From: Gemmatimonadales bacterium
Lineage (GTDB): Bacteria; Gemmatimonadota; Gemmatimonadetes; Gemmatimonadales; Gemmatimonadaceae
DNA: 64,000 bases
Assembly: GCA_038330215.1 (NCBI GenBank)
Contig: JBBQNT010000001.1
Coordinates: 1,356 to 65,355 of the forward strand
Reading direction: 5' to 3'
Shown here: positions 1 to 64,000 of the stretch, piece by piece
Position numbering within the stretch: the stretch's first letter is position 1
How the letters are laid out: each line of letters opens with the position of its first letter
The notes under the pieces: generated by a model
The model's database searches: none
What the model saw: only the letters and a program-made list of their open reading frames with translations
What the model was told of the DNA's origin: nothing
Program-made: the position numbers and the translations under genes

Positions 1-2
1 GC

Positions 3-389
3 TCGGTGGGTCATCTGATCATGACCAGCATCCACGCTGAAAATCCCGAGGCAGCGTGTTCGCGACTGGCATCGATGGCAGGCCAGATACTGGGGCAAAG
101 TGTCGCCCAGGACATGCTGGCCTCCTCACTTCGTCTCGTTGTCTCGCAAACGCTGGAACGCAATCCGACGCCGACAAGCAAGTGGGATCGACGCATCATT
201 GACGGCGAGCTGCTCTGGTCGGACTCGTACTACACCAAGGCTGCCAATACGATCCGCAAAGGCGACTGGGCGCGGATCAATAACCTGGTCAAGGAACAGA
301 AGCAGCAGATGAACGAAGGACTGCGCATGAACACGGGAGCGTCCGAGATGATTACCAAGCTGAGCGTGCCGGAGGCCCAGACGCCATGA
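3..389 (+). CDS. PilT/GspE/DotB(VirB11)-family secretion or pilus ATPase, C-terminal fragment (5' end outside window)
   Basis: Frame is open to the window start. GHLIMTSIHAEN matches the His-box (GHLVxSTLHTN) of PilT/GspE-type hexameric ATPases. Stop overlaps the next start (ATGA at 386-389). Confidence 0.7.
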   Translation, partial: SVGHLIMTSIHAENPEAACSRLASMAGQILGQSVAQDMLASSLRLVVSQTLERNPTPTSKWDRRIIDGELLWSDSYYTKAANTIRKGDWARINNLVKEQKQQMNEGLRMNTGASEMITKLSVPEAQTP

Positions 390-1009
390 AACGCTTGAGC
401 GTCGCAGGCTTCACGCTTATGGAACTGCTGCTCGCGCTGATCGTCATCACTGCAATGACGGCGGCGACCTGGGTGTACATGCGCCCTGCCGATCATCAGA
501 GCAAAGTTGCGGCTTTCGTCATGGACCTCGATGCGCTGCGTGATCGCATCAAGGATCGTGGTGTTGCTGCAACCAACACGGTTCTTCCGTACACATCAAT
601 GTCGACGAGCACGCTCTACGGGTGGGGCATTGTTCCGGCATCCATGTCGAACGCCGATGTGAACCGGATGGACTCGCCTTGGGGAACGCGCGTGCTGGTG
701 TCGTACTGGTCATTGGTCAATGCCGCCGGCACCGCCCTCGACGTGGGGCAGGGGGCAGGATTCAATCTCCGCATCGAGATGCCTGACAGTCTCGCGGATC
801 GACAAGCAATGTGTGCACCGCTGGTGACCTTGCTCGCGCCGATTTTCCCTCAAATGAGCTACACCGCGATCGGCAGCATTGGGCAGCAGCCGCCGGGAAC
901 GATCGTGATCTCTGGCGACTTGCCCGCGACAGCGAGCCGCATGCCAACGATCGTCAGTACCGTCTGCGGACAAGTGAGCCAGTTCGTTCTGGTCGTCGCC
1001 GATGCTTAG
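386..1009 (+). CDS. type IV pilin-like protein (prepilin-type N-terminus)
   Basis: MKRLSVAG/FTLMELLLALIVITAM has a short leader, Gly, Phe+1, Glu+5 and a hydrophobic helix, i.e. a class III (prepilin peptidase) signal. Confidence 0.8.
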   Translation: MKRLSVAGFTLMELLLALIVITAMTAATWVYMRPADHQSKVAAFVMDLDALRDRIKDRGVAATNTVLPYTSMSTSTLYGWGIVPASMSNADVNRMDSPWGTRVLVSYWSLVNAAGTALDVGQGAGFNLRIEMPDSLADRQAMCAPLVTLLAPIFPQMSYTAIGSIGQQPPGTIVISGDLPATASRMPTIVSTVCGQVSQFVLVVADA

Positions 1010-1556
1010 GCGCCACCATGGAGGGTGGGCATTTATCGATGCGCTTCTGACTAGCGCAGTGGTAGCGACGTTTCTTGGGGGTTTGGTCTGGATGTCCGTC
1101 AAGCAGCAACGAGCCGCCAAGGTCGATGAGGTCGTAGGCACGGTGATGTCGATGGCTATGCATGGCGAACTTGCTGCGGCGATGTTCTCTGCCGACGATC
1201 AACCCTACACAGCCGGCGCGCTGTCGAACTTGGCGGCCATGCCATCCGAGTGGCGGGAAAACGCGACTCAGTTCCGAAATCCGCTCAGCAACGGGGACTT
1301 CAAGGGCTATCAGTCCGCAGCGGACGGTTACGTCTTCTGGTGGTCCGATGTTCCACGATGGGCATGCGTCGACTTGGTAACGCGAATTGCAAGTCTCGGC
1401 TTCGTATCAGTGAACGGGATTGATCTCAACAGAAGCAGTACTGAAGTCGGCAAACGAGTTGTCATCAGTACGACTACGCTCGCCCAAAGATGCAACATCA
1501 ATGCCGCCGGCGACGTGGCGACAATTATCCTCACCGGTCCAGCGCCACCCTTGTAA
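1002..1556 (+). CDS. minor pilin / pseudopilin-like protein (degenerate prepilin N-terminus)
   Basis: HHGG/WAFIDALLTSAVVATFLGGLVW resembles a pilin N-terminal helix. It overlaps the previous gene by 8 nt, suggesting translational coupling within the pilin cluster. Confidence 0.55.
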   Translation: MLRRHHGGWAFIDALLTSAVVATFLGGLVWMSVKQQRAAKVDEVVGTVMSMAMHGELAAAMFSADDQPYTAGALSNLAAMPSEWRENATQFRNPLSNGDFKGYQSAADGYVFWWSDVPRWACVDLVTRIASLGFVSVNGIDLNRSSTEVGKRVVISTTTLAQRCNINAAGDVATIILTGPAPPL

Positions 1557-1568
1557 TCAGGACACCTC

Positions 1569-2798
1569 ATGAAGAACACGACCCAGAACGGCTTTTCGTT
1601 GATCGAGATGCTTCTCGCCGCGGCACTGTTCAGCGTGCTGATTGGTGCCGCCATCATGTACAGCAATATGTCGATGCAAGACGCCAATCGCGACAAGCTC
1701 ATCAAGGAGCAAGCTCGCGAGATGGCACATGTCGCGAAAGGGCTGGAGCAGTACATGGTGGCCAACTCGAAGAATTGGACACTGGACTCGTTGCAAACAG
1801 TTTCGATCGACACGTTGATCACAGCGACTTTCCTTCCGCCGAGTTTTGCTCGGCGACCCGACATGTCGGGGACGACGTACAACGGCGTATCTCCGTTCGG
1901 CTCGCGATACAACATGTCGGCGATCGCTGCGCTCAAGGACGGAAAGCGCGTGCATCGTGGTGTGGTGTGGGAAACCGGTACGCCAATCGCCTGGGCGCGG
2001 TATGCGAAAATCGGGATCGCGCAAGGTTCTGAGCCGGTCAACAGTTCGGGTGCGAACAGCAAGCTCAATGCCGTGAAGATGGAGATTGCACGAGCGCTCA
2101 ATAGCCAACAGCAACACCCTGCACCCGGTATCGCGAACGTCGGAGCCGCGACTGCCCGTGGCGCCATGGGTTCATGGGTTCAGGATGTAGCCGCGTTTCT
2201 TGGCACTGGGGGGACCTTCGCGGTGCCCAGCGTGGTGATCCTCGCTGGCTGGCCGGAGTACGGCAGCGTGTTGCCGCCGACTACACAGGCCAACAACTTC
2301 GGCACATGCACCGTCCAGGCCGCCCATTGCGGAACTGGCGGCGACCTGTGTTTGTACCCGTCGTCGGTTCCCACGAACGGCGTGTGCCCCGCTGGACAGA
2401 TCGAGGTTAAGCGCTTCCCTCATTGTGGAAGCGTCGGAACCATCGTGAGTGTGCCTGAGGTGGGCAGCTCGCTAAGCTACGGACAAGAAGGCCATGTCCT
2501 CTCAGACGACCCAGTTACCGAGCCCGATCAAGCCCAGTGCATTTATGAGCGTCCGGGCAACCCATCATGGCAGGACTACTGTATCGGTCTACGGGACGAA
2601 ATAAATGGTGGGGAAGCCACGGACTATGCAAGCTATGGCACCGTACGGGTCAATGATACCCAGATGGCGTTCTATCAATGCTCGGCAACAACGTATCAAT
2701 ACACCACCGGCATAACGAGACCCAGCGTGTACGGTCCGGTGATCAAGGAAGGCCCATTCGGAAGGACGGACGTCTTGTGCTGTTTGCCGGGGAATTAA
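1569..2798 (+). CDS. large minor pilin / tip-adhesin-like protein (PilV-like)
   Basis: MKNTTQNG/FSLIEMLLAAALFSVLIG is a prepilin motif. The protein is 409 aa, with about 10 Cys concentrated in the C-terminal ~170 aa. Confidence 0.75.
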   Translation: MKNTTQNGFSLIEMLLAAALFSVLIGAAIMYSNMSMQDANRDKLIKEQAREMAHVAKGLEQYMVANSKNWTLDSLQTVSIDTLITATFLPPSFARRPDMSGTTYNGVSPFGSRYNMSAIAALKDGKRVHRGVVWETGTPIAWARYAKIGIAQGSEPVNSSGANSKLNAVKMEIARALNSQQQHPAPGIANVGAATARGAMGSWVQDVAAFLGTGGTFAVPSVVILAGWPEYGSVLPPTTQANNFGTCTVQAAHCGTGGDLCLYPSSVPTNGVCPAGQIEVKRFPHCGSVGTIVSVPEVGSSLSYGQEGHVLSDDPVTEPDQAQCIYERPGNPSWQDYCIGLRDEINGGEATDYASYGTVRVNDTQMAFYQCSATTYQYTTGITRPSVYGPVIKEGPFGRTDVLCCLPGN

Positions 2799-2828
2799 CC
2801 GTTCCTGAGGGCTTGAGAAGTCAGCCGC

Positions 2829-2886
2829 TTGACGCGGCAAGATTATGGCGTAGCATCGGCACTGGGTTCGCATTGCGAACCCAGTG
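2829..2886 (+). promoter_or_regulatory. putative sigma70-like promoter (TTGACG-16 nt-TAGCAT, 2829-2856) followed by a perfect 13-bp-arm inverted repeat (2860-2886)
   Basis: CACTGGGTTCGCA-t-TGCGAACCCAGTG read directly. It lies between the pilV-like stop (2798) and ATG 2908. Confidence 0.4.
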
Positions 2887-2907
2887 CGTCACTACTAAGG
2901 ATTCGGT

Positions 2908-3987
2908 ATGAAATATATTGCGAGGTTCCTGGTCACAATAGCTGCTGGCTTCTCTTCCAGCGCTAGCGCTCAACTTGTACTCAACGACTTTGAATTTGCC
3001 ATTCGACCCCAGGCCGGTGTGTATTACGACGCGACTCAATCAGGCACTGGCTTGACGGTTGACGTCATCCCGTTGTCGCCTACTAGTGACCTGTTTTTTG
3101 GAACGTATTACCACTATATGCCGGACGGTTCGGCGACTTGGATGAACTTTCAGAATCCCTTGGTGCAGGCGCCAAGAGCGGACTACCAATCGACGGGCAT
3201 CGCTGCCACCGTTCGAGGTAGCTGGCTACGCGCACAGGGTGGTCAGTGCTTCGACTGCGCATATCATTCGATCACAAGCGATTTCCCGCCGCTCGGTGAG
3301 CGGACGATCGAGATCATCGGCAGTCGGCACTTGCGAATGCCGCCATCGGGCAATGCGGCCGTCCGCAACATGAAGTTGGTCAAGGCGGTCACCCAAGGGA
3401 TCAACTTCAGCAAGGCGCTGCTTGAGAACGGCGCTGTGTGGTCCGTGAAGCAACGCTCTGTTAATTCACAGGGTGTAGCAGCGGTCAGCTCCGCAGGATG
3501 GCTCAAGTTTCGTAAGCGGCCCGTGACGGACGCGACGGCGATCTTCTCCACGTTGGCAGATCCCAATGCAGTCATTGGCATTCCTGCGCATGTGCAGGTA
3601 CCGGTCGGTGTGGCAAACACAGAACAGCAGTACGAAGCGACGTGTGTGCGTGAAGGTGGAACAGTCGGTGGATGCACAAGCTTTCTCTACGAGAGCACCT
3701 CGGACCCCTCAGGCAATAGAATCACCTTCTTTGTGGATCCAGCCACCGATCGGATCAGGATGTATGAGCGCTGTTTGAGTGGGTCCGGGGCTCCGTGCCC
3801 GACTCAAGTGGCAACGTATGTTCAGTCGGTTGGGGATGTCATTGAAGCGGGACCTGACGCGGGCGGTATGGAGCGGTTGGTAATCCGCGTGCTTGCGCCC
3901 TGGGCTGGCGGTTACGCTCGCGAGTACGAACTGACAAGGTTGTCACCGTCACACCTAGCAGAGGTGTTCCCGAACGGCGTGCCGTGA
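2908..3987 (+). CDS. exported protein of unknown function
   Basis: Signal-peptide-like MKYIARFLVTIAAGFSSSASA/QL; aagga SD-like sequence upstream; good GC3. Confidence 0.7.
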   Translation: MKYIARFLVTIAAGFSSSASAQLVLNDFEFAIRPQAGVYYDATQSGTGLTVDVIPLSPTSDLFFGTYYHYMPDGSATWMNFQNPLVQAPRADYQSTGIAATVRGSWLRAQGGQCFDCAYHSITSDFPPLGERTIEIIGSRHLRMPPSGNAAVRNMKLVKAVTQGINFSKALLENGAVWSVKQRSVNSQGVAAVSSAGWLKFRKRPVTDATAIFSTLADPNAVIGIPAHVQVPVGVANTEQQYEATCVREGGTVGGCTSFLYESTSDPSGNRITFFVDPATDRIRMYERCLSGSGAPCPTQVATYVQSVGDVIEAGPDAGGMERLVIRVLAPWAGGYAREYELTRLSPSHLAEVFPNGVP

Positions 3988-4247
3988 TGACGATGGCGAC
4001 TAACTCACCCGCTCCGACGCGGCCAACGACACTTCTAAAAAGGTGGGTTGCGGTCACCGGTGGCACAGACGCGGGCGCTCGACGCGTACTCGGAATTGCG
4101 CGAGCCACATGGAGCGCCTACGTCAACGAGCACAGGGTTGTTCCACTTTATGTGTTGAACAGCATAGAAGCGCACTTGGCGCTGCGCCAGGCAGCACCAA
4201 GTGCTTTTGACCGACTGCTTATGCAACGTGGCAAGAGGTCATCGTGA
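3984..4247 (+). CDS. small putative DNA-binding (HTH-like) protein
   Basis: 87 aa. The segment ARRVLGIARATWSAYVNEHRVVP looks like helix-turn-helix. 4-nt overlaps with both neighbours. Confidence 0.45.
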   Translation: MMTMATNSPAPTRPTTLLKRWVAVTGGTDAGARRVLGIARATWSAYVNEHRVVPLYVLNSIEAHLALRQAAPSAFDRLLMQRGKRSS

Positions 4248-4744
4248 AGGCAACGCTAAACCTGATCATTTTATGTTGTGGCGGCATGTTCAATCACGCT
4301 GTCGATGCCGCTGCGAGTGCGAGAGAGGTGCGGGAGTGGCGAAAGTGCGCTAAGGAAGCCGTGGCGTCGTTCGACGTTCCTCTCGTCGTTCTCACACTAA
4401 TTTATGAGATGGAGGGCGGGCGCCTCGGCGCGGAGACGCCGAACCTGGACAAAAACGGCACCGTGCAATCGCATGACATTGGACCCATGCAAATCAATTC
4501 CCAGCATCTGCCGGTGCTGTCGAAGTATGGAATAACGCGGTCGATGCTCCGCGATCAGATGTGCGTGAATGTCGGCGTCGCCGCATGGATGGTGCGAGGG
4601 CTCATGAACAAGCACGCTCGGGTAGCAGACGTCGTAGCTCGTTATCACTCTCCTACGCCGAAGCATCAAGCTACGTACTTGGCTCGTGCGACGAGCATTG
4701 TAGAACGACGCATGCGAGACCTTTCTGTGACGCCCGCCGAGTAG
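4244..4744 (+). CDS. lytic transglycosylase (SLT domain; VirB1 / R64 PilT-like)
   Basis: YEMEGG...SHDIGPMQINSQHL gives a catalytic Glu plus the G-x-MQI(N) motif. N-terminal signal-like segment. Confidence 0.8.
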   Translation: MKATLNLIILCCGGMFNHAVDAAASAREVREWRKCAKEAVASFDVPLVVLTLIYEMEGGRLGAETPNLDKNGTVQSHDIGPMQINSQHLPVLSKYGITRSMLRDQMCVNVGVAAWMVRGLMNKHARVADVVARYHSPTPKHQATYLARATSIVERRMRDLSVTPAE

Positions 4745-4799
4745 CTACCGGTCGAGGAGCGCTTGACGGTCTTCGCAGTCCCACCACCACGACCTGGGG

Positions 4800-7322
4800 C
4801 TAGATCTCGTCGGGGTTGATGCCGATATCGGCCATCGTTCTTCTCATCGCCTGCAGCACCGCGTCGGCGGGATTGGTAACGCGCAAGGCCTCGATCGCGG
4901 CGTCGCTCGGGTAGGCCGACACCACTGAGTCCACGACGTGCACGAGCTGCTCACGCTCGGGCGAATCATCACCGAGCAACTCATCGAATGAAACGTAGGG
5001 TGGCATGTCGTCGAACGGCTCGTCACTGCGATCGGGGATCTCGATCGACATGCCGAACAACGCACGTAGATCTTGAGCGAACTCATCGTACCCAGGTGCA
5101 TCTCGACTATCTCGGATGACCGGGACTTCGTCGAAGTTGATCTCCTCCTCAGTCGGCCGCACATCCGCGGCTTCGAGATCATCGGCAGGAAGGGCGTCGA
5201 AAAAGCCCTTGGCGCTCGCGGCGGATCTCGTCGACGCCGGCGAAACGCCGCCGGCGTCGAACACAGGCAGTGCCGAAGCATCGGGCCACTCGGGAGCAGC
5301 TGCAGCTGCTCCGCGTTCCACCGAACTCGGTGCTGGCACAACGGGCAAGGTCGGGAAGTAATTGTCGCTGACTAGGTTCGCTGCAGGGCGCGGCTTGGCA
5401 ACGCCCGGAGGAACAGGAGGTGCAATCGGTGATGGGGCGTCAGCGACTGCAGGCTGCTCCTGCAGCGCCGCATTGGCATGATCGTCGACGACGACGGCGA
5501 GCTTCTCGCCGACGCGCAGGTATCGATTGACCTGCAGGTAGGGTGTCGGTGTCGGGTTAGCGTAGAACGTGCGTACGCGAATCAACTCACCGCCGAACAC
5601 GATGTGAAATTCACCTTCTGTCTGAGCTTGGAGGTCGGTGAAGTCGGCCCGCTTCATCTTCTCGATGCTGGCCTGCAGCGTGTCGCTGTATCCGCCCACC
5701 AAGCTGTCAGGTTTGATCGCGAATCCGCTGGTCGCCGTGACCTTTGCTTCACCGACCAAGGCTTCCAGACGCTGGTAGCTTTCGTTGTCGGATAGTCGGC
5801 CGAAATACTTGATGTTCGCGTTGCCCCAAATTTCGTCGGCTTCGCTCTCCGAACCTCGTTTGATCGAGGCCCACGTCTGTCCGGCCCAGATGACACTGAA
5901 GCCACCGAGCAGGCTTCGGGCCTGCGCCGCAATCACGGCAAAGCCTGGCGAGCTTTGGTAGCCGGCTTCGTCGAGGATGATCTTGTTTGGAATCTTCGCG
6001 CCAGCGGTGAGCGTGTCGACCACTTCGCGCTTGGACCCCTCGATCTTGCTTCCCAGCCCTGCAGAGACTGCATCGCGAATCGCCGAGAGGTTGATCTTGC
6101 CGAGGTTCTGCAGCTCGGACAGCGACTTCTCGGTTGCCGGCAACATGATCACGAGCACGCGGCGATTGCGCACTACGTCACCGTAGTCGACCTCGCCGAG
6201 GACGCCGAAAAATATGTGGCCGTAGGTGTCAGTCAGCGACGACAAAGCGCGGGTGAAGTACATCTGCGAAAAGCCGTGCTGTCGACCGGCTTCTTCGTGA
6301 ATAGCTTCCAGCTTCGGTTTGCCGTCGGCATCGCGCACTACATCGCCCTGGCGATTGGTCTGCACGCGATCTTGAGGCGGCTTCCAGTTCGGCAACGACT
6401 TCATGTACGCCATCAGCGAATTCTTCGCAGTCTCGGTTCGAAGCCGAGTATCGAAAGCCAAGGATTCCAGACGCTCGATCGGCAGATAGTCCCGAAGTGT
6501 CGAAACGCCAAGATCGATGTGGCCACCATCACGAAGGTCGACAAGCCCATACAGCACCGCAGTCATCATCGTCAGCGCTCGTTCGCCGAAGACCGCGTTG
6601 TCGCCCTCGGGAGACGGAATCAACGACGACATGATCTGCACGAGCGAGTCCGCGGATCCGGACGCCAACGGATTGGCCGTGTTGGTCAACCGATCGCCGG
6701 ATCCGCTCGCGGCAACCGATCGATTGCCGGTCATGTAATTGATCAGCAGAAAATCGTCCTCGCGTCCCATTCGACGACAGATACCAGCAATGTCGAACGC
6801 GAGCGACGGCGACGCCTTCGCGTCCGAGTAGATCAGACCACCTCCGATACCGATGTAGTTCGCGGACTCTCCAGTTAGGCACACCGACTTGCCCGATCCC
6901 GTAGTGGCGAGCATCAGGCCGTGTGTGCAGGCGTCGTCTCGCGTCATCCAGACTTCCTGGTTTCCGAGTTCCCAGGCGTTGCCGACATAGATGAGGCCTC
7001 TGGCGTCGTGGAAGCCACGTCGGCCGGGCAACGGAGAGTTCAGGTCCTTGATGCCGGCGGAAAAGGGAAGGCGGAGCGGCAGATGTCGATGACGGGTATG
7101 GGACAGGTGGATCCACAACACCAGGCCGATCATCAGCGGTGATACATGCACCAGGGCGGGAACAAAAAAAATGACTATCGCCATGACCACCAGAATCACG
7201 GCAGTAGTCAGAGGATCGGCAAGACCGTCCTTAAGCAGCTCTGAAAGGCGGCGCGTGTCGCGCCGAAAGTTGGCGCTGCGCTCATCCGCGTTGCGCACGC
7301 CTCGAACGCGGGGATTCGCCAT
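4800..7322 (-). CDS. type IV secretion coupling protein (T4CP), DotL/IcmO/TrbC-like
   Basis: Two N-terminal TM helices; Walker A GLMLATTGSGKSV; Walker B-like KIILDEAG; long acidic, Pro/Ala-rich C-terminal tail; 840 aa. Confidence 0.8.
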   Translation of the reverse strand: MANPRVRGVRNADERSANFRRDTRRLSELLKDGLADPLTTAVILVVMAIVIFFVPALVHVSPLMIGLVLWIHLSHTRHRHLPLRLPFSAGIKDLNSPLPGRRGFHDARGLIYVGNAWELGNQEVWMTRDDACTHGLMLATTGSGKSVCLTGESANYIGIGGGLIYSDAKASPSLAFDIAGICRRMGREDDFLLINYMTGNRSVAASGSGDRLTNTANPLASGSADSLVQIMSSLIPSPEGDNAVFGERALTMMTAVLYGLVDLRDGGHIDLGVSTLRDYLPIERLESLAFDTRLRTETAKNSLMAYMKSLPNWKPPQDRVQTNRQGDVVRDADGKPKLEAIHEEAGRQHGFSQMYFTRALSSLTDTYGHIFFGVLGEVDYGDVVRNRRVLVIMLPATEKSLSELQNLGKINLSAIRDAVSAGLGSKIEGSKREVVDTLTAGAKIPNKIILDEAGYQSSPGFAVIAAQARSLLGGFSVIWAGQTWASIKRGSESEADEIWGNANIKYFGRLSDNESYQRLEALVGEAKVTATSGFAIKPDSLVGGYSDTLQASIEKMKRADFTDLQAQTEGEFHIVFGGELIRVRTFYANPTPTPYLQVNRYLRVGEKLAVVVDDHANAALQEQPAVADAPSPIAPPVPPGVAKPRPAANLVSDNYFPTLPVVPAPSSVERGAAAAAPEWPDASALPVFDAGGVSPASTRSAASAKGFFDALPADDLEAADVRPTEEEINFDEVPVIRDSRDAPGYDEFAQDLRALFGMSIEIPDRSDEPFDDMPPYVSFDELLGDDSPEREQLVHVVDSVVSAYPSDAAIEALRVTNPADAVLQAMRRTMADIGINPDEI

Positions 7323-7341
7323 GGCGAGAAGTCAGCTCAAT

Positions 7342-7599
7342 TCAAAGTGCGACAGGAACTGCGGCCGGATCCATCACGGCCGAATAGCAACCAGGTCGAG
7401 CCAGAAGCCAAGACCGGATCCGTGCGAGTGCATCAGGATCCAACGCGATCTCGCCAGGGCCAAGCGACTGCGAGAGTTCATCGTATTTTTCGGTCCGATC
7501 GATCACCGAGAACGCCTTAATCGGGCTGAATAAGCCACCATCGGCATCGCGCGCACTTTGAAGCTCGGCATCGGTAGAGAGCCACTCGATGGGGGTCAT
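7342..7599 (-). CDS. hypothetical protein (85 aa), immediately upstream of the T4CP gene
   Basis: Same strand, 19-nt gap to the T4CP start, plausible composition. No recognisable motif. Confidence 0.5.
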   Translation of the reverse strand: MTPIEWLSTDAELQSARDADGGLFSPIKAFSVIDRTEKYDELSQSLGPGEIALDPDALARIRSWLLARPGCYSAVMDPAAVPVAL

Positions 7600-7605
7600 A
7601 TCAAC

Positions 7606-7640
7606 TTGATCCTTGTGCGTATTCCAGCTATGTTACACAA
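7606..7640 (+). promoter_or_regulatory. putative promoter TTGATC(7606-7611)-17 nt-TATGTT(7629-7634) overlapped by operator-like inverted repeat GTGCGTA-N12-TACACAA (7615-7640)
   Basis: Read directly in the 59-bp divergent intergenic region. Belongs to the 26-bp IR family described in the findings. Confidence 0.5.
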
Positions 7641-7658
7641 AAATCGGCAGCACAGCCA

Positions 7659-8096
7659 ATGGCAAGTTCGATCTTACTCCGAAACCAGCTGTTCACCGGC
7701 GAGGTCGACGGCCACACCATCAGCCTCTTCTTGGAAGAGGCTGAGTCTGGTCTTCATCCCGTCGCGAAAGCGATCCGCCAAGGATCCGGGCGCCGCTTGT
7801 TCGAGCGCCTGATGCAGGCCATGGTCGAGCAACCGCATGATGTCATTACCAGCATGCGCCGCAACCTTGATCGCCCGGCTACCCTGTTTGCCTGTCTTCC
7901 GGCCGACGAGATGTTTGAGCTTTTTGCTGCGATCGAAGAAGTGGATCCAGGCCTCCTTCAGGCTGCGGTGGAGCAAGCGCCTGGCGCAATACGTGTGGTA
8001 GCGAACGAGCGTTTCAGCTTCCTCGGGGCGATGCACAAGCTCTGTACGTTGTTGACGTTTTGCCAGCGATCCCCGAAACATCAACCTTCAATGTAA
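7659..8096 (+). CDS. hypothetical protein (145 aa, acidic, helical)
   Basis: Preceded by the promoter-like site. It ends 12 nt before the next + gene, which has a GGAG SD. The competing antisense ORF was rejected (see rejected list). Confidence 0.5.
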   Translation: MASSILLRNQLFTGEVDGHTISLFLEEAESGLHPVAKAIRQGSGRRLFERLMQAMVEQPHDVITSMRRNLDRPATLFACLPADEMFELFAAIEEVDPGLLQAAVEQAPGAIRVVANERFSFLGAMHKLCTLLTFCQRSPKHQPSM

Positions 8097-8108
8097 GCGG
8101 AGTTCCCC

Positions 8109-8555
8109 ATGTTCATCCGATGGCGCTGTGTGCTGCTCACCCTCTTGATCGCCGTCACGCCTGCTTGGGCTCAGGAGTATCCGAACGAAGGCGACCGCTG
8201 CCAAGAAATCACGACGATGAGCAACGACGTCTTCGGACTCGTCATCGATGCCAACAAGGCGCGCATCAAAGCTTTCATCCGACCCTCAGCGAAGCTTTTC
8301 AAAGCGGATTGCCTGCGTACGATCGTTACTCGTCTCGGTGGCTTTCGGCATCTGATGAGTTTTCTCAACGGAAGCGGCTCCTTGTGGACGCGCCTTCCCG
8401 ACATCGGTGCGCTGCTTTGCAATGCTGTCATCGAAAATCTTCCGGACAATTGGAATGGCGACGCTGGTGCGCCGGTTCCACTGATCGACATCCTGTCCGC
8501 TCCAGCAGTTGCGCCATCTCGGCAACGTATGGCGATCGTGCGGGGAGTGGCGTGA
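8109..8555 (+). CDS. exported protein (148 aa), unknown function
   Basis: Signal peptide MFIRWRCVLLTLLIAVTPAWA/QE; gcggag SD about 8 nt upstream. Confidence 0.65.
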   Translation: MFIRWRCVLLTLLIAVTPAWAQEYPNEGDRCQEITTMSNDVFGLVIDANKARIKAFIRPSAKLFKADCLRTIVTRLGGFRHLMSFLNGSGSLWTRLPDIGALLCNAVIENLPDNWNGDAGAPVPLIDILSAPAVAPSRQRMAIVRGVA

Positions 8556-9637
8556 TGCGCCTCACTCGGTTCGGGCGGTGCATGGTTGGCTCCACCGTGC
8601 TCCTGATCGCCACATTGACCAGCGCGCCCCGGCCCGCGAAAGCGACGGTCGGAGAGGATGCGGCGTTGATCATTGCGTTCCTGCAGGGCACGTTCACCAC
8701 GGTCTCTCAGGCGTTCTTTCAGAACTTGATTCAAGAGCAGTTGCTGGGCAAGGGAAACACGGCGGTCGTAGAGCAGATCGCTGCCGACACCGTGGGCGTG
8801 CAGCAGGCGCTGCAGCATCATGTGTCGGCGACAGTCGAAGCAATGACCCGCCAGACCACTGAGCAGGTGAATGATTTCACGCGTCGCGAATTCGGTGCAC
8901 TTGGCCACGTGCAGATCGGTGGACGATTGGTGAACATCGGATCAAACGCGCCATCTGCATGCCGGCGGACGCAGGACGCGAAGGTGCTCGAACGTGGCGG
9001 CGTCAACCTCGCTTCTACCCAACGGGACATCACGGACACGTCGGCCGCCTACAACTCACGCTTTCAGTCCCAGGTCGCTCAAACCGGTGCCATGAGCACC
9101 GACCGCCGTCGCTATGGCGACAAGGTGTTCGCGCTCGACTGGTTGCAGGACGTGTCGATCGAGACTGACCAGGACAGCTACGACCGCGCGAAACGCTCGA
9201 TCGCCTACGCCACCTACACCACACCGCTGCCCATGCCGCCCACCACGCAGACGGCATCCGGCGCCGAGTATTCGTCACGCCTCGCGCAGCACCGTGAAGC
9301 AGTGAAGCTGCCGCAATCCGTCCTGGCTCGTCAGCTCGCCCTGCGTCGGCCGATAACGGGCGACGAACGCGGCCGTAGCTACATCGAGATCATCACTGAT
9401 TGGGGACGCCAAGCTGCAGAGGACGCGATCAAGCCGGCAGCGATGCAGGTCAAGACCCAGGCAGGAATCGAGCGCGAGAACACGCTTCTGCTGAACTCGC
9501 TCGTCGCGATGCAGGCCGAGTCGATCAAAGCCCAACACGACACCAATGCGCTGCTCGCGGTGATCGCGGCACGTGAGCTTGACGGCCGGTCGAAAGAACT
9601 GCGCGACGAATACGCCGGGACGATCTCGGCTGACTAG
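8555..9637 (+). CDS. exported or membrane-anchored protein (~360 aa), unknown function; possible transfer-apparatus component
   Basis: Internal ATG of track ORF 8060..9637 overlaps the upstream stop (TGATG). N-terminus MRLTRFGRCMVGSTVLLIATLTSAPRPAKA is signal-like. Confidence 0.6.
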   Translation: MRLTRFGRCMVGSTVLLIATLTSAPRPAKATVGEDAALIIAFLQGTFTTVSQAFFQNLIQEQLLGKGNTAVVEQIAADTVGVQQALQHHVSATVEAMTRQTTEQVNDFTRREFGALGHVQIGGRLVNIGSNAPSACRRTQDAKVLERGGVNLASTQRDITDTSAAYNSRFQSQVAQTGAMSTDRRRYGDKVFALDWLQDVSIETDQDSYDRAKRSIAYATYTTPLPMPPTTQTASGAEYSSRLAQHREAVKLPQSVLARQLALRRPITGDERGRSYIEIITDWGRQAAEDAIKPAAMQVKTQAGIERENTLLLNSLVAMQAESIKAQHDTNALLAVIAARELDGRSKELRDEYAGTISAD

Positions 9638-9645
9638 CCCGATTG

Positions 9646-9663
9646 CACTGAGAGACTGAGAGA
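9646..9663 (+). promoter_or_regulatory. leader motif copy 1: CACTGAGAGACTGAGAGA
   Basis: Exact 18-mer shared with 16372-16389. The 15-mer core is shared with two further copies. 15 nt upstream of ATG 9679. Confidence 0.6.
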
Positions 9664-9678
9664 CAGGAGCCGAACATC

Positions 9679-10353
9679 ATGAAGGTAGAACCCAAATTCC
9701 GAATGCCGCTTGGACGCAGTCTTGCGATGACGGATCGCGCCGCCAATCGTCCGGTGAATGCGTCCGTGGCCACCGTCGAGCGCGTCGAGCGTGAGGCAGC
9801 GCGGAAATTCGCGGCAACCGTCGGTGACGCGCTGAGCAGTGTGCGTTTCCGTGCGGATACTTTCTCCGCTCATCTGGAAGGATTCGTTCGCACAAGCGGA
9901 GCGAGCGAGTTGATTGAGGCTGCGAACGACAGGAGCAAGCCGCACGTCGCGCAGGCCTGTCAAGGGGTTCTCCACAAAGCAGGAGTGGCGGGGTCGCCGC
10001 ATGCCCACCACGCACAGGCCGTGGCTACTGCATTGCGTGAAGCATTCGCCGAAGCAAAACGCGGTCTTGCTGATGCCCATCAGCGCTGGGGCGAAGAGCA
10101 CATCGACACGCCTGAGGCTCGCGAGCAGGTGCAGGCGATCGTCACCAGGATGCACGCAGCCGGTGTGGCGGCAATCACCTTCCTCGGCCACGTCGGTGAT
10201 CAAAACGGACAGCTCCTTGGTCGTGAGGCACGCACCCTGTACCAGGATCTCACGGATACGGCGCACGACGTGGTCGCCAATTTCGACCAGTTCGAGGCCG
10301 GGATGAAGCAGGCTCCAGCCAAGACCGCCAAGGGCGGCATGCGAATGTCATGA
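9679..10353 (+). CDS. hypothetical protein (224 aa)
   Basis: aggag SD upstream, ATGA overlap with the next gene, helical Ala-rich composition. Confidence 0.6.
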   Translation: MKVEPKFRMPLGRSLAMTDRAANRPVNASVATVERVEREAARKFAATVGDALSSVRFRADTFSAHLEGFVRTSGASELIEAANDRSKPHVAQACQGVLHKAGVAGSPHAHHAQAVATALREAFAEAKRGLADAHQRWGEEHIDTPEAREQVQAIVTRMHAAGVAAITFLGHVGDQNGQLLGREARTLYQDLTDTAHDVVANFDQFEAGMKQAPAKTAKGGMRMS

Positions 10354-11123
10354 CGAGTATGCGCGCACCGCTGGTGGTGATCGAAGCGCCTGGAAAGGCG
10401 CGTCGTCTAGCTCAGCTTCTGCGCGCAGCTGGCTACGCTGCGGATGTGTGGGCAACCCGTGGGCACTTCCGAAACAATCCGTCGTCGCTGTGGCCCCTGA
10501 ACATTGACCAGAACCTGGTGGAGACCGCGAGGAGCTACGACTCGGCGCGTCTGGCTGTCCTTCGTGCCGCCGCGCAGAGTCGTTCCGTAATTCTCGCCAC
10601 AGATCCAGATCAGGAAGGTGACGTCATCGCTCGGGACGTCCATGATGCCGTATGCAACATCGCGTCCAGCGTCCAGCGAGTCCACCTGCATGCACTCGAT
10701 GTAGCCGGCGTGAAGCGGGCATTCGCGAACGTCAGACCGTATGACCCAGTCGCCGCCGTACCTGGCGATGCACGACGTATCATCGATCGTCTGGTTGGCT
10801 CCGCATGTTCGAGTGCAAGGAAGCCAGTAGGGCGCGTGTTTACCGGCGCCCTCGGGGCCATGGATCGAACCGATCCAATCGTGGGACACGTCACGCTGAC
10901 GCTACCTGCCGTTGAAGGTCTTCCGTTCGTTGCCCGCGTACCTGTGACCGCACGTACACGGGAGATCTGGATGGAACGCTTGGCAGAATCACGAAGCTTC
11001 TCCGCTGCCACCGTGGCGTTCCAACACACCGAGCTTGGTCCGGCGTGGGGATACGCCAAGTTACTCAGCGTCGCTTCTGGCGCGGCGCTCATGCCGTCGC
11101 ACATTCGTGCAGGTGCGCCTTGA
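10350..11123 (+). CDS. topoisomerase IA-like protein, TOPRIM half (part 1 of a gene split over two frames)
   Basis: LVVIEAPGKARRL (catalytic Glu) and ILATDPDQEGD (DxD) are TOPRIM motifs of type IA topoisomerases. The ORF stops at 11123. Confidence 0.7.
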   Translation: MTSMRAPLVVIEAPGKARRLAQLLRAAGYAADVWATRGHFRNNPSSLWPLNIDQNLVETARSYDSARLAVLRAAAQSRSVILATDPDQEGDVIARDVHDAVCNIASSVQRVHLHALDVAGVKRAFANVRPYDPVAAVPGDARRIIDRLVGSACSSARKPVGRVFTGALGAMDRTDPIVGHVTLTLPAVEGLPFVARVPVTARTREIWMERLAESRSFSAATVAFQHTELGPAWGYAKLLSVASGAALMPSHIRAGAP

Positions 11124-12160
11124 GCGTCGCCGGCGGCGCCGCACTGCTGCAGCGGCTTTATGAAGAAGGCGCGCTGAGCTATCCGCGCTCTGACCATGAT
11201 GCACTCTCCGAAGAATCCGTTGAGATTCTTGCCCGTGTGGCCGAGCGGCATCGTCTGCCATTCGACGGAGCAAACATTCCTCGATTTCACCCCACCGCAG
11301 AGCGACCGCACGAAGCGGTGCACCCGCTCTTCGATGCTGCTACGAAGATCAATCTGGACATCCCGAGCCGCATGCTCTCGACCGCGGATCGGCTCATGCA
11401 CGACCTGACGCGTGCCTGGCTGAGACGATGCGCCGAGATCGATTTCGAGACCGCAGATACGGCGGGTTTGCCGGAGTGGGCGCAAGAACTGGCGTGGATC
11501 CGCCCTGCGACAACGCAACGTCATGCAGCGTTGATATTTGAGGAAGAGCGTGCGCCTCGTGCGAGGCTGACGCTCTACCAACCGGATCTGATCGCGTTGG
11601 GCGTGCTCGACGTGCACCGACTGGGGCGGCCGTCGACATTGGCCGTGCACGCCCAGCACATCGCTGATCGAGGCGTGCTGGATGTCAACGGCATGACCGT
11701 CGAGGGTCGCAGGCTGCTGGCGGACTCTCCCGAAGTGCTGGCGATACCTACGACATCGAGCACCATCGAATCGATTGTAGACGGAACCATTGGCGCCGAG
11801 TGCCCGGCCATCATGCCGTCGACGTCCGACATTACGCTCGCGCGACTCGCTCAGGTGATCGAGTACGCGGTTCCGGAACTCAAACCGCGTTTCGCGCGAG
11901 CCATCGAAGACCAGGCGTTGTCGGACAGCAGCGAGTTCGCTCCGTCGAACCGCGAGACAGAAGACGATCTCAGACGGCCTGTGTTCCTGTGGCCGTGGCT
12001 GACTCTTGCGGAAGAAGAGCAGTCAGTCGAGCGCATTGACGATCGGAAGCGTCAAGAAGAACTGCGCCGCCGCGAGGAAGAACGAGAGCGCATGGAAGCC
12101 CCCGCAGAAACGTCGCTGCCACAACCGGGAGGTGGTCATGCCGCACCCTTACTACGCTGA
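11045..12160 (+). CDS. topoisomerase IA-like protein, catalytic-tyrosine half (part 2; true start undefined)
   Basis: LLQRLYEEGALSYPRSD matches the QxLYE-G-x-I(T/S)YxRTD active-site Tyr motif. The frame differs from part 1 and overlaps it over 11045-11123. Confidence 0.65.
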   Translation: MGIRQVTQRRFWRGAHAVAHSCRCALSVAGGAALLQRLYEEGALSYPRSDHDALSEESVEILARVAERHRLPFDGANIPRFHPTAERPHEAVHPLFDAATKINLDIPSRMLSTADRLMHDLTRAWLRRCAEIDFETADTAGLPEWAQELAWIRPATTQRHAALIFEEERAPRARLTLYQPDLIALGVLDVHRLGRPSTLAVHAQHIADRGVLDVNGMTVEGRRLLADSPEVLAIPTTSSTIESIVDGTIGAECPAIMPSTSDITLARLAQVIEYAVPELKPRFARAIEDQALSDSSEFAPSNRETEDDLRRPVFLWPWLTLAEEEQSVERIDDRKRQEELRRREEERERMEAPAETSLPQPGGGHAAPLLR

Positions 12161-12566
12161 TCCAGAGCGTTCGGTGCCTGCTCTCGTCATCGGACGTCTG
12201 CGAACGGCCGGCTTCGAGGACGTGCGTCCAGCACCCGAACTGCTCGATGGCGACGACTTGGGAATAGATCTGACGGTAGAGCTGGCGTTCGGTCAGATGG
12301 ACGGACTGTTTCCTGTCGTGATCGCGCAAGCGCATCGTATTTTCGAAGACACGTGGCTCGATCGAGGTGGCGCGAGTTGGCCGTTCGCAATCGAGAACGA
12401 TCCGGACAGCATGACCGGTCGACGCGCTCGCTTCATTGGTGACAGTCAAGGCCTGGTCGTCGCGATGCTGTGCATCGTTGGCGTCTTAGAGCAATGGGTA
12501 GATCGCAGTGCGACGCCACCTCCGGTGCTCGCCATAGGGGACAATCATGAAAGTCGCGAACAGTAA
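12138..12566 (+). CDS. hypothetical protein (142 aa)
   Basis: Internal ATG of track ORF 12006..12566, preceded by ggaggtgg SD. Overlaps both neighbours. Confidence 0.5.
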   Translation: MPHPYYADPERSVPALVIGRLRTAGFEDVRPAPELLDGDDLGIDLTVELAFGQMDGLFPVVIAQAHRIFEDTWLDRGGASWPFAIENDPDSMTGRRARFIGDSQGLVVAMLCIVGVLEQWVDRSATPPPVLAIGDNHESREQ

Positions 12567-14799
12567 ATCCATCCTGCATGTTCTGATGTCAAAGCGGATG
12601 TTGCTTGGAGCAGCCGCGGCAACGATGTCGAGTGTCAGTCTCGCACAAAGCGTCAGTGCCGATTCTGCCTTTCGCGACATCTTTGGCGTCGATCCGTCCT
12701 CGCTTGCCTCGATCATGGCGGGCAACAACGGAACGCTCATCGGAGCAGTTTCGAACGTGATCAACATCGTGGCACTCACTGCAGCCGTGTTCGCGATGAT
12801 CCTGACCTTCTTCGTCGGTTTGGCCCAAAGCGCTCACGACGGCAGTGTTCTTGGTAAGCGGTATTCATCGCTGTGGGTGCCACTCCGATCGGTTATCGGA
12901 TTGGGATTCCTCACGCCCCTTCCAGGCGGATACTCGATGCTGCAAGCGTTCGTGCTCTGGATCGGTACCTTGGGTTCGATGTTTGCTGACCAAGCATGGA
13001 CGGGGTCGCTGTCGTACATGAGTCAAGGCAACGCGCCAGCGACGATTATGTCCACGCCAAACTCCCGAGCGACTGTGACGGCCATGTTCAACGCCTCAGT
13101 TTGCGCAGCACGCGCTCAAGCCGTGGCTCGTGAGGCGGGGGACGGAAGCTTTGGGGTCGAGGTCATCAAGGTTGGTCGCGCCATATCGCGAGCTGGTGCC
13201 CCGGCGTACTATGAATCGCAGGGCGATCTTGCCGGCGTTGGTACGGCCGCGTTCGTCGTGCGCGGTGGCGTTCGATTCGACGGGCAGGGCGCCATGTACG
13301 GCGCCAAAGCAGTCTGCGGGGAGGTGATGGTCGAGCACACGATGCCACCTGGCGGTGCGCTCAGCGGAGCGATATTCGCGACCGCGAATGAGCAGGTCGC
13401 GAACTTGCATGCGATGTCGGACGACACGATGCGGGTAGCCACCGACATGGTGGCCGGTGGTGTGCTGAGTGGTACCGATGTTCGCCGTCAACTGCTGGCG
13501 ATCGAGTCCGCGTACGCGATCGCTGAGTCCGAGCGCATCAGACGTTACGGCACTGCGGCGTCAGGCGCGCTGCAGGAGGCAAGGGAGTTGACGATTCAGC
13601 GAGCGGGCAACGGCGGCTGGATTACCGCGGGGGCTTGGTACAACACGCTCGCAGGGGCATCCAACGCAGTGCAGGAAGGTGCGCAGACAGAGACGATCAC
13701 GCGAGGGGCGCGTCTGGACCAGATGCCTGCATCGTTACGAGACGACATCAAACCATTCGTCGACAGCGCAGAAACCATCACGCGCGCAACCTCGGGGACC
13801 GGCCAGGTGGACACCGCTGCGGCCGAGGCCGGAGTCAGCCCAGCTGGCGCCGGCGACACCTCGGAACCTGGTTGGTGGGACAGCGTGACCAGCTCGTTGA
13901 GCCCCAGTGCGTTGTGGAACTCAGCATTCAACAACGCCACGGGCATCGTGTCGACGTGGTGTCGTGGGATCTTCGAGTCGCTCGTGCATGTGATGATCGG
14001 TGACCCCGGCGACGACCCCATCATCAAGCTCCAGCAGTTCGGGCACGCAGGACTCAACACGCTGGAGGTTGTCCTATCTGGCATGTTCCTGATTGCGGTG
14101 ACGTTGGGTGCCTTGGTGGTTGGGCTGGGCGCTTCCATAGGCATTTTCATGATGATGGTGCCGACTATCATCGGCCTCGGATTGCCGCTAGTAATCCTCG
14201 CCTACTACCTCCCTATGATTCCATTCATTTACTGGACATTCGGCACGCTCGCATGGGTGCTGCTCTTGCTCGAAGGCGTGGCGATCGCGCCGATGTGGGC
14301 GGCGGCGCATGTGTGGCCGGAGGGCGAAGGCCTCGCCGGCGAGAGAGCCAAGCAGGGATGGGTCTTGATGCTGTCGTTGCTGCTGCGGCCGGTGCTGATG
14401 GTGTTTGGTTTCGTTGCCGCCATCCTGGTCGTCCGCTTCATGAGCTTGGTGCTTGGAACGACGTTCCGTCTTTTCATGGACGCAAGCATGGGTAGTCAAA
14501 CCTTCGGCATCATCTCGACCGCGGCCTATCTCATTGCCCTGGTCGCGTTGGTCATCGCAGTGTCGAAGCAGGCCTTCGCGCTGATCTATCTGGTTCCCGA
14601 TCGCGCACTGCGCTTCATCGGCGCCGGCGACTCATTGGGCGAGGCGGGCTCGATCAGCAATGTGCGGGAAGCTGCAGGGCCGATCGTAGCAATGGGCGCC
14701 GCCGGCGCCGGTGCGGTGATGTCGGCCGCCAAGAGTGCGAGTGCAGTGGGGCAGGGTGCCAAGTCCGCTGCAGGCGCCGTCGTGTCGAAGGGGAAATAA
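12547..14799 (+). CDS. DotA/TraY-family polytopic membrane protein (type IVB secretion/conjugation)
   Basis: 750 aa, similar in size to R64 TraY (from memory). Signal-like N-terminus, early TM helices around SVLGKRYSSLWVPLRSVIGLGFLTPLPGG, a large soluble middle and a cluster of C-terminal TM helices. Family call is by recollection of the motif and topology. Confidence 0.6.
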   Translation: MKVANSKSILHVLMSKRMLLGAAAATMSSVSLAQSVSADSAFRDIFGVDPSSLASIMAGNNGTLIGAVSNVINIVALTAAVFAMILTFFVGLAQSAHDGSVLGKRYSSLWVPLRSVIGLGFLTPLPGGYSMLQAFVLWIGTLGSMFADQAWTGSLSYMSQGNAPATIMSTPNSRATVTAMFNASVCAARAQAVAREAGDGSFGVEVIKVGRAISRAGAPAYYESQGDLAGVGTAAFVVRGGVRFDGQGAMYGAKAVCGEVMVEHTMPPGGALSGAIFATANEQVANLHAMSDDTMRVATDMVAGGVLSGTDVRRQLLAIESAYAIAESERIRRYGTAASGALQEARELTIQRAGNGGWITAGAWYNTLAGASNAVQEGAQTETITRGARLDQMPASLRDDIKPFVDSAETITRATSGTGQVDTAAAEAGVSPAGAGDTSEPGWWDSVTSSLSPSALWNSAFNNATGIVSTWCRGIFESLVHVMIGDPGDDPIIKLQQFGHAGLNTLEVVLSGMFLIAVTLGALVVGLGASIGIFMMMVPTIIGLGLPLVILAYYLPMIPFIYWTFGTLAWVLLLLEGVAIAPMWAAAHVWPEGEGLAGERAKQGWVLMLSLLLRPVLMVFGFVAAILVVRFMSLVLGTTFRLFMDASMGSQTFGIISTAAYLIALVALVIAVSKQAFALIYLVPDRALRFIGAGDSLGEAGSISNVREAAGPIVAMGAAGAGAVMSAAKSASAVGQGAKSAAGAVVSKGK

Positions 14800-14802
14800 C
14801 CA

Positions 14803-15534
14803 ATGTTCGACGATACCGACGAAGCCATCATCGACTGCGTAGACGAGACTTCGTCTACGCCGAACGAGAACGCGCAAGGTAAGCGCAAGCATGCGGATCA
14901 GCGTGCGGCCGAGGAAGCGATGAAGCGCCGGCCGCGGCGCTCACGAGACGGTGCAAATGCCGATCGCGCTGGCGGCCGTAGTGAGTTCGACCAGTTCGCT
15001 GCCAACGCGTATTTTGATCCAATCCGGCAGCAGATGATCGATCGCCACTATGGCGCAGGTACTGCGTCCGCCCTTATTTCGGCAAGGCTCAAGGTCACGC
15101 AGATTCTGTTTAGCGATGCCCATGGATCGGTGGCAGGCATACAGCTCGGCGACCGCTCGTTGAAGGCAATCGTGCTCGATCGAGGCAATTCGCTCGCCTC
15201 GTCGACGCAGACTGTCGACGAGGCGCGGCTCATGGTCGAACTTGCGATTGCAAAGGGCTGGCCCGCTGTGAACATCCGAGGCAATGCTTCCTTCTGCGCC
15301 GAAGCCATGGCGTACGCCGAGAGCAAAGGCATGCGCGTCAGCGCGCTCAACGGGAAGAGCATCGAATCTGGTGCCGAACAGCAGGCGCGGGGTTCGAGTG
15401 AACCAACGACGCCGACACCATCAACACCGAACTACGTGCAACCGCGTGCGCCAACCACCGACCGCAACACGGAACCTGAGGACGTAGAATTCGTAGACCG
15501 GCCGCGCAACGTGAAGCGATTGAGCCTCAGTTGA
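14803..15534 (+). CDS. hypothetical protein with LPD7-like C-terminal domain
   Basis: LDRGNSL...VDEARLMVELAIAKGWPAVNIRGNASFCAEAMAYAESKGMRV resembles the D-x-G...KGW..i.i.G...F...A...G pattern of the polyvalent-protein-associated domain LPD7 (from memory). Confidence 0.5.
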   Translation: MFDDTDEAIIDCVDETSSTPNENAQGKRKHADQRAAEEAMKRRPRRSRDGANADRAGGRSEFDQFAANAYFDPIRQQMIDRHYGAGTASALISARLKVTQILFSDAHGSVAGIQLGDRSLKAIVLDRGNSLASSTQTVDEARLMVELAIAKGWPAVNIRGNASFCAEAMAYAESKGMRVSALNGKSIESGAEQQARGSSEPTTPTPSTPNYVQPRAPTTDRNTEPEDVEFVDRPRNVKRLSLS

Positions 15535-15649
15535 TGTATGCGGCGCCTACGAAGATGGCGATCACACCAATGATCAGCGCAAATCCAGGTGCCAGTGCAC
15601 GTGCGTTGTGGACGAACGATGCACGTTCTTCATCAGTCCAGCTGCTCAT
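15527..15649 (-). CDS. small tail-anchored membrane protein (40 aa)
   Basis: MSSWTDEERASFVHNARALAPGFALIIGVIAIFVGAAYIN. aggaga SD 6 nt upstream of the internal ATG of track ORF 15527..15766. Confidence 0.4.
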   Translation of the reverse strand: MSSWTDEERASFVHNARALAPGFALIIGVIAIFVGAAYIN

Positions 15650-15761
15650 GTCGCTTCTCCTGATCAGTTCGAGCCTCGAACATAGCTTGCATTCGGGCGA
15701 GTGAATCATACCTGAATTTCGCGCTCCAAATATGGAGCATAAGTCGCTGGCGTATGGATCT

Positions 15762-15779
15762 TGCATCTTATAAGATGCA
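15762..15779. promoter_or_regulatory. perfect 18-bp palindrome TGCATCTTATAAGATGCA upstream of the XRE/HipB-like gene
   Basis: Read directly. Flanked by GGATC/GGATA-type half sites, in a divergent intergenic region. Confidence 0.5.
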
Positions 15780-15810
15780 GGGATAAGATTCTGCAGCGAG
15801 GTGCGTATCC

Positions 15811-16362
15811 ATGTTGACTACCGCCGGTGAGAAAAGTGACGCCGTTGATACTGGGGTGGAAACCTCAGCCCCACAGGGAGCCTGGCCGCCTGCCGGTGCT
15901 GTCGACGAAGAGATCGTGCTCGAAACTCCCGCAGTACCCGACGAGCCCGATTCGGCAGCTCCTGCGCAATCGGACAACGTGCGAACGCTCGCTGATGGCA
16001 GAAGCATCACCCGCCGTGTCAACGCGCTTCGCGAGACCACGGCACGCAAGGTCGGAATGGACAGCATGGCGCGCCACCTGCGCGCCTTTCGGGAAGAAGT
16101 TCTGCGTGTCCGTCAGGAGGACATGGCATTCCTGCTGGGCGTCAGTCGCATGACGTATCAGCGTATGGAGAACGGGCACACTGGTGTTGCGATTGACGCG
16201 TGGTTGCGCGCGATGCAACTCATGGATCACCTGCCTACCCTGACGAAGATGGATCTTGCCCGTGATCGCGCTGCGCTGGCCAAATTTCAGCGACAAGCCG
16301 ATGAACATGAGCGCGAGCTGGCTGCTTTGGAAGAGGCGAACCCGGAGCGCTTTTACGGCTGA
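15811..16362 (+). CDS. XRE-family HTH protein, HipB-like antitoxin candidate (start uncertain; alternative ATG at 16057)
   Basis: FREEVLRVRQEDMAFLLGVSRMTYQRMENG is an XRE HTH, immediately upstream of the HipA-like gene. The N-terminal ~80 aa are acidic/Pro-rich low complexity. Confidence 0.7.
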   Translation: MLTTAGEKSDAVDTGVETSAPQGAWPPAGAVDEEIVLETPAVPDEPDSAAPAQSDNVRTLADGRSITRRVNALRETTARKVGMDSMARHLRAFREEVLRVRQEDMAFLLGVSRMTYQRMENGHTGVAIDAWLRAMQLMDHLPTLTKMDLARDRAALAKFQRQADEHERELAALEEANPERFYG

Positions 16363-16371
16363 CGTTGTACC

Positions 16372-16389
16372 CACTGAGAGACTGAGAGA
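16372..16389 (+). promoter_or_regulatory. leader motif copy 2: CACTGAGAGACTGAGAGA
   Basis: Identical 18-mer to 9646-9663. 8 nt upstream of ATG 16398, in the hipB-hipA-like intercistronic gap. Confidence 0.6.
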
Positions 16390-16397
16390 GGCTGACT

Positions 16398-17807
16398 ATG
16401 CGAGAGACGATTGCGGTATACACCCAGGACTTGAATGGTCGCTGGCAGCGAACAGGATTGATTCGCGGTCCGCAGGATGGTGACGGTGGTGGGTTCATCT
16501 ACGCGAAGGACTACCACGGGCCGTCGCTCGCGCCGCAACTCGACTACACCGCACGCGAACCCGATGGTGTTGGCGGTGAGCGCGTCTTTCTGCTGCCCGG
16601 CGAGTTGATCGATGGTCCGCAGTCGCGGACGGATCTCCATAGCGTCTTCGAGAGCGCATTGCCGGGCAAAGCGGGGCGCCAGGTGATCGCGATGCGTTCG
16701 CCTGGGTTCCTCAAGCTCTCGCCTTTCGAGCAGCTCGCCACGCTGGCAGCGCTTGGTGATTGGCGAAGCGGCGGGATGATGTTCGTGCGCAGCTCGGAAG
16801 GACTCGATTTCCGCGCAACGCCTGGACTCGAAGCGCTCTCTGCGTTGAACGACGAGATCAATCGCAAAGTGCTCGAAATTACCGAGCGCGGTGGGATCCC
16901 GACTGGCACGACGATCGGTCGGCCGGAGGATCAGTGGGCCTTGGCCACCAACAGGTCGGAAGCGTTCACGGTCGAGGTGTGCCACAACGGCCAGTTCTGG
17001 GTGGCTGGCGCGGCACGAGAGATCATGGAATCGGAACAGGAAGGGCGTCTGGAGGCCGGGCTGCTGAAGGCCTCTGAGATGTCCGGTATTCCCACGGTCG
17101 ATCGGCTGCTCTATGAACCGACGAACGGCCATGGTGAAGCGCTGTTGCTCACGAAGCGCAGCGACACCGTTGCACTGCCGCCGCTGGACAACGCCGGCGA
17201 TCTCGATGATGAGGACAATGTCCCCAGTTTGCGTACGCACAAGATCAGCATGTTCGTTGCGCTCGATGTCACCGAGCGAACGCAGCTCGACTACGTCGAC
17301 ATGGCGCGATTTCTGGAGGTCAACAGCGCTCAGCCGGACACGGATGTGCGGGATCTGTACAGCCGCATGATGCTGAATGCCTTTTCGGAAGTGTCCAATG
17401 ATCACCTTGGTCAATTCGAACTGCTGCAGCGAGGCGATCGCTGGAACCTCGCTCCATCCCACGGACTGATGATCGACGACCCCGACCATCAGCGTCCTCA
17501 CGCGTTGAAGATGGCGGGCACGGCGCGACCGGAATTTAGCGTGGAATGGATCGACCGATGCTCGAAGGCTTTCGGCCTGCCACGCGAGGAAGGTCGCGAG
17601 ATCGCGTCGAAGGTGTTGCGCGAGGTTGCACGACTGCCCGAATACTGGCGCGCATACGGCATGTCCGAAGAGATGCTCGCGCGAGTGTCGAAGTACACGC
17701 AGACCGGCCTTCATCAGACGCTTCGGAACAAGCTCGAAGGAACGCTCGACAGTGGTATGGATTGGACTCCGTCGTCATCGCCATCGAAGAGCATGCGCAT
17801 GGGCTGA
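16398..17807 (+). CDS. HipA-family (HipA_C-like) kinase-fold protein, toxin candidate with atypical catalytic motifs
   Basis: RTHKISMFVAL...YVDMARFL...LYSRMMLNAFSEVSNDHLGQFELL...WNLAPSHGL follows the HipA C-terminal pattern (R.H..S...L, N.DDHLRN, W.L(S/A)PAYD). Paired with an upstream XRE gene. Confidence 0.7.
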   Translation: MRETIAVYTQDLNGRWQRTGLIRGPQDGDGGGFIYAKDYHGPSLAPQLDYTAREPDGVGGERVFLLPGELIDGPQSRTDLHSVFESALPGKAGRQVIAMRSPGFLKLSPFEQLATLAALGDWRSGGMMFVRSSEGLDFRATPGLEALSALNDEINRKVLEITERGGIPTGTTIGRPEDQWALATNRSEAFTVEVCHNGQFWVAGAAREIMESEQEGRLEAGLLKASEMSGIPTVDRLLYEPTNGHGEALLLTKRSDTVALPPLDNAGDLDDEDNVPSLRTHKISMFVALDVTERTQLDYVDMARFLEVNSAQPDTDVRDLYSRMMLNAFSEVSNDHLGQFELLQRGDRWNLAPSHGLMIDDPDHQRPHALKMAGTARPEFSVEWIDRCSKAFGLPREEGREIASKVLREVARLPEYWRAYGMSEEMLARVSKYTQTGLHQTLRNKLEGTLDSGMDWTPSSSPSKSMRMG

Positions 17808-17830
17808 TCGCAATTCCATGCCAGCACCGA

Positions 17831-17857
17831 GCCCGCGGAGACGCGGGCTTTTTGTTT
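17831..17857 (+). terminator. rho-independent terminator after the hipA-like gene
   Basis: GCCCGCG-gaga-CGCGGGC followed by TTTTTGTTT. Confidence 0.7.
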
Positions 17858-17888
17858 GCCTGAAATACTGGGGCCGTTTCGACTGGAC

Positions 17889-17914
17889 GTGTGTAATATA
17901 TGTACAATACACAC
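17889..17914 (+). promoter_or_regulatory. operator-like IR GTGTGTA-N12-TACACAC overlapping -10-like TACAAT (17903-17908), upstream of topB
   Basis: Read directly. 26 nt upstream of ATG 17941, which has an aggag SD. Confidence 0.55.
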
Positions 17915-17940
17915 TCGAAGAAACGGACCAGGAGTAAGTC

Positions 17941-20205
17941 ATGAGCACTGTGTGGCTGTTCGAAAAGCCCAGCCAGGCAAACGACGTCGCTACGGCAGTC
18001 GGCATCATCGGAAAGCGCAACGGTTGCATCGAGACGAAGCTCGGCATCTTCACTTGGGGCTTTGGGCATCTGCTCGAACAGCTGCAGCCCGATGACTACG
18101 ACGCTGCACACAAAGCCTGGCGACTGGACACCTTGCCCATCGTGCCGGAACGGTGGCGCGTTCGTCCCGCATCCGCTCGTGCAGGGCAGTTGAAGATCGT
18201 CTGCGAACTGATCAAGGCCGCGTCCGAGGTCGTGATCGCCACGGACGCCGACCGCGAAGGCGAGTGCATCGGTCGCGAGATCCTCGACCATGCAAAGTAC
18301 CGCGGGCCGACCAAGCGCCTGTGGTTGTCAGCGCTGGATCCCGTGTCCGTGCGCCGAGCAGTCGGCGCGTTGCGCGACGGAAAGAGCACCGCGCCGCTCT
18401 ATTGGGCGGCGCAGGCCCGCTCTCGCGCTGACTGGCTCGTCGGTATGAACCTCACACGCGCAGCCACACTCATCGCGCAAGCTGGCGGAGCGCAGGGCGT
18501 TCGATCTGTCGGGCGCGTGCAGACACCGACGCTCGCCTTGGTGGTGCGACGGGACGCAGAGATCGCAGCGTTCGTCCCTCGCGACTATTTCGAGATCGAA
18601 GCTGATGTCAATGCGAGCGGGCAGTCGCTCGTCATGAAGTATGCACCTGGCGGAGAGAACAGGCTCTTCGAACGAGCAACAGCTGAAGAGATCGCGCAGC
18701 GAGTGATCGGCGCCGAAGGGCCGCTGCAGGTCCAGACCGAGCGCAAGCGCCAGTCACCGCCGAAGCTGATGTCGTTGAAGGATCTGCAAAAGGCTTGCAG
18801 CAAGAAGTTTGGCTTCGGCGCCGACAAGACGCTGGAGGTTGCACAGTCGTTGTACGAAACGCACAAGATCCTGAGCTACCCGCGTTCCGATTGCTCCTAC
18901 ATGCCCAATGAGCAGGAAGCCGACGTCGGACCGATCCTCACGCACCTGGCGCAGCTCGATGTGCTCGGTGGGCCCGCGCAGAAGGCAGCGGCTCAACCTG
19001 TCGTGCGCAAGTCTGTCTTCGACAGCAGCAAGACCACGGCACATCATGCGATTGTCCCAACGCTCGTGCCGGCGCGTCTGGATGCGCTCTCGCCAGATGA
19101 ACGACGCGTCTACCTGCTGGTCGCTCAGCACTACATCGCGTCGCTGTCGCCCGACTACGTCTACGACGAGACCAAGGCGGCACTCGATGCGAACGGGATT
19201 CCACTGACGGCTGTTGGCCGTACACCCATCACCGCGGGCTGGAAGAGCGTATTTGGCAATCAGAAAGATGACGAGGACGACGACAAGGCCTCCTTGCCGT
19301 CGATCCCGAATGGCACGCGCAGCCAGGTGATGACTGCGCGTGTTGAAGGAAAGCGTACCGAGCCGCCCAAGCAGTACACCGAGGGCACGTTGATCGACGA
19401 TATGAACTCCATTGCAAAGTTCTGCACCGATCCACGCGTCAAGGCGCGCCTGAAGGAAACGTCCGGCATCGGAACGTCTGCGACGCAGGGCAACATCATC
19501 AAGACGCTGCGCGATCGAAGTTTCATCGCGCCGGTCGGGAAGAACACCATCGTGTCAACGCCAGCTGGTCGAGCGCTCATCGGTTTCCTTCCGGACGAGC
19601 TATGCGATCCAGCACTGACCGCGTTGTGGGAAGACCGTCTCTCCGAACTTGCGGAAGGCAAACTGCCCGAGGCTGCGAGAGAGGAATTCGTCGATCGCGT
19701 GTTGCAGCAGGTGAACCGGCTGCTCGGCGAGATGCGTACGGCTCCAGCTCCTGACATGAGCGGCGAGGCAGGTTCCAATGGCCGATCCGCTCGTTCCACT
19801 CGATCGCCGGCCGCGAACCGCGGCGGCGGCCGAAGCCGCGGCAGCGCCCCGGCAAAGCGTGTGGAGAGCGATCGCACGAGCACCGCGCGAGATGGCGCGC
19901 CCACAGACAAGATGCTGGCGTACGCACAAAAGATCGCTGAATCGCGTGGGCTCAAGAAGCCGCCGGATTCCATCCGGACCAGCTTCGAAGCATGTCGCAA
20001 GTTCATCGATGAACACGGCACAGAATTGACGAAGCAGCGTGAATCGGGGCGACCAAGCGACCGGCAATTGCAGTTCGCGCAGAACCTGGCCAATCGTATG
20101 GGCTTGGCATTGCCGGCCGGCTGCTTTACCTCAAGTGACGACTGCCGTCGCTTTATCGACGTACACAATCCGGGTACCGCGAGTCGCGGACCGACTCGCC
20201 GCTGA
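17941..20205 (+). CDS. topB: DNA topoisomerase III
   Basis: WLFEKPSQA, VIATDADREGE (TOPRIM) and ILSYPRSDCSY (active-site Tyr). Two C-terminal repeats: KMLAYAQKIAESRGL...CRKFIDEH and RQLQFAQNLANRMGL...CRRFIDVH. Confidence 0.9.
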   Translation: MSTVWLFEKPSQANDVATAVGIIGKRNGCIETKLGIFTWGFGHLLEQLQPDDYDAAHKAWRLDTLPIVPERWRVRPASARAGQLKIVCELIKAASEVVIATDADREGECIGREILDHAKYRGPTKRLWLSALDPVSVRRAVGALRDGKSTAPLYWAAQARSRADWLVGMNLTRAATLIAQAGGAQGVRSVGRVQTPTLALVVRRDAEIAAFVPRDYFEIEADVNASGQSLVMKYAPGGENRLFERATAEEIAQRVIGAEGPLQVQTERKRQSPPKLMSLKDLQKACSKKFGFGADKTLEVAQSLYETHKILSYPRSDCSYMPNEQEADVGPILTHLAQLDVLGGPAQKAAAQPVVRKSVFDSSKTTAHHAIVPTLVPARLDALSPDERRVYLLVAQHYIASLSPDYVYDETKAALDANGIPLTAVGRTPITAGWKSVFGNQKDDEDDDKASLPSIPNGTRSQVMTARVEGKRTEPPKQYTEGTLIDDMNSIAKFCTDPRVKARLKETSGIGTSATQGNIIKTLRDRSFIAPVGKNTIVSTPAGRALIGFLPDELCDPALTALWEDRLSELAEGKLPEAAREEFVDRVLQQVNRLLGEMRTAPAPDMSGEAGSNGRSARSTRSPAANRGGGRSRGSAPAKRVESDRTSTARDGAPTDKMLAYAQKIAESRGLKKPPDSIRTSFEACRKFIDEHGTELTKQRESGRPSDRQLQFAQNLANRMGLALPAGCFTSSDDCRRFIDVHNPGTASRGPTRR

Positions 20206-20226
20206 AACCACAAATAGGGGAAGATC

Positions 20227-21165
20227 ATGAGCACCGATACATCCGAGATCGCCACATCCGAGATCGCCGCGAAGTTTCCAGTAAAGGACATTTACGCTGT
20301 ACACCCTACGGAGGGCACACCCATCCTCATCACCGTGGGCGAACTTGGTTTCGCGCGGATCTCGACTACGCGTCCTATCGACGAGTTGAATGACCAGGCC
20401 ACACTGCCACATCACATCGAAGCGGCCGTCTCCGGCAGTCTGTTCGGGTGGCACGTGCCTGCCGCCGATCCTGACCTCTGGTTGCAGCGCCTTGGTCAAC
20501 GGCAACACGTTGCCAGCAACGACATGGCCCATGACCAGGTCACGCCGCTCATCCTCTCTGCAAGCGATCGCGAGTTCCTGCGCAGCGTGCTGCAGGCCTC
20601 GACAGGATGGAGCGCGCATAGCAAGGCACTGCTCGCGAGGATCGACGCCGGTGGTGATCGCATCGTCGTCCAAGCGGGCATCGAGGGCGGCGTAGTGCAA
20701 GGCTGGACGTCCAACTGTCCTGTTGACGCGATCATCATCGAATGGGACGAGATCACGCACGTGGTCGTGGGCGACGACGGATCCACGAAGCTCATCGGGT
20801 GCTACTCCGGTGTTCCGCGTGTGGATCATGGCGAAGCCTCGAAAGCATGCCAGATGCGTGACCACGCAATTGAGATCAACTGCGACCAGGTCGGGATCGT
20901 TTTGATCGCGACGGATGGTCATCGTTGGACACAGGTGGTTGATGTAGAGAAAAGCATCGACGTCGATGCGGTCGTCGACAACGTCGTGGAAGCGTGGATG
21001 GAGGGCGGCGAATTGCGTAGCGCGGGCGAGGTCGACCGAATGATCGTGCTCGTACGGAAGAACCATCAGCGGCCGACCGTGCATGCCCATCTTTCCGGTG
21101 CTGAGGCGCAGGAGCGACTCGCGTCGACACAGCGTATCGTTCGTGCAGCTCCAGGCTTGCGGTAA
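20227..21165 (+). CDS. hypothetical protein (312 aa)
   Basis: Same-strand operon position between topB and the ATPase gene, protein-like composition. Contains an in-frame 15-bp tandem duplication (TSEIATSEIA). Confidence 0.6.
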   Translation: MSTDTSEIATSEIAAKFPVKDIYAVHPTEGTPILITVGELGFARISTTRPIDELNDQATLPHHIEAAVSGSLFGWHVPAADPDLWLQRLGQRQHVASNDMAHDQVTPLILSASDREFLRSVLQASTGWSAHSKALLARIDAGGDRIVVQAGIEGGVVQGWTSNCPVDAIIIEWDEITHVVVGDDGSTKLIGCYSGVPRVDHGEASKACQMRDHAIEINCDQVGIVLIATDGHRWTQVVDVEKSIDVDAVVDNVVEAWMEGGELRSAGEVDRMIVLVRKNHQRPTVHAHLSGAEAQERLASTQRIVRAAPGLR

Positions 21166-21171
21166 GCGACC

Positions 21172-22545
21172 ATGAAGCTCGCACTGGGATTGCGCTCCTA
21201 TGAACGCGCAAAGCAAAACAAGGACGTTCCTGTCCTGTGGGACGAACAGCGGGCCATCAATGGTCACTGGCTTCTCGTGGGATCCAGCGGTACCGGAAAG
21301 ACACACACGCTTCGACGCCTGATCGAAGGAATGACGCGCCAGAGTGCGTTACGAGTCCATGTCTTCGACGTGCACGGAGACATCGTGCTTGACGGAAACG
21401 GGGTCGTGTCGATGCCGAACGCTTCAGTCGTGCGTTTCAGTGAAAGCACGCTCTACGGCTTGAATCCATTGAGCGTGGATCCGGATCCGCACTTCGGCGG
21501 AATCCGACGAAAGATTCAGGGCCTGCTCAACGCGCTCAATCAAACGTCGCGCGAACTCGGTGCTCGGCAGGAGGCTGTGCTCCGCGCGATCCTGCTCGAA
21601 CTCTATGCGGCCAATGGCTACTTCGAAACGGACCCGAACTCGTGGAAGACCGCCGGCGAAATGGTTCGCGGCTACGCAAAAAAATCACCCACTCTTGTCG
21701 ACGCGTTGCGTTTCGCCCGCGCAAAGCACAAGGCCATCTATCTCGGTACCAACGCAAAGGCGATATCGCTGCTTGAAGCTGTCAACAAGAAGGCTGGACA
21801 GCTCTATGCCAAGGCTCGGGCCCTGGCCAAAGAACACGATGCCGAACAAGCCGACATCAAGGATGCCGAGCTGGAGAAAGCCATCGATGCCTCTCTCGCC
21901 GCCTTCGAGCAAGCGGTGCGTTCGATCCGCACCGGTCGTGAGCTTGAAGACGCCATTCGATATGACAGCAAGGAGGTGCTCAAGACGATCGTGGAGCGCC
22001 TTGAGAATCTCGCGAGTACCGGGATCTTTCGGCCCGAGGCGCCGCCGTTCGAACCGCGCAAGAGCGTCTGGGGCTATGACATTCGCTCGTTGCCCGAAGA
22101 CGAGAAGAAGCTGTTCGTACGGTTCCGTCTGGAACAAATATTTCAGGAGGCGAGACAGCGCGGTGTGCAATCTGAGTTGCGTGATCTCATAGTCGTGGAC
22201 GAAGCACATATATTCTTCGATCAAAATCCCGAGAACCCTCTCTCAGTGCTCGCCAAGGAATCGCGCAAGTTCGGCGTTGGGCTGGTGTGTGCATCGCAAA
22301 GTCCCACACACTTCAGTGATGACTTTCTGGGCAACTGCGGCACGAAGATTCTGCTCGGCCTCGACACGATGTACTGGGATGGCGCTTGCCGCAAGCTCAA
22401 GATTGAGCCCGACAAGTTGCGATATCTCAAGCCGGCGCGCACCGCGGCGATCTCGATCAAGGTGAAAGGCGAACTCACCACGAACTTCCTCAACGTCGAT
22501 GTCGACAACGACGCGGTCGACCAAGCAATCGCGATGACATTCTGA
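21172..22545 (+). CDS. P-loop ATPase, HerA/FtsK-like (DUF87-type)
   Basis: Walker A LLVGSSGTGKTH; Walker B LIVVDEAHIFF; ESRKFGVGLVCASQSPTHF resembles the HerA (E/G)RK(F/Y)G...SQrP motif. Confidence 0.7.
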   Translation: MKLALGLRSYERAKQNKDVPVLWDEQRAINGHWLLVGSSGTGKTHTLRRLIEGMTRQSALRVHVFDVHGDIVLDGNGVVSMPNASVVRFSESTLYGLNPLSVDPDPHFGGIRRKIQGLLNALNQTSRELGARQEAVLRAILLELYAANGYFETDPNSWKTAGEMVRGYAKKSPTLVDALRFARAKHKAIYLGTNAKAISLLEAVNKKAGQLYAKARALAKEHDAEQADIKDAELEKAIDASLAAFEQAVRSIRTGRELEDAIRYDSKEVLKTIVERLENLASTGIFRPEAPPFEPRKSVWGYDIRSLPEDEKKLFVRFRLEQIFQEARQRGVQSELRDLIVVDEAHIFFDQNPENPLSVLAKESRKFGVGLVCASQSPTHFSDDFLGNCGTKILLGLDTMYWDGACRKLKIEPDKLRYLKPARTAAISIKVKGELTTNFLNVDVDNDAVDQAIAMTF

Positions 22546-22576
22546 CCATCATCCACATGACGCCCAGGAGTACCGA

Positions 22577-22780
22577 ATGCCGACCGCGCGAAAGAGCATT
22601 GTCGCAGCATCCACCGAGCGCAAATGCCGTGTTTGCAAGTGCACGCAGTTCAACGCCTGCCCTGAAGGATGTTGGTGGGTCGAGTGGGATCTCTGCAGCA
22701 GCTGCGCGACACCTGCTGCAGCGGAAACGTCGACAGCTTCGAAACGGTCGGTCCGCAGCCCGAGAAAGCGGACGAAGTAG
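22577..22780 (+). CDS. small Cys-rich (zinc-ribbon-like) protein
   Basis: RKCRVCKCTQFNACPEGCWWVEWDLCSSC contains 8 Cys. aggag SD 7 nt upstream. Chosen over overlapping ORFs in other frames. Confidence 0.5.
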   Translation: MPTARKSIVAASTERKCRVCKCTQFNACPEGCWWVEWDLCSSCATPAAAETSTASKRSVRSPRKRTK

Positions 22781-22835
22781 TCGATTCGCTCCTGCAGGCC
22801 TGCAGCAGACGCTTCAACCTTGAGAGACGAATGCC

Positions 22836-23942
22836 ATGCAAAATTCAGCCCTGAGCTACGAGCCATCTGAGTTTGCGTTGATCGCACGCCTGGCCCGTGA
22901 CATCGGGCGGCCGATCTGCGTGCTCGATGTCGAAACGACCGGTCTGCCGAGCGACAAGACGCCGGTAGCGCTCGTTGAGTTTGGGTACGTCGTCGTCACC
23001 TCAGACAACGAGGTAAAAGTTGCCGGCACGCTCGTGAATCCGCAGGTGACCATTCCATGGCACGCAACCAAGATCCATGGCATCCAAGATCGCGACGTAC
23101 GCGACGCGCCGCATTTCACGGCGATCGCGCCGGCGATCGCCGCCATGTTCGGTAAGTTTGCAATCGTGGGATTCAACAGTACGGCGTTCGACGTTCGTGT
23201 TCTGCAGGAGAATCTTGCGCGAGCAGGCCAGCCCTGCGACGCACCGGCGGTGCAGCTCGATATTCGTGACGTGTGGCGAACCAACGGCCACGGCGAGCGC
23301 GGCAAGCTTGCTGACCTGGCGCTGCACTACGGCGTCGACCAGGTGAGCGCACATCGCGCCGTTGGCGACGCATTGACCACTGCACGAATTCTCGACGCCA
23401 TGATCTATCGTCATGGCGCAGACGATGTCCGCCGCAGCTTGATCGAGACGCTCACGGTTCATTGCGCCGCGGCCGAGGAAACCTCTCAGCGCCGCGCCCC
23501 TGCAGCGGAGGCTTCTGTAAGAGGCGCCGGCGCCGCCGGCCGGCGCCCCCTGCAGGAGCGCGGTGGCATCTCGATCAAGAATGCGATCGCGCAGCATATC
23601 GAGCACGCCAATCGCATCTCGCCGGCGGACTACGACACGATTGCCGCACGCTGCGGCGTGAAGCCAGCGTCAGTGTCGTTCCAGTTGTCCGAAATGATCA
23701 CAAATGGCGATGTCGCCCCGGAGCATGCAGCTGACCAGCGTGTTCAGACGCTGATCGCCGTGCACCTGGCGGCTGCCCGGCGTCAAGCGGGCGGTACGTC
23801 CCTCCTGAAGCCTCTTAAGGCAGCTCTCGACGCCCTGGCGGGCATCAACGTCGACTACGTCCAGCTGCGCATCGCACTGCTCGCGCACGGGCAGGAGCCA
23901 TCAGCTGCCCATGGCTCGCGCGGCGGGCCTTCGATGCGGTGA
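22836..23942 (+). CDS. DnaQ-like 3'-5' exonuclease (DEDDh) with C-terminal extension
   Basis: Exo I VLDVETTGL, Exo II GFNSTAFDVRVL, Exo III HRAVGDALTTARIL. Confidence 0.85.
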   Translation: MQNSALSYEPSEFALIARLARDIGRPICVLDVETTGLPSDKTPVALVEFGYVVVTSDNEVKVAGTLVNPQVTIPWHATKIHGIQDRDVRDAPHFTAIAPAIAAMFGKFAIVGFNSTAFDVRVLQENLARAGQPCDAPAVQLDIRDVWRTNGHGERGKLADLALHYGVDQVSAHRAVGDALTTARILDAMIYRHGADDVRRSLIETLTVHCAAAEETSQRRAPAAEASVRGAGAAGRRPLQERGGISIKNAIAQHIEHANRISPADYDTIAARCGVKPASVSFQLSEMITNGDVAPEHAADQRVQTLIAVHLAAARRQAGGTSLLKPLKAALDALAGINVDYVQLRIALLAHGQEPSAAHGSRGGPSMR

Positions 23943-23998
23943 TTTCCGCGTGCAAATTTGAGTGTCGTCTAGCCTTAAACCTGCGGAGCCTGTAAGAT

Positions 23999-24024
23999 CT
24001 GTGAAGTACATTATCTATTCACAC
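23999..24024 (+). promoter_or_regulatory. weak/degenerate member of the 26-bp IR family (CTGTGAA-N12-TTCACAC)
   Basis: Same 12-nt spacing; 5/7 and 6/7 arm matches; 20 nt upstream of ATG 24045. Confidence 0.3.
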
Positions 24025-24044
24025 AGAACCCGCCGAGGCTCCTC

Positions 24045-24551
24045 ATGCCCAACCAGAAGATATCGCTCCGCTCGCGGCTTCTCGTGGTGCTCCTGGCATG
24101 TCTCACCATGACGCTGACGGCGGCGGCCGGATCCGGCAGCGAGCTGCCGGCGGCGTTCGCGAAATCCAACGCCTACGGCGCGTACATGAAGATCGACGGC
24201 CGCTGGTACGGCATCACGTCCACCGATCTTTGGGATTACGATCCACTCGGAATGACCCTGTTCGTTGATGACACCACGGCTACGAACTGCCGGCGGGCCA
24301 ATGGTCAATTTCCCAGCGTCGGTGGCACTTCGTCAGTGCTTTTTGGTGTCGGAAGTCCCTCGACATCGTTCTTCGGGTCGCGCATCACGGGTGGTGAGGC
24401 ATTCACCATTCGGCAGAAGACGCATCCAGATCTGCCGTTGATTCTTGAGATTTACAGCCTCGACACCGACGTCCGCTGCACCGGGGAAGTGGCGGCGCCG
24501 AACATGACGCCCCCCGTCGAAACGCCGATCTTCGTCAACCAGTTCGAGTGA
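24045..24551 (+). CDS. exported protein (168 aa), unknown function
   Basis: Signal-like SRLLVVLLACLTMTLTAAAGSG. Confidence 0.65.
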   Translation: MPNQKISLRSRLLVVLLACLTMTLTAAAGSGSELPAAFAKSNAYGAYMKIDGRWYGITSTDLWDYDPLGMTLFVDDTTATNCRRANGQFPSVGGTSSVLFGVGSPSTSFFGSRITGGEAFTIRQKTHPDLPLILEIYSLDTDVRCTGEVAAPNMTPPVETPIFVNQFE

Positions 24552-24712
24552 CCTTCGGTCACTACAGAGCAACGAGTTTGGGATGCCCTGCGGTCCGCTT
24601 ACCCCCTGAGCCCTGACCCCAGATGCCGAATCGACGGCATGACTCGTCCACCAGCGCAGCGCATTCGACTCGGGCATTTTGCAACCGCGGCCCTCAAATC
24701 ATGGTACAGTTT

Positions 24713-24738
24713 GTGCGTATTCCAGTAGCAATACGCAC
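24713..24738 (+). promoter_or_regulatory. operator-like perfect IR GTGCGTA-N12-TACGCAC
   Basis: Read directly. Shares the 13-mer GTGCGTATTCCAG with the site at 7615. 40 nt upstream of ATG 24779. Confidence 0.55.
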
Positions 24739-24778
24739 ATCACGCGTTGCTGCATTCTCGGACCAATGAGGGGCTGCG

Positions 24779-26077
24779 ATGTTCACGAAAACTGTAGTTC
24801 GACGCGTTGCAATTGCAACGCTGCTGTTCGGCGTGCAGATGGTTTCCGCCTCCAGCTTGGTGATGACGCTCCCCAACGGGCAAATCTACCGTATTCCGAT
24901 TAACGCATCTGAGCCAGTCCGGGTATCACCCTTCGGAACGGGGGATGTGCATGTGCCGGTGACGATCGCCGCCGGCGTCGCCGGCGACGGCTTCTGTCCC
25001 CCGGCATCCCGCAGCGCCAGCACATTCGCCCCGGCTGCCACGCTCGACGCTTCGCTGGTCCTAGTCACTCTCGCTGGCGGCGGCGTTTACGCGCTCCCTG
25101 TGGCTTCTCAGGCCGTCAAGATCGATCCACTCACCGGTGACATCGTCTTCCACACATCGTTGGCTGCTGGTGTCCCTGGTGATGGATTCTGTCCGGGCAG
25201 CGGAGGTGGTCCAGCAGCGCCTGTGTTCACGACCTCGCTGACCGCGACGCCGACAGAGATCTCGATCGGCGCCCAGGTCACTTTGACCTGGGCGACCACT
25301 GGAGCGACCAGTTGCACCGGTAGTGTGACCAGGGACGGATCGACGATCACGCTGTCGGGGTGGTCAGGTACGCGGCCGACCTCGTCCGCGGGATTCAGTC
25401 CGTTGTCGATCGCTACAGCTGGTACGTATGCATTCTCGATCTCGTGCGCCAACGCTGCTGGCACCAGGACCTCGACGGCGCCGGCCGTCGTGGTCGGTGG
25501 CGGCACCAGCTCGTGCTCGGCCGTCGTGCCCATCGCCGGGCTCACCAGGCAGACCACGATGACCAACACCAACTTCCTGCAGGGGAACAGCGAACTGCCC
25601 CTCGGAACCGTTGCCACAACGTCATGGGACTACTTTTACGGACAAGGCCAGCCCTGGCCGACTCGTACCGCGAATGGCACCTTGGCGGTGAAAGCCGGGA
25701 AGTTCATCGCGCTGGAATTCCGAACGGGGTCGTCGACGATTGAGACGTTTGGATCGGTTGAATGGGTACCACCAGCCGCGAACGTCGGCATGCCGCTCGT
25801 GGTGCTCAGCAAGTGCGCTGGCGACTTCGTCAACCTGCCGCCGACGTCGCCGGCGAGCACAAATGGAATATGCAGAAACTACAGTGGCGGCTACGGCAGA
25901 CTGGTGTGGTCACTCAACAGTCTCGACCCGCTGGCCTGCCGTCTACAGCCGAATACGACGTATTTCTTCAACGTCGCCTACGTCGACTACAACACGTGGG
26001 AGTCGTCCTGCTCGGCACCCGAGGCATCAACAGGTTCGAACCCCACGAGCTGCCACCTCTTTGCGCAACCACGTTGA
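24779..26077 (+). CDS. exported protein with two ~55-aa tandem repeats ending in AAGV(A/P)GDGFCP
   Basis: Signal-like VRRVAIATLLFGVQMVSASS. Repeats SLVMTLPNGQIYRIP...VAGDGFCP and SLVLVTLAGGGVYALP...VPGDGFCP. Confidence 0.7.
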   Translation: MFTKTVVRRVAIATLLFGVQMVSASSLVMTLPNGQIYRIPINASEPVRVSPFGTGDVHVPVTIAAGVAGDGFCPPASRSASTFAPAATLDASLVLVTLAGGGVYALPVASQAVKIDPLTGDIVFHTSLAAGVPGDGFCPGSGGGPAAPVFTTSLTATPTEISIGAQVTLTWATTGATSCTGSVTRDGSTITLSGWSGTRPTSSAGFSPLSIATAGTYAFSISCANAAGTRTSTAPAVVVGGGTSSCSAVVPIAGLTRQTTMTNTNFLQGNSELPLGTVATTSWDYFYGQGQPWPTRTANGTLAVKAGKFIALEFRTGSSTIETFGSVEWVPPAANVGMPLVVLSKCAGDFVNLPPTSPASTNGICRNYSGGYGRLVWSLNSLDPLACRLQPNTTYFFNVAYVDYNTWESSCSAPEASTGSNPTSCHLFAQPR

Positions 26078-26084
26078 GGATCCC

Positions 26085-26342
26085 ATGAGCCACGACCACC
26101 GTCGTGCAATGCCCAACCCGAACTCCACGTTGCTGACCAGCGCGATCGTCGGTGGCTTCGGGATCGACATTCCACCAGAACATGTGGTGCCGCCACCGGG
26201 CATGGGGGTCATCATGCTGTTCGTGCCATTGGAAAAGGTCGTGGGTCAGACCGCCCCGGAGGTTCAAGATGACCTTGGCCTGCCGTGGTCGACGGGCGAT
26301 GGGAACGGTGTCTGGCTTGCGGACTTCCTCGGAAACACATAG
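26085..26342 (+). CDS. hypothetical protein (85 aa)
   Basis: Internal ATG of track ORF 25740..26342 with a gagga SD; 8 nt after the upstream stop. Confidence 0.35.
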   Translation: MSHDHRRAMPNPNSTLLTSAIVGGFGIDIPPEHVVPPPGMGVIMLFVPLEKVVGQTAPEVQDDLGLPWSTGDGNGVWLADFLGNT

Positions 26343-26668
26343 TTCCATGCCGCCCGCGGCCTATCGCGCATCCATGCGCATTGGCGCCATCCTTGCGCCT
26401 GCAGCCTCGTCCAGCGCGACTGTCGCCGACTAACCGCCGGCGATCCGCTCCGCGGACGTTTGGCAGGATGCGGTTGATAAGCAGTTCGTCAAAACTCGAA
26501 AGCGTAATGAGCGATCGAACTGGACTTGTATGAGATCGCGCGCTCAGTCGAAAGTATGTGGCGGTGCGCGATCCCGAGGGAGCGCCGGATTGCGATGAGC
26601 ACCTGATATGATGATCTTGGACGGCTGGTGCGGTGTGAAACAAATACTGCCACGACGAGGTCGTAAAT

Positions 26669-27199
26669 ATGGCGAATCCAGAGCCGCAATGGCAACCGAT
26701 CAGCGTCCTTCCTGCAATTGCTCTTGTGCTCGCGGAGCAGAGTGCGGAGACGGACAAGCAACTCGTCTCCCTGAAAGGCACTTGTGATCGACCTGCTGCG
26801 CTCGATAGCGCAACCATCGAGAATGTTGTGCGTGTCTATTCGGAGCAGGCAACTTTTGTGGATTTGTATCTGCAGCAGCTTGAACGATGGAAAGGCGATG
26901 CAACCACCGAGCTGTTGCGAGGTGAGGTTTATCGACTTGAGGGAGTTGCCCGCCATCTAAGTCGCACAGTGGACGAAATCCTAAGTGTTGCATCGACGCT
27001 CGCTGAGGCGTGCATCGATCGCGTGATGGAGAAAAATGACATTGAGCAAGCGATTGATTTTCTTTCCAGCGCAATTCAGGAAAGGAAACAGGTTCGCGCC
27101 CATCATGAGCATTTTAGGAGCCCTGGCGCCCGCGATGGCGATAGCGAAGGACCAACTCTGAACATCACTGATACGGAGAAGAGCCATACTCGGCCATGA
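26669..27199 (+). CDS. hypothetical helical protein (176 aa) in the lower-GC patch
   Basis: Protein-like composition; no motif recognised. Confidence 0.55.
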   Translation: MANPEPQWQPISVLPAIALVLAEQSAETDKQLVSLKGTCDRPAALDSATIENVVRVYSEQATFVDLYLQQLERWKGDATTELLRGEVYRLEGVARHLSRTVDEILSVASTLAEACIDRVMEKNDIEQAIDFLSSAIQERKQVRAHHEHFRSPGARDGDSEGPTLNITDTEKSHTRP

Positions 27200-27232
27200 A
27201 CAGCCCAGAATTCGCTCGGATCTACTTAGAGC

Positions 27233-27712
27233 TCAGGAGCACAGCAGTTCAACTGCCATACGACGGCCGTCGCGCCAGATCATCACCGGTGCGTAGTAGC
27301 CAGGATAGATCCGCGCATCGCGATCCTGCAGCTCGCTTCGCCGAAGATCCGCCAGGCGCGCCAACGTCCGCTCGATCCTGTCGCCGGCGATGCGCTTGCT
27401 CTCGACGGCCGCTTTCGTCGTCTTGGCCAGAAGACCGCGCTCAGCATCCGCCAGGCGTTTTTTCTGCTTGAACACCTCCTACTCAAGCGCGGAGGCCTGT
27501 TCGGTATTGAAGTGATCGATCAGCTGCTTGATCTCGCGTTCGGCATCCGTCCGCGGCGCTGCGAACGACGCATCCATGGCCTTCGGCGTCTTGATCTTCG
27601 GATCTCGGGCGCGCTTCACGTAGAGCTCGAAATACTCACCGATGCTGAGGTCCGCACCGTAGACGTGCACATACGCACGCCACTCCGCCCATACCATCGC
27701 CGAATAGCACAC
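27233..27712 (-). pseudogene. possible SRAP (YedK/DUF159)-like gene, interrupted by an in-frame amber codon and C-terminally truncated
   Basis: GTG-TGC start gives MCYSAMVWAEW... (Cys2), with a gaggg SD 7 nt upstream. Track ORFs 27479..27775 and 27233..27475 are in the same frame, separated by TAG (27479-27481). IYPGYYAPVMIW resembles the SRAP (Y/F)PG..AP(V/I) motif (from memory). Confidence 0.35.
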
Positions 27713-28174
27713 GTGCCAGCCCTCGCGCTGCCGATACCGAATCCTAACGCCAGCGACGGAGTAGGGCAGGCACACCTGATCGAATCGCCGCCGCCCACGT
27801 AGGAAATCTCTGAGGAACCCTTCGGAACCGTCGGAGCTGCGCCTAAGATTCCGCCCAACAAGACATCCGCTTCATGCCAGCCGTCCGCGTCAAACAATGC
27901 TCCATGGCACGCCGATGCGGCTCTTACAGCCCTAGCCAGTTAGACATCATTCTTTCCATTATTGCCACTATAGCTTCCACTGTGGTCACGCTCTTCACTA
28001 ACCTTCTGATGTTAATAAAATAAGACCATGCAGTCATTGTGCATCAGATGAGACAAATGCAGGAATCCTGCATCAGCTAGAGCAATACTGGAATTCACAG
28101 CAGCCGTTATGATCCGGTGGGATTTCAGTGGTTTAGCACATTGGCGCATAACGCGCACAACCCTGCCTCGTCAT

Positions 28175-28207
28175 GCACATATTGTGCATCGGATGCACAA
28201 TATGTGC
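28175..28207. repeat. near-perfect 33-bp palindrome GCACATATTGTGCATC-g-GATGCACAATATGTGC in a non-coding region
   Basis: Read directly. The half-site ATTGTGCATC recurs at 28036-28045. A second 7-1-7 palindrome, TGCAGGA-a-TCCTGCA, is at 28058-28072. Confidence 0.9.
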
Positions 28208-28567
28208 GTTTAATGAGCAAATTGTGTGTATAGTGGGGCTACGACAGTGGTGTTTTGACCTGTCGCACCCACCTCGCAGGTGCTCTGCGTTATGACCAAG
28301 AAGCCGACACTCCACGTCGTCCGCTGAGTTGCCCCATACCCAGTAATGCTGGAAAGATCAGCAGCGGAATATGGCCACGCGAAACCGGAACGGCGAGCCA
28401 GCTGCTCCGAAATCCGCATCCGTCCGTTCCCGCGAAGAGAACTCGTCTGTTCTAAGTCCGGAACCTCAACCTGACACTTTCGCTTCGGACGCCGCAAGCC
28501 GTAGTTTCCAGCAGACAAATTCTTCGACCGGCAAACACCTCTGATTAGACGTGCCAACAAACCGCCG

Positions 28568-28798
28568 TCAATTCGTCGGTTCGAGTTCGTTGTCATCAGT
28601 AGCAGCTTCCTCGGCATGCTGTTTTGCAATGGCTGCGAAGACGCGTTCGACGACTTTGCCGCCGTGATCACATGCCATCGTCGCAGCCACGCGCTCCAGC
28701 ATGTGTTGGTAACCGGCAATTCCACCACCGGGCGTACAGGCGTTCGTCGCGTCGATGAACGCCCACAAAGCTTGATCAACCATCTTCTTGCGGGCCAC
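28568..28798 (-). CDS. hypothetical small protein (76 aa)
   Basis: Last ORF of the minus-strand cargo operon; plausible composition. Confidence 0.45.
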   Translation of the reverse strand: MARKKMVDQALWAFIDATNACTPGGGIAGYQHMLERVAATMACDHGGKVVERVFAAIAKQHAEEAATDDNELEPTN

Positions 28799-28863
28799 CG
28801 GTCATACCTCCTGCGACTATTGAAGCTTCAACAAAGAGAGCGTGTTCTTCCGCGTGGTAGCTT

Positions 28864-29196
28864 TCAGCAGCACCGTCGAAACCAGGCTCGTAGGTGCGTA
28901 GCGCACATTTGGTGAACCTCACCGAAATCATTGTGAATGCCAACAAATGGCGGGTTTGCTATTGGGTGCATCGATTCGACAACATAAATCTCGCCGGCGG
29001 TGAAAACCCGTGGTTCGTCCGGGTCTTCCTCCATATGCAAATGATGTATCGCGCGAAGCCTTGTGCCTGGTGTCATGTCCCAGACCAAACGATGATCCGC
29101 ACCTATGTAAGCCCCGCTCCTCGAAGCGCCCGAATGTGCGTTGCTGGTCATGGCGAAAGGTCCTTGCCGAGGGCAATTGTAGGATTTGGCAATCAC
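28864..29196 (-). CDS. hypothetical protein (start uncertain; alternative ATG at 29151)
   Basis: ORF track; aagga SD precedes the internal ATG. Confidence 0.45.
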   Translation of the reverse strand: MIAKSYNCPRQGPFAMTSNAHSGASRSGAYIGADHRLVWDMTPGTRLRAIHHLHMEEDPDEPRVFTAGEIYVVESMHPIANPPFVGIHNDFGEVHQMCATHLRAWFRRCC

Positions 29197-29206
29197 GCGT
29201 TTCGGA

Positions 29207-29887
29207 TCAAGTCAGCTTCGGAAACGGCATGACCTGGCCACCCTTGGATCCGGTCTCCGTGAAGGCCAGGTTGCCGGCGAGCGTCGCATCTTGTTTGGTG
29301 CGGGATCCACTATTTAGCGTCTGCGCGAGGCGGGCCACTTGGCGCGCGAGCTGCTGCACGTCGTGCTCAATGAGGGCGGGATCAAACGCCGGCGACGGAC
29401 CACGTTCCCCCTGCGGTTCCTTGCACTCAACACGCCACTTCAGCAAACCCGCGGTAAACCAGCCAGAGGTCTCCCAAACGTAGCGAAGACGCGAGTCGGT
29501 GCCTTCCGCACGCGGTGCAAGCAGCCCCTGGGCGTCGATTAACGCGCTTAGCTGCTGCATAGATTCGACGGGTCGGGTGTCGCGCGATCCCTGCGTGCCG
29601 ATCGGTGTCTTGAGGGTGATCAGTGGACCACCCAGCGTCGTGCCGAAACCGCTGTCCCAACCCCGGTCACGCACTGTATCGCAGCGCACACCGGGGAGCT
29701 GGTTCAGCGCGTCGACGAGGGGACGCATCCGGCTGGTGACGTCTACGGCCGAATCGGTCGAACTGCCGTACGGGGTTGAGGCGCGCCGAGCGAGCGTCGA
29801 CCGAATGAGCCGAATGCCTATCACTACTAGCACCAGCAGCAGGAGAAGGTTCATGATGGCTTGGACGGTGCTGGCATCGATGGGCAT
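29207..29887 (-). CDS. membrane-anchored hypothetical protein (226 aa)
   Basis: Internal ATG of track ORF 29207..30013 with an aagga SD. N-terminal TM helix AIMNLLLLLVLVVIGIRLI. Confidence 0.5.
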   Translation of the reverse strand: MPIDASTVQAIMNLLLLLVLVVIGIRLIRSTLARRASTPYGSSTDSAVDVTSRMRPLVDALNQLPGVRCDTVRDRGWDSGFGTTLGGPLITLKTPIGTQGSRDTRPVESMQQLSALIDAQGLLAPRAEGTDSRLRYVWETSGWFTAGLLKWRVECKEPQGERGPSPAFDPALIEHDVQQLARQVARLAQTLNSGSRTKQDATLAGNLAFTETGSKGGQVMPFPKLT

Positions 29888-30009
29888 GGCGGGATCCTTG
29901 AGTGAGGGAACGGGCTGCGCTCGTGCAGACTGGCGACAGCCTGTCGCAGCTCCTGCGAATACGAGACCGCAATAGTCTGTCTCTTTGAAACACCCACACG
30001 GACTGTTTC

Positions 30010-30579
30010 TCAATAGTTTTCTTGAGCTGCCTCCTCCTCTTCGCTGAGATCATGCAGCCACTGGCGTTCCTCGTCGACGATCCCCAGCACCACATCGACT
30101 GCCGGGATGCCGGCGCGATCAAGAGTGACAATGCCACTCGATGTTTCGATGGAGTCGAACTGGCTATGTTCGGCGCCGCCGCGGAAGGCCAGGCTCATGC
30201 GCAGCGTGACCATATCGACGATCGCGGTGTACAGCCGGTCGTAGTCGTATCTTAGACGCGCATAGTCGCAATCAGAAGCGCTACAGAGCAGCGCTACAGA
30301 GCCTCCCTCCGAGATCCACTGCGTCGCTACGTGGACCTCAGCTGTGAATGCACCACTCCCGTCATTGAGCCAGCCCTTCACTGCGCCCAGCGGACGCAGG
30401 AGTATGTCGACCGGCACGCCCCGGTTGTTCCAACGGCTTGCCACCACGCTATCCGTTGCGATTACGCGTGTGGCGGTATTCAACCAACGCGTAGCCGCTT
30501 CCCAAAGCGTTGAAGGATCCATGATCGGCGCGGAGAGCCCAGGCAGGGAATCTGCTGCCCGGACGGTCTTCCAGCTCAT
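30010..30579 (-). CDS. hypothetical protein (189 aa), translationally coupled to the zinc peptidase gene
   Basis: ATGA overlap with the upstream gene; acidic C-terminus. Confidence 0.55.
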   Translation of the reverse strand: MSWKTVRAADSLPGLSAPIMDPSTLWEAATRWLNTATRVIATDSVVASRWNNRGVPVDILLRPLGAVKGWLNDGSGAFTAEVHVATQWISEGGSVALLCSASDCDYARLRYDYDRLYTAIVDMVTLRMSLAFRGGAEHSQFDSIETSSGIVTLDRAGIPAVDVVLGIVDEERQWLHDLSEEEEAAQENY

Positions 30580-31469
30580 GAGGACACCTCACGCTTACCT
30601 GTACGGAAAGCGAGTAGGGCGCCGTCGAGGATGGTCTGAAACGAATCACCATCCAGCTCACTGGTCAGCGAGTGTTGCCCAAGATGGAAGTGCATCGCAA
30701 TCGCACACAACGTGTAGGCCAGTCCATCGAGATCTACCTTGGCGTCATTGAGACAATCAAATATCCGTGCGCTCGTGGGCGGATGCGTACCAAGATAGGT
30801 GCCGCTGCCCTGCGGTTCGTCCAGGAACTGCATCGACAGCAGAGCGATCGCCATTCCAAGCTGTCGCTTTGTCCGCATCTGCGCATCTGCGCACGCACCC
30901 AAGACCCAGCCGACCGCATCGGCATCGGCTTCGCGTTCCTGTTGGTTGGTGTAGATCCGATGCGCCTGGGCATGGTTTCTGCGCAGATGCGCAATCTCGT
31001 GATGGAGGATCCAGCCGATCGCAACAAGAAACAGCTCATCGGTGCATGACGAGGTCTCGATACTTGGCTGCGGTGCGTCCTGTGGCCACAACCCGGTGCC
31101 CTCATAGAGCATGTTGTTCAACGCCCAATTGAACAGATCGAGTCGAGTGCAGAATTCAGGATCGCCGGCGAGACTCACGGCTTCGTACCCAAGCGCCTGC
31201 TTTTCCTCGAACACCGCGTAGAGTCGAAGCAACATGTGGGTGCAAGCCCAGACGTATTCGAGCGTCGCGATCGGCAAGGTCACCACGTAGGTTTCCGTGT
31301 TCACGCGCACACCGAAGCGCTTTTCTCCCGCAGCAAATATGATTGAGACATTCGCAGTGCTAGCGATGTAAGCGGCTTCGCGTTCCGGTGCCACAGTGTA
31401 GGCAGAAGCTGCTATGGCCTTTTCCAAGGACATGATCGGCGATCGGTACGGCGACTCAGAGCTTTTCAT
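30576..31469 (-). CDS. zinc metallopeptidase (HExxH), Lit (peptidase U49)- or ImmA/IrrE-like
   Basis: ILHHEIAHLRRNH followed by QQEREADADA (HExxH...ExEAD). 297 aa, with HExxH at residues 157-161. Confidence 0.7.
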   Translation of the reverse strand: MKSSESPYRSPIMSLEKAIAASAYTVAPEREAAYIASTANVSIIFAAGEKRFGVRVNTETYVVTLPIATLEYVWACTHMLLRLYAVFEEKQALGYEAVSLAGDPEFCTRLDLFNWALNNMLYEGTGLWPQDAPQPSIETSSCTDELFLVAIGWILHHEIAHLRRNHAQAHRIYTNQQEREADADAVGWVLGACADAQMRTKRQLGMAIALLSMQFLDEPQGSGTYLGTHPPTSARIFDCLNDAKVDLDGLAYTLCAIAMHFHLGQHSLTSELDGDSFQTILDGALLAFRTGKREVSS

Positions 31470-31515
31470 CGGCGGTGTCCTTGATGGATCGGATCGTTGG
31501 TCAGTGTTTTGACCT

Positions 31516-33108
31516 CTACTGCACCCGGTTGCTCACGTCAGGCGGAACGTAGATGTGGCCGTGGGACGCATCCGGTCCGCTCGCCAGATCACTGCCGACC
31601 AAGATTGGTTTGATCCATATCCGACGTCGACTTGCCCGTTGTTGGCCATATGGTTGCATCCTCCAATGGCCGCGCCGCCAGTGAACGCGTACACCGCCTC
31701 CGATCTCGCCGCTTGCTTGCGCGGGAGGCCCGTCTACTTCTCCCCCTACCAAGCGAACGACAGCAAATCCGTCTGATGTAAGTGCCGAATTCAGCTTGTA
31801 GCGCTTGGCAGGACTATTCATCCATTTCGCAACGCGATCAGGTGGTGTGTCCCGACCAGGCGTGGGTTCAGGGAGATGATGCTCGATGCTTTCAAGATAA
31901 AACAGGCTGTTGAAAAGCAATGCTGCGCAGTGCCGCATCAATACCGCAGAGTCTTCGATTTCAGCACGCAGGTAAGACTTCAAAGCTCGGGAATTGTCGT
32001 CGGCGGCGGGGTCGTCCGCATCCTCTTGGAGACGGCGCTTCATCGACGCCTCGATCGCCTCAGGTACCGCCATTTGCAACTCATGGGGCAAGAGGTCGAA
32101 AAACATGCCAGGGTATCCAACCTGTCGGCCGTCGCTGTGCACTGTAACGAATCCCACTTTCAGTCGCTTCGCACCGGCAGCGTCCCAAGGCGCGTAAGCA
32201 ACGTAAGCTCCATCGACATACTCGAACGTGCCTACGGCTTCGTCAAAGGGGAGGCGGATCTGTTCTTGCAAGCCAAAGCGCACAAAGAAGGCTTCGTACG
32301 GCGTATGAAGGTCAGACAGTGTTGCGTCCTTGACATCGGTGTGCGTGAGCAATTCTGTCAATCGATCATGCAGATCAAAGATTTGCCGGCCGTTACCCTC
32401 GAACTGCGCGATCAAGGGCACCCACTTCTCGTAGCTGACAATCTTGGCGGCGGTTTCTCCCAAAGCTCCAGGCGGTACCTCGCCCCGCTTTGTTGCTGCG
32501 AATAGTCCATCCAGCATGGGATGGATGAGAGATTCACGCAGGTGCGGGTAGAAGTTGGACGCAACCATTCCGTCCGGCGTTACCCAGCCTTTGCGAGCCG
32601 CATCACGTGCTATGAACCATGAAGGCGTATTTCGCATGCGGATGGGAGCGTAAGGCGAACGCTCCTCCGCACTGCTGGCGTCGGGCGTCTGCGCAGTGGC
32701 GTGAGGTTGGTCATGTGCAAGATCGTTGACCTTTGCGAAGAGATTGGCCAGGGCCTCTTTGATCCCTTCGAGTATCGGAGCGAGTTCCTGCGCGGTAACC
32801 TTCCGCACCTCAATGCCGTGCTGTCGACCGACCTCAGCAAACGTGTTCTCAGGGGATGCGCCTTCCTCCAGCAGCAGCATTTTGGGCCACTGCTTTCGCT
32901 CGCGCCATCCCTTTGCAAACAAATGGGAGACCATCTGAATGTCGGGCGCTTCCATGCCAACTGGCGCGACGGCGCGACCGATGATGTAGGTGCTCGCCGC
33001 GTCCATCAACAAATACATATTGAACGCTCCTTCCGCCAGAAGCAGCGGCGCGTCGTTCGCTTTCACCGCGAGCCAGGCTTGATTCACTCGAAATTGGTCA
33101 GGACGCAT
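31516..33108 (-). CDS. hypothetical protein (530 aa) directly downstream of the integrase gene
   Basis: Long ORF with good composition. Conspicuous basic C-terminal motif VRVHWRRGHWRMQPYG...RRRIWIKPILVG. No family recognised. Confidence 0.65.
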   Translation of the reverse strand: MRPDQFRVNQAWLAVKANDAPLLLAEGAFNMYLLMDAASTYIIGRAVAPVGMEAPDIQMVSHLFAKGWRERKQWPKMLLLEEGASPENTFAEVGRQHGIEVRKVTAQELAPILEGIKEALANLFAKVNDLAHDQPHATAQTPDASSAEERSPYAPIRMRNTPSWFIARDAARKGWVTPDGMVASNFYPHLRESLIHPMLDGLFAATKRGEVPPGALGETAAKIVSYEKWVPLIAQFEGNGRQIFDLHDRLTELLTHTDVKDATLSDLHTPYEAFFVRFGLQEQIRLPFDEAVGTFEYVDGAYVAYAPWDAAGAKRLKVGFVTVHSDGRQVGYPGMFFDLLPHELQMAVPEAIEASMKRRLQEDADDPAADDNSRALKSYLRAEIEDSAVLMRHCAALLFNSLFYLESIEHHLPEPTPGRDTPPDRVAKWMNSPAKRYKLNSALTSDGFAVVRLVGGEVDGPPAQASGEIGGGVRVHWRRGHWRMQPYGQQRASRRRIWIKPILVGSDLASGPDASHGHIYVPPDVSNRVQ

Positions 33109-33158
33109 TGGGTCACTCCTCGAATATGTCTTTTGTTATCAAAGCCCGCGATGGATGC

Positions 33159-34361
33159 TCATGCTTTGTCGTCAGCTAGCCGCTTCGTCAGTCCTGGTGC
33201 TGGTAACGGCTGTTGTTCACGAGCGATTGCCATCGCGGTGTCCACAGTCAACAATTCTCTGGCGTAGTAGTTGACCATCGCATCGTTCGCCCAGCCGGCG
33301 GCCCGAGCGATCGCTGAACCGGAGTGACCTTGCGCGACCAGGTCATGCGTTGATCCGACGCGAGTTGAATGACCACTGATCCGGGACGCATCGATGCCGG
33401 CCTGTTGCAGGCGACGTTTGAAGATTCGCGCGACCTCCTGTGGTGCGATCGCGTTCGGGCTGATCTCGGCAGTGCGCATGGTGCGAAGCGAACCATGCTT
33501 GCGCTTCGCCTCTTTTCCGCGCTTGGCGGAGCGCAAGCGCACGGCGCGGAACAAGGGGCCACGCTCAAGGCCTGCGGCCTGGATCCAGCGATCGATGTAT
33601 TCCATCGTCGCAGCACTGACGTGGCGTAGCAGGCCGTGACCCTCGCCGTCGGTTTTTGAACTCGGGATCTCCAGCCTACCCGCGCCGCCGTCAAGACGCG
33701 TGAGTTCCGAGATCCGGACCCGTGCGATCTCCTCGCGGCGTGCCAGCGTATCGGACGCCAAGCACATCAGCGCCGCATCACGCAGGGCACGCAGATCGCC
33801 GTCAAGAGCTTGCAGCACGGCCGTCAACTGGGCCTGCCGCAATGGGGCCGCCGGCCGTTTCCGATTGCGGCCGTCCTTCGCGAGCTGGCGGGCGATGCCT
33901 TTCCAGATCAGAGTCCACATCGGATGCGCGGTGGGATCTGGCACGCCGGCGGCGCGGTGCGCCAGGCGGATGGTCGACAGGTACCGATCAAGAGTGGCGC
34001 GGCGCAAGCCTCTGTCGATCGCGTTTTGGAAGAACTGCTGCAGATCCGTTCGCGCTTTGGTTTCTGCCTTGATGCGCTCGGCCGGCGCCGTCGACGGCGC
34101 AATGTACACCAGAGGCGGGACGCCGGCGTTGCGGCACCAGGTGGCGTACGTGGTCCAGTCACCGCGTACCGCACGCACGGTGGACTCCGACATGGCGACC
34201 TCGTATTGGCGCGTAAACTCCCGCAAACGATCGGCGACTTCGGACGGCAGCAGCGGCACATGGCCATCGACGGTCATCGGCAGCAGCGCGTCGACCACTA
34301 CCAGCGCGTGATCGACGATTGCCGGTGCCGGCGAATCCAGTGCGGGCTCAGTGCTTGGCAT
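33159..34361 (-). CDS. tyrosine recombinase / phage-type integrase
   Basis: LASDTLARREEI (Arg), HSTRVGSTHDL (HxxR) and AMVNYYAR (catalytic Tyr region); SAM-like N-terminal domain. Confidence 0.85.
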   Translation of the reverse strand: MPSTEPALDSPAPAIVDHALVVVDALLPMTVDGHVPLLPSEVADRLREFTRQYEVAMSESTVRAVRGDWTTYATWCRNAGVPPLVYIAPSTAPAERIKAETKARTDLQQFFQNAIDRGLRRATLDRYLSTIRLAHRAAGVPDPTAHPMWTLIWKGIARQLAKDGRNRKRPAAPLRQAQLTAVLQALDGDLRALRDAALMCLASDTLARREEIARVRISELTRLDGGAGRLEIPSSKTDGEGHGLLRHVSAATMEYIDRWIQAAGLERGPLFRAVRLRSAKRGKEAKRKHGSLRTMRTAEISPNAIAPQEVARIFKRRLQQAGIDASRISGHSTRVGSTHDLVAQGHSGSAIARAAGWANDAMVNYYARELLTVDTAMAIAREQQPLPAPGLTKRLADDKA

Positions 34362-35247
34362 GGTGATTTCCTCGGCGTTGCCACGCGAGCGCGATCACAC
34401 GCTGCGGATCCGCACGAAAGACGTCGGCGGGTGTGCGCATGCCCAGCGCGGGATCGGGAGCGAACAACCAGAGCGTGGCCGATCGGCCACTACCATCCGC
34501 ATCGTGGGGCAGCACTTCGACCAGTGCGGCCGTATCAGACAACGGCTGGCCTGCCGCGTCGAACTGGAAGTCGGGATAGCGATAGGCATTGCCGTCCCAC
34601 ACACCGAAAATCCGGCCCTTCTGGCGAGCGCGGGTGGCCACCATCTTGGGGTTGCTGTGATGGGTCGTGCGCGCCAGCGCAATGCCCACGGCTACGCTGT
34701 CGCGAAATCGCTCTGTCTGCCTGAGGATCCTGTCCAACATGTCCTCATCATCTTCCTGCGCAGGCTGCGGTGGTCCGCGAAGGACACGACGTGGCGTCGC
34801 CGGCGACGTGTCCGTCAGCAGAGTCGTCCAGCGCGCTACCGTCTCGCGATATCGTGTCCGTTCCTGCTCGGGCGGGATCGCGATGTCGAGCACCCACATT
34901 GGCGCCGAGATCTCGGCCTGTGCCTTCAGCGCACCGATCGTCGACTGCAGCAGCCGCGGCGCGCTGCTGACCTCCCAGCGGATCGACCAGTGCCAATGGG
35001 CGTCTTCCTGCAGACCGTCATGCATCAGGCTGCTGTGCAGCAGCTTCAGCGCCTTCTGGCGCAGCCGCAGCACGCCTTCCCAGGTGAGGCCTTGGTCGTC
35101 CGGCGACGTAAGTTCGATCAGCCGGAAACACGGCGCTGCGTGCGTTTCCTGCAGGACGGCGTCGAGGCTTGGGAATGCGAACTGCGCCACGCGAAGCCGA
35201 GGCTCGCCGCCGGCGAGTTCGAGCAGGCGGATCGCCGCGGTGATCAT
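34348..35247 (-). CDS. hypothetical protein with DUF2384 (Xre/MbcA/ParS antitoxin-type)-like C-terminus
   Basis: TLWLFAPDPALGMRTPADVFRADPQRVIALAW resembles W...P...LgG.tP.dll...p..V..l (from memory). Overlaps the integrase start by 14 nt. Confidence 0.5.
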   Translation of the reverse strand: MITAAIRLLELAGGEPRLRVAQFAFPSLDAVLQETHAAPCFRLIELTSPDDQGLTWEGVLRLRQKALKLLHSSLMHDGLQEDAHWHWSIRWEVSSAPRLLQSTIGALKAQAEISAPMWVLDIAIPPEQERTRYRETVARWTTLLTDTSPATPRRVLRGPPQPAQEDDEDMLDRILRQTERFRDSVAVGIALARTTHHSNPKMVATRARQKGRIFGVWDGNAYRYPDFQFDAAGQPLSDTAALVEVLPHDADGSGRSATLWLFAPDPALGMRTPADVFRADPQRVIALAWQRRGNHHAKH

Positions 35248-35253
35248 CGCAGG

Positions 35254-35529
35254 CTAGGCCCGCGCGCGGACGCGCGTCAGGCCGCGTTTGTGGGCCTGCG
35301 CGTTCTCGCGAAGGTTCTGGATGCCATTGCCATCGGTTAGCCAGCTCTTCACTTCCTGCAGCTCGCGTTGGTCGATCGCCGCGATGACGTGCGCCAGATC
35401 GGCGACAGCCTGCTTCTGCGCGATCTCATCGTTGCGGTAGGCGGTCAGAACGGCGCCGAGGTAGTGGCCAAGGGCGTCGTGGTCGCTCTCCGTGAGCACG
35501 CCGGCGGCGTTGAGGTCGTTCATCGGCAA
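35254..35529 (-). CDS. hypothetical small protein (91 aa), first gene of the integrase operon
   Basis: ORF track; TTG or ATG start; helical composition. Confidence 0.5.
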   Translation of the reverse strand: MPMNDLNAAGVLTESDHDALGHYLGAVLTAYRNDEIAQKQAVADLAHVIAAIDQRELQEVKSWLTDGNGIQNLRENAQAHKRGLTRVRARA

Positions 35530-35570
35530 TTTCCTTCGGTTGGGGGTGCCACGTCAGGTTATCCAAACGC

Positions 35571-35714
35571 GTTACGCGGCGCAATGCGCGCTAAGTATGC
35601 TTATCGTGCATGCGTTGCGGGTTCGGTTCGATGGTAACAGCAAGGGTAACGATATCTCCATAAATGCCGCCTCTAGGTGGATTAATCACATATTATAGGT
35701 TACGCTATGGTAAC
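35571..35714. repeat. cluster of GGTAAC/GGTTAC/GTTACG hexamers (5 copies) in the divergent intergenic region
   Basis: GGTAAC at 35633, 35645 and 35709; GGTTAC at 35698; GTTACG at 35571. The pairs are spaced 11-12 bp apart. Confidence 0.4.
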
Positions 35715-35774
35715 GCCAACCCCACCGGAACCACCGTGCACACCTTGCCCCACACCCCACCGCCGGTCGTCAGC

Positions 35775-36848
35775 ATGGCGACCGTCTTGGCAGTGCTGCC
35801 CACCCTCGATCGCGTCACGGTGCGCTCCGTCCGCGCTGCGCTCGGCAACCGCGGCTCGATGCGTGACATCGGCCGCGTACTCCGGGAGGTTCGCAAGACG
35901 CCCGCCGAGCAGCTGCGCGACGCGCTGGCGCACAAGGAGAAGCCACCAGGCGACGCGATCGTCGATGCACTGCATCACATGGAGGAGCAGCTGCTGGAGC
36001 CCCTACGGCAACTGCAGCGCGATCGAACGACGGCTTCAGGCGTCAACGTGGTCATCGGTGTCCGCGAGGAGCTGCGTCACCTGCGTGCGCTGATCGAGCG
36101 GATGCCGGCGTCGACGTCCAAGGTCGACGACGATCACGCGATCGACAATCGCTTGGCCGCGTTGCTCGTGCCCTGGCTGGCGCGCATCGAAACGGCGCTG
36201 ACGAAGCAATCGGCGACGCCGGCGATCAACCAGCTCACCCAACGGATCCAGACGCTGGAGCAGACGGTCCGACAGCGCGACCTCGAACTGCCGGCCGAGC
36301 TGCGTCAGTTGCAGATGCGGGTGGAGGCGATTGGTCACCAGGTCTACACCGGCACGCTGCAAATCGAGACACAGATCGCGGCCGCGGCCGACACGGCAGT
36401 CGTCCATCACCAGGCCCTCGCGGATCTCGACGTGCGCGTGGCCAACGCCCATCACGACCTGGTCGAGCGCCACGCGCACCAGTCACGCCGACTCGCCGAG
36501 TCAGAAGCCGCGCGAGTCCTGGATGCCGGTCATCTGCACCAGCACCTGGCGGCCCTGCGAACGGATCTGGCCAACACCGCCAAGGCCCAGCAGACCGAGC
36601 AGCGTGGCCAGCAGACGCGTCTACGGCGTGTGTTGAGGGATTTGGCGCTGACGCAGTTGCACACTGCTGCTGGTATCGCTGCGGCCGTCAGTCGTCGGCC
36701 CGCGAAGTCGAAGGCAGCCCTCCGACCCACGCGACGTCGCGCTTCAACGGTGAACACGCGGGGCAACGACGGCGCACAACGAAAGCGTTCATCGAAACCG
36801 ATCGGTAAAGCGCAATCCATGAAGCGGCGCAGTCGCCCGAAGAGGTAG
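35775..36848 (+). CDS. KfrA-like DNA-binding coiled-coil protein (start uncertain; track ORF begins at 35664)
   Basis: RVTVRSVRAALGNRGSMRDIGRVLREVRK resembles the KfrA N-terminal DNA-binding domain. The rest is long Ala/Gln/Arg-rich helical sequence. Confidence 0.55.
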   Translation: MATVLAVLPTLDRVTVRSVRAALGNRGSMRDIGRVLREVRKTPAEQLRDALAHKEKPPGDAIVDALHHMEEQLLEPLRQLQRDRTTASGVNVVIGVREELRHLRALIERMPASTSKVDDDHAIDNRLAALLVPWLARIETALTKQSATPAINQLTQRIQTLEQTVRQRDLELPAELRQLQMRVEAIGHQVYTGTLQIETQIAAAADTAVVHHQALADLDVRVANAHHDLVERHAHQSRRLAESEAARVLDAGHLHQHLAALRTDLANTAKAQQTEQRGQQTRLRRVLRDLALTQLHTAAGIAAAVSRRPAKSKAALRPTRRRASTVNTRGNDGAQRKRSSKPIGKAQSMKRRSRPKR

Positions 36849-37290
36849 CTCTCAGTTAAAAGTAGCCGGTCCAGGTCTTCGTCATGCCGGACAGAGCGCA
36901 GTGATCATCTGAGTCGGAATGGGAGTCCAGAAAGTTCCTTCCGGAACTGGTGTTCATGACCAACCGGGATTTCCACCCACTACAACGCTGGGGCGACTTG
37001 TTCGCTGACGCTACAAGTTGGAGGTGGTTTGTTGACGTTTCTGCAAATTGGGGGCGTTTGACGGCGCCTTTGTGGTCGGTTGTTCGTCGCGGCGGAGGCA
37101 GTTGTTCGGCACAGACAGAGGGCGGATTCAATGCGGCGCGGAACCGGTTGTATACTGTTCCTGCGCATGCCGGCGTACGCTTGCCCACCTTGGGCGCACC
37201 CGAACGGGACGGTGTTTGACCCACCCTCGGTGATTCCTTCGCTGCGGCTGGTCGTGGGCAACCAGCGAGCAGTTCTTGAAGGACTGATCC

Positions 37291-38028
37291 GTGAATGCGA
37301 TCGAGATTTCCAAGTTACGGCAAACTGCCCGTCAACTGAAACGCAGCACTGGCGTTACGCACTATGAGGCGCTGGACAATGTGGCACGCGAGCATGGCTA
37401 CGAGAGGTGGTCTGCGTTGATCGCATCATCAAGGTTTGATGCTGCGCTTCTTGCTCATGAAGAAAGCGAATTGCAGAGGGTTACCGCGCTGTCTCGTGCA
37501 CCTGCGATAGCTCAACCAACTCCAAAGTCGTGGTCGTGCGTATTTCACCACGTCCGAATCGAAGCGATGGTGTTTCGTGCGTTCGCGACAGATGAAGGGC
37601 CCTACCTGAATGGCGCCGTCCATTCCTTCAAGTCATTGGAAGGTGGAGGTCAGGTTGCTCTCGGTGTTTGCGGCATCGTCCGCTTTGAAGAAGACGTAGC
37701 GTACATGAGAGTAAGCGCCGGTGAGTGGTGGGTCTGCAAGTACACGCGGGAGTCACGAATCCCTGTAAGCGCGCTTTCGCCGCAAGGGCGAAATGCGCTG
37801 GCGTACGAGTTCGGAATCGCACACGGACCAACGGGAATCTCCGACGACCACGGCAGGCGTTTTCTGAAGTCGCCTGCCTTTTCGTCACTGAAAGAGTGGG
37901 TTCGTTTGCATCCCCGATTGGCGCGCACCCTGTCCAAATCGCACGCGCCCTATGTTCCCGGATGGTACGAGTATGCCACTGATCAGGAGCCGCCTTGGAC
38001 TTTACGAAATATAAGGGATAAGCCGTGA
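37291..38028 (+). CDS. hypothetical protein (245 aa)
   Basis: GTG start. N-terminal motif ISKLRQTARQLKRSTGVTHYEALDNVAREHGYERWSAL is shared in pattern with the 41102 gene. Confidence 0.55.
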   Translation: MNAIEISKLRQTARQLKRSTGVTHYEALDNVAREHGYERWSALIASSRFDAALLAHEESELQRVTALSRAPAIAQPTPKSWSCVFHHVRIEAMVFRAFATDEGPYLNGAVHSFKSLEGGGQVALGVCGIVRFEEDVAYMRVSAGEWWVCKYTRESRIPVSALSPQGRNALAYEFGIAHGPTGISDDHGRRFLKSPAFSSLKEWVRLHPRLARTLSKSHAPYVPGWYEYATDQEPPWTLRNIRDKP

Positions 38029-38927
38029 ATGATGTCGAGTTTGCAGCTGCTGTGAGTCGCGCACGTTCCGCGCTCTGGGGTGCGCGGCTAACGGACGATC
38101 TCCGCCGCCTCCGGGCTACATGTGCCACAGGGTCTCCGGAAGCTAGGGACTTTGACCGCTACTACCGGCAAATTCTGAAACGACTGCCCGACTATTCGAG
38201 CGGCCTGGTCATGGTTCCGACAGCCGATGTAAAGCGATACAGCACCGGCTTCTCGTACGAATACGACGGGCCATTGTGGTACGCAGTTGATCCATCCACG
38301 ACCGAGTTCCTCATGATGAGGCAGCGCGAGTCGGCAGAGAAGCGAATGAGGCTAGAAAAGCTCATTTACTCGATGAGCTGTGGCCTTCTTGATGAGGAAG
38401 CTCGCGAAGAACCACTCGATCGTGTGACCTCGTTGGCGTTCGCGATCCGAGAGGAAAAGAAGGAACGACCTCAACATGCCTTTCTACTTGGGCGTTTACT
38501 CGCGCGCGAGACGGTTTACCTCTCTCTGAGGTCGGGATACGCGGACGCTGGAGCGATCTTGTGGTCCGTGTTCCAGCTTGACACCCTCAGGGACCTCATC
38601 GACGAAGAGGGGTACACCTTCTCAACGTCAGAGAGCTGCTTTCGCCTTTTCGTTGAGGCCCTTCGAGAAAAGCTTGCGCTGGCTCTTCTGTGGACGAGCG
38701 GGTCCACGGACGAATTTGAACGACCTCTCGCCCACAACTCGAAGATGGACCTGACGTCGCGATTCGTATTGCGGTTTGCTACCCCAGGTATGAACGCAAC
38801 CGACAGCCTGATCGAGGCTTTGAACATAAGCGCAATGGGGCATACCCGCGGCCTGTCAACGTTGGCAGTCGAGCTGAAAAAATCTCCGATCTTCGAAACC
38901 CCACATAGGCTCCACACTGCTACGTGA
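38025..38927 (+). CDS. hypothetical protein (300 aa)
   Basis: 4-nt overlap with the upstream gene; lower-GC region. Confidence 0.55.
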   Translation: MNDVEFAAAVSRARSALWGARLTDDLRRLRATCATGSPEARDFDRYYRQILKRLPDYSSGLVMVPTADVKRYSTGFSYEYDGPLWYAVDPSTTEFLMMRQRESAEKRMRLEKLIYSMSCGLLDEEAREEPLDRVTSLAFAIREEKKERPQHAFLLGRLLARETVYLSLRSGYADAGAILWSVFQLDTLRDLIDEEGYTFSTSESCFRLFVEALREKLALALLWTSGSTDEFERPLAHNSKMDLTSRFVLRFATPGMNATDSLIEALNISAMGHTRGLSTLAVELKKSPIFETPHRLHTAT

Positions 38928-39036
38928 TGTCCGCACGCGATGAATCAGGCAGAGCAAGTACACCCACTCTCATACGTAAGCGAGAACGCCGTAGTGAACG
39001 CAGACGATGTCGGTCACATCTATCGCGTGAGCTAAT

Positions 39037-39846
39037 CTACGTCGGCGACTTCCGACGGGAATACATGCGTCGTTGACGCATTGAATCCAAACCATTCCGT
39101 GTTTGCTGAAGCTCCTGGTGCTCTGAGGCGAGCACGTCGTGCTGCTGTTCCGCACGCCGCCATGGGTGAGTATCCGCGGCAACCTTCATTCGTGAGCTGC
39201 CTCGACGAACAGTACCGCGAGGACTGGGCGTCAACGCGTCTTCTACACTCCAGCCATGCGCGAGGCGCGCTCGTATAGTGCTTTCTGGAATACACGTCTT
39301 TCGCGCCCAGTCAGCCAGGTGCATCGCTTCCCCACCAGCTTTCAAAACCCTCAGGTCATTGCGGCTCGCAATTCTCGCCTTCATCGCTGCGACGATGTTG
39401 CTCGGATCTCGAATTGTCATGGTGCGCGGAAACGTTATCCCGCACCGATCAGCAACGGCTTGAAGAGTAGTGGGTTCGACGCACAAGTCACGCGCGATCG
39501 CACCTCGGCTCAAACCGGATGCTGCCATCTCACGAAGAGTATCGGCGAGCCCAATCCCCGATATTGCGAGCAAGTGGCAGTCGAGAAGCGCGCTCCCAAC
39601 AGGGAGTCGATATCCACGTCGTGCCAGGGCTGCTTTCAATGTGCTGTGAGGTATTACGAGACGGATCGCCAATGCCTTCAACGTCATTCGTTCAGCCGCG
39701 GCACGACGAGCGAGAGCGACAATGGAGCACTTCGCCGCAGCTTGTATTCCCGGAATCGCGCTCGGAGCCTTCTGGACCCAGTGACGTGACGCAGTGAGCA
39801 CTTTACCTATCCGCGTGCCAGTACGCCGCCCAGGTCGAGCGCTCAT
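39037..39846 (-). CDS. multi-HTH DNA-binding protein (hypothetical)
   Basis: Several HTH-like segments, e.g. MTLKALAIRLVIPHSTLKAAL, LSRGAIARDLCVEPTTLQAV and HLADWARKTCIPESTIRARLAHGWSVEDAL. Confidence 0.55.
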   Translation of the reverse strand: MSARPGRRTGTRIGKVLTASRHWVQKAPSAIPGIQAAAKCSIVALARRAAAERMTLKALAIRLVIPHSTLKAALARRGYRLPVGSALLDCHLLAISGIGLADTLREMAASGLSRGAIARDLCVEPTTLQAVADRCGITFPRTMTIRDPSNIVAAMKARIASRNDLRVLKAGGEAMHLADWARKTCIPESTIRARLAHGWSVEDALTPSPRGTVRRGSSRMKVAADTHPWRRAEQQHDVLASEHQELQQTRNGLDSMRQRRMYSRRKSPT

Positions 39847-40865
39847 TGAACTGACACTTTGCGCCGGCGACGTGTGCGAGCAAACTCGCGCGACACAGAG
39901 CCTGTTTCTGACGTAACAGGCTCGAACTTACCATTGCAATCATCGCAGCTCAGCCGTAGATTCGGCTTGCCCCAGACCGAATGCAGACCAGAGGGGCAAC
40001 TATATTTCGTTCTGTTGGAATTCGCCACGACGCCCGCACTCACTTCTCGAACAGTGACGTCCAGTTGTTCGAATGGAACCACCGCACCAGCGCCTGCGTC
40101 GCTGATCTCGCTGCCGCCACTAGCCTCCTCGACCAGCAAATAGCCAGCGACGTCGCCAGTCGCTAAAGGATTCACGATCTCGGCAAGAGCGCTGCGCACT
40201 GGCTCCGACAGCTTCGGCCGCACCGGCTGTATAGGCACGACACGGTCATACCACGTGATCCGAAATCCGCTGGCAATTAATTCCGCGCATTTCTTGGCGA
40301 ACAGCCCGTTCGCCATGATGTAGTCGGCCATGTGATCGCCAGTCTCAGCACCGCCCACCTCGCCTGTAGACGAGGGATGTAGGCCAATACGTTTCATCTC
40401 CCTTCCCCACTCGGCGTTGTGGTAGCCGGTGCGGCTCTTCTGCTTGCCGAAGTGTCTTTGCCATTGATGGCATTGCTCGTGGGCCACCGTGCTCAATATC
40501 TCGTCGAGCGGTTGAATCGAAAAGAGAGTGGGGTTCATTGCCAACTCGTCCGCCTTTCTCCGGTTGGCGGGACGATTCGCGTTACTCGATGCGAAGCGAT
40601 CACCGGCGAAATATCCGCACACACTCTCTCGCCTGGTGAAGGTGATCAGCACACCAGGCAACCGTCCCTCGAACAGCTCGCGATTGAAGAAGTCGTAGGC
40701 CCTTTGAAGCTCGCCGTAGACCTCGTCGGTCGGTGTTGCATCGTAGGACGTTGATCCAGCGATCGCAGGAATCCCGTCTCGTTGCGCGGCTGCTGTATCA
40801 GACGCAGTTGCTGCAGCAGCTCGTCGTCCTTCGACTTTCGGCATGACCGGTCCTGTTTTGTGCAC
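39843..40865 (-). CDS. SprT-like zinc metalloprotease domain protein
   Basis: VAHEQCHQWQRHFG (HExxH) plus C-terminal Cys pairs YSCPSG...SCDDCNG (zinc ribbon). Confidence 0.75.
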   Translation of the reverse strand: MHKTGPVMPKVEGRRAAAATASDTAAAQRDGIPAIAGSTSYDATPTDEVYGELQRAYDFFNRELFEGRLPGVLITFTRRESVCGYFAGDRFASSNANRPANRRKADELAMNPTLFSIQPLDEILSTVAHEQCHQWQRHFGKQKSRTGYHNAEWGREMKRIGLHPSSTGEVGGAETGDHMADYIMANGLFAKKCAELIASGFRITWYDRVVPIQPVRPKLSEPVRSALAEIVNPLATGDVAGYLLVEEASGGSEISDAGAGAVVPFEQLDVTVREVSAGVVANSNRTKYSCPSGLHSVWGKPNLRLSCDDCNGKFEPVTSETGSVSREFARTRRRRKVSVQ

Positions 40866-40959
40866 TACAATGCTATCTCATTGATCTATATACCAGCAAT
40901 AGCTGACGGGGTTGGTAAGCATCGAGGGATGCCCGCAGTGATAGAATTGCCGTGCGCTA

Positions 40960-40973
40960 GGCATGCGCATGCC
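40960..40973. promoter_or_regulatory. perfect 14-bp palindrome GGCATGCGCATGCC in the divergent intergenic region
   Basis: Read directly, between the SprT-like gene (start 40865) and ATG 41102. Confidence 0.4.
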
Positions 40974-41101
40974 ATCCGTCAAAGCAAAGCTGTTATCAGC
41001 ACTGCCGCAGTTGTTGAGATCTACTCGGCCATGGCTTCGTTCACGGGCGCTCGATCTCGGTAGACGGATGACGATGTTTCGGCGACCTTGGAGAACAGGT
41101 C

Positions 41102-42400
41102 ATGTCATCTATTGCCGTCGTACCCTCATCGATCGAAAGCATCAAGCGTCTCGCCACCTCGATCAAACGCGACCAGAAACTCACACACAGCCGCGCCCTC
41201 GACGCCGCGGCTGTACGAGCGGGATTCTCGAATTTTCGCCACGCCAGGAATGCGCTCACCAGCGCACCAGCGTCGTCGACTAGGCAACCACCGGCGCAGC
41301 CGCTTTATCCGTTGTGGATCACTGCGTACTGGCGCGATCAGGCCGGACGATGCGGCCGAGAAACGCTTCGCATGCTCGTTCGACGCCCATGGGGCTCGAT
41401 TCTGCGGCCCAGCCAGATGACACGCATACATGGAATGGGCTACTTCCGGTCAGATGCTTCTGACGCATTTGAGTCGAGGACAGACTTAACCGACCAACGC
41501 TCCGCCAGGGAAGAAGTGTGCCGCGCTGCGCGAAGCCTGCAGTTCATGGAGATCACCGGGCTCCTACCGCTCACAGGACAATTGTCTCGCCTTTCGGAGA
41601 AGGTGCAGGGAATGCCTCGTCGCGACCACGTGTCGTACTGGCATGACCCGGCTACCGAGACTATGGTTGTCGTCGACGAACCGTACTTGGACGGCTTTGG
41701 GATTCCTGAGCGGGAGGATTGGGCCCGCTCGAATGGCGCCGCGATCGCCAGCTCGCGATGGAGTGGCATGCATAGCCCTGGCAGCTCTGCCGCTTTTCTT
41801 CTGACTTCTATTGATGGTCGTGCTGACATTCTGGCAACTCTGGTGCAGCAGCTCGATGCTGCGGCCGAGCCCGTGCGAAAGGATCTATGGCCTGGTGAGA
41901 CTGCGTCGTATCTGCCGCTCTTTGTCAGCCCTGAGCGGGCTCGTGATGGCCGTGCAAAAAGGGCGCGCAGGAAGCCTCTGTACGCGGGTCAGATCCGCAA
42001 CAAAGCGATCGTCTATGGACGGACGTTTTTCGGAGGCGCGTGGCGTCCGAACGCACGCATGCCTTTGACAGCGCATCGGGAAGCCGGGAATCTGCTCAAG
42101 GAGCTTCTACAGCACGGACGCTTGAGAGGATCCGCCTACGGACGACTCGGTCACGTGAGATCCGAACTCGACGAGTGGGTACAACGCGAGTACACCGACT
42201 CGCGCGATCTTCCGCATGAAGACCTGAACAAGCTGTACTACCAAGGCTCTGCATCGAGTGGTCTGGATCCTTCCGACGCGATCGCGCGAGTCGATGAACT
42301 GCTCAGACAGCACTATCCCGACTGCGTTCCTCGTCGCGACCTGGTGCGGTCACTTGCAGCAGCAAAGAAGGATCTGCTGAGAGAACCACGACAGCGGTAA
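41102..42400 (+). CDS. hypothetical protein (432 aa)
   Basis: ggagaa SD. N-terminal IESIKRLATSIKRDQKLTHSRALDAAAVRAGFSNFRHA parallels the N-terminus of the 37291 gene. Confidence 0.6.
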   Translation: MSSIAVVPSSIESIKRLATSIKRDQKLTHSRALDAAAVRAGFSNFRHARNALTSAPASSTRQPPAQPLYPLWITAYWRDQAGRCGRETLRMLVRRPWGSILRPSQMTRIHGMGYFRSDASDAFESRTDLTDQRSAREEVCRAARSLQFMEITGLLPLTGQLSRLSEKVQGMPRRDHVSYWHDPATETMVVVDEPYLDGFGIPEREDWARSNGAAIASSRWSGMHSPGSSAAFLLTSIDGRADILATLVQQLDAAAEPVRKDLWPGETASYLPLFVSPERARDGRAKRARRKPLYAGQIRNKAIVYGRTFFGGAWRPNARMPLTAHREAGNLLKELLQHGRLRGSAYGRLGHVRSELDEWVQREYTDSRDLPHEDLNKLYYQGSASSGLDPSDAIARVDELLRQHYPDCVPRRDLVRSLAAAKKDLLREPRQR

Positions 42401-42408
42401 CTGCCTCG

Positions 42409-42438
42409 CGGCCCGCGTCTCAATTGAGCCGCGGGCCG
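42409..42438. terminator. GC-rich hairpin between convergent genes (possible bidirectional terminator; no U-tract)
   Basis: CGGCCCGCG-12 nt-CGCGGGCCG. Confidence 0.35.
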
Positions 42439-43097
42439 GTCAATCGCTGCGAAGCGGCGCCGCGCTGCAGATACTGCTCGATGTCCAATCGACGTTGCAG
42501 CTCGCTTGCGACAACGCCAAGCCGGCCATTGAACACCGGTGTCGACACACGAGCTGCCTCATTCCACGGCACGGCGCACGTGGCGAAGGTCCACGATGCC
42601 GCCGATGGCGTCGTGGCCATCGCCGCGATACGGACATCGGATACGCGCAACAGCGCCTGCAAATGGTCGTTAAAGGGCCCGAGAAGGTAGGCCTTCCGTC
42701 CTTCGGAAACAGCACTGACGAAATACGCCTGGTCGCTGAAGTTCAGGACGAAATAGCTCCCGAATGACACGGCAACCATCTCGTCCGTCCCCTCATGCAA
42801 ACCCGTCCTAGGACGCCAGGCACCCACCTCGCGACCAACAAGATGCGGCGCCGCTTTCGCCTCACCAGGTCGCGCCCACGTAACTATCAAAGCCTCGCTG
42901 TCACTCTCGTTCATCAAGCACGCAGCATCCTTGCCGAACAGCTGCAGTCGAACGTCTGGCGCGCCCGTGCGCAAGAGCCGAATCTTAACTTCGTGAGGCG
43001 GTCGACCGACAACGGTGGCAGACGAATAGATAGGCACCGCGGCGTCGTGGTTCGCACTGACCGCTGATAGCCCCTCTTCGGTAACAAAAAACCGCAC
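42420..43097 (-). CDS. hypothetical protein (225 aa)
   Basis: Last gene of the minus-strand C5-MTase operon. Confidence 0.55.
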   Translation of the reverse strand: MRFFVTEEGLSAVSANHDAAVPIYSSATVVGRPPHEVKIRLLRTGAPDVRLQLFGKDAACLMNESDSEALIVTWARPGEAKAAPHLVGREVGAWRPRTGLHEGTDEMVAVSFGSYFVLNFSDQAYFVSAVSEGRKAYLLGPFNDHLQALLRVSDVRIAAMATTPSAASWTFATCAVPWNEAARVSTPVFNGRLGVVASELQRRLDIEQYLQRGAASQRLTGPRLN

Positions 43098-43099
43098 GT

Positions 43100-43687
43100 T
43101 CAGAGCCTCATTCCGAAGGGCTTGGACGGTCGCTGCTCGTCGCCGGCGTCATCCAGTCCGTTCGCCCATTCATGGGCGAGTCTGCTCGCCGCTCGCTGGG
43201 CATCGATCTGCGATGTGAAGCTGGACTCTTGATCCCAACGAACGTTGCCTTCGCTGTTGAGCGGACACACGTCCGCACCGGCGATGAAGACGTCGTCGAC
43301 CTTCGCAACCAGCGGCCGTGCCTCGCACATGCCGTCGTCACTTGTTTGCCAGGAGCCGGCCCAGCATCGCGCCGGCCCTTCCCTCTGCGCGTCCTGCAGG
43401 CGCAGCAACTCGAACTCTGTCGCTTCATCGGCATCGGCCGCCGCCATCTGCCTCTCGGGGAGCGCCAGCAGCTGGTCCGGTGCGTACGCCTGCAGGACCT
43501 CGTGATCGAGAACCAGTATTGGCTGATCCTCATCCTGCTCATGGTAGGCGTAGATTCTCTCGCCAGCACTCCAACGGCGCTCGGCGTCGTCACGGCTCAC
43601 GATTACCATCCCACCCGCCTTCAACTCGTCGATCTCGGCGTCGGACGCCGGCAAGCACCCTGACTCAGCCTTCATTTGTTTCTCCAT
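43100..43687 (-). CDS. hypothetical acidic protein (195 aa)
   Basis: 2-nt gap to the downstream gene; Asp/Glu-rich. Confidence 0.55.
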   Translation of the reverse strand: MEKQMKAESGCLPASDAEIDELKAGGMVIVSRDDAERRWSAGERIYAYHEQDEDQPILVLDHEVLQAYAPDQLLALPERQMAAADADEATEFELLRLQDAQREGPARCWAGSWQTSDDGMCEARPLVAKVDDVFIAGADVCPLNSEGNVRWDQESSFTSQIDAQRAASRLAHEWANGLDDAGDEQRPSKPFGMRL

Positions 43688-43717
43688 ACGATGTGTTTTT
43701 CCATACCATTCCGAACA

Positions 43718-44053
43718 TCACCGCATCGACAATCGCCGACGCGAATCGACAACCGGTTCGTTGCGATCGCCGTCAACGCCGATGTCATCGCCATCGGCCA
43801 AGACGTCGATCGCCAGCGGAGACAACGCATCCTTCTTGGTCCATCCGTGGCGCGAGAGCCGAAGCGCATGCGCATCGAGTGGCACGCACTCCGCATCCGA
43901 CCATCCTTCCGCTTCGGCGAGCGCTTCGCGTTCAGTTTGATAGTCAATCGCGCCGTACTGCAGAGCGCCGGCGTCCGTGTCGTATAAACACGCGGCGTAA
44001 CCGAACAGTGTGGAGCGAACTCCGATAAACGTCGTGTTGTCACGATCAGGCAT
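43718..44053 (-). CDS. hypothetical small protein (111 aa)
   Basis: FGYAACLYDTDAGALQYGAIDYQTEREALAEAEGW parallels TGYFAFMHDN...GIGRYRNRDDAVRDAVRW in the 44412 gene. Confidence 0.45.
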   Translation of the reverse strand: MPDRDNTTFIGVRSTLFGYAACLYDTDAGALQYGAIDYQTEREALAEAEGWSDAECVPLDAHALRLSRHGWTKKDALSPLAIDVLADGDDIGVDGDRNEPVVDSRRRLSMR

Positions 44054-44058
44054 GGCGA

Positions 44059-44415
44059 CTACCTCGTCGGTGAGTGCGTGCGTTCCGCGCTCGGCAACGG
44101 ATACGAAAGCCGCATAAGGAACTGGTGCGCGGTTTCGAGCACGTCATCCGCTGTTGCGGGACCATTTGCGTTGAGCCACGCCTCGCTCGCGATCGTCGAC
44201 ACGGCTGCAGACAGCGATGCGCGTGCATCACGAGCCCCTTCAACACCATCCTTCTGTAACCCTTCGTCAAGGAACTCCTTGAACGCTTCAATAGTGGCCA
44301 GAGTGTCGCCTTGGCGCTTCACCCAGTGCTTCAGACTGAACTGAACGAACCCGGCAAGCGCAGCACGCGCGTTCTCTCTGACTTCGGCGCTGTAGTCTTC
44401 CTCGTTGATCATCAC
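44059..44415 (-). CDS. hypothetical small protein (118 aa)
   Basis: 4-nt overlap with the upstream gene; helical. Confidence 0.5.
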   Translation of the reverse strand: MMINEEDYSAEVRENARAALAGFVQFSLKHWVKRQGDTLATIEAFKEFLDEGLQKDGVEGARDARASLSAAVSTIASEAWLNANGPATADDVLETAHQFLMRLSYPLPSAERTHSPTR

Positions 44416-44702
44416 CGACGTGGGCCTCTTGAGCGATGCCTCGCAGCAGCGGGCTGCAGATCCTTCGCGTCGGCCAAGAGGCCGAGTTCAAACGCCCTTG
44501 CGTGTGTTTCCGGCGACAGCGCAACTTCATCTGCCGCGGCCCATCGAACCGCATCGCGCACTGCGTCGTCTCTGTTTCTATAGCGTCCGATTCCACTTTG
44601 GATGGGCTCAAACGGAGCGAAATTGTCGTGCATGAAGGCGAAGTACCCTGTCATTCCCATCGAAATGCTGATTGCTACCTTGTTTTCGTCGATATTGCTC
44701 AT
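44412..44702 (-). CDS. hypothetical small protein (96 aa)
   Basis: 4-nt overlap with the MTase gene stop. Confidence 0.5.
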   Translation of the reverse strand: MSNIDENKVAISISMGMTGYFAFMHDNFAPFEPIQSGIGRYRNRDDAVRDAVRWAAADEVALSPETHARAFELGLLADAKDLQPAAARHRSRGPRR

Positions 44703-46384
44703 AGACCAGGTGCCCTCCTTTTCGTGATGCGTTCTGCTGCAACAATCATGTGCTCAGCAACGCGCTCCCCAAGGGCAACTGCGTGCCCGAACAGAATCGA
44801 CTGCCCAAGTGCTTCATGAGCGACCGTGCTGCTGACGCCGGCGACGAGCGATTCTGGAATGCCTTTCACACGTGCGTGCTCAGTCGGCGTCAGCAAGCGC
44901 TCCAATCCATCGGCCCGAGTAAGTTGGGCTTCGGTGGATCTGCGCTTGGAGTACCCACGGCCGATACATCCAACCGTCGTCGCGTCTTCCCCTACGAGTT
45001 GTCGCTTGAAATTCTTTCCTTCAAGCGCATCGCGCGCCGCCTTCCGGTGCAAATACTCGTTCCCAGACCAGCTCGGATTATCATCGCTAACCGGTTCGAG
45101 CACCTCGCCAAGCCGAGCATACTTCCGCGCAATTTGCGGCAGTTGATCGAGACTAAATCCTTCTGCGAGACCTTCGCTCAAGCACACCATCCACCATCGC
45201 TGGCGCGACTCGATCGTGCCGGCCTGCTCGTGATCGAGCACGGTCTCGAAAATCTTGTAACGGTTCTCCGTGAGGTACGCCCGCAAGATCGCGTAGGACG
45301 CGCTGGTCGACGCGAGCGTGATGTTCTCGCTGATGATCGCGCTGGGCTGGACGGCATCGATCAGACGCAAGGCACCGAAAATTGCCAACGTGTCGGTGGG
45401 ATGATCTTCCGCGACCGCGAGCTTCCTCTTCGCTTTTCCTGAGCGCGAATGCAGAGTGCACGGTAGCGAGATGGACAGCAACGACGCCTTCGAGAGCAAG
45501 CACGGCGCCAACTCTTCGAGGCTTGCCTCGAAGAGGCGCGTAGCGCCGGTGACTGCGGGATTGTTGTCGTTCGCGATTTCGAGATAGCGCCGTTCGCGAT
45601 CGACAATCCAGTCGACGCGACTGCGCAGTCCTGCACGCTGGACGCCTTCTGAAATCGCGAGAGTAGAAACGCCGGCGCCGGCGCACAGCGTTCCCTCGGT
45701 CAAGTAACCGCGGGTCACCTGGTCGCACAGCCGCGCTTCACGCTCCGCTTTTGCCACCTCGCGCGCGGCCAGCGTGAACTGGATCTGGCCAGGACGGATG
45801 ACCGCCTGCAGGCGCATACCTTCACTGACGATCTCGCTCAGCGCTTCCGAGGCCACATCGATAATCGGTGTGGGTGCCCGATTCGCCCGAGCACGTCCTG
45901 AAACGACGCGATCGCCATCAGCGTCGATCGTCAACGTGATGGTCCGTCGTTCGAGATCGAGGACAACGGAATACGCTGCGCCCTTCTCGAATCCTGCGTC
46001 GCTCAACCGGAGGCCTTCCAGCCACACCCGGCGGCGCCCACGATGCTCGCCCACCGTTGTGTAACTCACCTGCACGGGATCGTCATTTCGGCCCACGACC
46101 TGGCCGCGCGGCATCTTGATCATCCGCACTTGCGGAAACTGTGATCGCACGTCGTCAGCGAACTCACGCATCCCGATGTTCGCCGGCCGTAGCCATCCGT
46201 CAGGACCTCGCTCGAAGCCCAGCTCGCGCAACTCCTCTGCGTACGCCTCGGCGCCGGCGCCGCGAGCGCGAAGACTGTTCACGCGATCTGCTTTTTGATC
46301 GCCACGGACGAGCTGGAACTCAAGCCGGTATCCAGACAGATCGAACCATGTCGGATCTGCCATGTTCTCTGATCGTTCGTCCAT
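44699..46384 (-). CDS. DNA (cytosine-5) methyltransferase-like protein with ~200-aa N-terminal extension
   Basis: Motif I TLCAGAGVSTLA, motif IV SLPCTLHSRSG, motif VI ISENI, motif VIII ESRQRWW, motif IX LLTPTEHARVKGIP, motif X-like GQSI. Confidence 0.75.
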   Translation of the reverse strand: MDERSENMADPTWFDLSGYRLEFQLVRGDQKADRVNSLRARGAGAEAYAEELRELGFERGPDGWLRPANIGMREFADDVRSQFPQVRMIKMPRGQVVGRNDDPVQVSYTTVGEHRGRRRVWLEGLRLSDAGFEKGAAYSVVLDLERRTITLTIDADGDRVVSGRARANRAPTPIIDVASEALSEIVSEGMRLQAVIRPGQIQFTLAAREVAKAEREARLCDQVTRGYLTEGTLCAGAGVSTLAISEGVQRAGLRSRVDWIVDRERRYLEIANDNNPAVTGATRLFEASLEELAPCLLSKASLLSISLPCTLHSRSGKAKRKLAVAEDHPTDTLAIFGALRLIDAVQPSAIISENITLASTSASYAILRAYLTENRYKIFETVLDHEQAGTIESRQRWWMVCLSEGLAEGFSLDQLPQIARKYARLGEVLEPVSDDNPSWSGNEYLHRKAARDALEGKNFKRQLVGEDATTVGCIGRGYSKRRSTEAQLTRADGLERLLTPTEHARVKGIPESLVAGVSSTVAHEALGQSILFGHAVALGERVAEHMIVAAERITKRRAPGL

Positions 46385-46389
46385 TGGTT

Positions 46390-46404
46390 TCTCTCAGTCT
46401 CTCA
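46390..46404 (-). promoter_or_regulatory. leader motif copy 3 (TGAGAGACTGAGAGA on the minus strand)
   Basis: 5 nt upstream of start 46384. Confidence 0.6.
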
Positions 46405-46413
46405 AGGTGTAGT

Positions 46414-46439
46414 GTGTGTATTGTGCTAGTATTACACAT
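46414..46439. promoter_or_regulatory. operator-like IR GTGTGTA-N12-TACACAT in the divergent promoter region
   Basis: Read directly. The minus-strand reading gives a -10-like CACAAT adjacent to ACACAC. Confidence 0.55.
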
Positions 46440-46496
46440 ATCGTGTATAACCCGCACGCGGCACCTTCCGGGTGCCCAAAAACGACCGGAGCAACC

Positions 46497-47858
46497 ATGA
46501 ATGCCATGCTGAAACCGACGAGCGAAACGCACACGGACGTCACGAATCTGGATCTGCGACGTCGGTACCCAAACAAGGGGCACGCGGCCGCCTTCCGCAA
46601 GGGCTATCAAGCCTTCGAGAATTCGAACACGCGACACCCTCCGTACGGCATCGACACGGTTGATTCACGTGCCTACCGACGGGCGTGGCTCGATGGCTAC
46701 GATGCCAGTGCGGCAGCCACTCAGCAGCTTGCTGCCGAAGCTGACCTTCAAGCTCACATCGAAACTCCGAAATGCACTGTACACACCGTCCCCATCAGCG
46801 GCACCACGCAGGCGGCCACTTGGCCACCTGTGGTCAACCAGTTCGGGATGGTCGGTCATGCTGCACTTGCAAACGTTCTCGCTGACCAGGTGGCCTATGC
46901 GCTCGCGACCGGAAAGCGCTACGCGGACCGTTTATTGGTCGGTCCGCCTGGCGTAGGCAAATCGTGCTTAGCCCGCGCAATGGCGCGTCAGTTGGTCGAC
47001 GGCGGCTGTGTATTGCTCAACGCCGCGAGTTGCCGATCTCCCGAAGAATTCATCGACGCGCTCGCCGAGCACGGGCTCTTCGATGAGGCGGAAGGCAATG
47101 ACATTCCGACCGCTAAATCGATCGTTCTTGTAGACGAGGCTCACAGCCTCTCCAAGCGCTTGAAGGACTGGCTCTTGTCGGCGACCGATGATTGTAGAGA
47201 AGCGTCCGTAAACGACCGAACGTACCGCTTCGATCACGTCACCATCTTCTTCGCGACCACGGATCCGGGAAAACTCGCGCCGGCACTGCAATCTCGGTGC
47301 GACACACTTCATCTGCGTGCGTACACGCTTGGCGAAGTAGCCGAAATCGTGCACGTGAACGCCGCGCAGCAATATCCAGGCCTGCTGCTCGACCAGACGG
47401 CCTGCCATGAGGTTGCCGCGCGTCAACGAGCGCAGCCGAGGCGTGCCGTGCGATGTGTTGGCACCGCGCTCGTACCGTTCGCTCACGGCCAACTACTTGC
47501 AGCTGGTCACATTCCCGACAACGACGCCATCGCAGCATGGCTCACCGCGGAGCGCATCGGGGCCTACTTCGATCGACAGGGCATCGACCTCAACGGCATC
47601 GACCCCATTACCCGCTCAGCACTCACTTACCTGGCTCGTAACGGAACCGTGCCTGCGCAACGATTGCGACAGGCACTGTCGCTTTCCACCGACGCCGATT
47701 TTCAGAGCGTCGACGAATATCTTGTTCGGCTGGGACTGGTCGAGATCTCAACACGAGGTCGCCGGTTGACAGACCTTGGCATCGACTATCTCCGCGCACC
47801 TGTCTGTCTGCACGGGTCGATCACGGCGCCATCAATGGACGACAGCCATGAACAATGA
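46497..47858 (+). CDS. RuvB-like AAA+ ATPase with Rmf-like N-terminal extension
   Basis: Walker A LLVGPPGVGKSCL; Walker B IVLVDEAHSL; sensor/Arg-finger FFATTDPGKLAPALQSRC; C-terminal winged helix VDEYLVRLGLVEISTRGRRLT like RuvB domain III. N-terminus AAFRKGYQAF...YRRAWLDGY. ggag SD before the internal ATG of track ORF 46416. Confidence 0.7.
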   Translation: MNAMLKPTSETHTDVTNLDLRRRYPNKGHAAAFRKGYQAFENSNTRHPPYGIDTVDSRAYRRAWLDGYDASAAATQQLAAEADLQAHIETPKCTVHTVPISGTTQAATWPPVVNQFGMVGHAALANVLADQVAYALATGKRYADRLLVGPPGVGKSCLARAMARQLVDGGCVLLNAASCRSPEEFIDALAEHGLFDEAEGNDIPTAKSIVLVDEAHSLSKRLKDWLLSATDDCREASVNDRTYRFDHVTIFFATTDPGKLAPALQSRCDTLHLRAYTLGEVAEIVHVNAAQQYPGLLLDQTACHEVAARQRAQPRRAVRCVGTALVPFAHGQLLAAGHIPDNDAIAAWLTAERIGAYFDRQGIDLNGIDPITRSALTYLARNGTVPAQRLRQALSLSTDADFQSVDEYLVRLGLVEISTRGRRLTDLGIDYLRAPVCLHGSITAPSMDDSHEQ

Positions 47859-48585
47859 GGACCTGGTCATTCGATCAGTCAGCGACGGATCTCGCGTCAC
47901 CGCTCGCCAAGTGCTTGCGATGTGCCCGAGCACGGGAGACACGACCGGCGCAGTCGAGTTGCTTCGCCGAATGGAGCGCGCCGGCAAGCTGCAGGCGTAC
48001 ACGGCTCGGCCGGGTGCCAACAAGACATTCGGTCTTCCTGAGGCTGGTTCGAAGTCGAAGTCTTCTTCCTCGACGAGAGGATCATCGCGCAGCACAGAAG
48101 TCGCTCAACACGACAAGAAAGAACCCTCGCGTCGCCGGCGGCGAAACCGGGCGACGCAGCGCGATGACGCGGCTCTCCTGGCGGCGTTCACCCACGCTGG
48201 CGGGCGCGCCACCGCTTCTGAAATGATGGCGATCGCCAGAAAGGCTGGGCTCAACGACGCTCGCCGAAAGGCGACGCTGCGACGCTTGGTCGACACCGCC
48301 CAGATCGCCGTCCAAGGGCGCACCGCAGGCGCGGTTTACTCTCTGCCGAACCACACCCGTCATCGCCACCAGGCCGCGCCTACGACGCCTGTAGCGCGGC
48401 CCGAGCAGATCCTCTTCGCCACGGTAGACCAGCAGGTTGCCTGCCTACTCGTGGCTTGCCTGCAGGCTGAGCGCATCGCGTACGCGCTGCTCCTCAAAGC
48501 CGCTTGCAAGTCCAAGGATCCCGCTGTGAAAAAACTCGCTGTGGCGGCGAAAGCACTTCGACTCAGCTCCAAGGGGATGATGTGA
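47848..48585 (+). CDS. protein with two winged-helix-like DNA-binding repeats
   Basis: VTARQVLAM...AVELLRRMERAGKLQAY...KTFGLP and ATASEMMAI...ATLRRLVDTAQIAVQG...AVYSLP, separated by a basic Ser/Arg-rich linker. 11-nt overlap with the upstream gene. Confidence 0.5.
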   Translation: MNNEDLVIRSVSDGSRVTARQVLAMCPSTGDTTGAVELLRRMERAGKLQAYTARPGANKTFGLPEAGSKSKSSSSTRGSSRSTEVAQHDKKEPSRRRRRNRATQRDDAALLAAFTHAGGRATASEMMAIARKAGLNDARRKATLRRLVDTAQIAVQGRTAGAVYSLPNHTRHRHQAAPTTPVARPEQILFATVDQQVACLLVACLQAERIAYALLLKAACKSKDPAVKKLAVAAKALRLSSKGMM

Positions 48586-48586
48586 C

Positions 48587-49132
48587 ATGAATACTGCTGA
48601 TCGCCAACACTTCATCCTCGTCAAGCGCGAGGACCATTCCTCAGCAGGCGCACGGCTGTCGGCGCGTGCTGCAGCCGACAGGCTGCTTGACGCACTCATC
48701 TGGCCACTCTGGGCTCACACGCCTTGTCGAAAGAAAGTACGCACGGGCGATGCCGTTGCCGTCTACCTCGCGGGGCCTGGCAACCGCACTGTGATCGCTA
48801 CGGCCGACGTGATTGATAAGATCGACTGGCAGAAGTCGATGCTTCGCTCGTATCCGCTCGTACTTAGCGGCACACCGACTGTCGTACTCCGGCTCGGCAA
48901 CGTTCGACGACTCGTCACCCCTCTACCGATTGCACAGCGTCTCGACGCATTGGGCTTCATCTCGCGAGGGCCAAAGTGGGGCGCTGCGTTGATGGGTGGG
49001 ATGCGATCCTTGAGTCACGGCGATTTCAGTCTCCTGACCACACCGTTGTACACCGAGCAGGGCCAACGCACCGCACCGAGCGATGAGCCTAGTCGGGACG
49101 AACCCGTCGAGAGTTTTGAGGACGTGCAATGA
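48587..49132 (+). CDS. hypothetical protein, tentatively PUA-like (EVE/ASCH-type) fold
   Basis: HFILVKRE...WPLW...VRTGDAVAVYLAGPGNRTVIATADV pattern. The resemblance is weak and by eye only. Confidence 0.4.
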   Translation: MNTADRQHFILVKREDHSSAGARLSARAAADRLLDALIWPLWAHTPCRKKVRTGDAVAVYLAGPGNRTVIATADVIDKIDWQKSMLRSYPLVLSGTPTVVLRLGNVRRLVTPLPIAQRLDALGFISRGPKWGAALMGGMRSLSHGDFSLLTTPLYTEQGQRTAPSDEPSRDEPVESFEDVQ

Positions 49133-50025
49133 ACGCCGACGCCGACACTTTGAAGTCATCGCTCGATCTGGTGTCGCAGTTGGATCGAGTGACTAACCTC
49201 TTTGTTCCGAATCCCGGTCAAAATTCGATCCTGCTCGAACTTTGCAAGCTGGTCGATGCGCCCAGTAGCAGCCGTCCCGTCAACATTGTGCTGATCGCTG
49301 AGCCGAACTTCGGCAAATCGGAAACGCTCAAGTACTTCGAGCGAAAGGTCAACCCCGAGTTCAGCTACACCAAGGAGACGACCGAAATTCCAGTCGTTCG
49401 CGTCAGCATGGTCGATGTACAAGATGCTGTAGGTTTGCTCCGCACTACACTTTCTTCAATCGGCATTCGCTACTCGGTGCGAGACCCACTCGACGAATTA
49501 TGGAGGAGATTGAAACTCCATGTCGGGCCGCTGATGCTGCGAGTCTTTGTGTTCGATGACGCTCACGCCGCCGCCGAATTGCGTGAAGCGCGACAGAAGG
49601 AACTGCTCAAGACGTTCCGCCGCTTTGGAGGCATCACCCAACGGCCCATCGCACTTGCGGGCGCAGAGACGCTTCGCTCGTTCATCGATAGTGACCGGGA
49701 ATACCGAACGCGCTTCATTCCGCTGTCCATTCCTGCGATTGCGTCCAAGTCGGACCTGCAGCGGTTCCTCAAAGGATTCGATGAACGACTGGGACTTGAT
49801 CCCACGAGCAACTTATCTCATGCAGACACGGTGGCACTCGTGCATGAACTAGTGGGCTTGGAGCTTGGCGCCGTGTGCCTTTTGATCAAGCATGCTGCCC
49901 AGACCGCCATTCGCAACGGCTCGGTATGCATCACGCCGCAGTTGCTGAAAGATGCGGTTCAGACCGTCCCCGACCTGCAGCAAGTACACCAACATAGGCG
50001 CGGCTCCTTGATGATCCGGGACTAA
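49129..50025 (+). CDS. TniB-like AAA ATPase (no transposase partner nearby)
   Basis: Walker A EPNFGKSETLKYF; IPVVRVSM; Walker B RVFVFDDAHA; PIALAGAETL...RTRFIPLSIPAIAS...FLKGFDERLGL follows the TniB pattern (from memory). Confidence 0.65.
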   Translation: MNADADTLKSSLDLVSQLDRVTNLFVPNPGQNSILLELCKLVDAPSSSRPVNIVLIAEPNFGKSETLKYFERKVNPEFSYTKETTEIPVVRVSMVDVQDAVGLLRTTLSSIGIRYSVRDPLDELWRRLKLHVGPLMLRVFVFDDAHAAAELREARQKELLKTFRRFGGITQRPIALAGAETLRSFIDSDREYRTRFIPLSIPAIASKSDLQRFLKGFDERLGLDPTSNLSHADTVALVHELVGLELGAVCLLIKHAAQTAIRNGSVCITPQLLKDAVQTVPDLQQVHQHRRGSLMIRD

Positions 50026-50132
50026 CTGTTGACACCCTACTTGTCCGTCGTCGTCTACTGCGAGTGCGACTACCTTGCTTCTTGCTCCGCACTGAACACG
50101 CCTTGATTCGCCGTGTTCCGTGACTCGACACC

Positions 50133-50639
50133 TCATCCGAGACGCAACGCAGGCAGTAGTTGGGGTTGCACTTCTTCTTCCTCCGGCAGTACGACGGCGG
50201 CACTCGCGACCTCAACAACAAACCCTCGCCGCGCCAACTCCGTCACGACGCTATTGACGCAACCAGACTCGTCCGTAGGGTCGTACCAAGCACCCGTGAC
50301 CTCAAATGTCTGTCCCGCCACCTCAAGCCGTTTTACCAGGTCACCGATGACGGCGACCTGGTCAGGATCCTGTGCTTCGCTTCGCACCGAAATCGCGCCG
50401 CGTCGACGTGCGCGACGAAGACAGGCGGAGATGGCGGTGTTGAAGGCGGGATACTCCGGCAGTTCGTCGGACAAGTCGCCATCGAGGACGATGAAGCCAC
50501 CGGTCCAATTTTCCAGAAGCGCCGCGATCTCAGCGCGGCATTCAGCTGCGGCGCGTCGTCCCAGGTGATAGTTGGCGCTCCCACACGCGGAGCCCGGATG
50601 AACCAGCACCAGAACGCGATCCTGATCGCCAGCTGACAT
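50133..50639 (-). CDS. hypothetical protein, weak isochorismatase/cysteine-hydrolase-like C-terminal motif
   Basis: ESGCVNSVVTELARRGFVVEVASAA resembles G..t..CV..Ta.dA...G..V. The N-terminal Asp of the catalytic triad is not evident. Confidence 0.4.
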   Translation of the reverse strand: MSAGDQDRVLVLVHPGSACGSANYHLGRRAAAECRAEIAALLENWTGGFIVLDGDLSDELPEYPAFNTAISACLRRARRRGAISVRSEAQDPDQVAVIGDLVKRLEVAGQTFEVTGAWYDPTDESGCVNSVVTELARRGFVVEVASAAVVLPEEEEVQPQLLPALRLG

Positions 50640-50642
50640 GGG

Positions 50643-51488
50643 TCAACGGAAGCGCGGGCCGACGCCGGCGCCGATCGGAAGCACCTCTCCAATGTCTCGT
50701 CGAGCGAGCGGTGCTGGACGGACGCCAGAACCTTCAAGCGCTTTTCTGCACTCGTCGACCGACGAGCCAAACCGCCGCGCGTCGTACACGCAGATCTCTT
50801 CCTCGCCGGCGATCACGTAGAGATCGCCGGCGGCGACGCGCATCAACGCGTGAGCGACATTCCCATGGCCATCGCCAGACTCTACGGCGACGTCGTTGCT
50901 CGGGTGCGAACGGAACGCTGATGCCATGAAGCCGGTCAGCCCAACAACCTCCTCCTCGAAAGCCTCTTCCACCACGTCCGACCACCACGAAACTACGCGT
51001 TCCGCCGAAGCGACGGCATCGTCACAGTGATCATCTCGGGCGGCTTCGCCTTGATCGGGCTTGAACGCATCCATCCATGCCGGCACTTCGTCAACGATGT
51101 TGGTCAGCACGACATGGGACTTCGCCCACGCCCAGACGCCGCAGTATGCGCCCTCGTCGTCGCCGGCACTGACGCGCACGTTTTCGGCATCGTCGAAGTC
51201 GAGGTCGGTTGTCTCGACCAGGTCGCAATCGGCACCGCACTGTCGAAACCATTCCTCTGGAATCCAGACGCCTATGGGCCATGACCCGTCGTGTTCGACC
51301 GGCGAATCACCATTGGAGGTCCAGACCCGGCGCACGGTGTCTCCGTCGAGAATCATCTCCGCAGTCGCGAACAACATCGCCGCCTTGTCTTCGGCAGCTT
51401 CATCTGCCACGTCGCGATCGAGCGTCACCGCGGCCACCAAATGGCCGCCACGCAAAAGGTGCACAAGGTGCTTGGTTACCAGGCTCAT
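50643..51488 (-). CDS. hypothetical, strongly acidic protein (281 aa)
   Basis: Asp/Glu-rich throughout. The C-terminal GDLYVIAGEEEICVYDARRFGSSVDECRKAL parallels the C-terminus of the next gene. Confidence 0.55.
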   Translation of the reverse strand: MSLVTKHLVHLLRGGHLVAAVTLDRDVADEAAEDKAAMLFATAEMILDGDTVRRVWTSNGDSPVEHDGSWPIGVWIPEEWFRQCGADCDLVETTDLDFDDAENVRVSAGDDEGAYCGVWAWAKSHVVLTNIVDEVPAWMDAFKPDQGEAARDDHCDDAVASAERVVSWWSDVVEEAFEEEVVGLTGFMASAFRSHPSNDVAVESGDGHGNVAHALMRVAAGDLYVIAGEEEICVYDARRFGSSVDECRKALEGSGVRPAPLARRDIGEVLPIGAGVGPRFR

Positions 51489-51514
51489 AATTTCGTTCCG
51501 TCTGTGTTGGCTCT

Positions 51515-52075
51515 CTACGGAGCAGCCAGGTGCGACCGGTGACGCTTGCCGATCGTCACAACGTCCTCGTCATCCACCGCGGTGGCGATGCGAAGAGCAC
51601 TGACATCCCACGTCTCCACCGCAGCAAAGACTCGCGCGCATTCTGTGGCCAATTCCAGGCAACCAGGAACACGGTAGACGTGCACCATGTCGCGCGTGGC
51701 CATCACGTAGCAGCGATCTCCGTTCGTTGCTTCATGGATGCTGTGCGAGGATCTGGCACCCCTTCCGCCGAGCATCGAAGCATCGACAGAGTCCGCCCCC
51801 ATCGCCGCGTGCACATCGCTTTCATCGTAGAAATGCGCACGCACCACACGCCACCGGTCGATAATTTCCAGCGCGAAGGCGGCCAACTCGGACGAGACGG
51901 CTGCAACAGATTCGCTGCGCTCGACTTCGCGTGCTGCAGCCGCGATTATCTTGGGATCTTGCGCCACGTCGTGTGCGTACAAAAGTCGTAGCAGTTCCAG
52001 AGTGGGACTCGAAAGCTCTCGGGTTTTCGAGCCAGGCGCGCTATTCATCGGCGTCACGTCAGTACGAACGGTCAC
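51515..52075 (-). CDS. hypothetical protein (186 aa)
   Basis: The C-terminal GDRCYVMATRDMVHVYRVPGCLELATECARVF motif is shared with the 50643 gene. Confidence 0.5.
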   Translation of the reverse strand: MTVRTDVTPMNSAPGSKTRELSSPTLELLRLLYAHDVAQDPKIIAAAAREVERSESVAAVSSELAAFALEIIDRWRVVRAHFYDESDVHAAMGADSVDASMLGGRGARSSHSIHEATNGDRCYVMATRDMVHVYRVPGCLELATECARVFAAVETWDVSALRIATAVDDEDVVTIGKRHRSHLAAP

Positions 52076-52078
52076 GAG

Positions 52079-52804
52079 TCACCGACGGCGCTTCGAGCGA
52101 GTCCGCTCGCTCTTAGACTTCGTCGCTGCCGGTGGCTGACCGCCGCCGGCGTTTGCACGGCCGAGAGGCAACCACAGCGATACATCCCGGAGCACCGTCA
52201 TACCGCTGACCGGAGCTCGGGTGCGCAGTGCGTGATAATCCGCTGCAGAGCGCATCGCGTAGCCGATCCCGAAGCCAGACCAGAGAATTGCTGCAAGGAA
52301 GTAGACGACAACAGCAACCTTCGAGCCCGCGCTGATCGCACCGAACGCGACCATCGTAACCCCGACGAGGAACATGCCTACACCGAGTGCCCACATACCG
52401 CGGGCCGAGCGCATGATTTGCAGACGCTCGGGATCCGCGATGTCACGCAGTTGCGCTTCTGCCGCCTCGACATCCTCGGGCGAGTGCTTCGTGCGCGCCT
52501 GCCGCCACGCTGACCGCAACGTATCGCGCAGCAGCCCAAACGCCCTACCGATTCGCCCCAGCGACGCCTTGGTCTCATGGACAGAATGACGCGCTGTGGA
52601 AATAGGAAGAAACCAGTTAGCTGAGCGGCCCGCGAAACGCGCTGCGCGCCGGAGCATGCTCGGCCGCTGAGCCGCTGAGCCTCTGGCGCCTCTGGCGCCT
52701 CTGGCGCCCTGGTCTCCGCTCTCTACCTTCGCCGCGGTCGGCTCGGCCGCGGTCGTCTTTACGACCGAGCCCTCTCCAGTCTGTTCCGAATCTTCGATGC
52801 CCAT
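52079..52804 (-). CDS. membrane protein (241 aa; 2-3 TM helices) with a GAR x3 repeat
   Basis: MWALGVGMFLVGVTMVAFGAI and VAVVVYFLAAILWSGFGIGYA; aggga SD. Confidence 0.6.
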   Translation of the reverse strand: MGIEDSEQTGEGSVVKTTAAEPTAAKVESGDQGARGARGARGSAAQRPSMLRRAARFAGRSANWFLPISTARHSVHETKASLGRIGRAFGLLRDTLRSAWRQARTKHSPEDVEAAEAQLRDIADPERLQIMRSARGMWALGVGMFLVGVTMVAFGAISAGSKVAVVVYFLAAILWSGFGIGYAMRSAADYHALRTRAPVSGMTVLRDVSLWLPLGRANAGGGQPPAATKSKSERTRSKRRR

Positions 52805-52840
52805 GCTGATCCCTGTTCCAACCTGTGGTGCAAGATGCGT

Positions 52841-53818
52841 CTACATGCTCGGCGAGCTGGACGGCCGGCGTCGTTCAAGCACCCCGTTCTGCTCGGACCC
52901 CACCTTCAAGGCCTCGTCCAGGCGCGCAGCCAGCTTCGGTGCATCGGAGCGTGCGGCCAGCAGGTTGCGGATCGCGTGCTCGATCTCCGGAGCCGACGCC
53001 AGTGCAATCTTCAACTGTGTCTTGATCCTCGGCTCCGCGAGCAGTACGTCGACGACGGCTGCCGAGTTGTCGGTGCCGTGAACCGCCAGGTAGCTCAGCA
53101 ATGACGTCCCATCCTTGACGGCGGCGTCACCGCCTTGACGCGCCAGGTAGCGCACGACATCCGCTTGTCCTTCGCCAGCGGCCAGCCACATCACCGCTGA
53201 AATCTCCGACACGTCGCTCGGCACGTCCTTCAGCTCCACGACAGGCGATTCCCGCTTCGGCTGGCTTAAGTGATAATCCAGGATGACTGCGACGACATCC
53301 AGCTTGCCACGCTTCGCTGCAGAACACAGGGGCGTCAGCTCGATGCTGGAGCTGACGTCAACGCCGTGCGCGTGAGCAGTCCGCAGCAACAGACGCATCG
53401 CTCGCGCATCGCCCTCGCGTGCCGCGATGTGAAACGAGTTGCAGTGGTTAGTCAGCGAACCCAGATCGGCGCGAGCACCACTCTCCAGCAGGACGTTGAT
53501 GAGCGGCTGGTTCAACGACACCAGCGCAATCATCAACGGTGTATTGCCTTCGCTGTCGCGAGAGTTAACCGCCGCTCCGAACTCGATGAGCGAACGGGCG
53601 CAGCGCGCCGCCGCATCGGCAGGCACCGGCCGGGTCGAGCGACGTCGATACTGCGATTCCGCCTCGGCGCACACCGCATGCAGCGCGCTGTGGCCGGGCG
53701 TCGCCGGCATCATCGCGTTGATGCTGACACCGGGCGTATCATTCAAGAACGTCTGCACCTTCGCCGGGTCGAGGGAGCGCACCGCCAGCAGCAGAGCCTC
53801 GTGAATCGCATTGCTCAT
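52841..53818 (-). CDS. ankyrin-repeat protein (325 aa)
   Basis: Repeated G(N/H)(T/S)(P/A)L(H/M)xA...G...vv..LL units, e.g. GNTPLMIALVSLNQPLINVLLESGA. Start taken at the internal ATG (MSNAIHEALL), because the longer track ORF would overlap the upstream gene. Confidence 0.8.
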   Translation of the reverse strand: MSNAIHEALLLAVRSLDPAKVQTFLNDTPGVSINAMMPATPGHSALHAVCAEAESQYRRRSTRPVPADAAARCARSLIEFGAAVNSRDSEGNTPLMIALVSLNQPLINVLLESGARADLGSLTNHCNSFHIAAREGDARAMRLLLRTAHAHGVDVSSSIELTPLCSAAKRGKLDVVAVILDYHLSQPKRESPVVELKDVPSDVSEISAVMWLAAGEGQADVVRYLARQGGDAAVKDGTSLLSYLAVHGTDNSAAVVDVLLAEPRIKTQLKIALASAPEIEHAIRNLLAARSDAPKLAARLDEALKVGSEQNGVLERRRPSSSPSM

Positions 53819-53833
53819 GGGCGTATCCGTTGT

Positions 53834-53859
53834 GTGTGTATTAGATACTAAGTATACAC
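53834..53859. promoter_or_regulatory. operator-like IR GTGTGTA-N12-TATACAC upstream of the ankyrin operon
   Basis: Read directly in the 49-bp gap between the helicase stop (53868) and the ankyrin start (53818). Confidence 0.5.
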
Positions 53860-53867
53860 AAAACCTT

Positions 53868-56800
53868 TCAATGCCGCATCCGACCGGCCGACGCTGCCCG
53901 CTGAGGTTGCTCCACCAGCTCGGCCTCGTCGTCGTCTGTATCGGCCTCCGGTAGGGACTCCATCTCGCCCAGGTCGGCGAGCGCCGCCTGGACATCGAAA
54001 TCGTCCAGTGTTGTGGCCTTCCGACCCGCGTCGACGCCGTACTGCGCGAGCGCTTCCACGAATCCCTGCATTCCGAGCCCCGTTGCCGACTCATTCGCCT
54101 TGGCCAACTCCACGTTGATCTCGGACTGCTCCCGGCGAAGAACAGTCAGAGCGTCTTCGTGTGGCCATCGCTCAGTCATCGCCGCTTTGACCTCGGAGAT
54201 CTCTTCCCGATTGCGGGTCAACGTGTCGCGTCCGCGGCGGATTGCGTCCGCGATCGCGGTGGCTCCGTTCTCGATACGGCGCACCATTCCGACAGGGCTC
54301 AGCGAAATGTCGATCGTCTGCAGGGGAACCAGCGTCGCCTGGCCTTTCGGCGTCAGCATCATGTAGGGCGACGCGTTGAAGCTCGTACGCAACACCACCG
54401 ACAGGCCTTCGAAATCCCCAAGCACGTGCACCTGCTTGTAGGTTTCTTTCGCTGCCGCTGTCGCAGCGATCAACAACGAGTTGCCGGCGTCTCGACGACT
54501 TGCGTACTCGCGCGACCCGACCGTCATCACGAAGGGCGGGCCGTTTCCCGCGATTTCCTCCTCGGCCTCGACTGCGGGACCAGCAAGAGCCTTCGTCTTC
54601 GGCGCTTCCGATTCCTTGCGCGCTGCAGCTGCCTCCGCAGCAGCTTGGTGACGACTGGCCCTGCTTGGCATCGCCGCGTCAATCACCGCCTGCATGTTCA
54701 GCAGCACGTTCAGCTCTCGCTCGACCCGATCAATCGTGGATCCACACAGATCCAGCCGCGACTGCCGGCTGCTTCGCTGCTGTCCCCACGCCATGCGCAA
54801 CAGGTCAAGTCGGCGCACCTCCGTGTCGACAACGCACTTTCGGCGAACCAGCGGATTGTCCGAGGCTTCCGCCTCGATCGCCTCGAACGACATCGTTCCC
54901 GAGTCCTCCGCGATCTTGCGAACCAACCCCGCACCATCGTTACCGCTCGCCAACCCTTCCATGACCTGGGCGATGAAGTTCGCCTTCAGCGTCACAAGTC
55001 GCCAGTTCCAGTCCTCCAGCATGCCCTTCGTGACGTACGTCCAGATCTCGACCTCAGGAAACTGATTGCCGTTGCGAATGATCCGGCCGTTGCGCTGAGT
55101 GACCGCGCCAGGATGAAACGGTGCATTCAGGTGATGGAGTCCCGCCAATCGGTCTTGGATGTTCGCTCCCTCCCCCATCTTCTCGGTAGAGCCGAGCAAC
55201 ACCCGGATGGTCCCCTCTCGCACACGCCTGTACATCGCGAGCTTGTCGACATCCGACTTCGCGTCGTGAATGTAGGCAATCTCGTCGCGAGGAATCCCAC
55301 GATCAACCAGCTTGGCCGTCAATGCCTCGTAGGCATTGAAGCTGATATCCGCTTTTCCGGCTCGTGGTGTCGCAAGATCGAGGAATATCGCTTGTGCACC
55401 TCGGCGATCTGACGTCTTGTGGTGAATCCGTGCAACGCAATCTGCCACCTCGCGAAGCTTCGAGCCGCCGACATCCTCGGGCAACTCAGGATAGAGGGTT
55501 CGTACGTCGAGAGCCCCACGACGCGCATCACCCAGCACACACAGGATGTTGTCTTGACCCTTCTCCGGCTTTCGCCCACTTCGTTGACGGATCTCTTCAA
55601 CGCGTGCGGCGAGCGACTCGCGCAAGCGCTGTTGAAGCTCTGTCGGCTCCACCGACACCGTATGGAAGTTCGGTGTCGGCCGATCGAAGAACGCGTTGGT
55701 GTCGGGAACTGAATCGACAAACTGCGCCAGCATGCGCACGAGTTCGGGAACGTTCCGGATCTCAGCCAGGCGGTTGACGATTCGATACCCCTTGCCCGCG
55801 GGATCCGGCTCCAGTGATTGCACCGTGTCTGCGAACTGTGCGCGCCATGCGTCGAAGTGCATGACGTTGGCTTGTTCCAGAAGTCCGGGCTGCAGGTATC
55901 GCTGCATGTTGAACACCTCGGCAACGGTGTTCGTGATCATCGATCCGGTGGCAAAAATCACCTTGCCGCCGTTCTCCTGCAGGAACCGGACTTTGGAAAG
56001 CATGTCGAAGGCGCGCTGCGACGCCGACGACGGAATACCGAGAATTTGCTCGCTGCTATGAACCTGCAGCGCCTTGAAGCGATGGGCCTCGTCTACCATG
56101 AGGGTCGTCACGCCCAGGTCGGCGAGCGTGATACGCATGTCATCCTTTTCGTCGAGGTTCATCAGCTTCGTGAGCTGCGCGCACTTGCCTGCAAGCTGCG
56201 CCTCCATCTGCTTCACACGACGCGCGTTGCCGCCTTCCTGCTGCACGGCAGCTACCTGTTCGCCGTATGCGGCAATCTCGTCCATGAGAAAGCGGACCTC
56301 CGCGTCCTTCGGCAGACGCAGCCGCTTGTACGCCTCCGGTGTCGCCAGAATCAGATCAGGCGATGTCACCTGCACGCGCCGCCAGAATCGACCTCGGCCA
56401 GACGGCGTGAGGTCTTCAGAGCGGATCGTCAGAATTCGCGCTGTTGGAAACCATCGTTTCGCCTCGCCGGCGAACTGGATGATGACGTTCTTCGGCGTCA
56501 CGACCAGGCTCTTGCCGCCGAGGACCTGGCGCAGCTTCACCGCGGTCGCGGACATCGTGGCCGTCTTCCCGAAGCCCACCGGGTGCGCGAGCAGGACGTT
56601 GTCGTCCAGCAGGCACCTCGCAAGCCCTGTCGCCTGGTGCGTCCGCAGCTGACGTGTCGTCGTCATACCTGACACGCTGATGGGAATCTGCCGATAGTCG
56701 GCAGACCGATGCGCATTGAACAGCTCGTTGTATGACGTCTCCAGCGACTTCACGCGCTCCGGCGCGTCCCACACCCAGCGCGCAAACAACTCTTTCAGCT

Positions 56801-59800
56801 CCCTCTGCTTCTCGATCGCGATTGCCGTCGCGACCTCGTCGACCACCCGCTTCTTGTCGTCCTCATCCGATGGCTTCGTGACCTTGGCCGACTTACCGTT
56901 CAGGGCGGCCTCGATCAGTTCATACGTGCGCATGCGTGGCGTGTCGTAGGTCTCCGAGCGCTGATACTTCGGAACCTTCACCTCCCAGCCTCCGGTTACC
57001 GATGAGAATGTGACGTCGAAGTGCGCCATCAGCGGGCTGGTGTCGTACACGTGGTAAAGGAAATCGCGAATGATCGCTGGCTCGATCCAGCGCATGCCTA
57101 GCGCAGCGGAGATCTCGTCCTTCGTCAGCCACTGTGGAAGGCGCTCACGCAAGGCAGCAACATTCGCGCCCAGCTCCGAATTGGCTTCGGCGGCGCGTTC
57201 GGCAATCCGCAACTTCTCACGCACATTGCCGGACAGATATCGCGCTGCGATGTCCCACTGGCCGCTCGCCGGATCTCGGAACACTTGCTCCGAAAGCTCG
57301 GCAACGCACTGGTCCCAGGCCTTGCCGGAATGCTTCGCAATCCATTCGGCGTCCACACCACCTGTTTGATCGATGCAAGCGACCAAAGCGTCTTGCACGG
57401 ACTCGCAACGCACGACGCCACGCGGCCCGATCGTCCTCGTGGTGAATATCTCGGCCTTGCCGATGAATCGGTTTTCGTCATCGAGAACTTCAAGCGCATG
57501 CACCGCGTCGAAAATAGGATCGTCTTGGAGCAGCCGACGATTCTTGTTGCGACGTCCCTCTGCTACCCGTCCATGCGCCTCGACGAACGCGGCGTATGCC
57601 TTTTCGAGTCGGTCCTGCAAGATAGCCAACTCACCGTCATCGCAACCACTCAGTTGCGCTTGAATCAGGTCCGCAACGGCATCGCGCAGAGGGATGTAGT
57701 CGCGGATGCGCTGCTCGTCGCGCCCATTCAGGCCAGTGATTCGCGTCGGCTTGCCGTTGAGCACTGCTCCGACGTCGTCGCTTCCCAAGATCGCGAATGC
57801 TCCCTCCGATCGCGGATCGAAGAACGGCCGGACATCCGGCTCTGCATCTCCGCCAGCGGCGGAGATCTCGCTCGCACTCAAGGGCCGATGAATGCCGGCC
57901 GGGACATGCTGCGGAATGATCCCGAGCCAATCCGACAGCGATCGCGGTAACCCGCCATCCGGATGGTGCCGAGTCACGCTGTTACGCACGGCGCCGTACA
58001 TTCGTTTCGACGACACCAAGTGTCCGAGGACATGACCGCGACTCGTTGCAAAGATTCCGTTCATCGTCATCGACGATTCGTCGACGCCCTCACGGACGAT
58101 GCAATCGGACCAGTCAAAATCTGCCGGCGCTTCGCCGGGCAGCCGCTTCCGAATCATCAGCAGATCCGTCGTGACATCTGTGTTCGCGTTCGACTTAAAG
58201 GCGTCCTCTGGCAATCGGAACGCTGCGACCAGGTCGCCACGCTCGTACATCGCCTCACGCACCTTCGGATTCTGACGATCGAGCGTGCCGGTACCGGTGA
58301 GGCACATCAGCACGCCCCCTGGACGCAGCTTGTCGAGCGACTTGACGATGAAGTAGTCGTGGATATACGCGTTGAGTTTCCGATAGTCCGGATCGAAGAC
58401 CTGAAAGCTACCGAACGGCACGTTTCCGATCACGAGATCGATCGACTGATCCGGAATCGCGGTCTCTTCGAACCCAGCCGCGAAGACCTTCGCCCGCGGA
58501 AACAACATGCGCAGGACTCCGGCCGTTGCAGGATCCTTCTCGACGGCGACAAAGCGCGTCGCTTCCTTGACCTGATCAGGTACGCGTGCAATGAACATTC
58601 CGGTACCAGCACCGGGCTCCAACACGCGCCCGCCAACAAATCCCGCATTCAGCGCCGCTGACCACATCGCATCGATCACTTGGTGATGCGTGTAGTGGGC
58701 GTTCATCGTACTGGCGCGCATCTGCGCGTACTCGTCGTCGCTCGCCAGCGCCCGCAACTGCTCGTTGAACGAGCGAAACAGCGCGTGCTCTTCGCTGAAC
58801 ACACCCGGCAACCCACCCCAACCGACATAGCCGATCAGCGCATCGAGGTCCTCTTCGCTCGGCTCATCTCCGCTTCGCCGAAGTCCCTGCAGGATGCGCA
58901 ACGCCTTCAGGTTCCCCTCCACCGCCATTCGATCGTTCCATGCCGACCGTAGAACACGCTCAGGTTCATCAAGGCGGTAGTTCTCTCGTCCCGACTGCGG
59001 AACATCCAGAAGCGCGGACGCGAAATCATCGTCATTGGCGAGCGTCGCCGGCTCGATCGCAGCTGCTGCAGGTTCGGACGTAGTCGTTGTGTCGACCGGC
59101 GGGGCTTTGTCCGTGCGCTGCTCCACCGGTCCGGCAGCCGCCGCTGGATCCGCATCACTGGCCGCGACGCTTTCGGGCTCTTCGTCCCGCTGCAACGCCC
59201 CGGATCCGAAACCCTGCGTCACCATGTTTCTCAGGAGCAAGTTGCCGAAGGTCCGATCAAGCCGGCGGACTTCTCCGCCCATGAGCGGGTTCTGGGTAGC
59301 GGTTTCGATGAGCGTCAACGTGCCATCGACGTTGAGGCGAAACACTGCTTCTGCGTCGATGAACGTGTCACCGTTCTGACGCCGGTAATGCGTGAACATC
59401 ACACGCTGGTGCTCGCCCGTGTGGCGACCATTCGCATCGACAGTCGGATGCGGTTGACGCTCGATCACGAGCTGCATGTACGGCGGGTTGTCGATTCGTG
59501 CGATGAAATCGAGGTTCTGATCGCGGTCGATCACGGCGATGCGTTCGGCGAGACCAAGGGCGTGCAGCAACCGGGCAGCGTCCCGCTCTGCAGGACTATG
59601 CTGCTCCTGCGCGCCGGCAACGCCGGCACGGCGCTTCAACTGCTCTGCAGGTGCCGCGCTCGTCGCTGGTGTTGGTATCGCATCGGATTCGAGCTTCGCT
59701 ACGCGCTCGTTCGTCCACACCACGAACGTCTCGCGAGGCACCTGCACGATCTGCATGAGTGGGAACGCATCGCGCACCGCTTGAAACCGGAACGCTTCGT

Positions 59801-60014
59801 CAGCACCGAACTTACGATGCCAACGCCCCGACTTTGAGTGCGGCCGCATCCCGAATGCGCTCAGCGCGTCGGCGTTCCGTTCCGTTTGTCCCCCGGCGAC
59901 CAGCACTCGCTCGCGGGAACCTCGGCTGGACACCAGGAAGAACTTCAAACCGTAGGCGGCAAGATCCACCCACGGGACCGGCGCGCTGGCCGGTGCGGTC
60001 GATTCGTTGGTCAT
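53868..60014 (-). CDS. polyvalent protein: N-terminal conserved domain, N6-adenine DNA methyltransferase, SNF2/DEAD-like helicase and long C-terminal region (2048 aa)
   Basis: MTase motif I VLEPGAGTGMF, motif IV DLVIGNVPFG. Helicase motif I LLAHPVGFGKTA, motif II LMVDEAHRFK, motif VI GAVTQRNGRIIRNGN. Confidence 0.85.
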   Translation of the reverse strand: MTNESTAPASAPVPWVDLAAYGLKFFLVSSRGSRERVLVAGGQTERNADALSAFGMRPHSKSGRWHRKFGADEAFRFQAVRDAFPLMQIVQVPRETFVVWTNERVAKLESDAIPTPATSAAPAEQLKRRAGVAGAQEQHSPAERDAARLLHALGLAERIAVIDRDQNLDFIARIDNPPYMQLVIERQPHPTVDANGRHTGEHQRVMFTHYRRQNGDTFIDAEAVFRLNVDGTLTLIETATQNPLMGGEVRRLDRTFGNLLLRNMVTQGFGSGALQRDEEPESVAASDADPAAAAGPVEQRTDKAPPVDTTTTSEPAAAAIEPATLANDDDFASALLDVPQSGRENYRLDEPERVLRSAWNDRMAVEGNLKALRILQGLRRSGDEPSEEDLDALIGYVGWGGLPGVFSEEHALFRSFNEQLRALASDDEYAQMRASTMNAHYTHHQVIDAMWSAALNAGFVGGRVLEPGAGTGMFIARVPDQVKEATRFVAVEKDPATAGVLRMLFPRAKVFAAGFEETAIPDQSIDLVIGNVPFGSFQVFDPDYRKLNAYIHDYFIVKSLDKLRPGGVLMCLTGTGTLDRQNPKVREAMYERGDLVAAFRLPEDAFKSNANTDVTTDLLMIRKRLPGEAPADFDWSDCIVREGVDESSMTMNGIFATSRGHVLGHLVSSKRMYGAVRNSVTRHHPDGGLPRSLSDWLGIIPQHVPAGIHRPLSASEISAAGGDAEPDVRPFFDPRSEGAFAILGSDDVGAVLNGKPTRITGLNGRDEQRIRDYIPLRDAVADLIQAQLSGCDDGELAILQDRLEKAYAAFVEAHGRVAEGRRNKNRRLLQDDPIFDAVHALEVLDDENRFIGKAEIFTTRTIGPRGVVRCESVQDALVACIDQTGGVDAEWIAKHSGKAWDQCVAELSEQVFRDPASGQWDIAARYLSGNVREKLRIAERAAEANSELGANVAALRERLPQWLTKDEISAALGMRWIEPAIIRDFLYHVYDTSPLMAHFDVTFSSVTGGWEVKVPKYQRSETYDTPRMRTYELIEAALNGKSAKVTKPSDEDDKKRVVDEVATAIAIEKQRELKELFARWVWDAPERVKSLETSYNELFNAHRSADYRQIPISVSGMTTTRQLRTHQATGLARCLLDDNVLLAHPVGFGKTATMSATAVKLRQVLGGKSLVVTPKNVIIQFAGEAKRWFPTARILTIRSEDLTPSGRGRFWRRVQVTSPDLILATPEAYKRLRLPKDAEVRFLMDEIAAYGEQVAAVQQEGGNARRVKQMEAQLAGKCAQLTKLMNLDEKDDMRITLADLGVTTLMVDEAHRFKALQVHSSEQILGIPSSASQRAFDMLSKVRFLQENGGKVIFATGSMITNTVAEVFNMQRYLQPGLLEQANVMHFDAWRAQFADTVQSLEPDPAGKGYRIVNRLAEIRNVPELVRMLAQFVDSVPDTNAFFDRPTPNFHTVSVEPTELQQRLRESLAARVEEIRQRSGRKPEKGQDNILCVLGDARRGALDVRTLYPELPEDVGGSKLREVADCVARIHHKTSDRRGAQAIFLDLATPRAGKADISFNAYEALTAKLVDRGIPRDEIAYIHDAKSDVDKLAMYRRVREGTIRVLLGSTEKMGEGANIQDRLAGLHHLNAPFHPGAVTQRNGRIIRNGNQFPEVEIWTYVTKGMLEDWNWRLVTLKANFIAQVMEGLASGNDGAGLVRKIAEDSGTMSFEAIEAEASDNPLVRRKCVVDTEVRRLDLLRMAWGQQRSSRQSRLDLCGSTIDRVERELNVLLNMQAVIDAAMPSRASRHQAAAEAAAARKESEAPKTKALAGPAVEAEEEIAGNGPPFVMTVGSREYASRRDAGNSLLIAATAAAKETYKQVHVLGDFEGLSVVLRTSFNASPYMMLTPKGQATLVPLQTIDISLSPVGMVRRIENGATAIADAIRRGRDTLTRNREEISEVKAAMTERWPHEDALTVLRREQSEINVELAKANESATGLGMQGFVEALAQYGVDAGRKATTLDDFDVQAALADLGEMESLPEADTDDDEAELVEQPQRAASAGRMRH

Positions 60015-60023
60015 CCGTCACGT

Positions 60024-60038
60024 TCTCTCAGTCTCTCA
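60024..60038 (-). promoter_or_regulatory. leader motif copy 4 (TGAGAGACTGAGAGA on the minus strand)
   Basis: 9 nt upstream of start 60014. Confidence 0.6.
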
Positions 60039-60056
60039 AATCCGCTAAGTGCGGAT

Positions 60057-60082
60057 GTGTGTAGTCTACGCAGTATACACAC
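60057..60082. promoter_or_regulatory. operator-like perfect IR GTGTGTA-N12-TACACAC in the divergent promoter region
   Basis: Read directly, between start 60014 (-) and ATG 60140 (+). Confidence 0.55.
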
Positions 60083-60139
60083 AGAAAAGCTAGCGCTATT
60101 CTTGCCCCATTGATTGTGTAGTCAATAGGCGCCTCGAAA

Positions 60140-60337
60140 ATGCAAAAGCCAAAGAAGTCTCCCTTCCGATCGTCAGCTCGGCCACTCTTGGCCAGCTCTG
60201 CCGAAGGCACGCAGGTATGGACGCTGACGGATGAGTTCGGCGCCGAGATCCTGCGCGACATCGCTGGATCTCCGGCAGCGGCAGAGCACGCGATCGCACA
60301 CGCGATCGCCGTGCTCCGTGGTGACGTCTATGAATAA
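60140..60337 (+). CDS. hypothetical small protein (65 aa)
   Basis: ORF track; GC3 rises in the second half; first gene of the + operon. Confidence 0.45.
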   Translation: MQKPKKSPFRSSARPLLASSAEGTQVWTLTDEFGAEILRDIAGSPAAAEHAIAHAIAVLRGDVYE

Positions 60338-60361
60338 GTCCGAGTCGATGAAGGTGCGGGC

Positions 60362-62188
60362 ATGAGTGTTCGTACGCGCATCAGCCACAAGGAAATCCGC
60401 CACTGGCATGCATGCTGCGGCTTGGGCGGCGGCGGAAAAGGCTTCAATCGCGCCCGTGCGGAAGTTGGAAATCTACGCGCTCGCTTCCGTTGCATTGGTG
60501 GCGTCGATTCCGACCCCGCGGGGCTTCGCGATTTTGAGCGCTTGACTGGCGTGCGCGGCACGCTGCTGGACATGTTCAGTCGCGAGCAGTTCGTCGCGTG
60601 GCACGGTCATGAGCCTCCGCCGGGCTGGCACGAAGCAACGCCAGCTGATATCCGTGCCAGCGCTGGCGGCGAACGCCCGCACATCGTGTTCACGAGCGCG
60701 CCGTGCAAGGGCTTCTCGGGGCTGCTCCCGGAGTCGTTGTCGAAGTCTCTCAAGTACCAGGCACTGAATGACCTGGCGCTGCGCTGCATGTGGCTGACGC
60801 TCGAAGCCTGGGCGGAAGATCCGCCCGAGTTCATCATCCTCGAAAACGTTCCGCGCATCGCTACACGCGGCCGTCACCTGCTTGATCGCATGACCAGCTT
60901 GCTGTCGCGCTACGGCTACGCCGTTCACGAGAGTGCGCACGACTGCGGTGAACTGGGCGAGCTGGCGCAGTCGCGCAAGCGCTTTTTGCTCGTGGCCCGC
61001 CACATCGAAAAGGTGCCGCCATTCCTGTACGAGCCACGCAAGCGGCCTCTCCAAGCGGTCGGCTCGGTGCTGGGACGTATGCCAATGCCTTCAGTCGAAC
61101 TCGGCGGACCGATGCACCGGCTACCCGCACTACAGTGGAAAACGTGGGTGCGTCTTGCGTTCGTCGAGGCAGGTGCCGACTGGCGTTCGTTGAACAAGCT
61201 AGCCATCGAGAATGGCAACTTGCGCGACTACCTGATCGTGCCCGAAGGCACGGAAGCGTGGCACCGCGGCGTACTTGGCGTCACTCCGTGGGAGAAGCCC
61301 GCCGCCACTGTCACCGGCAACGGTCGCGCAACAACTGGCCGCTTCGCAGTCGCGGATCCTCGCGCCGCGGAAGGAGCTGCGCAATATCAGCAGTATGGTG
61401 TACTCAACTGGACAGAACACTCTGGCGCCGTGATTGGCGTCAAGAGCCCAGGACAAGGCACATTCAGCGTCGCCGACCCACGCTGCACGTGGTCGCCGGA
61501 CGCGCATTGCAACAAGTTCCGCATCGTTCCATGGGATCGCCCCGGTGGCACTGTCACCGGTGCTGATCGTGTGGGATCAGGCGCCCCGGTCGTTGCAGAT
61601 CCACGTTGCGACACAGGTCATCATGGAAGCGGCAAGTATCGTGTCACCGGCTTCGACGAAGCCGCAGGCACGATCATCGCCGGCAGCACTACAGGGCAAG
61701 GCGCATTCGCTGTGGCCGACCCCAGGCCATCCACCGACCTTAACAGCTGCCGTCATCTGACCGGCGAGCACTACGGCCCACCGCCATTGAACGGCGCCAA
61801 TCATGCGGTCATCAGCGCGGCGTTCGACTACGACAACTGGAACCCCGCCGCCGACGTAAAACTGCCGGGCCCGTCGCAGCAGTTGGCGTGCGTGATTCGT
61901 TCGAGAGATGGCACGTGGCACCGGCCGTTCACCACCCTCGAACTTGCCGCGCTGCAGTCGCTCATTGAGCCCGAAGAGCGCCTTGAGCTGGATGGCCTCA
62001 GCGACCAGGCCTGGCGCGAACGCATCGGCAACGCGGTGCCACCGGCCGCCGCAGAAGCGATCGCCTCAGTGATGGGGCGCACGCTGTTGATGGCGTGGAG
62101 CGGTACGACATTCTTTCTCGATGCCCAGCCGATATGGGTTCAGCCGATCGCTTTGGCTTCTTCCATGCCAGATCACACACATCCGTGA
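60362..62188 (+). CDS. DNA (cytosine-5) methyltransferase with a fourfold-repeat variable region
   Basis: Motif I ACCGLGGGGKGF, motif IV SAPCKGFSG, motif VI IILENVPRI, motif VIII AQSRKRFLLVA, motif X IGNAVPP. Four ...G.F.VADPR repeats lie between motifs VIII and IX. Confidence 0.85.
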   Translation: MSVRTRISHKEIRHWHACCGLGGGGKGFNRARAEVGNLRARFRCIGGVDSDPAGLRDFERLTGVRGTLLDMFSREQFVAWHGHEPPPGWHEATPADIRASAGGERPHIVFTSAPCKGFSGLLPESLSKSLKYQALNDLALRCMWLTLEAWAEDPPEFIILENVPRIATRGRHLLDRMTSLLSRYGYAVHESAHDCGELGELAQSRKRFLLVARHIEKVPPFLYEPRKRPLQAVGSVLGRMPMPSVELGGPMHRLPALQWKTWVRLAFVEAGADWRSLNKLAIENGNLRDYLIVPEGTEAWHRGVLGVTPWEKPAATVTGNGRATTGRFAVADPRAAEGAAQYQQYGVLNWTEHSGAVIGVKSPGQGTFSVADPRCTWSPDAHCNKFRIVPWDRPGGTVTGADRVGSGAPVVADPRCDTGHHGSGKYRVTGFDEAAGTIIAGSTTGQGAFAVADPRPSTDLNSCRHLTGEHYGPPPLNGANHAVISAAFDYDNWNPAADVKLPGPSQQLACVIRSRDGTWHRPFTTLELAALQSLIEPEERLELDGLSDQAWRERIGNAVPPAAAEAIASVMGRTLLMAWSGTTFFLDAQPIWVQPIALASSMPDHTHP

Positions 62189-62475
62189 ACGTAAAGACAT
62201 CAACCCCAAATCGATTTCGATACGGCGTTCACCGCGGCACTACACCGGCGAGAAAAGCACGCGGAGAACATGTGATTGCCAACGCATCGAAGGATCAGCC
62301 TTGGTCGCTGGTGGTGTGGGCCCCGGCCGGCTCGTTCATCGCAGTACGCGCCGGCCGATGGATAGATGCCTACGAACAACGCCCGCCATTCGAGCGTCAG
62401 CACGGCTGCTTGGTGACAATCGAGCCGTCCGGCAAATCCAACATACGCAACCTTCCCGAGGGCGACCAGCCATGA
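62185..62475 (+). CDS. hypothetical protein (96 aa)
   Basis: GTG overlapping the MTase stop (GTGA); GC3 acceptable. Confidence 0.4.
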   Translation: MNVKTSTPNRFRYGVHRGTTPARKARGEHVIANASKDQPWSLVVWAPAGSFIAVRAGRWIDAYEQRPPFERQHGCLVTIEPSGKSNIRNLPEGDQP

Positions 62476-62699
62476 CCGCGAACGGCAAGACACCCAAGAA
62501 GAAGATCGACGCGGCCTCTCGGAACCGGGCAGGACGGAAGGCGGGTCCTGTAACGCTGCGACGCCATCAGGTAATGCTTGACGACACAACGGCGGACCTC
62601 ATGCGCGGGTTGAAGAACGGCAACTTGAGTGGCGGCATTCGCGAGGCCGCGCTCATCGTCTCCAATGCTCTCGATGGAGATTCCCATGGACTCGATTAA
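62472..62699 (+). CDS. ribbon-helix-helix-like small protein (75 aa)
   Basis: VTLRRHQVMLDDTTADLMRGL...SGGIREAAL resembles a CopG/Arc-type beta-strand followed by two helices. ATGA overlap with the upstream ORF. Confidence 0.5.
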   Translation: MTANGKTPKKKIDAASRNRAGRKAGPVTLRRHQVMLDDTTADLMRGLKNGNLSGGIREAALIVSNALDGDSHGLD

Positions 62700-64000
62700 T
62701 GCTGACGTCGACGTCGATGCAGAACCAGCTGCCAACAAGAGGGTGCGAAATCGAATCGGCGACGTCGGCGAACGATTCGGTGGAGCCCGCAAGGATCTCG
62801 CCACCAAGGGTGACCTTGATCTCCAAGACCAGCAGCGCTCGGATCCGCCACCACAACTCGCGCTAAAGGCTCTCTGGCCGCGGCCTTCATTCCGCGACTT
62901 GGCGATCGCCGGCGACGTCCAGGTGTCGTACGCACTGATGTACGCCGCGATCTACGACAGCATTCGTTCATCGCCTGTCCGTGCCTCGTACCGCCTGTAC
63001 GACGATGATTTCTTCGACCGCCAGTACACCCGCGGCATCGCCTTCCTGCGGCAGGCCTTCGAACAGCGCCGCTACCCGACGCTTGACGAATTGACGACTG
63101 CCTATCGTGCGCACATGGGTGCTAACCAGCCAGACGAGAAGTCCACAACCGTCGCTTCGTGCGCGCTCGGTCGGAATGGCAGGAAGAAAGGCTCTATCCG
63201 TCATCCACTCGCGCTGACCACAGAGCTGAAGACCCGCATTGCATGCCTGGCAGATCTCGGCTGGCCGCAGGATCCCCGAGTAAAAGACAACGATCGCTTC
63301 GGTGTCGACTATTTCGAGTACGACAGGCCGGATACCCACCACACAGGATGGCGCGCCGTCCGGACGAAAAGCGATACAGCGCACTTTCTCAACGAGGATC
63401 CACTGCCCGACCGCGCCTCGGCGCTCGTTGTTGCGCGCCAGGCCTTCGAAGCGTTTCTGATCGAGCGTGAGGCCTCGGACGCGGACACGGCCAAGACCGG
63501 AAAGAAGAAGCGGCCGGCTGCCATCCCAAGACGCCCGGAGCTGAATCGGCCTGCAGAGCGCGTCGGCCCTGACTGGCGTTCGGGTAGTCACGTGACGCCA
63601 GATCAGTTCATGGCCGAGTTCGGTTGGCGCGGGGTCGAGATCGGCCTGTGGGTGAGCCAGTCGGAAGCGCAAGGGTTTCTCGACACGGCATTCGATGCCC
63701 TCTGCGATCTATGCGAGCTACTTCACCAGCCGCGGACCTTCGCATCCTTGTTCGGAAGGCTCGGGATCGCGTATGGAAGTCGCGGTCGGGGCTTCATTGG
63801 TGGTGCTGCGCATTTCGACAGCGCGCGTCATCTGGTCCACATCACCAAGGCTCAGGGCGTCGGTGCACTCGCGCACGAGTTCGGTCACGCACTCGATCAG
63901 CATCTCTTCGGACGCAACGTCCCGTCGACGGCGGCCGTCTCCACGGACCACTACCTGTCCGCCGCCTACTTCACGGAGAAGCGGATCCGCGGAGTGATTC
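62686..64000 (+). CDS. N-terminal part of a large (polyvalent-type) protein with a zincin HExxH motif; 3' end outside window
   Basis: Not in the ORF track because no stop lies in the window. I translated 62686-64000 manually with no stop codon. ggag SD 7 nt upstream. FGWRGVEIGLWV...AFDALCDLCELL...GSRGRG...AAHFD...ITKAQGVGALAHEFGHALD. Confidence 0.7.
   Translation, partial: MDSINADVDVDAEPAANKRVRNRIGDVGERFGGARKDLATKGDLDLQDQQRSDPPPQLALKALWPRPSFRDLAIAGDVQVSYALMYAAIYDSIRSSPVRASYRLYDDDFFDRQYTRGIAFLRQAFEQRRYPTLDELTTAYRAHMGANQPDEKSTTVASCALGRNGRKKGSIRHPLALTTELKTRIACLADLGWPQDPRVKDNDRFGVDYFEYDRPDTHHTGWRAVRTKSDTAHFLNEDPLPDRASALVVARQAFEAFLIEREASDADTAKTGKKKRPAAIPRRPELNRPAERVGPDWRSGSHVTPDQFMAEFGWRGVEIGLWVSQSEAQGFLDTAFDALCDLCELLHQPRTFASLFGRLGIAYGSRGRGFIGGAAHFDSARHLVHITKAQGVGALAHEFGHALDQHLFGRNVPSTAAVSTDHYLSAAYFTEKRIRGVI

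What the first reader, a model, noticed from the sequence alone, without database searches (positions are those of the whole stretch)
7615..60082. Element-wide 26-bp inverted-repeat operator family (GTGYGTA-N12-TACRCAC) overlapping -10 elements of at least six promoters
Six intergenic sites share one architecture with an invariant 12-bp spacer. They are: 7615-7640 GTGCGTA-ttccagctatgt-TACACAA; 17889-17914 GTGTGTA-atatatgtacaa-TACACAC; 24713-24738 GTGCGTA-ttccagtagcaa-TACGCAC; 46414-46439 GTGTGTA-ttgtgctagtat-TACACAT; 53834-53859 GTGTGTA-ttagatactaag-TATACAC; 60057-60082 GTGTGTA-gtctacgcagta-TACACAC. A weaker seventh is 23999-24024 CTGTGAA-gtacattatcta-TTCACAC. Each lies 15-45 nt upstream of a start codon. 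Read toward the gene, the last 5 spacer nt plus the first T of the proximal arm form a -10-like hexamer (TATGTT, TACAAT, AGCAAT, CACAAT, TCTAAT, TAGACT). At 7606-7611 a TTGATC -35 sits 17 nt upstream. One dimeric DNA-binding protein could therefore occlude the promoters of several units: the transfer-accessory operon (7659 onward), the topB operon, the exported-protein genes, the C5-MTase operon with the divergent RuvB/TniB operon, the ankyrin operon, and the polyvalent helicase gene with the divergent Dcm operon. That would wire transfer, DNA modification and cargo into a single regulon. I cannot assign the motif to a known regulator, and the cognate protein is not identifiable from sequence.
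Basis: seen in the sequence. Interest (0 to 1): 0.72.

Follow-up and report, generated by a model that had tools for sequence, protein, structure and literature searches.

The report
Shared palindromic operator across element promoters
Seven promoter regions of an uncharacterised Dot/Icm-type conjugative element carry the same 26-28 bp palindromic protein-binding site, most likely the operator of one element-encoded repressor that co-controls transfer, DNA-modification and cargo genes; the site family is real and conserved, but it is a familiar kind of plasmid regulon.

Summary
GTGYGTA-N12-TACRCAC (2 mismatches or fewer) hits exactly the six reported sites, against 0.67 expected. A position weight matrix (PWM) gives them 29-34 bits; no shuffle exceeds 19.6. 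All lie in the ~6% of the window that is intergenic, 15-57 nt from start codons. The seventh site (23999) is a symmetric variant (GTGTGAA arms) and is probably real. The motif extends to T-GTGYGTA-wT-N8-Aw-TACRCAC-A.

The element is a novel MPF_I/Dot-Icm-type conjugative element; its best plasmid relative shares 29% DotA identity. In five metagenomic relatives the orthologous promoter between the coupling-protein and T4BSS operons keeps the inverted repeat. The arms are conserved (67%; inner 5 nt 78%), while the spacer (37%) and flanks (27-38%) are not. A -35 TTGMYC sits 4-5 nt upstream. Another relative has the site over a prepilin start codon.

The best reading is an operator family for one symmetric, element-encoded repressor placed on or just downstream of core promoters. 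That would make a global regulon like KorA/KorB, the R388 network, Reg576 or ArtA.

The claim that the sites overlap the -10 at six promoters is only partly supported. The regulator was not identified. The HipB-like HTH is unlikely because it has its own palindrome. Small RHH-like proteins in the 60057-controlled operon remain weak candidates.

Novelty: new member of a known kind.

The parts
7615..7640 (.). Operator O1, GTGCGTA-ttccagctatgt-TACACAA. It lies between the divergent 85-aa/coupling-protein operon (minus strand, start 7599) and the IcmW-like to DotA/TraY T4BSS operon (plus strand, start 7659).
   Evidence: 31.3 bits. The orthologous site is conserved in L001, L003, L005, L010 and L007, and weakly in L022.
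7606..7634 (+). Putative sigma-70 promoter of the T4BSS operon: -35 TTGATC (7606-7611), 17-nt spacer, -10 TATGTT (7629-7634). The operator fills the spacer and the -10.
   Evidence: Custom scan. Relatives keep TTGCTC, TTGAAC or TTGACC 4-5 nt upstream of the left arm, and a TAnnnT hexamer at the 3' end of the spacer. The strict scan does not call this promoter.
17889..17914 (.). Operator O2, GTGTGTA-atatatgtacaa-TACACAC. It lies 26 nt upstream of topB (17941) and downstream of the HipA terminator (17829-17850).
   Evidence: 34.3 bits. The strict scan calls the promoter TCGACT-18-TACAAT at 17879-17908, whose -10 overlaps the right end of the site.
23999..24024 (.). Weak variant operator O3, CTGTGAA-gtacattatcta-TTCACAC. 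It lies 20 nt upstream of a 168-aa lipoprotein-like gene (24045).
   Evidence: 16.6 bits, the seventh-best independent hit. It matches TGYGWA-N12-TWCRCA exactly. The T-to-A change is symmetric in both arms, and the same TTCACAC arm is used in relative L006.
24713..24738 (.). Operator O4, GTGCGTA-ttccagtagcaa-TACGCAC. It lies 40 nt upstream of a 432-aa exported-protein gene (24779).
   Evidence: 32.5 bits; a perfect palindrome.
46414..46439 (.). Operator O5, GTGTGTA-ttgtgctagtat-TACACAT. It lies between the C5-MTase operon (minus strand, start 46384) and the RuvB-like AAA / TniB-like operon (plus strand, start 46497).
   Evidence: 33.3 bits; Pfam results. A possible minus-strand promoter, TATACA-18-CACAAT, was found.
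53834..53859 (.). Operator O6, GTGTGTA-ttagatactaag-TATACAC. It sits in the 49-nt gap between the stop of the 2048-aa gene (53868) and the ankyrin-repeat gene (minus strand, start 53818), 15 nt from that start codon.
   Evidence: 29.3 bits; ankyrin Pfam hits.
60057..60082 (.). Operator O7, GTGTGTA-gtctacgcagta-TACACAC. It lies between the 2048-aa helicase/MTase polyvalent gene (minus strand, start 60014) and the plus-strand operon that begins at 60140: 65-aa gene, C5-MTase, 67-aa gene, 75-aa gene, then a large protein.
   Evidence: 33.9 bits. The strict scan predicts a minus-strand promoter at 60125-60098, which would put the site at roughly +9 to +34.
62472..62699 (+). Candidate cognate regulator (weak). 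A 75-aa basic-tailed protein with an RHH-like beta-alpha-alpha pattern (RRHQVMLDD...GNLSGGIREAALIV), translationally coupled inside the O7-controlled operon.
   Evidence: The gene call is confirmed by P0016 and L033. It belongs to a small family with invariant L-D...G-N-x-S-x-G-x-R-x-A-A. AlphaFold pLDDT is 60. Nothing links it to the motif.
60140..60337 (+). Candidate cognate regulator (weak). A 65-aa protein, the first gene downstream of O7, with a basic N-terminal tail and two predicted helices.
   Evidence: AlphaFold pLDDT is 62, with helices at residues 31-43 and 45-63. No family hit; hhalign against the RHH set is negative.
3984..4247 (+). Candidate cognate regulator (weak). An 87-aa Cro/Xre-like HTH protein in the pilus/TrbN region. 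It is conserved in relatives L001, L003 and L005, which keep the O1 site.
   Evidence: Homologues found. Weak hits to a PHROG 'transcriptional repressor' (E=0.049) and to a PDB HTH cro/C1-type domain (E~1).

Best explanation
The seven sites are operators for one symmetric (dimeric or dimer-of-dimers) sequence-specific DNA-binding protein. That protein is most likely encoded by the conjugative element itself and acts as a repressor.

Each operator sits on the core promoter or just downstream of it, either between -35 and -10 or at about +10 to +35. The promoters belong to the first genes of these units:
- the coupling-protein and T4BSS (IcmW-like to DotA) operons;
- the topB / HerA-like ATPase / exonuclease operon;
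- two exported-protein genes;
- the C5-MTase operon and the divergent RuvB-like/TniB-like operon;
- the ankyrin operon;
- the 2048-aa helicase-methylase gene and the divergent C5-MTase operon.

Occupancy would block RNA polymerase binding or promoter escape. At the three divergent regions, one bound protein would silence both directions. Transfer, DNA modification/anti-defence and cargo would then form a single regulon. After transfer into a repressor-free recipient this regulon should be transiently derepressed (zygotic induction) until the repressor accumulates.

Shown: the existence, specificity, symmetry, placement and evolutionary conservation of the sites.
Inferred: that a protein binds them, the sign of regulation, the origin of the regulator, and zygotic induction.
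For: Statistics: 6 hits against 0.67 expected. PWM scores of 29-34 bits exceed the maximum of any shuffle, 19.6, and the result survives leave-one-out testing.

Only the N12 spacing works, which is what a rigid protein dimer would require.

The same arm sequence recurs at unrelated promoters, not merely complementary arms. Position-specific extras (T at -1, wT at +8/+9) are also symmetric.

All 7 sites lie within the ~6% of the window that is intergenic, and each precedes the first gene of an operon.

At 4 of 7 sites the gap to the start codon is 26 nt or less. A promoter cannot fit downstream of the site, so a bound protein must sit on or after the -10. This is the geometry of repression.

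Conservation:
- The orthologous coupling-protein/T4BSS intergenic region in relatives with 39-50% DotA identity keeps the repeat: L001/L003/L005 GTGCGTT-N12-TACACAA; L010 GTGTGTA-N12-CACGCAC; L007 AGGCGTA-N12-TACGCCA, with a symmetric change.
- Pairwise identity is 67% in the arms (78% for the inner 5 nt), 37% in the spacer and 27-38% in the flanks.
- In about 338 kb of fetched loci, the exact core occurs only at that orthologous L007 position.
- Relative L006 uses the site at a different promoter, over the prepilin start codon.

Promoter context: a conserved -35 TTGMYC lies 4-5 nt upstream of the left arm in 5 relatives. The strict scan calls the topB promoter, with its -10 inside the site.

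The sites are not RNA elements. Predicted hairpins are weak (-3 to -12.7 kcal/mol) and mostly no better than shuffles, and Rfam gives no hit.

Precedent: global operator networks and zygotic induction are established for RP4 (KorA 7 sites, KorB 12; PMC7314908), R388 (PMC3937220), p576 Reg576 (PMC6294495) and pSK41 ArtA (PMC2777438).
Against: No cognate protein was identified. No candidate has a significant DNA-binding family hit, and 45 kb of the source contig lies outside the window.

Sigma-70 predictions at 24713, 53834 and 60057 are poor or differently placed, so the mode of repression is not uniform or proven.

The relatives available are short fragments. Only one site (O1) could be tested for orthologous conservation, and those fragments carry one site each.

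Conservation of O1 could partly reflect conservation of the promoter it overlaps. However, the conserved arms lie mostly in the -35/-10 spacer, which promoters do not normally conserve.

There are no expression or binding data.
Confidence: 0.6

Rival explanations
1. The sites are bound by a host chromosomal transcription factor. The element would have recruited a host regulon signal, such as a stress or growth-phase regulator, rather than encoding its own regulator.
For: No element-encoded regulator could be assigned. The motif persists across relatives whose DotA is only 39-50% identical, which would fit a conserved host factor.
Against: The motif does not match the tested consensus sequences for LexA, CRP/Vfr, NtcA, KorA/B and others. 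Operator arms drift in the relatives (GTGCGTT, GGCGTA, CACGCAC), as expected for co-evolution with a private regulator. Characterised plasmid networks are mostly self-encoded (PMC7314908). The host is unknown, so its genome could not be scanned.
Confidence: 0.13
2. The sites bind an activator or dual-function regulator. Examples would be a MerR-like factor that remodels the -35/-10 spacer, or a class II activator. The regulon would then be switched on rather than off by the protein.
For: The -35 and -10 hexamers at most sites are poor, as is typical of activator-dependent promoters. At O1 and O2 the site fills the -35/-10 spacer, as MerR operators do.
Against: The predicted spacers are 17-18 nt, not the 19-20 nt typical of MerR promoters. 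The 26-28-bp site extends across the -10 and to within 15-26 nt of start codons, which is incompatible with class I/II activator geometry. At 60057 the best-predicted promoter puts the site downstream of the start. In L006 the site overlaps the start codon.
Confidence: 0.1
3. The sites are recombination or other DNA-transaction sites, for example binding sites of a serine or tyrosine recombinase or of a partition/ParB-like protein. Regulation would be at most a side effect.
For: The 28-bp total length, with outer major-groove-type arms and an inner A/T pair, resembles resolvase subsites (recalled from memory, not tested). A tyrosine integrase is encoded at 33159-34361.
Against: A 12-bp spacer is too long for tyrosine-recombinase cores. 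No serine recombinase or ParB was found among the ORFs scanned. Seven dispersed sites in both gene orientations would cause deletions and inversions. Every site lies 15-57 nt from a start codon, which recombination sites have no reason to do. There are no clustered arrays of the kind seen at centromeres.
Confidence: 0.03
4. The repeats act as RNA or ssDNA hairpins, such as leader structures, terminators or single-strand promoters used during transfer.
For: They are inverted repeats close to 5' ends of genes. One of them (24713) folds significantly better than shuffles (z = -5).
Against: Stems are 7-10 bp with about 12-nt loops. Free energies are -3 to -9 kcal/mol for 6 of 7, and z-scores are above -2. 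There is no T-tract and no Rfam hit. The arm sequence itself is conserved across sites and relatives rather than covarying. Known ssDNA promoters are hairpins of about 300 nt (established knowledge).
Confidence: 0.03

Closest known systems
KorA/KorB(/KorC/TrbA) global operator network of IncP-1 plasmids RK2/RP4
   Same: Short palindromic operators are repeated at many promoters (KorA 7 sites, KorB 12). They tie replication, maintenance and conjugative-transfer operons into one self-encoded negative circuit. They include divergent promoter pairs controlled from one site, and they give zygotic induction after transfer (PMC7314908).
   Different: The operator sequences are unrelated: O_A GTTTAGCTAAAC and O_B TTTAGCSGCTAAA (consensus from memory) are absent here. 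Those are contiguous 12-13-bp palindromes, not 7-N12-7. The transfer system differs (MPF_T versus the Dot/Icm-like MPF_I here). KorB is a ParB homologue, and no ParB was seen in this window.
Reg576 (RHH) repressor of establishment genes of Bacillus plasmid p576
   Same: A 7-bp motif recurs at four promoters of anti-restriction/establishment genes. The repressor is autoregulated. Each operator is bound by two dimers. Operator configurations differ between promoters. Derepression after transfer is transient (PMC6294495).
   Different: The heptamer there is TTATCCC, arranged as direct repeats 2 bp apart. Here the arrangement is an inverted 7-N12-7, and no TTATCCC pairs are present. The host there is Gram-positive. 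The regulon there excludes the conjugation operon, whereas here the T4BSS and coupling-protein promoters are included.
R388 (IncW) regulatory network (ArdK, KorA, StbA, TrwA, ResP, KfrA)
   Same: Plasmid-encoded repressors bind repeated operators at the promoters of transfer, anti-restriction/SOS-inhibition and maintenance operons. Negative feedback produces an overshoot on entry into a new host (PMC3937220; ArdK-DNA structures in PMC9723621).
   Different: R388 uses several regulators, each with a few targets. Here a single motif covers at least seven promoter regions. The operator sequences and transfer type are unrelated.
ArtA (RHH with basic N-terminal tail), master regulator of pSK41
   Same: A single small plasmid protein represses conjugation and segregation promoters through a repeated operator. 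Its extended basic N-terminal arm resembles the tails of the 65-aa and 75-aa candidates here (PMC2777438).
   Different: The ArtA operator is ACATGACATG, 10 bp and bound by one dimer. It is absent here apart from two chance one-mismatch hits. The RHH nature of the candidates here is unproven.
Long-spaced inverted-repeat operators bound by bridged RHH dimers (NikR GTATGA-N16-TCATAC; FitAB 8-bp half-sites about 12-14 bp apart)
   Same: Two short half-sites sit nearly two helical turns apart (here 19 bp centre to centre). This implies two DNA-reading heads held apart by an oligomerisation module. This comparison is from memory and was not tested.
   Different: The half-site sequences differ. No NikR-like or PIN-domain partner was found. 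The resemblance is in architecture only.

Membership tests
Plasmid/ICE global-repressor operator network (functional class, e.g. KorA/KorB, ArdK, Reg576, ArtA) | The same operator sequence recurs at the promoters of several separate operons of one mobile element. | tested here: met
   Seven sites lie upstream of operon first genes. All are intergenic and far above chance.
Plasmid/ICE global-repressor operator network (functional class, e.g. KorA/KorB, ArdK, Reg576, ArtA) | The operators overlap or immediately follow the core promoter, so that binding represses. | tested here: inconclusive
   The geometry fits: 4 of 7 sites are 26 nt or less from the ATG. The -35/-10 arrangement is conserved at O1 in relatives, and the topB promoter is called by the strict scan. 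No transcription starts are mapped, and predictions at the other sites are weak.
Plasmid/ICE global-repressor operator network (functional class, e.g. KorA/KorB, ArdK, Reg576, ArtA) | The regulator is element-encoded, usually autoregulated, and binds the operator. | not testable with these tools
   There are only weak candidates: the 65-aa and 75-aa proteins in the O7 operon and the 87-aa HTH. Binding needs EMSA or DAP-seq.
Plasmid/ICE global-repressor operator network (functional class, e.g. KorA/KorB, ArdK, Reg576, ArtA) | The operator is conserved in related elements. | tested here: met
   O1 is conserved in L001, L003, L005, L010 and L007, and weakly in L022. The arms are more conserved than the spacer or flanks. 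The motif is reused at another promoter in L006.
IncP-1 KorA / KorB operators | Sequence match to O_A (GTTTAGCTAAAC) or O_B (TTTAGCSGCTAAA); both consensus sequences are from memory. | tested here: not met
   There is no O_B at 2 mismatches or fewer. The single O_A-like hit has 2 mismatches and lies inside a gene at 49359.
Reg576-type RHH operators | Dual TTATCCC heptamers 2 bp apart (PMC6294495). | tested here: not met
   One hit with 3 mismatches, located elsewhere.
LexA SOS box (gamma/beta-proteobacterial type) | CTGT-N8-ACAG palindrome (from memory). | tested here: not met
   No exact CTGT-N8-ACAG anywhere in the window. The spacing and arm sequence differ.
CRP/Vfr/Clp sites | TGTGA-N6-TCACA (from memory). 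| tested here: not met
   No hit at 1 mismatch or fewer. The 23999 variant reads TGTGA-N14-TCACA, which is the wrong spacing.
Intrinsic terminator / structured RNA leader | A stable GC-rich hairpin, followed by a T-tract in terminators, with covariation rather than sequence identity. | tested here: not met
   Hairpins are weak, with 12-nt loops. There are no Rfam hits. The arms are sequence-conserved.
Ribbon-helix-helix (RHH) regulator (for the 75-aa candidate 62472-62699) | N-terminal beta-strand plus two helices, with detectable similarity to RHH families or structures. | tested here: inconclusive
   The family alignment shows the pattern hxhxLD...GN(L/M)SxGxRxAA. hhalign places it in the RHH register, but only at P=0.01 with 4% probability. 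There are no Pfam, NCBIfam, PHROG or PDB hits. The AlphaFold model has helices at residues 14-19, 38-48 and 55-68 (the last two in RHH-like positions), with pLDDT 60.

The most novel reading that the evidence does not exclude
In a previously undescribed family of Dot/Icm-type (MPF_I) conjugative elements, a single new small DNA-binding protein reads the 7-N12-7 operator. It may belong to the uncharacterised 'GNLSxGxRxAA' family represented by the 75-aa gene at 62472-62699. Through one switch it couples the T4BSS/coupling-protein genes to a large anti-defence/establishment island: two C5-MTases, a 2048-aa helicase-methylase, an ankyrin operon, and topB/HerA/exonuclease. The whole programme would fire by zygotic induction on entry into a new host.
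Probability: 0.3. Interest if true: 0.55.

Novelty: new member of a known kind. Interest (0 to 1): 0.4.

Why it matters
Regulation of Dot/Icm-type (MPF_I) conjugative elements outside IncI/IncL/M plasmids is essentially unknown, and this element family has no characterised relative. Its DotA is at most 29% identical, and its coupling protein at most 38% identical, to anything in PLSDB.

A single, easily recognisable operator that marks the promoters of transfer, DNA-methylation, polyvalent-protein and cargo operons does three things:
- it gives an immediate operon map;
- it offers a handle for finding the regulator, by DNA-affinity capture with a 28-bp probe;
- it yields a testable prediction that these genes are co-derepressed right after transfer.

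It also shows that the 'one repressor, many promoters' logic of IncP-1, IncW, pSK41 and p576 extends to another transfer-system class. It does not reveal a new principle.

Tried and rejected
1. Close relatives in reference collections. Megablast of 13 kb against PLSDB found nothing. tblastn with DotA, the coupling protein, the RuvB-like protein and the 2048-aa protein gave only distant hits of 38% identity or less. Two genome-contig scans returned nothing and then one 30%-identity fragment. IMG/VR returned nothing.

2. Extending beyond the window by exact-protein look-up. This failed for DotA and for two window-edge genes. The look-up with the 75-aa protein returned only a 1.4-kb contig.

3. 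Conservation of a second site through RuvB-like homologues. L032 is a different element without the motif, and L045 lacks the upstream region.

4. Regulator identification.
- Pfam, NCBIfam and PHROGs at permissive E-values, plus PDB sequence and profile searches, on all small candidates gave nothing significant.
- AlphaFold without alignments gave pLDDT of about 60, so no fold search was run.
- The HipB-like HTH was rejected as the regulator because its own promoter carries a different, conserved palindrome.
- The 85-aa divergent gene was set aside because L007 keeps the site without that gene.

5. Literature search for the arm sequences returned nothing relevant.

6. An exact-motif scan of IMG/VR gave 11 isolated low-GC phage palindromes with longer arms, judged unrelated.

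7. Extra nearby half-sites, at 46443 and 60114, are not above the background of about 4 per kb.

8. The reading of the fixed-position hexamers as independent evidence for a -10 was rejected. The terminal T, and often the preceding A, are part of the symmetric motif.

Full report
**1. Observation**

A search for GTGYGTA-N12-TACRCAC with up to 2 mismatches returns exactly the six reported sites: 7615, 17889, 24713, 46414, 53834 and 60057. Three are perfect and three have one mismatch. Dinucleotide-preserving shuffles give 0.67 +/- 0.79 hits, and none of 100 shuffles reaches 6.

I scanned every spacer length from 0 to 30. Only N12 gives six separate loci at 0-1 mismatch. Most hits at other spacings are 2-mismatch, frame-shifted readings of the same GT-rich arms.

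Aligning the sites and their reverse complements extends the motif to T-GTGYGTA-wT-N8-Aw-TACRCAC-A. In the 12 half-sites, T at -1 occurs 10 times and T at +9 occurs 10 times.

A 28-bp position weight matrix (PWM) separates the six sites (29.3-34.3 bits) from everything else. The best unrelated hit scores 9.6 bits. Across shuffles the maximum score averages 11.1 and never exceeds 19.6. In leave-one-out tests each omitted site still scores 18.7-28.5 bits and ranks directly behind the five training sites.

The stripped core GYGTA-N12-TACRC occurs 5 times, against 0.07 expected.

Site 23999 (CTGTGAA-N12-TTCACAC) carries the same T-to-A change in both arms. The same TTCACAC arm appears in a relative. 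Under the relaxed pattern TGYGWA-N12-TWCRCA it is an exact match. I count it as a probable weaker member.

**2. Context**

The window has 60% GC. It encodes an MPF_I / Dot-Icm-like conjugation system and a set of accessory genes:
- type IV pilins (386-2798);
- a TrbN-like transglycosylase (4244-4744);
- a TrbC/IcmO-like coupling protein (4800-7322, minus strand);
- an operon running from a weakly IcmW-like gene (7659) through a split Toprim/topoisomerase-like pair to DotA/TraY (12547-14799) and an LPD7 protein;
- a HipB-like/HipA-like pair;
- TopB, a HerA-like ATPase and an RNase T-type exonuclease;
- a tyrosine integrase and a SprT-like protein;
- two C5 methyltransferases;
- RuvB-like and TniB-like ATPases;
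- an ankyrin-repeat protein;
- a 2048-aa helicase/methylase polyvalent protein.

All seven sites lie wholly in intergenic DNA, which makes up only about 6% of the window. Each precedes the first gene of a co-directional gene string. Three of them (7615, 46414, 60057) sit between divergent genes. Gaps from the site edge to the nearest start codons are 15/18, 26, 20, 40, 29/57, 15 and 42/57 nt.

**3. Relatives and conservation**

The element has no close relative in the reference collections:
- PLSDB megablast found nothing.
- The best plasmid DotA is 29% identical, in Xanthomonas plasmids.
- The best plasmid coupling protein is 38% identical.
- GTDB-species genomes gave only one 30%-identity fragment.

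The large protein collection holds a handful of DotA homologues at 39-60% identity. The JGI scan added others. Their contigs (L001-L008, L010, L022) are syntenic across the coupling-protein / T4BSS region.

In every relative that includes the divergent intergenic region orthologous to the one at 7615, an N12-spaced inverted repeat sits at the same place:

| Locus | Left arm | Right arm | Source |
|---|---|---|---|
| window | GTGCGTA | TACACAA | |
| L001, L003, L005 | GTGCGTT | TACACAA | |
| L010 | GTGTGTA | CACGCAC | |
| L007 (symmetric second-position change) | AGGCGTA | TACGCCA | |
| L022 (remnant) | TGGCGTA | TCCGCTA | |

I anchored the alignment on the repeat and compared five non-redundant sequences pairwise. 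Identity is 67% in the arms (78% for the inner five bases), 37% in the spacer and 27-38% in the 14-nt flanks. In about 338 kb of fetched loci, the exact core occurs once, at that L007 position.

A -35-like TTGATC, TTGCTC, TTGAAC or TTGACC is kept 4-5 nt upstream of the left arm. A TAnnnT hexamer is kept at the 3' end of the spacer.

Relative L006 carries GTGTGTA-N12-TTCACAC at a different promoter, covering the start codon of the prepilin gene. A weaker copy lies 75 bp upstream, and a small gene that looks RHH-like by eye sits next to it.

**4. What the sites are not**

They are not RNA structures. Predicted hairpins are weak, with 7-10 bp stems, about 12-nt loops and free energies of -3 to -12.7 kcal/mol. 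Six of seven are no better than shuffles. No T-tracts follow them, and Rfam finds nothing in the window. The arm sequence is the same at unrelated promoters, whereas hairpin arms would merely be complementary.

They match no operator consensus I could test: KorA O_A, KorB O_B, the LexA box CTGT-N8-ACAG, CRP TGTGA-N6-TCACA, NtcA, the Reg576 heptamer pair, or the ArtA site. Several of these consensus sequences are from memory.

A 12-bp spacer and dispersed promoter-proximal placement argue against recombinase core sites. No ParB or serine recombinase was seen among the ORFs scanned.

**5. Mechanism**

Three features are what a symmetric oligomeric DNA-binding protein leaves behind:
- perfect dyad symmetry;
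- one fixed spacing, 19 bp centre to centre, or nearly two helical turns;
- conservation of arm sequence but not spacer.

At four of seven sites only 15-26 nt separate the site from the start codon. No promoter can fit downstream, so the -10 and the transcription start must lie inside or upstream of the site. A bound protein would then block RNA polymerase binding or promoter escape.

At 7615 the relaxed scan finds TTGATC-17-TATGTT on the plus strand and TTGGCT-18-TAACAT on the minus strand, both embedded in the site. At topB the strict scan calls TCGACT-18-TACAAT with the -10 inside the site, just downstream of the HipA terminator. At 60057 the strict scan instead predicts a minus-strand promoter (60125-60098), which would place the site at about +9 to +34. 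At 24713 and 53834 the -35 elements are poor.

The repressor-operator reading is therefore well supported by geometry. The specific claim that each site overlaps a -10 hexamer is supported for two or three promoters only. The 'fixed' hexamers owe their last T, and often the preceding A, to the palindrome itself.

By analogy with RP4, R388 and p576, a self-encoded repressor would give transient derepression of all units after transfer. This step is inference.

**6. The regulator**

The regulator was not identified.

The HipB-like Xre protein (15811-16362) is the most widely conserved DNA-binding protein of the backbone. However, its own promoter carries a different palindrome, TGCATCTTATAAGATGCA at 15762-15779. 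Relatives keep GCATC-N6-GATGC-type palindromes at the same position, so it most likely runs a local autoregulatory loop.

The 85-aa gene divergent from O1 is missing in L007, which keeps the site.

Three small proteins lie within the O7-controlled operon:
- The 65-aa protein (60140-60337) has two predicted helices at pLDDT 62.
- A 67-aa protein (62272-62475) lies immediately upstream of the 75-aa gene, and the two genes overlap by 4 nt.
- The 75-aa protein (62472-62699) is confirmed as a called gene.

The 75-aa protein belongs to a small family with invariant L-D...G-N-x-S-x-G-x-R-x-A-A, found as single domains and once as a tandem pair. It has a basic tail and an RHH-like beta-alpha-alpha register.

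An 87-aa Cro-like HTH (3984-4247) is conserved in the relatives that keep O1 and has a marginal PHROG 'transcriptional repressor' hit.

None of these proteins is linked to the motif by any test. In addition, 45 kb of the source contig lies outside the window.

**7. Comparison with known systems and verdict**

In kind, this is a plasmid/ICE global operator network. The closest known examples are:
- KorA/KorB of IncP-1, with 7 and 12 operators (PMC7314908);
- the R388 network (PMC3937220);
- Reg576 of p576, with heptamer operators at four establishment-gene promoters, each bound by two RHH dimers (PMC6294495);
- ArtA of pSK41 (PMC2777438).

It differs from them in three ways: the operator sequence and 7-N12-7 architecture; the transfer-system class (Dot/Icm-like); and the fact that a single motif spans the T4BSS/coupling-protein promoters as well as methylase, polyvalent-protein, ankyrin and topB operons.

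I rate it a new member of a known kind. It is real, conserved and useful for dissecting an uncharacterised element family, but it is not conceptually surprising. Interest is 0.4. Confidence in the repressor-operator explanation is about 0.6.

Noticed in passing
window 9648-9664(+), 16374-16390(+), 46389-46405(-), 60023-60039(-): A 15-17-nt leader motif, (T/C)TGAGAGACTGAGAGA(A/C/G), occurs four times, each 5-15 nt upstream of a start codon: the 224-aa T4BSS gene, HipA, the C5-MTase and the 2048-aa gene. The expected number is 0.13. Two copies lie just downstream of operators O5 and O7. It looks like a shared ribosome-binding or translation-initiation cassette.
   Followed up: partly
window 27950-28260: A lower-GC non-coding region carries three copies of CATGCAnnnATTGTGCATCrGATG (28027, 28056, 28172) and a perfect 16-nt inverted repeat separated by 1 nt (28175-28190 / 28192-28207). 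It is followed by isolated GTGYGTA-like half-sites. It may be an oriT, an oriV or another operator cluster.
   Followed up: partly
window 15762-15779; L001 ~13490-13560; L005 ~12195-12260: The HipB-like/HipA-like pair is part of the conserved backbone in this element family (L001, L004, L005, L010, L012, L014, L022). Its promoter carries its own conserved palindrome of the GCATC-N6-GATGC type; in the window this is TGCATCTTATAAGATGCA.
   Followed up: partly
window 10350-12160 and orthologues in L001, L004, L005, L007, L010, L022: The T4BSS operon contains two adjacent genes that look like a split type IA topoisomerase: a 257-aa Toprim part and a ~350-aa part with faint Topoisom_bac similarity. 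Both are conserved in all relatives, in addition to the full-length TopB at 17941-20205.
   Followed up: no
window 62472-62699; P0020, P0021, P0022: The 75-aa protein defines a small uncharacterised family with invariant L-D...G-N-(L/M)-S-x-G-x-R-x-A-A. It occurs as 65-75-aa single-domain proteins and once as a tandem duplication in a 202-aa protein. No Pfam, NCBIfam, PHROG or PDB match was found.
   Followed up: partly
L006 6882-6907 and 6957-6982: In a relative, the operator overlaps the ATG of the prepilin gene. A second, weaker copy lies 75 bp upstream, at the 3' end of an 87-aa gene that looks RHH-like by eye. This suggests possible looping or roadblock control of the pilus operon.
   Followed up: partly
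L032 ~9930-9975 and ~19620-19650: An unrelated 68%-GC element that encodes a RuvB-like homologue (50% identity) lacks the GTGYGTA motif. It repeats TGCGCAAATTGCGCA-type palindromes in two intergenic regions, possibly as its own operator family.
   Followed up: no
L039 958, 1342, 2548 (IMG/VR phage contig): Three GTGTGTAGT-N6-8-ACTACACAC-like palindromes occur within 1.6 kb of a 42%-GC phage contig. The arms are longer and the spacer shorter than in the window motif, so they are probably an unrelated phage operator or terminator family.
   Followed up: no
window 62662-64000 (+): A long ORF overlaps the 3' end of the 75-aa gene and runs off the window. It contains an HExxH-like motif (AHEFGHALDQH) and looks like another large polyvalent-protein gene. 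It appears to belong to the same O7-controlled operon.
   Followed up: no

What the first reader, a model, noticed from the sequence alone, without database searches (positions are those of the whole stretch)
9646..60038. Exactly conserved 15-nt leader TGAGAGACTGAGAGA in front of four unrelated start codons
The 15-mer, a tandem CTGAGAGA repeat, occurs four times. Each copy is on the coding strand, 5-15 nt upstream of a start codon. Copies: 9649-9663 (+, 15 nt before ATG 9679); 16375-16389 (+, 8 nt before the hipA-like ATG 16398); 46390-46404 (-, 5 nt before the C5-MTase start 46384); 60024-60038 (-, 9 nt before the polyvalent MTase-helicase start 60014). Copies 1 and 2 are identical over 18 nt (CACTGAGAGACTGAGAGA) and are intercistronic. 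Copies 3 and 4 lie between the operator/-10 described above and the start codon, in what would be a very short 5' leader. The chance expectation for one extra exact copy of a given 15-mer in 128 kb of two-strand sequence is about 1e-4. The purine-rich GAGAGA may double as a Shine-Dalgarno surrogate. The element therefore looks like a shared translation-initiation or post-transcriptional control cassette, possibly a target of an RNA-binding protein, sRNA or RNase. It would couple a kinase-like toxin, two DNA-modification enzymes and an unknown protein. Alternatively it could be a direct-repeat DNA site.
Basis: seen in the sequence. Interest (0 to 1): 0.7.

Follow-up and report, generated by a model that had tools for sequence, protein, structure and literature searches.

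The report
Tandem TGAGA leader before start codons
Four unrelated genes of an uncultured conjugative element each carry the same short tandem repeat (core TGAGA) just upstream of the start codon; diverged relatives keep it at the same genes, so it is probably a shared translation-control signal whose binding partner is unknown.

Summary
TGAGAGACTGAGAGA occurs four times exactly, with no 1-2-mismatch variants. Each copy is on the coding strand, 5-15 nt before a start codon.

The window is part of an IncI/Dot-Icm-like (MPF_I) conjugative element from an uncultured bacterium with about 60% G+C.

The exact 15-mer is not the conserved unit. Three lineages with 60-63% protein identity carry 2-3 tandem units with a TGAGA core and a 7-9 nt period. 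The units sit at the same genes (polyvalent methylase-helicase, C5 methylase, HipA-like kinase, 224-aa protein, LPD7 protein), always 0-17 nt upstream of the ATG. Relatives at 54% identity or less have ordinary Shine-Dalgarno sites instead.

The repeat follows the start codon, not the promoter. Its period varies, it is predicted to be unstructured, and it pairs only moderately with the anti-Shine-Dalgarno sequence.

My best reading is a single-stranded mRNA operator next to the ribosome-binding site, bound by an unidentified multimeric factor that represses translation of establishment and toxic genes. This mechanism is inferred, not shown.

Rivals are a factor-free Shine-Dalgarno surrogate, tandem mini-uORFs (NTG-AGA...) coupled through ATGA overlaps, and a double-stranded DNA operator. 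There is no Rfam or literature match. Interest is moderate, and the feature looks like a new variant of a known kind.

The parts
9649..9663 (+). Copy 1 of the tandem leader (CTGAGAGA x2; the 18-nt identity with copy 2 starts at 9646). It is intercistronic and lies 15 nt before ATG 9679. A separate AGGAG Shine-Dalgarno sequence sits between the repeat and the ATG.
   Evidence: orthologous sites in L056 (TGAGAATTGAGATAcagggagc) and L057 (GTGAGATCTGTGAGAG)
16375..16389 (+). Copy 2. It lies between the stop of the Xre/HTH_31 gene (16362) and the HipA-like ATG at 16398. The repeat runs into a GAGG Shine-Dalgarno sequence.
   Evidence: orthologous junctions in L057 (GTGAGACTGTGAGAaggag) and L056 (CTGAGATTTGAGAGG after the HTH stop)
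46390..46404 (-). Copy 3. It lies in the 5' leader of the C5 DNA methylase gene, 5 nt before ATG 46384. There is no other Shine-Dalgarno-like sequence.
   Evidence: the L188 orthologue has CTGTGAGA x3 abutting the ATG
60024..60038 (-). Copy 4. It lies in the 5' leader of the 2048-aa polyvalent methylase-helicase gene, 9 nt before ATG 60014.
   Evidence: orthologues L188, L190 and L192 carry 2-3 TGAGA units at the same place
22820..22828 (+). A single unit, TTGAGAGAC, identical to the first unit of copies 3 and 4. It lies 7 nt before the ATG (22836) of an RNase_T-type exonuclease gene. This may be a fifth, half-size site.
9679..10353 (+). Target gene 1: a 224-aa protein with no Pfam hit, inside the operon that encodes Toprim/topoisomerase-like proteins and a DotA/TraY-family protein.
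16398..17807 (+). Target gene 2: a HipA_C kinase-like protein. The Xre-HipA pair is conserved in all relatives examined.
44699..46384 (-). Target gene 3: a C-5 cytosine DNA methyltransferase (561 aa).
53868..60014 (-). Target gene 4: a polyvalent protein with DUF6908, an N6-methylase domain and an SNF2/DEAD helicase domain.
60040..60056 (-). Hairpin (AUCCGC-ACUUA-GCGGAU) immediately 5' of copy 4. A hairpin of different sequence sits at the same place in L188, L190 and L192.
   Evidence: by eye and single-sequence folds; the alignment-based fold failed
60056..60085 (-). Promoter/operator-like inverted repeat TGTGTGTATACT...TACACACA upstream of copy 4. This is a separate element that is also present at genes without the TGAGA leader.
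46413..46450 (-). Promoter/operator-like region TTATACACGATATGTGTAATACT...ATACACACA upstream of copy 3.

Best explanation
The 15-mer is this element's version of a lineage-specific cis-regulatory leader. The leader consists of two or three tandem units with the core UGAGA (period 7-9 nt), placed in the mRNA directly 5' of, or running into, the ribosome-binding site of a defined set of genes. These genes are the polyvalent methylase-helicase, a C5 methylase, a HipA-like kinase, a 224-aa protein in the type IVB secretion operon and, in relatives, an LPD7 protein.

I propose that it works on single-stranded RNA as a translational operator. A multimeric or multi-domain trans-acting factor would bind the repeated pentamers. 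A protein encoded by the element or the host is most likely, and an sRNA less so. Because the site lies within the 30S footprint (0-17 nt from the ATG) and no inhibitory structure needs opening, binding would repress initiation. These establishment or potentially toxic genes would then get a burst of expression after entry into a new cell and be shut down together afterwards, alongside the separate TGTGTA...TACACA transcriptional operator.

Shown: the motif, its statistics, its strand and position rule, its conservation at orthologous genes in three lineages, its absence from more distant relatives, and its lack of structure.

Inferred: that it acts at the RNA level, that a trans-acting factor exists, and that the effect is repression.
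For: 1. Non-random and exact.
2. Every zero-mismatch TGAGA-N2-4-TGAGA hit in about 137 kb of motif-bearing loci (window, L056, L057, L188, L192) lies on the coding strand, with 0-17 nt between the last TGAGA and a start codon. L190 has a one-mismatch version at the same place.
3. Orthologous conservation although proteins are only 46-70% identical and the flanking leader sequence has diverged.
   - Polyvalent gene: window TGAGAGACTGAGAGA; L188 TGAGATCTGTGAGACCTGTGAGAG; L190 TGAGACTTGTAAGACTGTGAGAG; L192 ATGAGATATGAGAC.
   - C5 methylase: L188 CTGTGAGA x3.
   - HipA, 224-aa and LPD7 genes: L056 and L057.
4. The repeat is tied to the ATG, not the promoter. The L188 methylase leader is about 70 nt longer, yet the repeat still abuts the ATG. 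Two window copies are intercistronic with no promoter-like site nearby.
5. The period varies (7, 8 or 9 nt) and the copy number varies (2-3). Flexible RNA tolerates this; rigid duplex DNA does not.
6. The leaders are unstructured around the motif (z-scores +1.7, +0.2, +1.4, -0.7), so the site is accessible and nothing needs unmasking.
7. Operon-internal copies keep their own Shine-Dalgarno sequence, so the repeat is an addition to the ribosome-binding site, not a replacement.
8. Gain in one subclade: relatives at 54% identity or less (L060/61, L063/64, L065/66, L067/68, L195) and plasmid pXCV183 have none at these genes and use AAGGA/AGGAG instead.
Against: - No candidate factor was found. No CsrA, Hfq, ProQ/FinO, KH, S1 or NusG domain appears in any window ORF scanned.
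- No complementary sRNA-like sequence occurs in the window (both strands).
- Only 64 kb of a 108.8-kb contig was visible.
- Only three lineages carry the motif, and L188 and L190 are close, so the number of independent observations is small.
- Exact 15-nt identity of four copies is unusual for a protein site, although the relatives' copies are degenerate.
- No transcript, RNA-end or binding data exist. The direction of the effect (repression or enhancement) is pure inference.
Confidence: 0.45

Rival explanations
1. Factor-free translation signal. The purine-rich, unstructured GAGAGA units act as a Shine-Dalgarno surrogate or a ribosome standby (landing) site that raises initiation without any dedicated partner.
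For: The C5 methylase and polyvalent genes, here and in L188, L190 and L192, have no other Shine-Dalgarno-like sequence. The topoisomerase III gene has the same promoter type but no repeat, and it has a strong AGGAG. The leaders are unstructured. The 15-mer/anti-Shine-Dalgarno duplex is -6.3 kcal/mol, similar to AGGAG at -6.6.
Against: 22% of random window 15-mers pair with the anti-Shine-Dalgarno sequence as well as the motif does. The conserved base set includes the U and the repeat architecture (TGAGA x2-3), which a Shine-Dalgarno role does not require. Operon-internal copies keep a separate canonical Shine-Dalgarno sequence downstream. More distant relatives manage with plain AAGGA. Each lineage keeps one unit type at all its sites, which points to a matching partner.
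Confidence: 0.2
2. Tandem mini-uORFs. Each unit is read as NUG-AGA (a start codon plus the rare Arg codon AGA), giving 2-10-codon leader ORFs. Many of these end in a UGA that overlaps the main AUG (AUGA). The main gene would then be translated by termination-reinitiation, possibly gated by tRNA-Arg(UCU) supply or peptidyl-tRNA drop-off, as with start-stop or minigene elements.
For. In 7 of 13 sites (7 of the 8 whose main ORF begins ATGA) a unit-initiated ORF stops at the TGA overlapping the main ATG. All four polyvalent orthologues do so despite different spacers (17, 11, 14 and 20 nt, all equal to 2 mod 3), and L188 and L190 differ by a 3-nt indel. Units are GTG in every copy of the L057/L188/L190 lineage and ATG in both copies of L192. 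In L190 the degenerate middle unit reads TTG-TAA. In the window the first unit always reads YTG-AGA-GAC-TGA.
Against: 6 of 8 units in the window start with CTG, a very poor initiator. No Shine-Dalgarno sequence is suitably spaced for the uORFs. Three sites do not fit (window copies 2 and 3, L056 LPD7). A at +4 is common anyway (45-48% of genes), and the test was post hoc (rough binomial p about 0.02, my estimate). Orthologous sites are not independent.
Confidence: 0.12
3. Double-stranded DNA operator. A repressor that binds short tandem direct repeats (for example a ribbon-helix-helix protein like omega of pSM19035 or MetJ, or an ArdK-like regulator of CUP elements) sits on the repeats and blocks transcription initiation or elongation.
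For: Two contiguous 7-8 bp direct repeats are the known minimal operator type for ribbon-helix-helix proteins (my own knowledge). Copies 3 and 4 lie just downstream of promoter/operator-like sequences. L188 encodes a NikA-like ribbon-helix-helix protein next to the polyvalent promoter. Repeated upstream DNA elements controlling leading-region genes are known in IncN plasmids (CUP/ArdK, PMC6289460).
Against: The period changes between 7, 8 and 9 bp, which would rotate the half-sites on duplex DNA. The position is fixed to the ATG, not the promoter. Two copies lie inside operons without promoter-like sites. All sites are on the coding strand.
Confidence: 0.13
4. Shared seed target of a trans-encoded sRNA, or a processing site for a sequence-specific endoribonuclease, encoded in the unseen part of the element or by the host.
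For: Exact 15-nt identity of four copies in this element is what base pairing would select. The site lies at the ribosome-binding site, the usual sRNA target region.
Against: No complementary sequence occurs in the 64-kb window at up to 2 mismatches other than the sites themselves. In the sister lineages only the pentamers are conserved while spacers and period vary, which fits protein recognition better. No sRNA family matches.
Confidence: 0.08

Closest known systems
Phage T4 RegA translational repressor and its operators (my own knowledge)
   Same: One mobile-element factor acts on many unrelated early mRNAs through a short, unstructured sequence at or next to the ribosome-binding site, and so shuts off an early gene set after transcription.
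   Different: RegA sites are AU-rich, overlap the AUG, and are not tandem pentamer repeats. No RegA-like protein was found here. The role proposed here is inferred only.
CsrA/RsmA family, including CsrA paralogues carried by Legionella integrative conjugative elements (my own knowledge)
   Same: A dimeric RNA-binding protein binds two short purine motifs, one near the Shine-Dalgarno sequence, and represses translation of a regulon. Paralogues are known on conjugative elements with type IV secretion systems.
   Different: The defining GGA core is absent from the 15-mer and from the TGAGA core. CsrA sites usually sit in hairpin loops and are at least 10 nt apart, whereas here they are unstructured and 7-9 nt apart. 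No CsrA domain is present in the window (Pfam scans).
CUP (conserved upstream) elements and ArdK of IncN plasmids (Delver & Belogurov 1997, as cited in PMC6289460)
   Same: A repeated conserved sequence in front of several unrelated establishment and anti-restriction genes of a conjugative plasmid defines one regulon.
   Different: CUP elements are promoter-containing DNA sites bound by a transcription factor, with a 13-nt consensus. Here the repeat follows the start codon, occurs inside operons, and coexists with a separate operator-like inverted repeat.
Phage Mu Com-mom control (my own knowledge)
   Same: A DNA-modification (anti-restriction) gene is controlled at translation by a protein that binds the mRNA just 5' of its start.
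   Different: Com activates translation by opening an inhibitory stem at a single site. Here no inhibitory structure is predicted, and the site is a tandem repeat shared by at least 4 genes.
Omega (pSM19035) and MetJ-type operators made of tandem 7-8 bp repeats (my own knowledge)
   Same: Two or three contiguous 7-8 nt direct repeats act as the recognition unit, and several operons share them.
   Different: Those act on duplex DNA at promoters with a fixed period. Here the period varies and the position is set by the ATG.

Membership tests
Shine-Dalgarno sequence | Complementarity to the 3' end of 16S rRNA (core GGAGG) clearly above background | tested here: not met
   The 15-mer duplex with a generic anti-Shine-Dalgarno sequence is -6.3 kcal/mol. 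21.6% of random window 15-mers do as well, and the canonical AAGGAGGUGA gives -16.1. The host 16S rRNA is unknown, so a generic tail was used.
Shine-Dalgarno sequence | Spacing of about 5-10 nt to the start codon and no second Shine-Dalgarno sequence in between | tested here: inconclusive
   Copies 3 and 4 (5 and 9 nt, no other Shine-Dalgarno sequence) fit. Copy 1 (15 nt, with AGGAG in between) and L057 HipA (AAGGAG in between) do not.
CsrA/RsmA binding site | GGA core motif | tested here: not met
   There is no GGA in TGAGAGACTGAGAGA or in the conserved TGAGA core.
CsrA/RsmA binding site | A CsrA-family protein available in the element | tested here: inconclusive
   No CsrA Pfam hit in about 70 window ORFs. 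However, 45 kb of the contig and the host genome were not seen.
Rfam cis-regulatory or sRNA families | Covariance-model match at or near the gathering score | tested here: not met
   (whole window, gathering threshold) gave 0 hits. (the four leaders, E up to 1) gave only one chance-level miRNA hit (16 bits against a gathering score of 72).
CUP/ArdK-type upstream DNA element | The repeat contains or overlaps the promoter and is bound by a transcription factor | tested here: not met
   The repeat lies downstream of the promoter-like sequences, tracks the ATG, and occurs at intercistronic junctions without promoter-like sites. Binding itself cannot be tested with these tools.
RfaH/NusG-paralogue ops-like recruitment site | A single conserved non-template-strand element in the operon leader plus a NusG-like protein | tested here: not met
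   The motif is tandem, also lies inside operons, and is adjacent to start codons. No NusG or KOW Pfam hit in the window ORFs (same Pfam calls). The unseen part of the element was not tested.
TRAP-type (G/U)AG repeat operator | Many (at least 6-11) triplet repeats spaced by 2-3 nt | tested here: not met
   Only 2-3 pentamer units per site.
Start-stop or mini-uORF leader | A competent start codon (ATG, GTG or TTG) in each unit followed closely by an in-frame stop | tested here: inconclusive
   This is met in the L057/L188/L190 lineage (GTG) and in L192 (ATG). In the window, 6 of 8 units start with CTG. The stop overlaps the main ATG in 7 of 13 sites.
MPF_I (IncI/Dot-Icm-like) conjugative element (context) | DotA/TraY, an IcmO-like coupling protein and type IVb pilins | tested here: met
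   the 750-aa protein matches annotated DotA/TraY proteins of MPF_I plasmids, 29% identity over 87% of its length. TraG-D_C coupling protein and PilS/N_methyl pilins; context of plasmid pXCV183.

The most novel reading that the evidence does not exclude
A subclade of uncultured MPF_I conjugative elements has evolved a dedicated post-transcriptional regulon. An as yet unknown element-encoded RNA-binding factor, with no recognisable known RNA-binding domain, would read tandem UGAGA pentamers placed next to the ribosome-binding sites of anti-restriction, toxin and secretion genes. It would time their translation after DNA entry. Each lineage has its own unit and period (CTGAGAGA, 8 nt; CTGTGAGA, 8-9 nt; NTGAGAW, 7 nt).
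Probability: 0.3. Interest if true: 0.7.

Novelty: new variant of a known kind. Interest (0 to 1): 0.55.

Why it matters
How conjugative elements time the expression of establishment and anti-defence genes (methylases, polyvalent proteins) and keep toxic genes quiet is known mainly at the level of transcription: single-stranded DNA promoters, ArdK/CUP, KorA/KorB.

A shared translational operator would add a second, post-transcriptional layer. It would also give a simple sequence handle (TGAGA tandems next to start codons) for finding the co-regulated gene set and, by pull-down, a possibly new RNA-binding regulator.

If instead the units are mini-uORFs coupled through ATGA overlaps, the element would be a compact natural example of reinitiation-based control repeated across a regulon.

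Either way the finding can be tested directly with four short leaders.

Tried and rejected
- Megablast of 43 kb of the window against PLSDB plasmids found no relatives, only a 100-nt methylase hit.
- The search for related loci with the polyvalent protein on genome contigs found no relative.
- Exact 15-mer scans gave background only. The viral scan returned 53 loci, almost all single hits at roughly chance level. Neither recovered the source contig or relatives. The exact 15-mer is therefore not a general signal, and these scans say nothing about the element family.
- Exact-protein look-ups showed only short metagenome copies of the same element (L054, L055).
- Cluster look-up gave no accession or organism name.
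- Literature searches for the 15-mer and for UGAGA-binding factors found nothing relevant.
- The alignment-based consensus fold of the four polyvalent leaders failed because MAFFT did not align the hairpins. The hairpin rests on single-sequence folds and inspection only.
- An antisense transcript from the divergent AAA gene is unlikely as the partner. That gene most likely starts at ATG 46497 with its own GGAG, so its promoter should lie downstream of the motif.
- A stop-codon cassette covering all three frames is rejected, because 9-nt periods put all the TGAs in one frame.
- A target-site-duplication footprint, iterons, a promoter for leaderless mRNA, a methylase target site and pairing with the 16S 5' end (CUCAG) were each considered. 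Each was dropped because it fails on the orientation or position rule, or on the TGTGAGA variant.
- A comparison of gene content between motif-bearing and motif-less loci gave no candidate factor. Coverage was too partial.

Full report
**1. Observation**

The 15-mer TGAGAGACTGAGAGA occurs four times in the window, and all four copies are exact: 9649-9663 (+), 16375-16389 (+), 46390-46404 (-) and 60024-60038 (-). No additional hits appear at up to two mismatches. Shuffles give 0.22 expected hits, and none of 100 shuffles reaches four.

Reading the sequence confirms the stated gaps of 15, 8, 5 and 9 nt to ATG 9679, 16398, 46384 (-) and 60014 (-). Copies 1 and 2 share 18 nt, and copies 3 and 4 share 17 nt. 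All copies are on the coding strand.

The downstream genes are these:
- a 224-aa protein without a Pfam hit;
- a HipA_C kinase-like protein, preceded by an Xre/HTH_31 gene;
- a C-5 DNA methylase;
- a 2048-aa polyvalent protein (DUF6908, methylase, SNF2/DEAD helicase).

Copies 1 and 2 are intercistronic, and no promoter-like site is nearby.

**2. Context**

The window belongs to a conjugative element of the IncI/Dot-Icm (MPF_I) kind:
- It encodes type IVb pilins, a lytic transglycosylase and a TraG-D_C coupling protein.
- Its 750-aa protein matches annotated DotA/TraY proteins of Xanthomonas, Stenotrophomonas and Pseudomonas MPF_I plasmids.
- It also encodes topoisomerase III, a split Toprim/topoisomerase pair, an integrase, a second C5 methylase, an ankyrin protein and a TniB-like ATPase.

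G+C is about 0.60. No close plasmid exists in PLSDB. The source is an NCBI contig of 108,809 bp without a name. One distant relative is a Dokdonella MAG.

**3. Comparative evidence: the key result**

Homologues of the Toprim protein and of the polyvalent protein led to syntenic loci.

Two other lineages, with roughly 46-70% protein identity to the window, carry related tandem repeats at the same genes.

L057 and L190 (one NCBI metagenome assembly) and L188:

| Gene | Locus | Sequence before the start codon |
|---|---|---|
| 219-aa gene | L057 | ttGTGAGATCTGTGAGAGcgaggtgagtgATG |
| LPD7 | L057 | ttGTGAGAGGTGTGAGATG |
| HipA | L057 | ttGTGAGACTGTGAGAaggagtagggcgATG |
| polyvalent | L190 | TTGTGAGACTTGTAAGACTGTGAGAGcgccgccATG |
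| polyvalent | L188 | TTGTGAGATCTGTGAGACCTGTGAGAGcgccATG |
| C5 methylase | L188 | CTGTGAGACTGTGAGACTGTGAGAATG |

L056 and L192 (one sample):

| Gene | Locus | Sequence before the start codon |
|---|---|---|
| 223-aa gene | L056 | cgTGAGAATTGAGATAcagggagcaatgacATG |
| LPD7, after the HTH stop | L056 | CTGAGATTTGAGAGGaacatcacATG |
| HipA | L056 | GTGACTATGAGAGcgaggaacacccATG |
| polyvalent | L192 | cATGAGATATGAGACgccaaaATG |

The conserved entity is therefore (TGAGA-N2-4) repeated two or three times. The window uses CTGAGAGA with an 8-nt period. The second lineage uses (C)TGTGAGA(N) with an 8-9 nt period. The third uses NTGAGAW(W) with a 7-nt period.

Every zero-mismatch TGAGA-N2-4-TGAGA hit in the window and in L056, L057, L188 and L192 lies on the coding strand, with 0-17 nt between the last TGAGA and a start codon. 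L190 carries only a one-mismatch version, at the same place.

Relatives at 54% identity or less (L060/61, L063/64, L065/66, L067/68, L195) have none at these genes and show plain AAGGA or AGGAG ribosome-binding sites. L195 has one isolated hit on the opposite strand, which I take to be chance. A 42-kb stretch of plasmid pXCV183 has none.

Roughly 1% of strand positions lie within 25 nt upstream of a called start. Even five independent gene contexts all obeying the rule is therefore far beyond chance (my estimate from the gene counts).

**4. Where it acts**

The evidence favours the mRNA over duplex DNA.
- The repeat keeps its place next to the ATG while the promoter-to-ATG distance changes. 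The L188 methylase leader is about 70 nt longer than the window's.
- In the polyvalent leaders the conserved blocks are the GTGTGTA... promoter/operator and the repeat, with variable sequence between them.
- Two copies sit inside operons.
- The period varies between 7 and 9 nt, and the copy number between 2 and 3.
- Single-sequence folds leave the motif unpaired, with z-scores of +1.7, +0.2, +1.4 and -0.7.

The motif is not simply a Shine-Dalgarno sequence.
- Operon-internal sites keep a canonical Shine-Dalgarno sequence between the repeat and the ATG: AGGAG, GAGG, GAGGTGA or AAGGAG.
- The predicted duplex with the anti-Shine-Dalgarno sequence is -6.3 kcal/mol, which 22% of random window 15-mers match.
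- Only the promoter-proximal methylase and polyvalent genes lack any other Shine-Dalgarno-like sequence.
- The topoisomerase III gene is driven by the same promoter/operator type without the repeat, and it has a strong AGGAG.

**5. Mechanism**

My best-supported model (confidence 0.45) is a single-stranded RNA operator next to the ribosome-binding site, recognised by a multimeric or multi-domain trans-acting factor.

The site lies within the 30S footprint and no inhibitory structure needs opening. I therefore infer that binding represses initiation. The methylases, the polyvalent protein, the HipA-like kinase and the other targets would be switched off together once the element is established. 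This would complement the separate TGTGTA...TACACA operator.

This mechanism is inferred. No factor was identified: no CsrA, Hfq, ProQ, KH, S1 or NusG domain appears in about 70 ORFs. No complementary RNA is present in the window.

Rival explanations:
- **(a) Factor-free enhancer or Shine-Dalgarno surrogate (0.2).**
- **(b) Tandem mini-uORFs (0.12).** Reading each unit as NTG-AGA gives short ORFs whose TGA overlaps the main ATG in 7 of 13 sites. All four polyvalent orthologues do this, and L188 and L190 differ by a frame-preserving 3-nt indel. Against this, the window's units are mostly CTG, A at +4 is common (45-48%), and the test was post hoc.
- **(c) Duplex-DNA operator for a repressor that binds tandem repeats (0.13).** The variable period and the link to the ATG argue against it.
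- **(d) sRNA or RNase target (0.08).**

**6. Comparison with known systems**

Rfam has no match, and the literature searches found nothing.

Functionally the closest analogues are the phage T4 RegA regulon, CsrA-type control, Mu Com-mom and, at the DNA level, the CUP/ArdK regulon of IncN leading regions (PMC6289460). Apart from CUP/ArdK, these comparisons rest on my own knowledge. The defining features of each family that could be tested are not met (see the membership table). I therefore file the motif as a new variant of a known kind of element, a shared cis-regulatory leader, and not as a member of any named family.

**7. Limits**

- Only three motif-bearing lineages were found, and two of the loci (L188, L190) are close to each other.
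- Transcription starts are unknown.
- 45 kb of the source contig and the host genome were not seen.
- All look-up caps for further contigs were used.

**8. Verdict**

Interest is moderate (0.55).

Noticed in passing
window 60056-60085 (-), 46413-46450 (-), 17885-17914 (+), 53833-53851 (-), about 7610-7640; also L188 about 9600-9630 and L190 about 9080-9110: A second shared element. A TGTGTA(T/A)A(C/T)T...(A)TACACAC inverted repeat encloses a -10-like TATACT/TAATAT/TAATAC. It precedes the polyvalent, C5 methylase, topoisomerase III and ankyrin genes and the divergent promoter region of the type IVB secretion operon. It is probably the operator of an element-encoded repressor. It is conserved in L188 and L190 (GTGTGTAAAG..., TGTGTATAAT...ATACACAC).
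   Followed up: partly
window 60040-60056 (-); L188 2942-2961; L190 2484-2503; L192 162-176: In all four polyvalent-gene leaders a short hairpin of different sequence sits immediately 5' of the TGAGA repeats: AUCCGC/GCGGAU, CCCGG/CCGGG and CCGAC/GUCGG. This looks like compensatory change, but the alignment-based test failed. The hairpin could be a 5' stabiliser or an attenuator.
   Followed up: partly
window 60014-60056 (-): In the window only, the 5' arm CAUCCGC can pair either with the adjacent GCGGAU or with ACGGAUG, which covers the polyvalent start codon. RNAfold's minimum-energy structure takes the second option (-10.9 kcal/mol, z = -2.0). The TGAGA repeats lie in the loop between the two alternatives. 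This is not conserved in L188, L190 or L192.
   Followed up: partly
window, whole: The pentamer TGAGA (both strands) is strongly under-represented: 68 observed against 134 +/- 11 expected in dinucleotide shuffles. It could reflect codon usage (the TGA stop, the rare AGA codon) or avoidance of spurious sites. I did not separate these explanations.
   Followed up: no
window 10350-12160 (+) and all relatives: A type IA topoisomerase-like protein is split into a 257-aa Toprim protein and a protein of about 370 aa with a partial Topoisom_bac match. Both are conserved, next to a DotA/TraY gene, in every relative. A full-length topoisomerase III is also present at 17941-20205.
   Followed up: no
window 15811-17807 (+); L057, L060, L063, L065, L067: The Xre/HTH-HipA_C pair is a conserved core module of this element family, not cargo. 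A small antisense ORF (44-79 aa) always lies just upstream of it.
   Followed up: no
L075, L076, L078, L086, L098, L105, L119, L124 (genome-contig hits): The exact 15-mer also occurs as part of (CTGAGAGA)n octanucleotide microsatellites, with hits spaced 16 nt apart, in several Bacteroidales/Bacteroidota MAGs. It also occurs more than 10 times across the Candidatus Trichofilum aggregatum MAG. Both are unrelated to this element.
   Followed up: no
window 19718-19814 (+): ARAGORN calls a 97-nt tRNA-Val (GAC) inside the topoisomerase III coding region. This is almost certainly a false positive.
   Followed up: no
window 46497-47858 (+): The AAA/RuvB-like ATPase gene, divergent from the C5 methylase, most likely starts at ATG 46497 (GGAG 5 nt upstream). 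It probably does not start at GTG 46416, the first start of the ORF, which would overlap the operator.
   Followed up: partly
window 52841-54094 (-): The ankyrin-repeat gene probably starts at ATG 53817, behind its own TGTGTATACT...TACACACA promoter/operator just after the polyvalent stop. It probably does not start at the first ATG of the ORF (54094). Its orthologues in L188 and L190 are 343-345 aa.
   Followed up: partly

What the first reader, a model, noticed from the sequence alone, without database searches (positions are those of the whole stretch)
28568..33108. Integrase-adjacent lower-GC operon with a Lit/ImmA-like zinc peptidase and unknown partners, a candidate abortive-infection-type cargo
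The operon is on the minus strand and begins 50 bp downstream of the integrase gene. It encodes six products in order. First is a 530-aa protein with no recognisable family but a striking basic C-terminal motif (VRVHWRRGHWRMQPYG...RRRIWIKPILVG). Second is a 297-aa zinc peptidase (HEIAH at residues 157-161, then EREAD). Third is a translationally coupled 189-aa acidic protein. Fourth is a membrane-anchored 226-aa protein. The last two are small ORFs. From memory, the E. coli e14 Lit protease, which cleaves EF-Tu on T4 infection, is also about 297 aa with HExxH near residue 160. The size and motif position therefore fit a Lit (peptidase U49)-like exclusion protease at least as well as ImmA/IrrE. 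The peptidase has no fused or adjacent XRE partner, and its neighbours are unassigned. The region has visibly lower G+C than the transfer genes, as expected for acquired cargo.
Basis: partly seen in the sequence, partly recalled or inferred. Interest (0 to 1): 0.6.

Follow-up and report, generated by a model that had tools for sequence, protein, structure and literature searches.

The report
Lit protease beside AcrVA2-like gene
Next to the integrase of a conjugative mobile element lie a true relative of the phage-exclusion protease Lit, a relative of the anti-CRISPR AcrVA2 / fertility inhibitor FinQ, and four orphan genes; they are a mosaic of independent cargo genes and not a new multi-gene defence system.

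Summary
Six SD-preceded minus-strand ORFs (530, 297, 189, 226, 95-110 and 76 aa) start 50 bp after a tyrosine integrase.

- **297-aa protein.** It is a full-length Lit / Peptidase_U49 member (PADLOC Lit 4e-82; Pfam U49 6e-26; 32% identical to E. coli e14 Lit; HHEIxH and ExxxD invariant). There is no ImmA/M78 signal.
- **530-aa protein.** It is not family-less. Residues 148-530 are an AcrVA2/FinQ-like domain: all 118 homologues carry PF26125, and the top PDB fold match is AcrVA2 7CI1/7CI2.
- **No co-conserved core.** No neighbour of Lit recurs in 18 other Lit loci. An 88%-identical relative of the AcrVA2-like gene loses homology at that gene's stop codon. The 189-aa partner has no homologue among 1.84 billion representatives. 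The 226- and 76-aa proteins had no credible match in those searched.
- **GC.** The dip is modest (58.3% against 60.4% for the window).

Verdict: ordinary mosaic cargo, one defence gene plus one counter-defence or inter-element gene plus ORFans. It is a new member of known kinds. The scan has met AcrVA2-like genes many times on other DNA.

The parts
33159..34361 (-). Tyrosine integrase (400 aa), directly upstream of the cargo genes. Included as context, not as part of a system.
   Evidence: Pfam Phage_integrase 6.5e-15, PHROG 1 integrase 2e-19. A 50-nt gap separates it from the next gene.
31516..33108 (-). 530-aa AcrVA2/FinQ-family protein carrying an extra N-terminal domain.
   Evidence: 118 homologues all carry precomputed PF26125 'AcrVA2-like'. 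AF2 model pLDDT 84.9. Top PDB fold matches are AcrVA2 7ci2_A/7ci1_A, E 4e-6, prob 1.0. The only PDB profile hit is AcrVA2. GAGGAG Shine-Dalgarno.
32716..33108 (-). N-terminal domain (residues 1-131) with a predicted RNase H-like / retroviral-integrase-core fold. The first catalytic Asp is absent.
   Evidence: Secondary-structure order b-b-b-a-b-a-b-a. About 130-column Foldseek matches to integrase catalytic cores, E about 2e-3, prob 1.0. Weak in-register hhalign to the genome's own rve domains, P 0.012. Shared by only 4 of 118 homologues; D36 is invariant but the beta-1 Asp position is V/I/F.
31519..32667 (-). AcrVA2-like core (residues 148-530).
   Evidence: 48% identity to 383-aa homologue P0018 over residues 148-521. 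Most homologues are about 385 aa and begin here.
31666..31683 (-). H476-W-R478-R-G-H481, the family's functional H-x-R-x-x-H motif.
   Evidence: Aligns to AcrVA2 'HIRRGH' (H286/R288/H291) in the PDB profile hit. These residues are needed for mRNA down-regulation (preprint 10.1101/2022.11.29.518452). Invariant or near-invariant across 44 homologues.
31470..31515 (-). 46-nt spacer that marks a mosaic junction between the AcrVA2-like gene and lit.
   Evidence: Metagenome contig L032/L061 is 88% identical to window 33140-31513. Similarity stops at the stop codon and no lit follows.
30576..31469 (-). 297-aa Lit-family (Peptidase_U49) zinc metalloprotease.
   Evidence: PADLOC Lit 4.4e-82, positions 1-288 of 290. 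Pfam Peptidase_U49 6.1e-26, positions 1-202 of 202. NCBIfam Lit equivalog 124 bits, below its 274 cut-off. 32% identity and E 2e-47 to e14 Lit over 290 residues.
30987..31001 (-). HEIAH (residues 157-161), the zinc-binding/catalytic motif.
   Evidence: H156 H157 E158 I159 H161 are invariant in 14 Lit-family sequences including E. coli Lit.
30924..30938 (-). EREAD (residues 178-182), the second conserved acidic motif.
   Evidence: E178, A181 and D182 are invariant in alignment A2.
30010..30579 (-). 189-aa acidic ORFan, translationally coupled to lit (ATGA).
   Evidence: Only itself found in the 5.8-billion-cluster search. Exhaustive phmmer against 1.84 billion representatives also gave only itself; the other hits are FG-GAP repeat proteins. 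Coding-frame score +0.21 against about -0.27. AF2 pLDDT 41, uninformative. Marginal similarity to a 236-aa protein in L033.
29207..29887 (-). 226-aa basic protein with one N-terminal membrane anchor; no family.
   Evidence: No Pfam, PADLOC, NCBIfam or PHROG hit. No tblastn hit in 72,556 plasmids. Only chance-level hits in 400 genomes of the class.
28864..29151 (-). 95-aa protein (110 aa from the upstream GTG); small unknown gene.
   Evidence: 35% identity over 68 aa (E 6e-14 pairwise) to the ORF immediately upstream of the N-extended AcrVA2-like gene P0002 in L035.
28568..28798 (-). 76-aa protein, last gene of the run; no family.
   Evidence: AGGAGG Shine-Dalgarno 8 nt before the GTG. Best coding frame. 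No credible homologue in 400 genomes of the class.

Best explanation
The stretch is a mosaic accessory ('cargo') patch of a conjugative mobile element. Its genes were acquired separately and act separately, although they are probably co-transcribed.

(1) The 297-aa gene is an autonomous single-gene Lit-type abortive-infection protease. By analogy with e14 Lit, it would be a latent zinc protease. A short motif in a phage late protein (for T4, the Gol peptide of the major capsid protein, bound to EF-Tu) would switch it on. It would then cut EF-Tu, stop translation, and abort the infection of the cell that carries the element. This mechanism is inferred.

(2) The 530-aa gene is an AcrVA2/FinQ-family protein. 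By analogy with AcrVA2, it would bind one chosen target protein as it emerges from the ribosome and cause loss of that protein's mRNA. This would serve the element against a host defence or a rival plasmid or phage. This is also inferred, and the target is unknown. Its extra N-terminal RNase H-like domain lacks the first catalytic Asp. That domain is more likely a binding or recognition module than a nuclease.

(3) The 189-, 226-, 95- and 76-aa genes are lineage-restricted ORFans of unknown role. Lit family members elsewhere do not need them.
For: Lit identity:
- Full-length matches to PADLOC Lit (4.4e-82) and Pfam Peptidase_U49 (6.1e-26, above cut-off).
- 32% identity over 290 of 297 residues to E. 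coli e14 Lit, which is the same length.
- HHEIxH, E178 and D182 are invariant.

Lit autonomy:
- In 18 other Lit loci, no homologue of any window neighbour is present.
- In those loci no neighbour family recurs within 3.5 kb.
- Called genes show Lit followed by convergent, unrelated genes.
- U49 is sporadic: 6 of 301 genomes of the order.

AcrVA2-like identity:
- PF26125 on all 118 homologues.
- AF2 model with pLDDT 84.9.
- Top Foldseek PDB hits are the AcrVA2 crystal structures (E 4e-6, prob 1.0).
- The top viral hits are 320-420-aa phage proteins, including jumbo phages.
- The only PDB profile hit is AcrVA2, aligned at HWRRGH, which corresponds to H286/R288/H291. Mutation of those residues abolishes mRNA down-regulation.

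Mosaicism:
- AcrVA2-like homologues sit in unrelated mobile-element contexts without Lit.
- The 88%-identical relative loses similarity at the stop codon.

ORFan status.

Element context: TraG/TraD coupling protein, TopB, SprT-like protein, C5 methylases, HerA-like ATPase.
Against: - The ATGA overlap between lit and the 189-aa gene, the tight spacing, and the lack of a detectable promoter or terminator inside the run fit one transcription unit. A lineage-specific functional link therefore cannot be excluded.
- Absence of homologues for the small genes says nothing about their function.
- The Lit homologue scores below NCBI's equivalog cut-off (124 against 274 bits). Its trigger and even its substrate could differ from those of e14 Lit.
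- EF-Tu was not found in this 85%-complete MAG, so the target site could not be checked.
- The local Pfam copy lacks PF26125, so the window's own protein was placed in the family through its homologues, its predicted fold and the motif, not by a direct HMM score.
- Sequence-only evidence against the AcrVA2 crystal sequence is weak (E 0.93).
Confidence: 0.75

Rival explanations
1. Lit together with the translationally coupled 189-aa acidic protein, and perhaps the 226-aa membrane protein, forms a lineage-specific multi-gene abortive-infection module. The 189-aa protein could be an inhibitor or 'antitoxin' of the protease, or an adaptor that sets trigger specificity.
For: The ATGA stop/start overlap and good Shine-Dalgarno sequences. 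The coding-frame signal of the 189-aa ORF. An acidic partner (pI 4.5) next to a latent toxic protease resembles toxin-antitoxin layouts.
Against: None of 18 other Lit loci has a homologous or even an analogous coupled downstream gene. E. coli Lit works as a single gene (established knowledge; it is a single-gene system in PADLOC). The 189-aa protein has no relative among 1.84 billion representatives. Its only marginal similarity is to a gene beside a SprT-like gene in a related element (L033), not beside a Lit.
Confidence: 0.1
2. The whole six-gene run is one coordinated system. In it the AcrVA2-like protein controls Lit or a Lit target co-translationally, so that both act at the ribosome.
For: Both founding proteins act on translating ribosomes or nascent chains (for AcrVA2; established knowledge for Lit). 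The genes are adjacent on the same strand, 46 nt apart, with no terminator between them.
Against: The pairing is unique to this locus. Seven AcrVA2-like loci lack Lit and 18 Lit loci lack AcrVA2-like genes. In the closest relative, homology breaks exactly between the two genes.
Confidence: 0.05
3. The 297-aa protein is an ImmA/IrrE-type (M78) or other housekeeping metalloprotease, or an inactive remnant, and not a defence protease.
For: It contains an HExxH motif. There is a weak Peptidase_M48 hit (1e-4, 22.6 bits) over residues 175-236.
Against: No Peptidase_M78 hit at E <= 1. The U49 match is full length and about 70 bits stronger than the M48 match. All residues invariant in the family are intact. 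There is no adjacent XRE/HTH substrate gene. The gene is sporadic, as an accessory gene would be.
Confidence: 0.04

Closest known systems
Lit (cell-death peptidase, MEROPS U49 / Pfam PF10463) of E. coli K-12 cryptic prophage e14
   Same: Same length (297 aa) and alignable end to end at 32% identity. The HHEIxH and ExxxD motifs lie at the same positions. Both are stand-alone genes carried on a mobile element close to an integrase.
   Different: This protein is below NCBI's equivalog threshold, so it is a family member and not an orthologue. Its carrier looks like a conjugative element in a 65% GC environmental MAG, not a lambdoid prophage remnant. It is followed by a translationally coupled ORFan. 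Its trigger and substrate are untested.
AcrVA2 (Moraxella bovoculi prophage anti-CRISPR; PDB 7CI1/7CI2) and its homologue FinQ of E. coli IncI/F-like plasmids; Pfam PF26125 AcrVA2-like
   Same: Same predicted fold for residues 148-530. The C-terminal H-x-R-x-x-H needed for mRNA down-regulation is conserved. It is carried on a mobile element in a genome where no Cas12a was found, which the preprint says is typical of the family.
   Different: Only about 15% identity to AcrVA2. An extra 131-residue N-terminal RNase H-like domain is shared by only 4 of 118 homologues. The target is unknown. The Cas12a search is inconclusive because the control genomes did not ring and the MAG is 85% complete.
Anti-defence / accessory gene islands of conjugative plasmids and ICEs
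   Same: A mix of counter-defence, defence and small unknown genes, with different content in related elements. Neighbours include a SprT-like protein, methylases and TopB.
   Different: The position relative to oriT or the leading end was not determined here.

Membership tests
Lit / Peptidase_U49 | Full-length match to the family profile above the curated threshold | tested here: met
   Pfam PF10463 at 91.8 bits against a cut-off of 23.9, profile positions 1-202 of 202. PADLOC Lit at 273.6 bits, positions 1-288 of 290.
Lit / Peptidase_U49 | HExxH zinc/catalytic motif at the position of E. coli Lit H160-E161-x-x-H164 | tested here: met
   H157-E158-I-A-H161 aligns with E. coli HHEISH and is invariant in 14 sequences.
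Lit / Peptidase_U49 | Downstream conserved E...D (EREAD) block and C-terminal THP motif | tested here: met
   E178, A181, D182, H229 and P230 are invariant in A2.
Lit / Peptidase_U49 | Orthology with e14 Lit (NCBIfam equivalog NF007238) | tested here: not met
   123.9 bits against a cut-off of 274. It is a family member, not an equivalog.
Lit / Peptidase_U49 | Acts as a single gene without a dedicated partner | tested here: inconclusive
   Eighteen other loci show no conserved neighbour. Here, however, a coupled ORFan follows, and function was not tested.
Lit / Peptidase_U49 | Cleaves EF-Tu (Gly59-Ile60 in E. coli) when triggered by a phage capsid peptide | not testable with these tools
   This needs biochemistry. 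The host tuf gene is not even in the MAG assembly.
AcrVA2/FinQ-like (PF26125) | Profile match to PF26125 | tested here: inconclusive
   All 118 homologues, including one 95% identical, carry the precomputed PF26125 hit. The local Pfam copy returns nothing for the query or for its homologues, so the model seems absent from that copy.
AcrVA2/FinQ-like (PF26125) | Fold of the AcrVA2 crystal structure | tested here: met
   Foldseek against PDB ranks 7ci2_A, 7ci1_A and 7ci1_B at 1-3, with E 4e-6 to 8e-6, prob 1.00 and TM(target) 0.43-0.45.
AcrVA2/FinQ-like (PF26125) | Conserved C-terminal H-x-R-x-x-H (AcrVA2 H286/R288/H291) | tested here: met
   H476-W-R478-R-G-H481 aligns to HIRRGH of 7ci1_A and is conserved in 44 homologues.
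AcrVA2/FinQ-like (PF26125) | Translation-dependent down-regulation of a specific target mRNA | not testable with these tools
   This needs expression, RNA-seq and pull-down experiments.
ImmA/IrrE (Peptidase_M78) | M78 profile match and an adjacent or fused XRE-type repressor | tested here: not met
   No M78 hit at E <= 1. No HTH gene lies in the run.
DDE/RNase H-like integrase core (rve), for the N-terminal domain of the 530-aa protein | RNase H-like fold together with an intact D-D-E triad | tested here: not met
   The fold is supported. The beta-1 Asp position, however, is V/I/F in all five N-extended proteins, and the second acidic position is not conserved. There is no Pfam hit.

The most novel reading that the evidence does not exclude
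Two unusual features of this locus could be functional and not accidental.

(a) A small subfamily of AcrVA2/FinQ-like proteins has recruited a catalytically degenerate RNase H / integrase-core domain at the N-terminus. The family normally places its variable, target-recognising part there. This could redirect nascent-chain-coupled mRNA silencing to a new kind of target, for example a transposase or integrase partner, or nucleic acid.

(b) This Lit could be kept in check or tuned by the translationally coupled acidic ORFan. That would make it the first two-component Lit.
Probability: 0.1. Interest if true: 0.55.

Novelty: new member of a known kind. Interest (0 to 1): 0.3.

Why it matters
The result places a distant Lit homologue (32% identical to the only studied one) on a conjugative element of an environmental, 65% GC proteobacterial MAG. 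It also shows, across 18 loci, that Lit-family genes travel as single-gene cassettes. Lit remains one of the least explored classical abortive-infection proteins, so this is useful for annotation and for choosing homologues to test.

It also assigns the largest 'unknown' gene to the AcrVA2/FinQ family. It records a rare N-terminal RNase H-like extension, which could help in working out how this family chooses or processes its targets.

None of this changes current concepts. It is a defence gene next to a counter-defence gene in mobile-element cargo.

Tried and rejected
- **ImmA/IrrE reading.** Rejected: there is no M78 hit.
- **Co-conserved three-gene core.** Rejected by tblastn of all window proteins against 7 AcrVA2-like and 18 Lit loci, and by all-against-all clustering of Lit neighbours.
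- **Pattern scan of genome contigs with the single Lit protein.** Found nothing. It was repeated with alignment A2.
- **DNA-level relatives of window 26300-37300.** None in 60 related genomes and none in 72,556 plasmids.
- **Structure of the 189-aa protein.** The single-sequence AF2 model has pLDDT 41, so no fold search was attempted. Its weak hits in the exhaustive search are FG-GAP repeat proteins and were dismissed as repeat or composition matches.
- **N-terminal domain of the 530-aa protein.** No Pfam hit even at E <= 10.
- **phmmer of the 530-aa and 297-aa proteins against PDB sequences.** No hits.
- **EF-Tu target site in the host.** The tuf gene was not found in the assembly; only LepA- and BipA-type RGITI motifs were seen.
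- **Cas12a in the host.** No match, but the control genomes did not ring either, so the result is inconclusive.
- **Promoter and terminator scan.** Counts are at shuffle level. The only candidates are a promoter-like site at 35719-35692 (-) and two weak hairpins after 28568.

Full report
**1. Observation**

The six minus-strand ORFs exist as described.

| Product | Coordinates | Note |
|---|---|---|
| 530 aa | 31516-33108 | |
| 297 aa | 30576-31469 | |
| 189 aa | 30010-30579 | |
| 226 aa | 29207-29887 | from the ATG; 268 aa from an upstream TTG |
| 110 aa | 28864-29196 | more likely 95 aa from the ATG at 29151 |
| 76 aa | 28568-28798 | |

- The integrase (33159-34361; Pfam Phage_integrase 6.5e-15) ends 50 nt before the first ORF.
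- Every ORF has a Shine-Dalgarno-like sequence at a proper distance. The stop of the 297-aa gene overlaps the start of the 189-aa gene as ATGA.
- I built a codon-usage score from 839 long ORFs of the same genome. It prefers the annotated frame for all ORFs except the 110-aa one. That ORF has a 35%-identical relative elsewhere, so it too is probably real.
- HEIAH (residues 157-161), EREAD (residues 178-182) and the basic C-terminal motif of the 530-aa protein are all present.
- The 189-aa protein has pI 4.5. The 226-aa protein has pI 9.4 and one N-terminal hydrophobic helix.
- The G+C dip is real but small. The region is 58.3% against 60.4% for the window (sd 1.4%, 10th percentile of same-sized windows). 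The whole window is itself lower than the 64.9% genome.
- Promoter-like and terminator-like hits are at shuffle level. The only candidate promoter on this strand lies upstream of the 91-aa gene at 35719-35692. The integrase and the cargo may therefore be read as one long transcript. This is inference only.

**2. The 297-aa protein is a Lit-family protease**

- PADLOC's Lit model matches end to end (4.4e-82, 273.6 bits, positions 1-288 of 290).
- Pfam Peptidase_U49 matches over its whole length (6.1e-26). No Peptidase_M78 (ImmA/IrrE) hit appears even at E <= 1.
- I fetched lit of E. coli K-12 e14 (297 aa, next to intE). The two proteins align over 290 residues at 32% identity, E 2e-47.
- In an alignment of 14 family members, H156, H157, E158, I159, H161, E178, A181, D182, H229 and P230 are invariant. 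The catalytic apparatus is therefore intact.
- The score against NCBI's Lit equivalog model is below its cut-off (124 against 274 bits). It is a family member and not an orthologue.
- Its nearest relatives are 64% identical (a 2-kb metagenome contig) and at most 46% identical (Lysobacter, Stenotrophomonas, Rhodanobacter, Caballeronia).
- U49 genes are sporadic: 6 of 301 genomes sampled from the same order.

**3. The 530-aa protein is an AcrVA2/FinQ-family protein**

- All 118 homologues found carry a precomputed Pfam hit PF26125. The context tables name it 'AcrVA2-like'.
- The local Pfam copy lacks the model: neither the query nor its homologues give a hit. I therefore tested the assignment independently.
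- A 44-sequence alignment (A1) gave an AlphaFold2 model with mean pLDDT 84.9.
- Foldseek against the PDB ranks the AcrVA2 crystal structures 7ci2_A, 7ci1_A and 7ci1_B first (E 4e-6 to 8e-6, prob 1.0).
- The best viral matches are 320-420-aa uncharacterised phage proteins, including jumbo Erwinia and Dickeya phages.
- A profile of A1 against all PDB sequences hits only AcrVA2. The E-value is weak (0.93), but the alignment falls exactly on '...HWRRGHWR...' against 'HIRRGHWH'.
- The AcrVA2 preprint (10.1101/2022.11.29.518452) reports three relevant points. H286, R288 and H291 are the residues needed for mRNA down-regulation. The HxR motif is conserved in orthologues including FinQ. Homologues are widespread on mobile elements, usually without Cas12a in the host.
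It is invariant or nearly so in A1.
- On plasmids, relatives occur on large, mostly conjugative replicons of Rhodanobacter, Pseudomonas and Rhodoferax, where they are annotated as hypothetical.

**4. An extra N-terminal domain**

- Most homologues are about 385 aa and start at residue 148 of this protein. Only P0002 and P0005-P0007 share the first 147 residues.
- The model gives this part the strand/helix order b-b-b-a-b-a-b-a.
- After the AcrVA2 hits, both fold searches list dozens of integrase catalytic cores with about 130 aligned columns (E about 2e-3, prob 1.0).
- A shallow profile-profile comparison with rve domains taken from this genome's own transposases aligns in the expected register, with P only 0.012.
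- The beta-1 catalytic Asp position is V, I or F in all five proteins. The second acidic position is not conserved. There is no Pfam hit.
- I read this as a catalytically degenerate RNase H-like module. It replaces or extends the variable N-terminal part, where the preprint says the predicted AcrVA2 and FinQ structures diverge. This reading is inferred.

**5. The neighbours are not a conserved system**

- Seven loci with AcrVA2-like genes show unrelated mobile-element neighbourhoods and no Lit (L001-L004, L032-L035). The neighbours include H-NS, methylases, HipA and SprT-like genes.
- Eighteen loci with Lit genes contain no homologue of any window neighbour (L005-L008, L016-L031).
- All-against-all clustering of every ORF of at least 70 aa within 3.5 kb of Lit finds no family shared by more than two loci, and none that includes the window.
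- In the called-gene tables, Lit is typically followed by convergent genes.
- The closest relative of the AcrVA2-like gene is an environmental contig that is 88% identical in DNA. It matches window 33140-31513 and then diverges completely at the stop codon. This places a recombination junction in the 46-nt spacer before lit.
- The 189-aa protein has no homologue in the 5.8-billion-cluster search. It also has none in an exhaustive phmmer run over 1.84 billion representatives; the three weak hits there are FG-GAP repeat proteins.
- The 226- and 76-aa proteins give only chance-level hits in 400 genomes of the class, and none on plasmids for the 226-aa protein.
- The single-sequence structure prediction of the 189-aa protein was uninformative (pLDDT 41).
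- Two faint links point to the element's own gene pool and not to Lit. First, the 95-aa protein resembles the ORF just upstream of the N-extended AcrVA2-like gene in L035. Second, the 189-aa protein contains two copies of a roughly 30-residue motif. That motif weakly resembles the N-terminus of a 236-aa protein in L033 that lies beside a SprT-like gene and an AcrVA2-like gene (pairwise E 8e-6, picked post hoc).

**6. Mechanism**

- What is shown: family membership, intact motifs, autonomy of Lit cassettes, mosaic structure, and a mobile-element context. That context includes a TraG/TraD coupling protein, TopB, a SprT-like protein, two C5 methylases, a HerA-like ATPase and a 2048-aa helicase.
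- What is inferred for Lit: it works like e14 Lit, a latent protease that cuts EF-Tu when a phage late protein supplies the trigger, giving abortive infection.
- What is inferred for the 530-aa protein: it works like AcrVA2 or FinQ, silencing one target co-translationally for the benefit of the element.
- No Cas12a was detected in the MAG. That search is inconclusive because the controls did not ring and the MAG is 85% complete.
- The translational coupling of the 189-aa gene to lit keeps open a lineage-specific partner role, which I put at about 10%.

**7. Comparison and novelty**

- Both large genes belong to described families: Lit/U49, and AcrVA2/FinQ (PF26125).
- Earlier notes of this scan record AcrVA2-like genes in more than 70 other genomes, including fusions to other N-terminal modules. 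They also record several Lit-like single-gene cassettes. The kind has therefore been met before on other DNA.
- What is new here is limited to three things: a distant Lit on a conjugative element, a rare RNase H-like N-terminal extension on an AcrVA2-like protein, and four ORFans.

**8. Verdict**

This is a new member of known kinds, with interest 0.3.

Noticed in passing
window 28864-29151 (-) and L035:213-512: The small 95/110-aa protein has a 35%-identical relative (pairwise E 6e-14) lying immediately upstream of another N-terminally extended AcrVA2-like gene (P0002). This is a second, independent adjacency of the two families, in a different order.
   Followed up: partly
window 30010-30579 (-); L033:4278-4988: The 189-aa ORFan contains two copies of a roughly 30-residue motif (W-L/I-N...VA..W...G..V, residues 32-62 and 69-100). 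Both copies weakly match the N-terminus of a 236-aa protein that sits beside a SprT-like gene and an AcrVA2-like gene in L033 (pairwise E 8e-6, post hoc).
   Followed up: partly
window 40234-40736 and L033:3576-4075: The SprT-like gene of the window (39843-40865) is 68% identical in DNA to the SprT-like gene that lies convergent to an AcrVA2-like gene (71% aa identity) in metagenome contig L033. This suggests a related element family with rearranged cargo.
   Followed up: no
L032 / L061 (metagenome contigs, 88% identical to window 33140-31513): In the closest relative, the AcrVA2-like reading frame is broken by single-base deletions in short homopolymer runs in the N-terminal domain and linker. 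The two database copies of the contig differ from each other by one indel. I cannot tell assembly error from decay.
   Followed up: partly
L015 (E. coli e14) and L006: The lit genes of e14 and of metagenome contig L006 also lie close to a tyrosine integrase gene, as in the window. An integrase-proximal cargo slot seems to be a recurrent home for Lit cassettes.
   Followed up: no
window 21172-22545 and 22836-23942 (+): The HerA-like ATPase hits PADLOC mad8, HerA and DndH models (best 2.8e-20). The DEDDh exonuclease downstream hits PADLOC PDC-S48 (2.6e-29). This is a possible defence or counter-defence module elsewhere in the element.
   Followed up: no
window 35692-35719 (-): This is the best sigma-70-like site of the region (TTGGCG-16-TATAAT, 10 of 12), upstream of the 91-aa gene. 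No comparable site or convincing terminator lies between it and 28568. The 91-aa, 299-aa, integrase and cargo genes may therefore be one transcript.
   Followed up: no
whole window against the genome: The entire 64-kb window is 60.4% GC against 64.9% for the 4.24-Mb MAG. No DNA-level relative was found in 60 related genomes. The whole element looks foreign to this genome, not only the cargo patch.
   Followed up: partly
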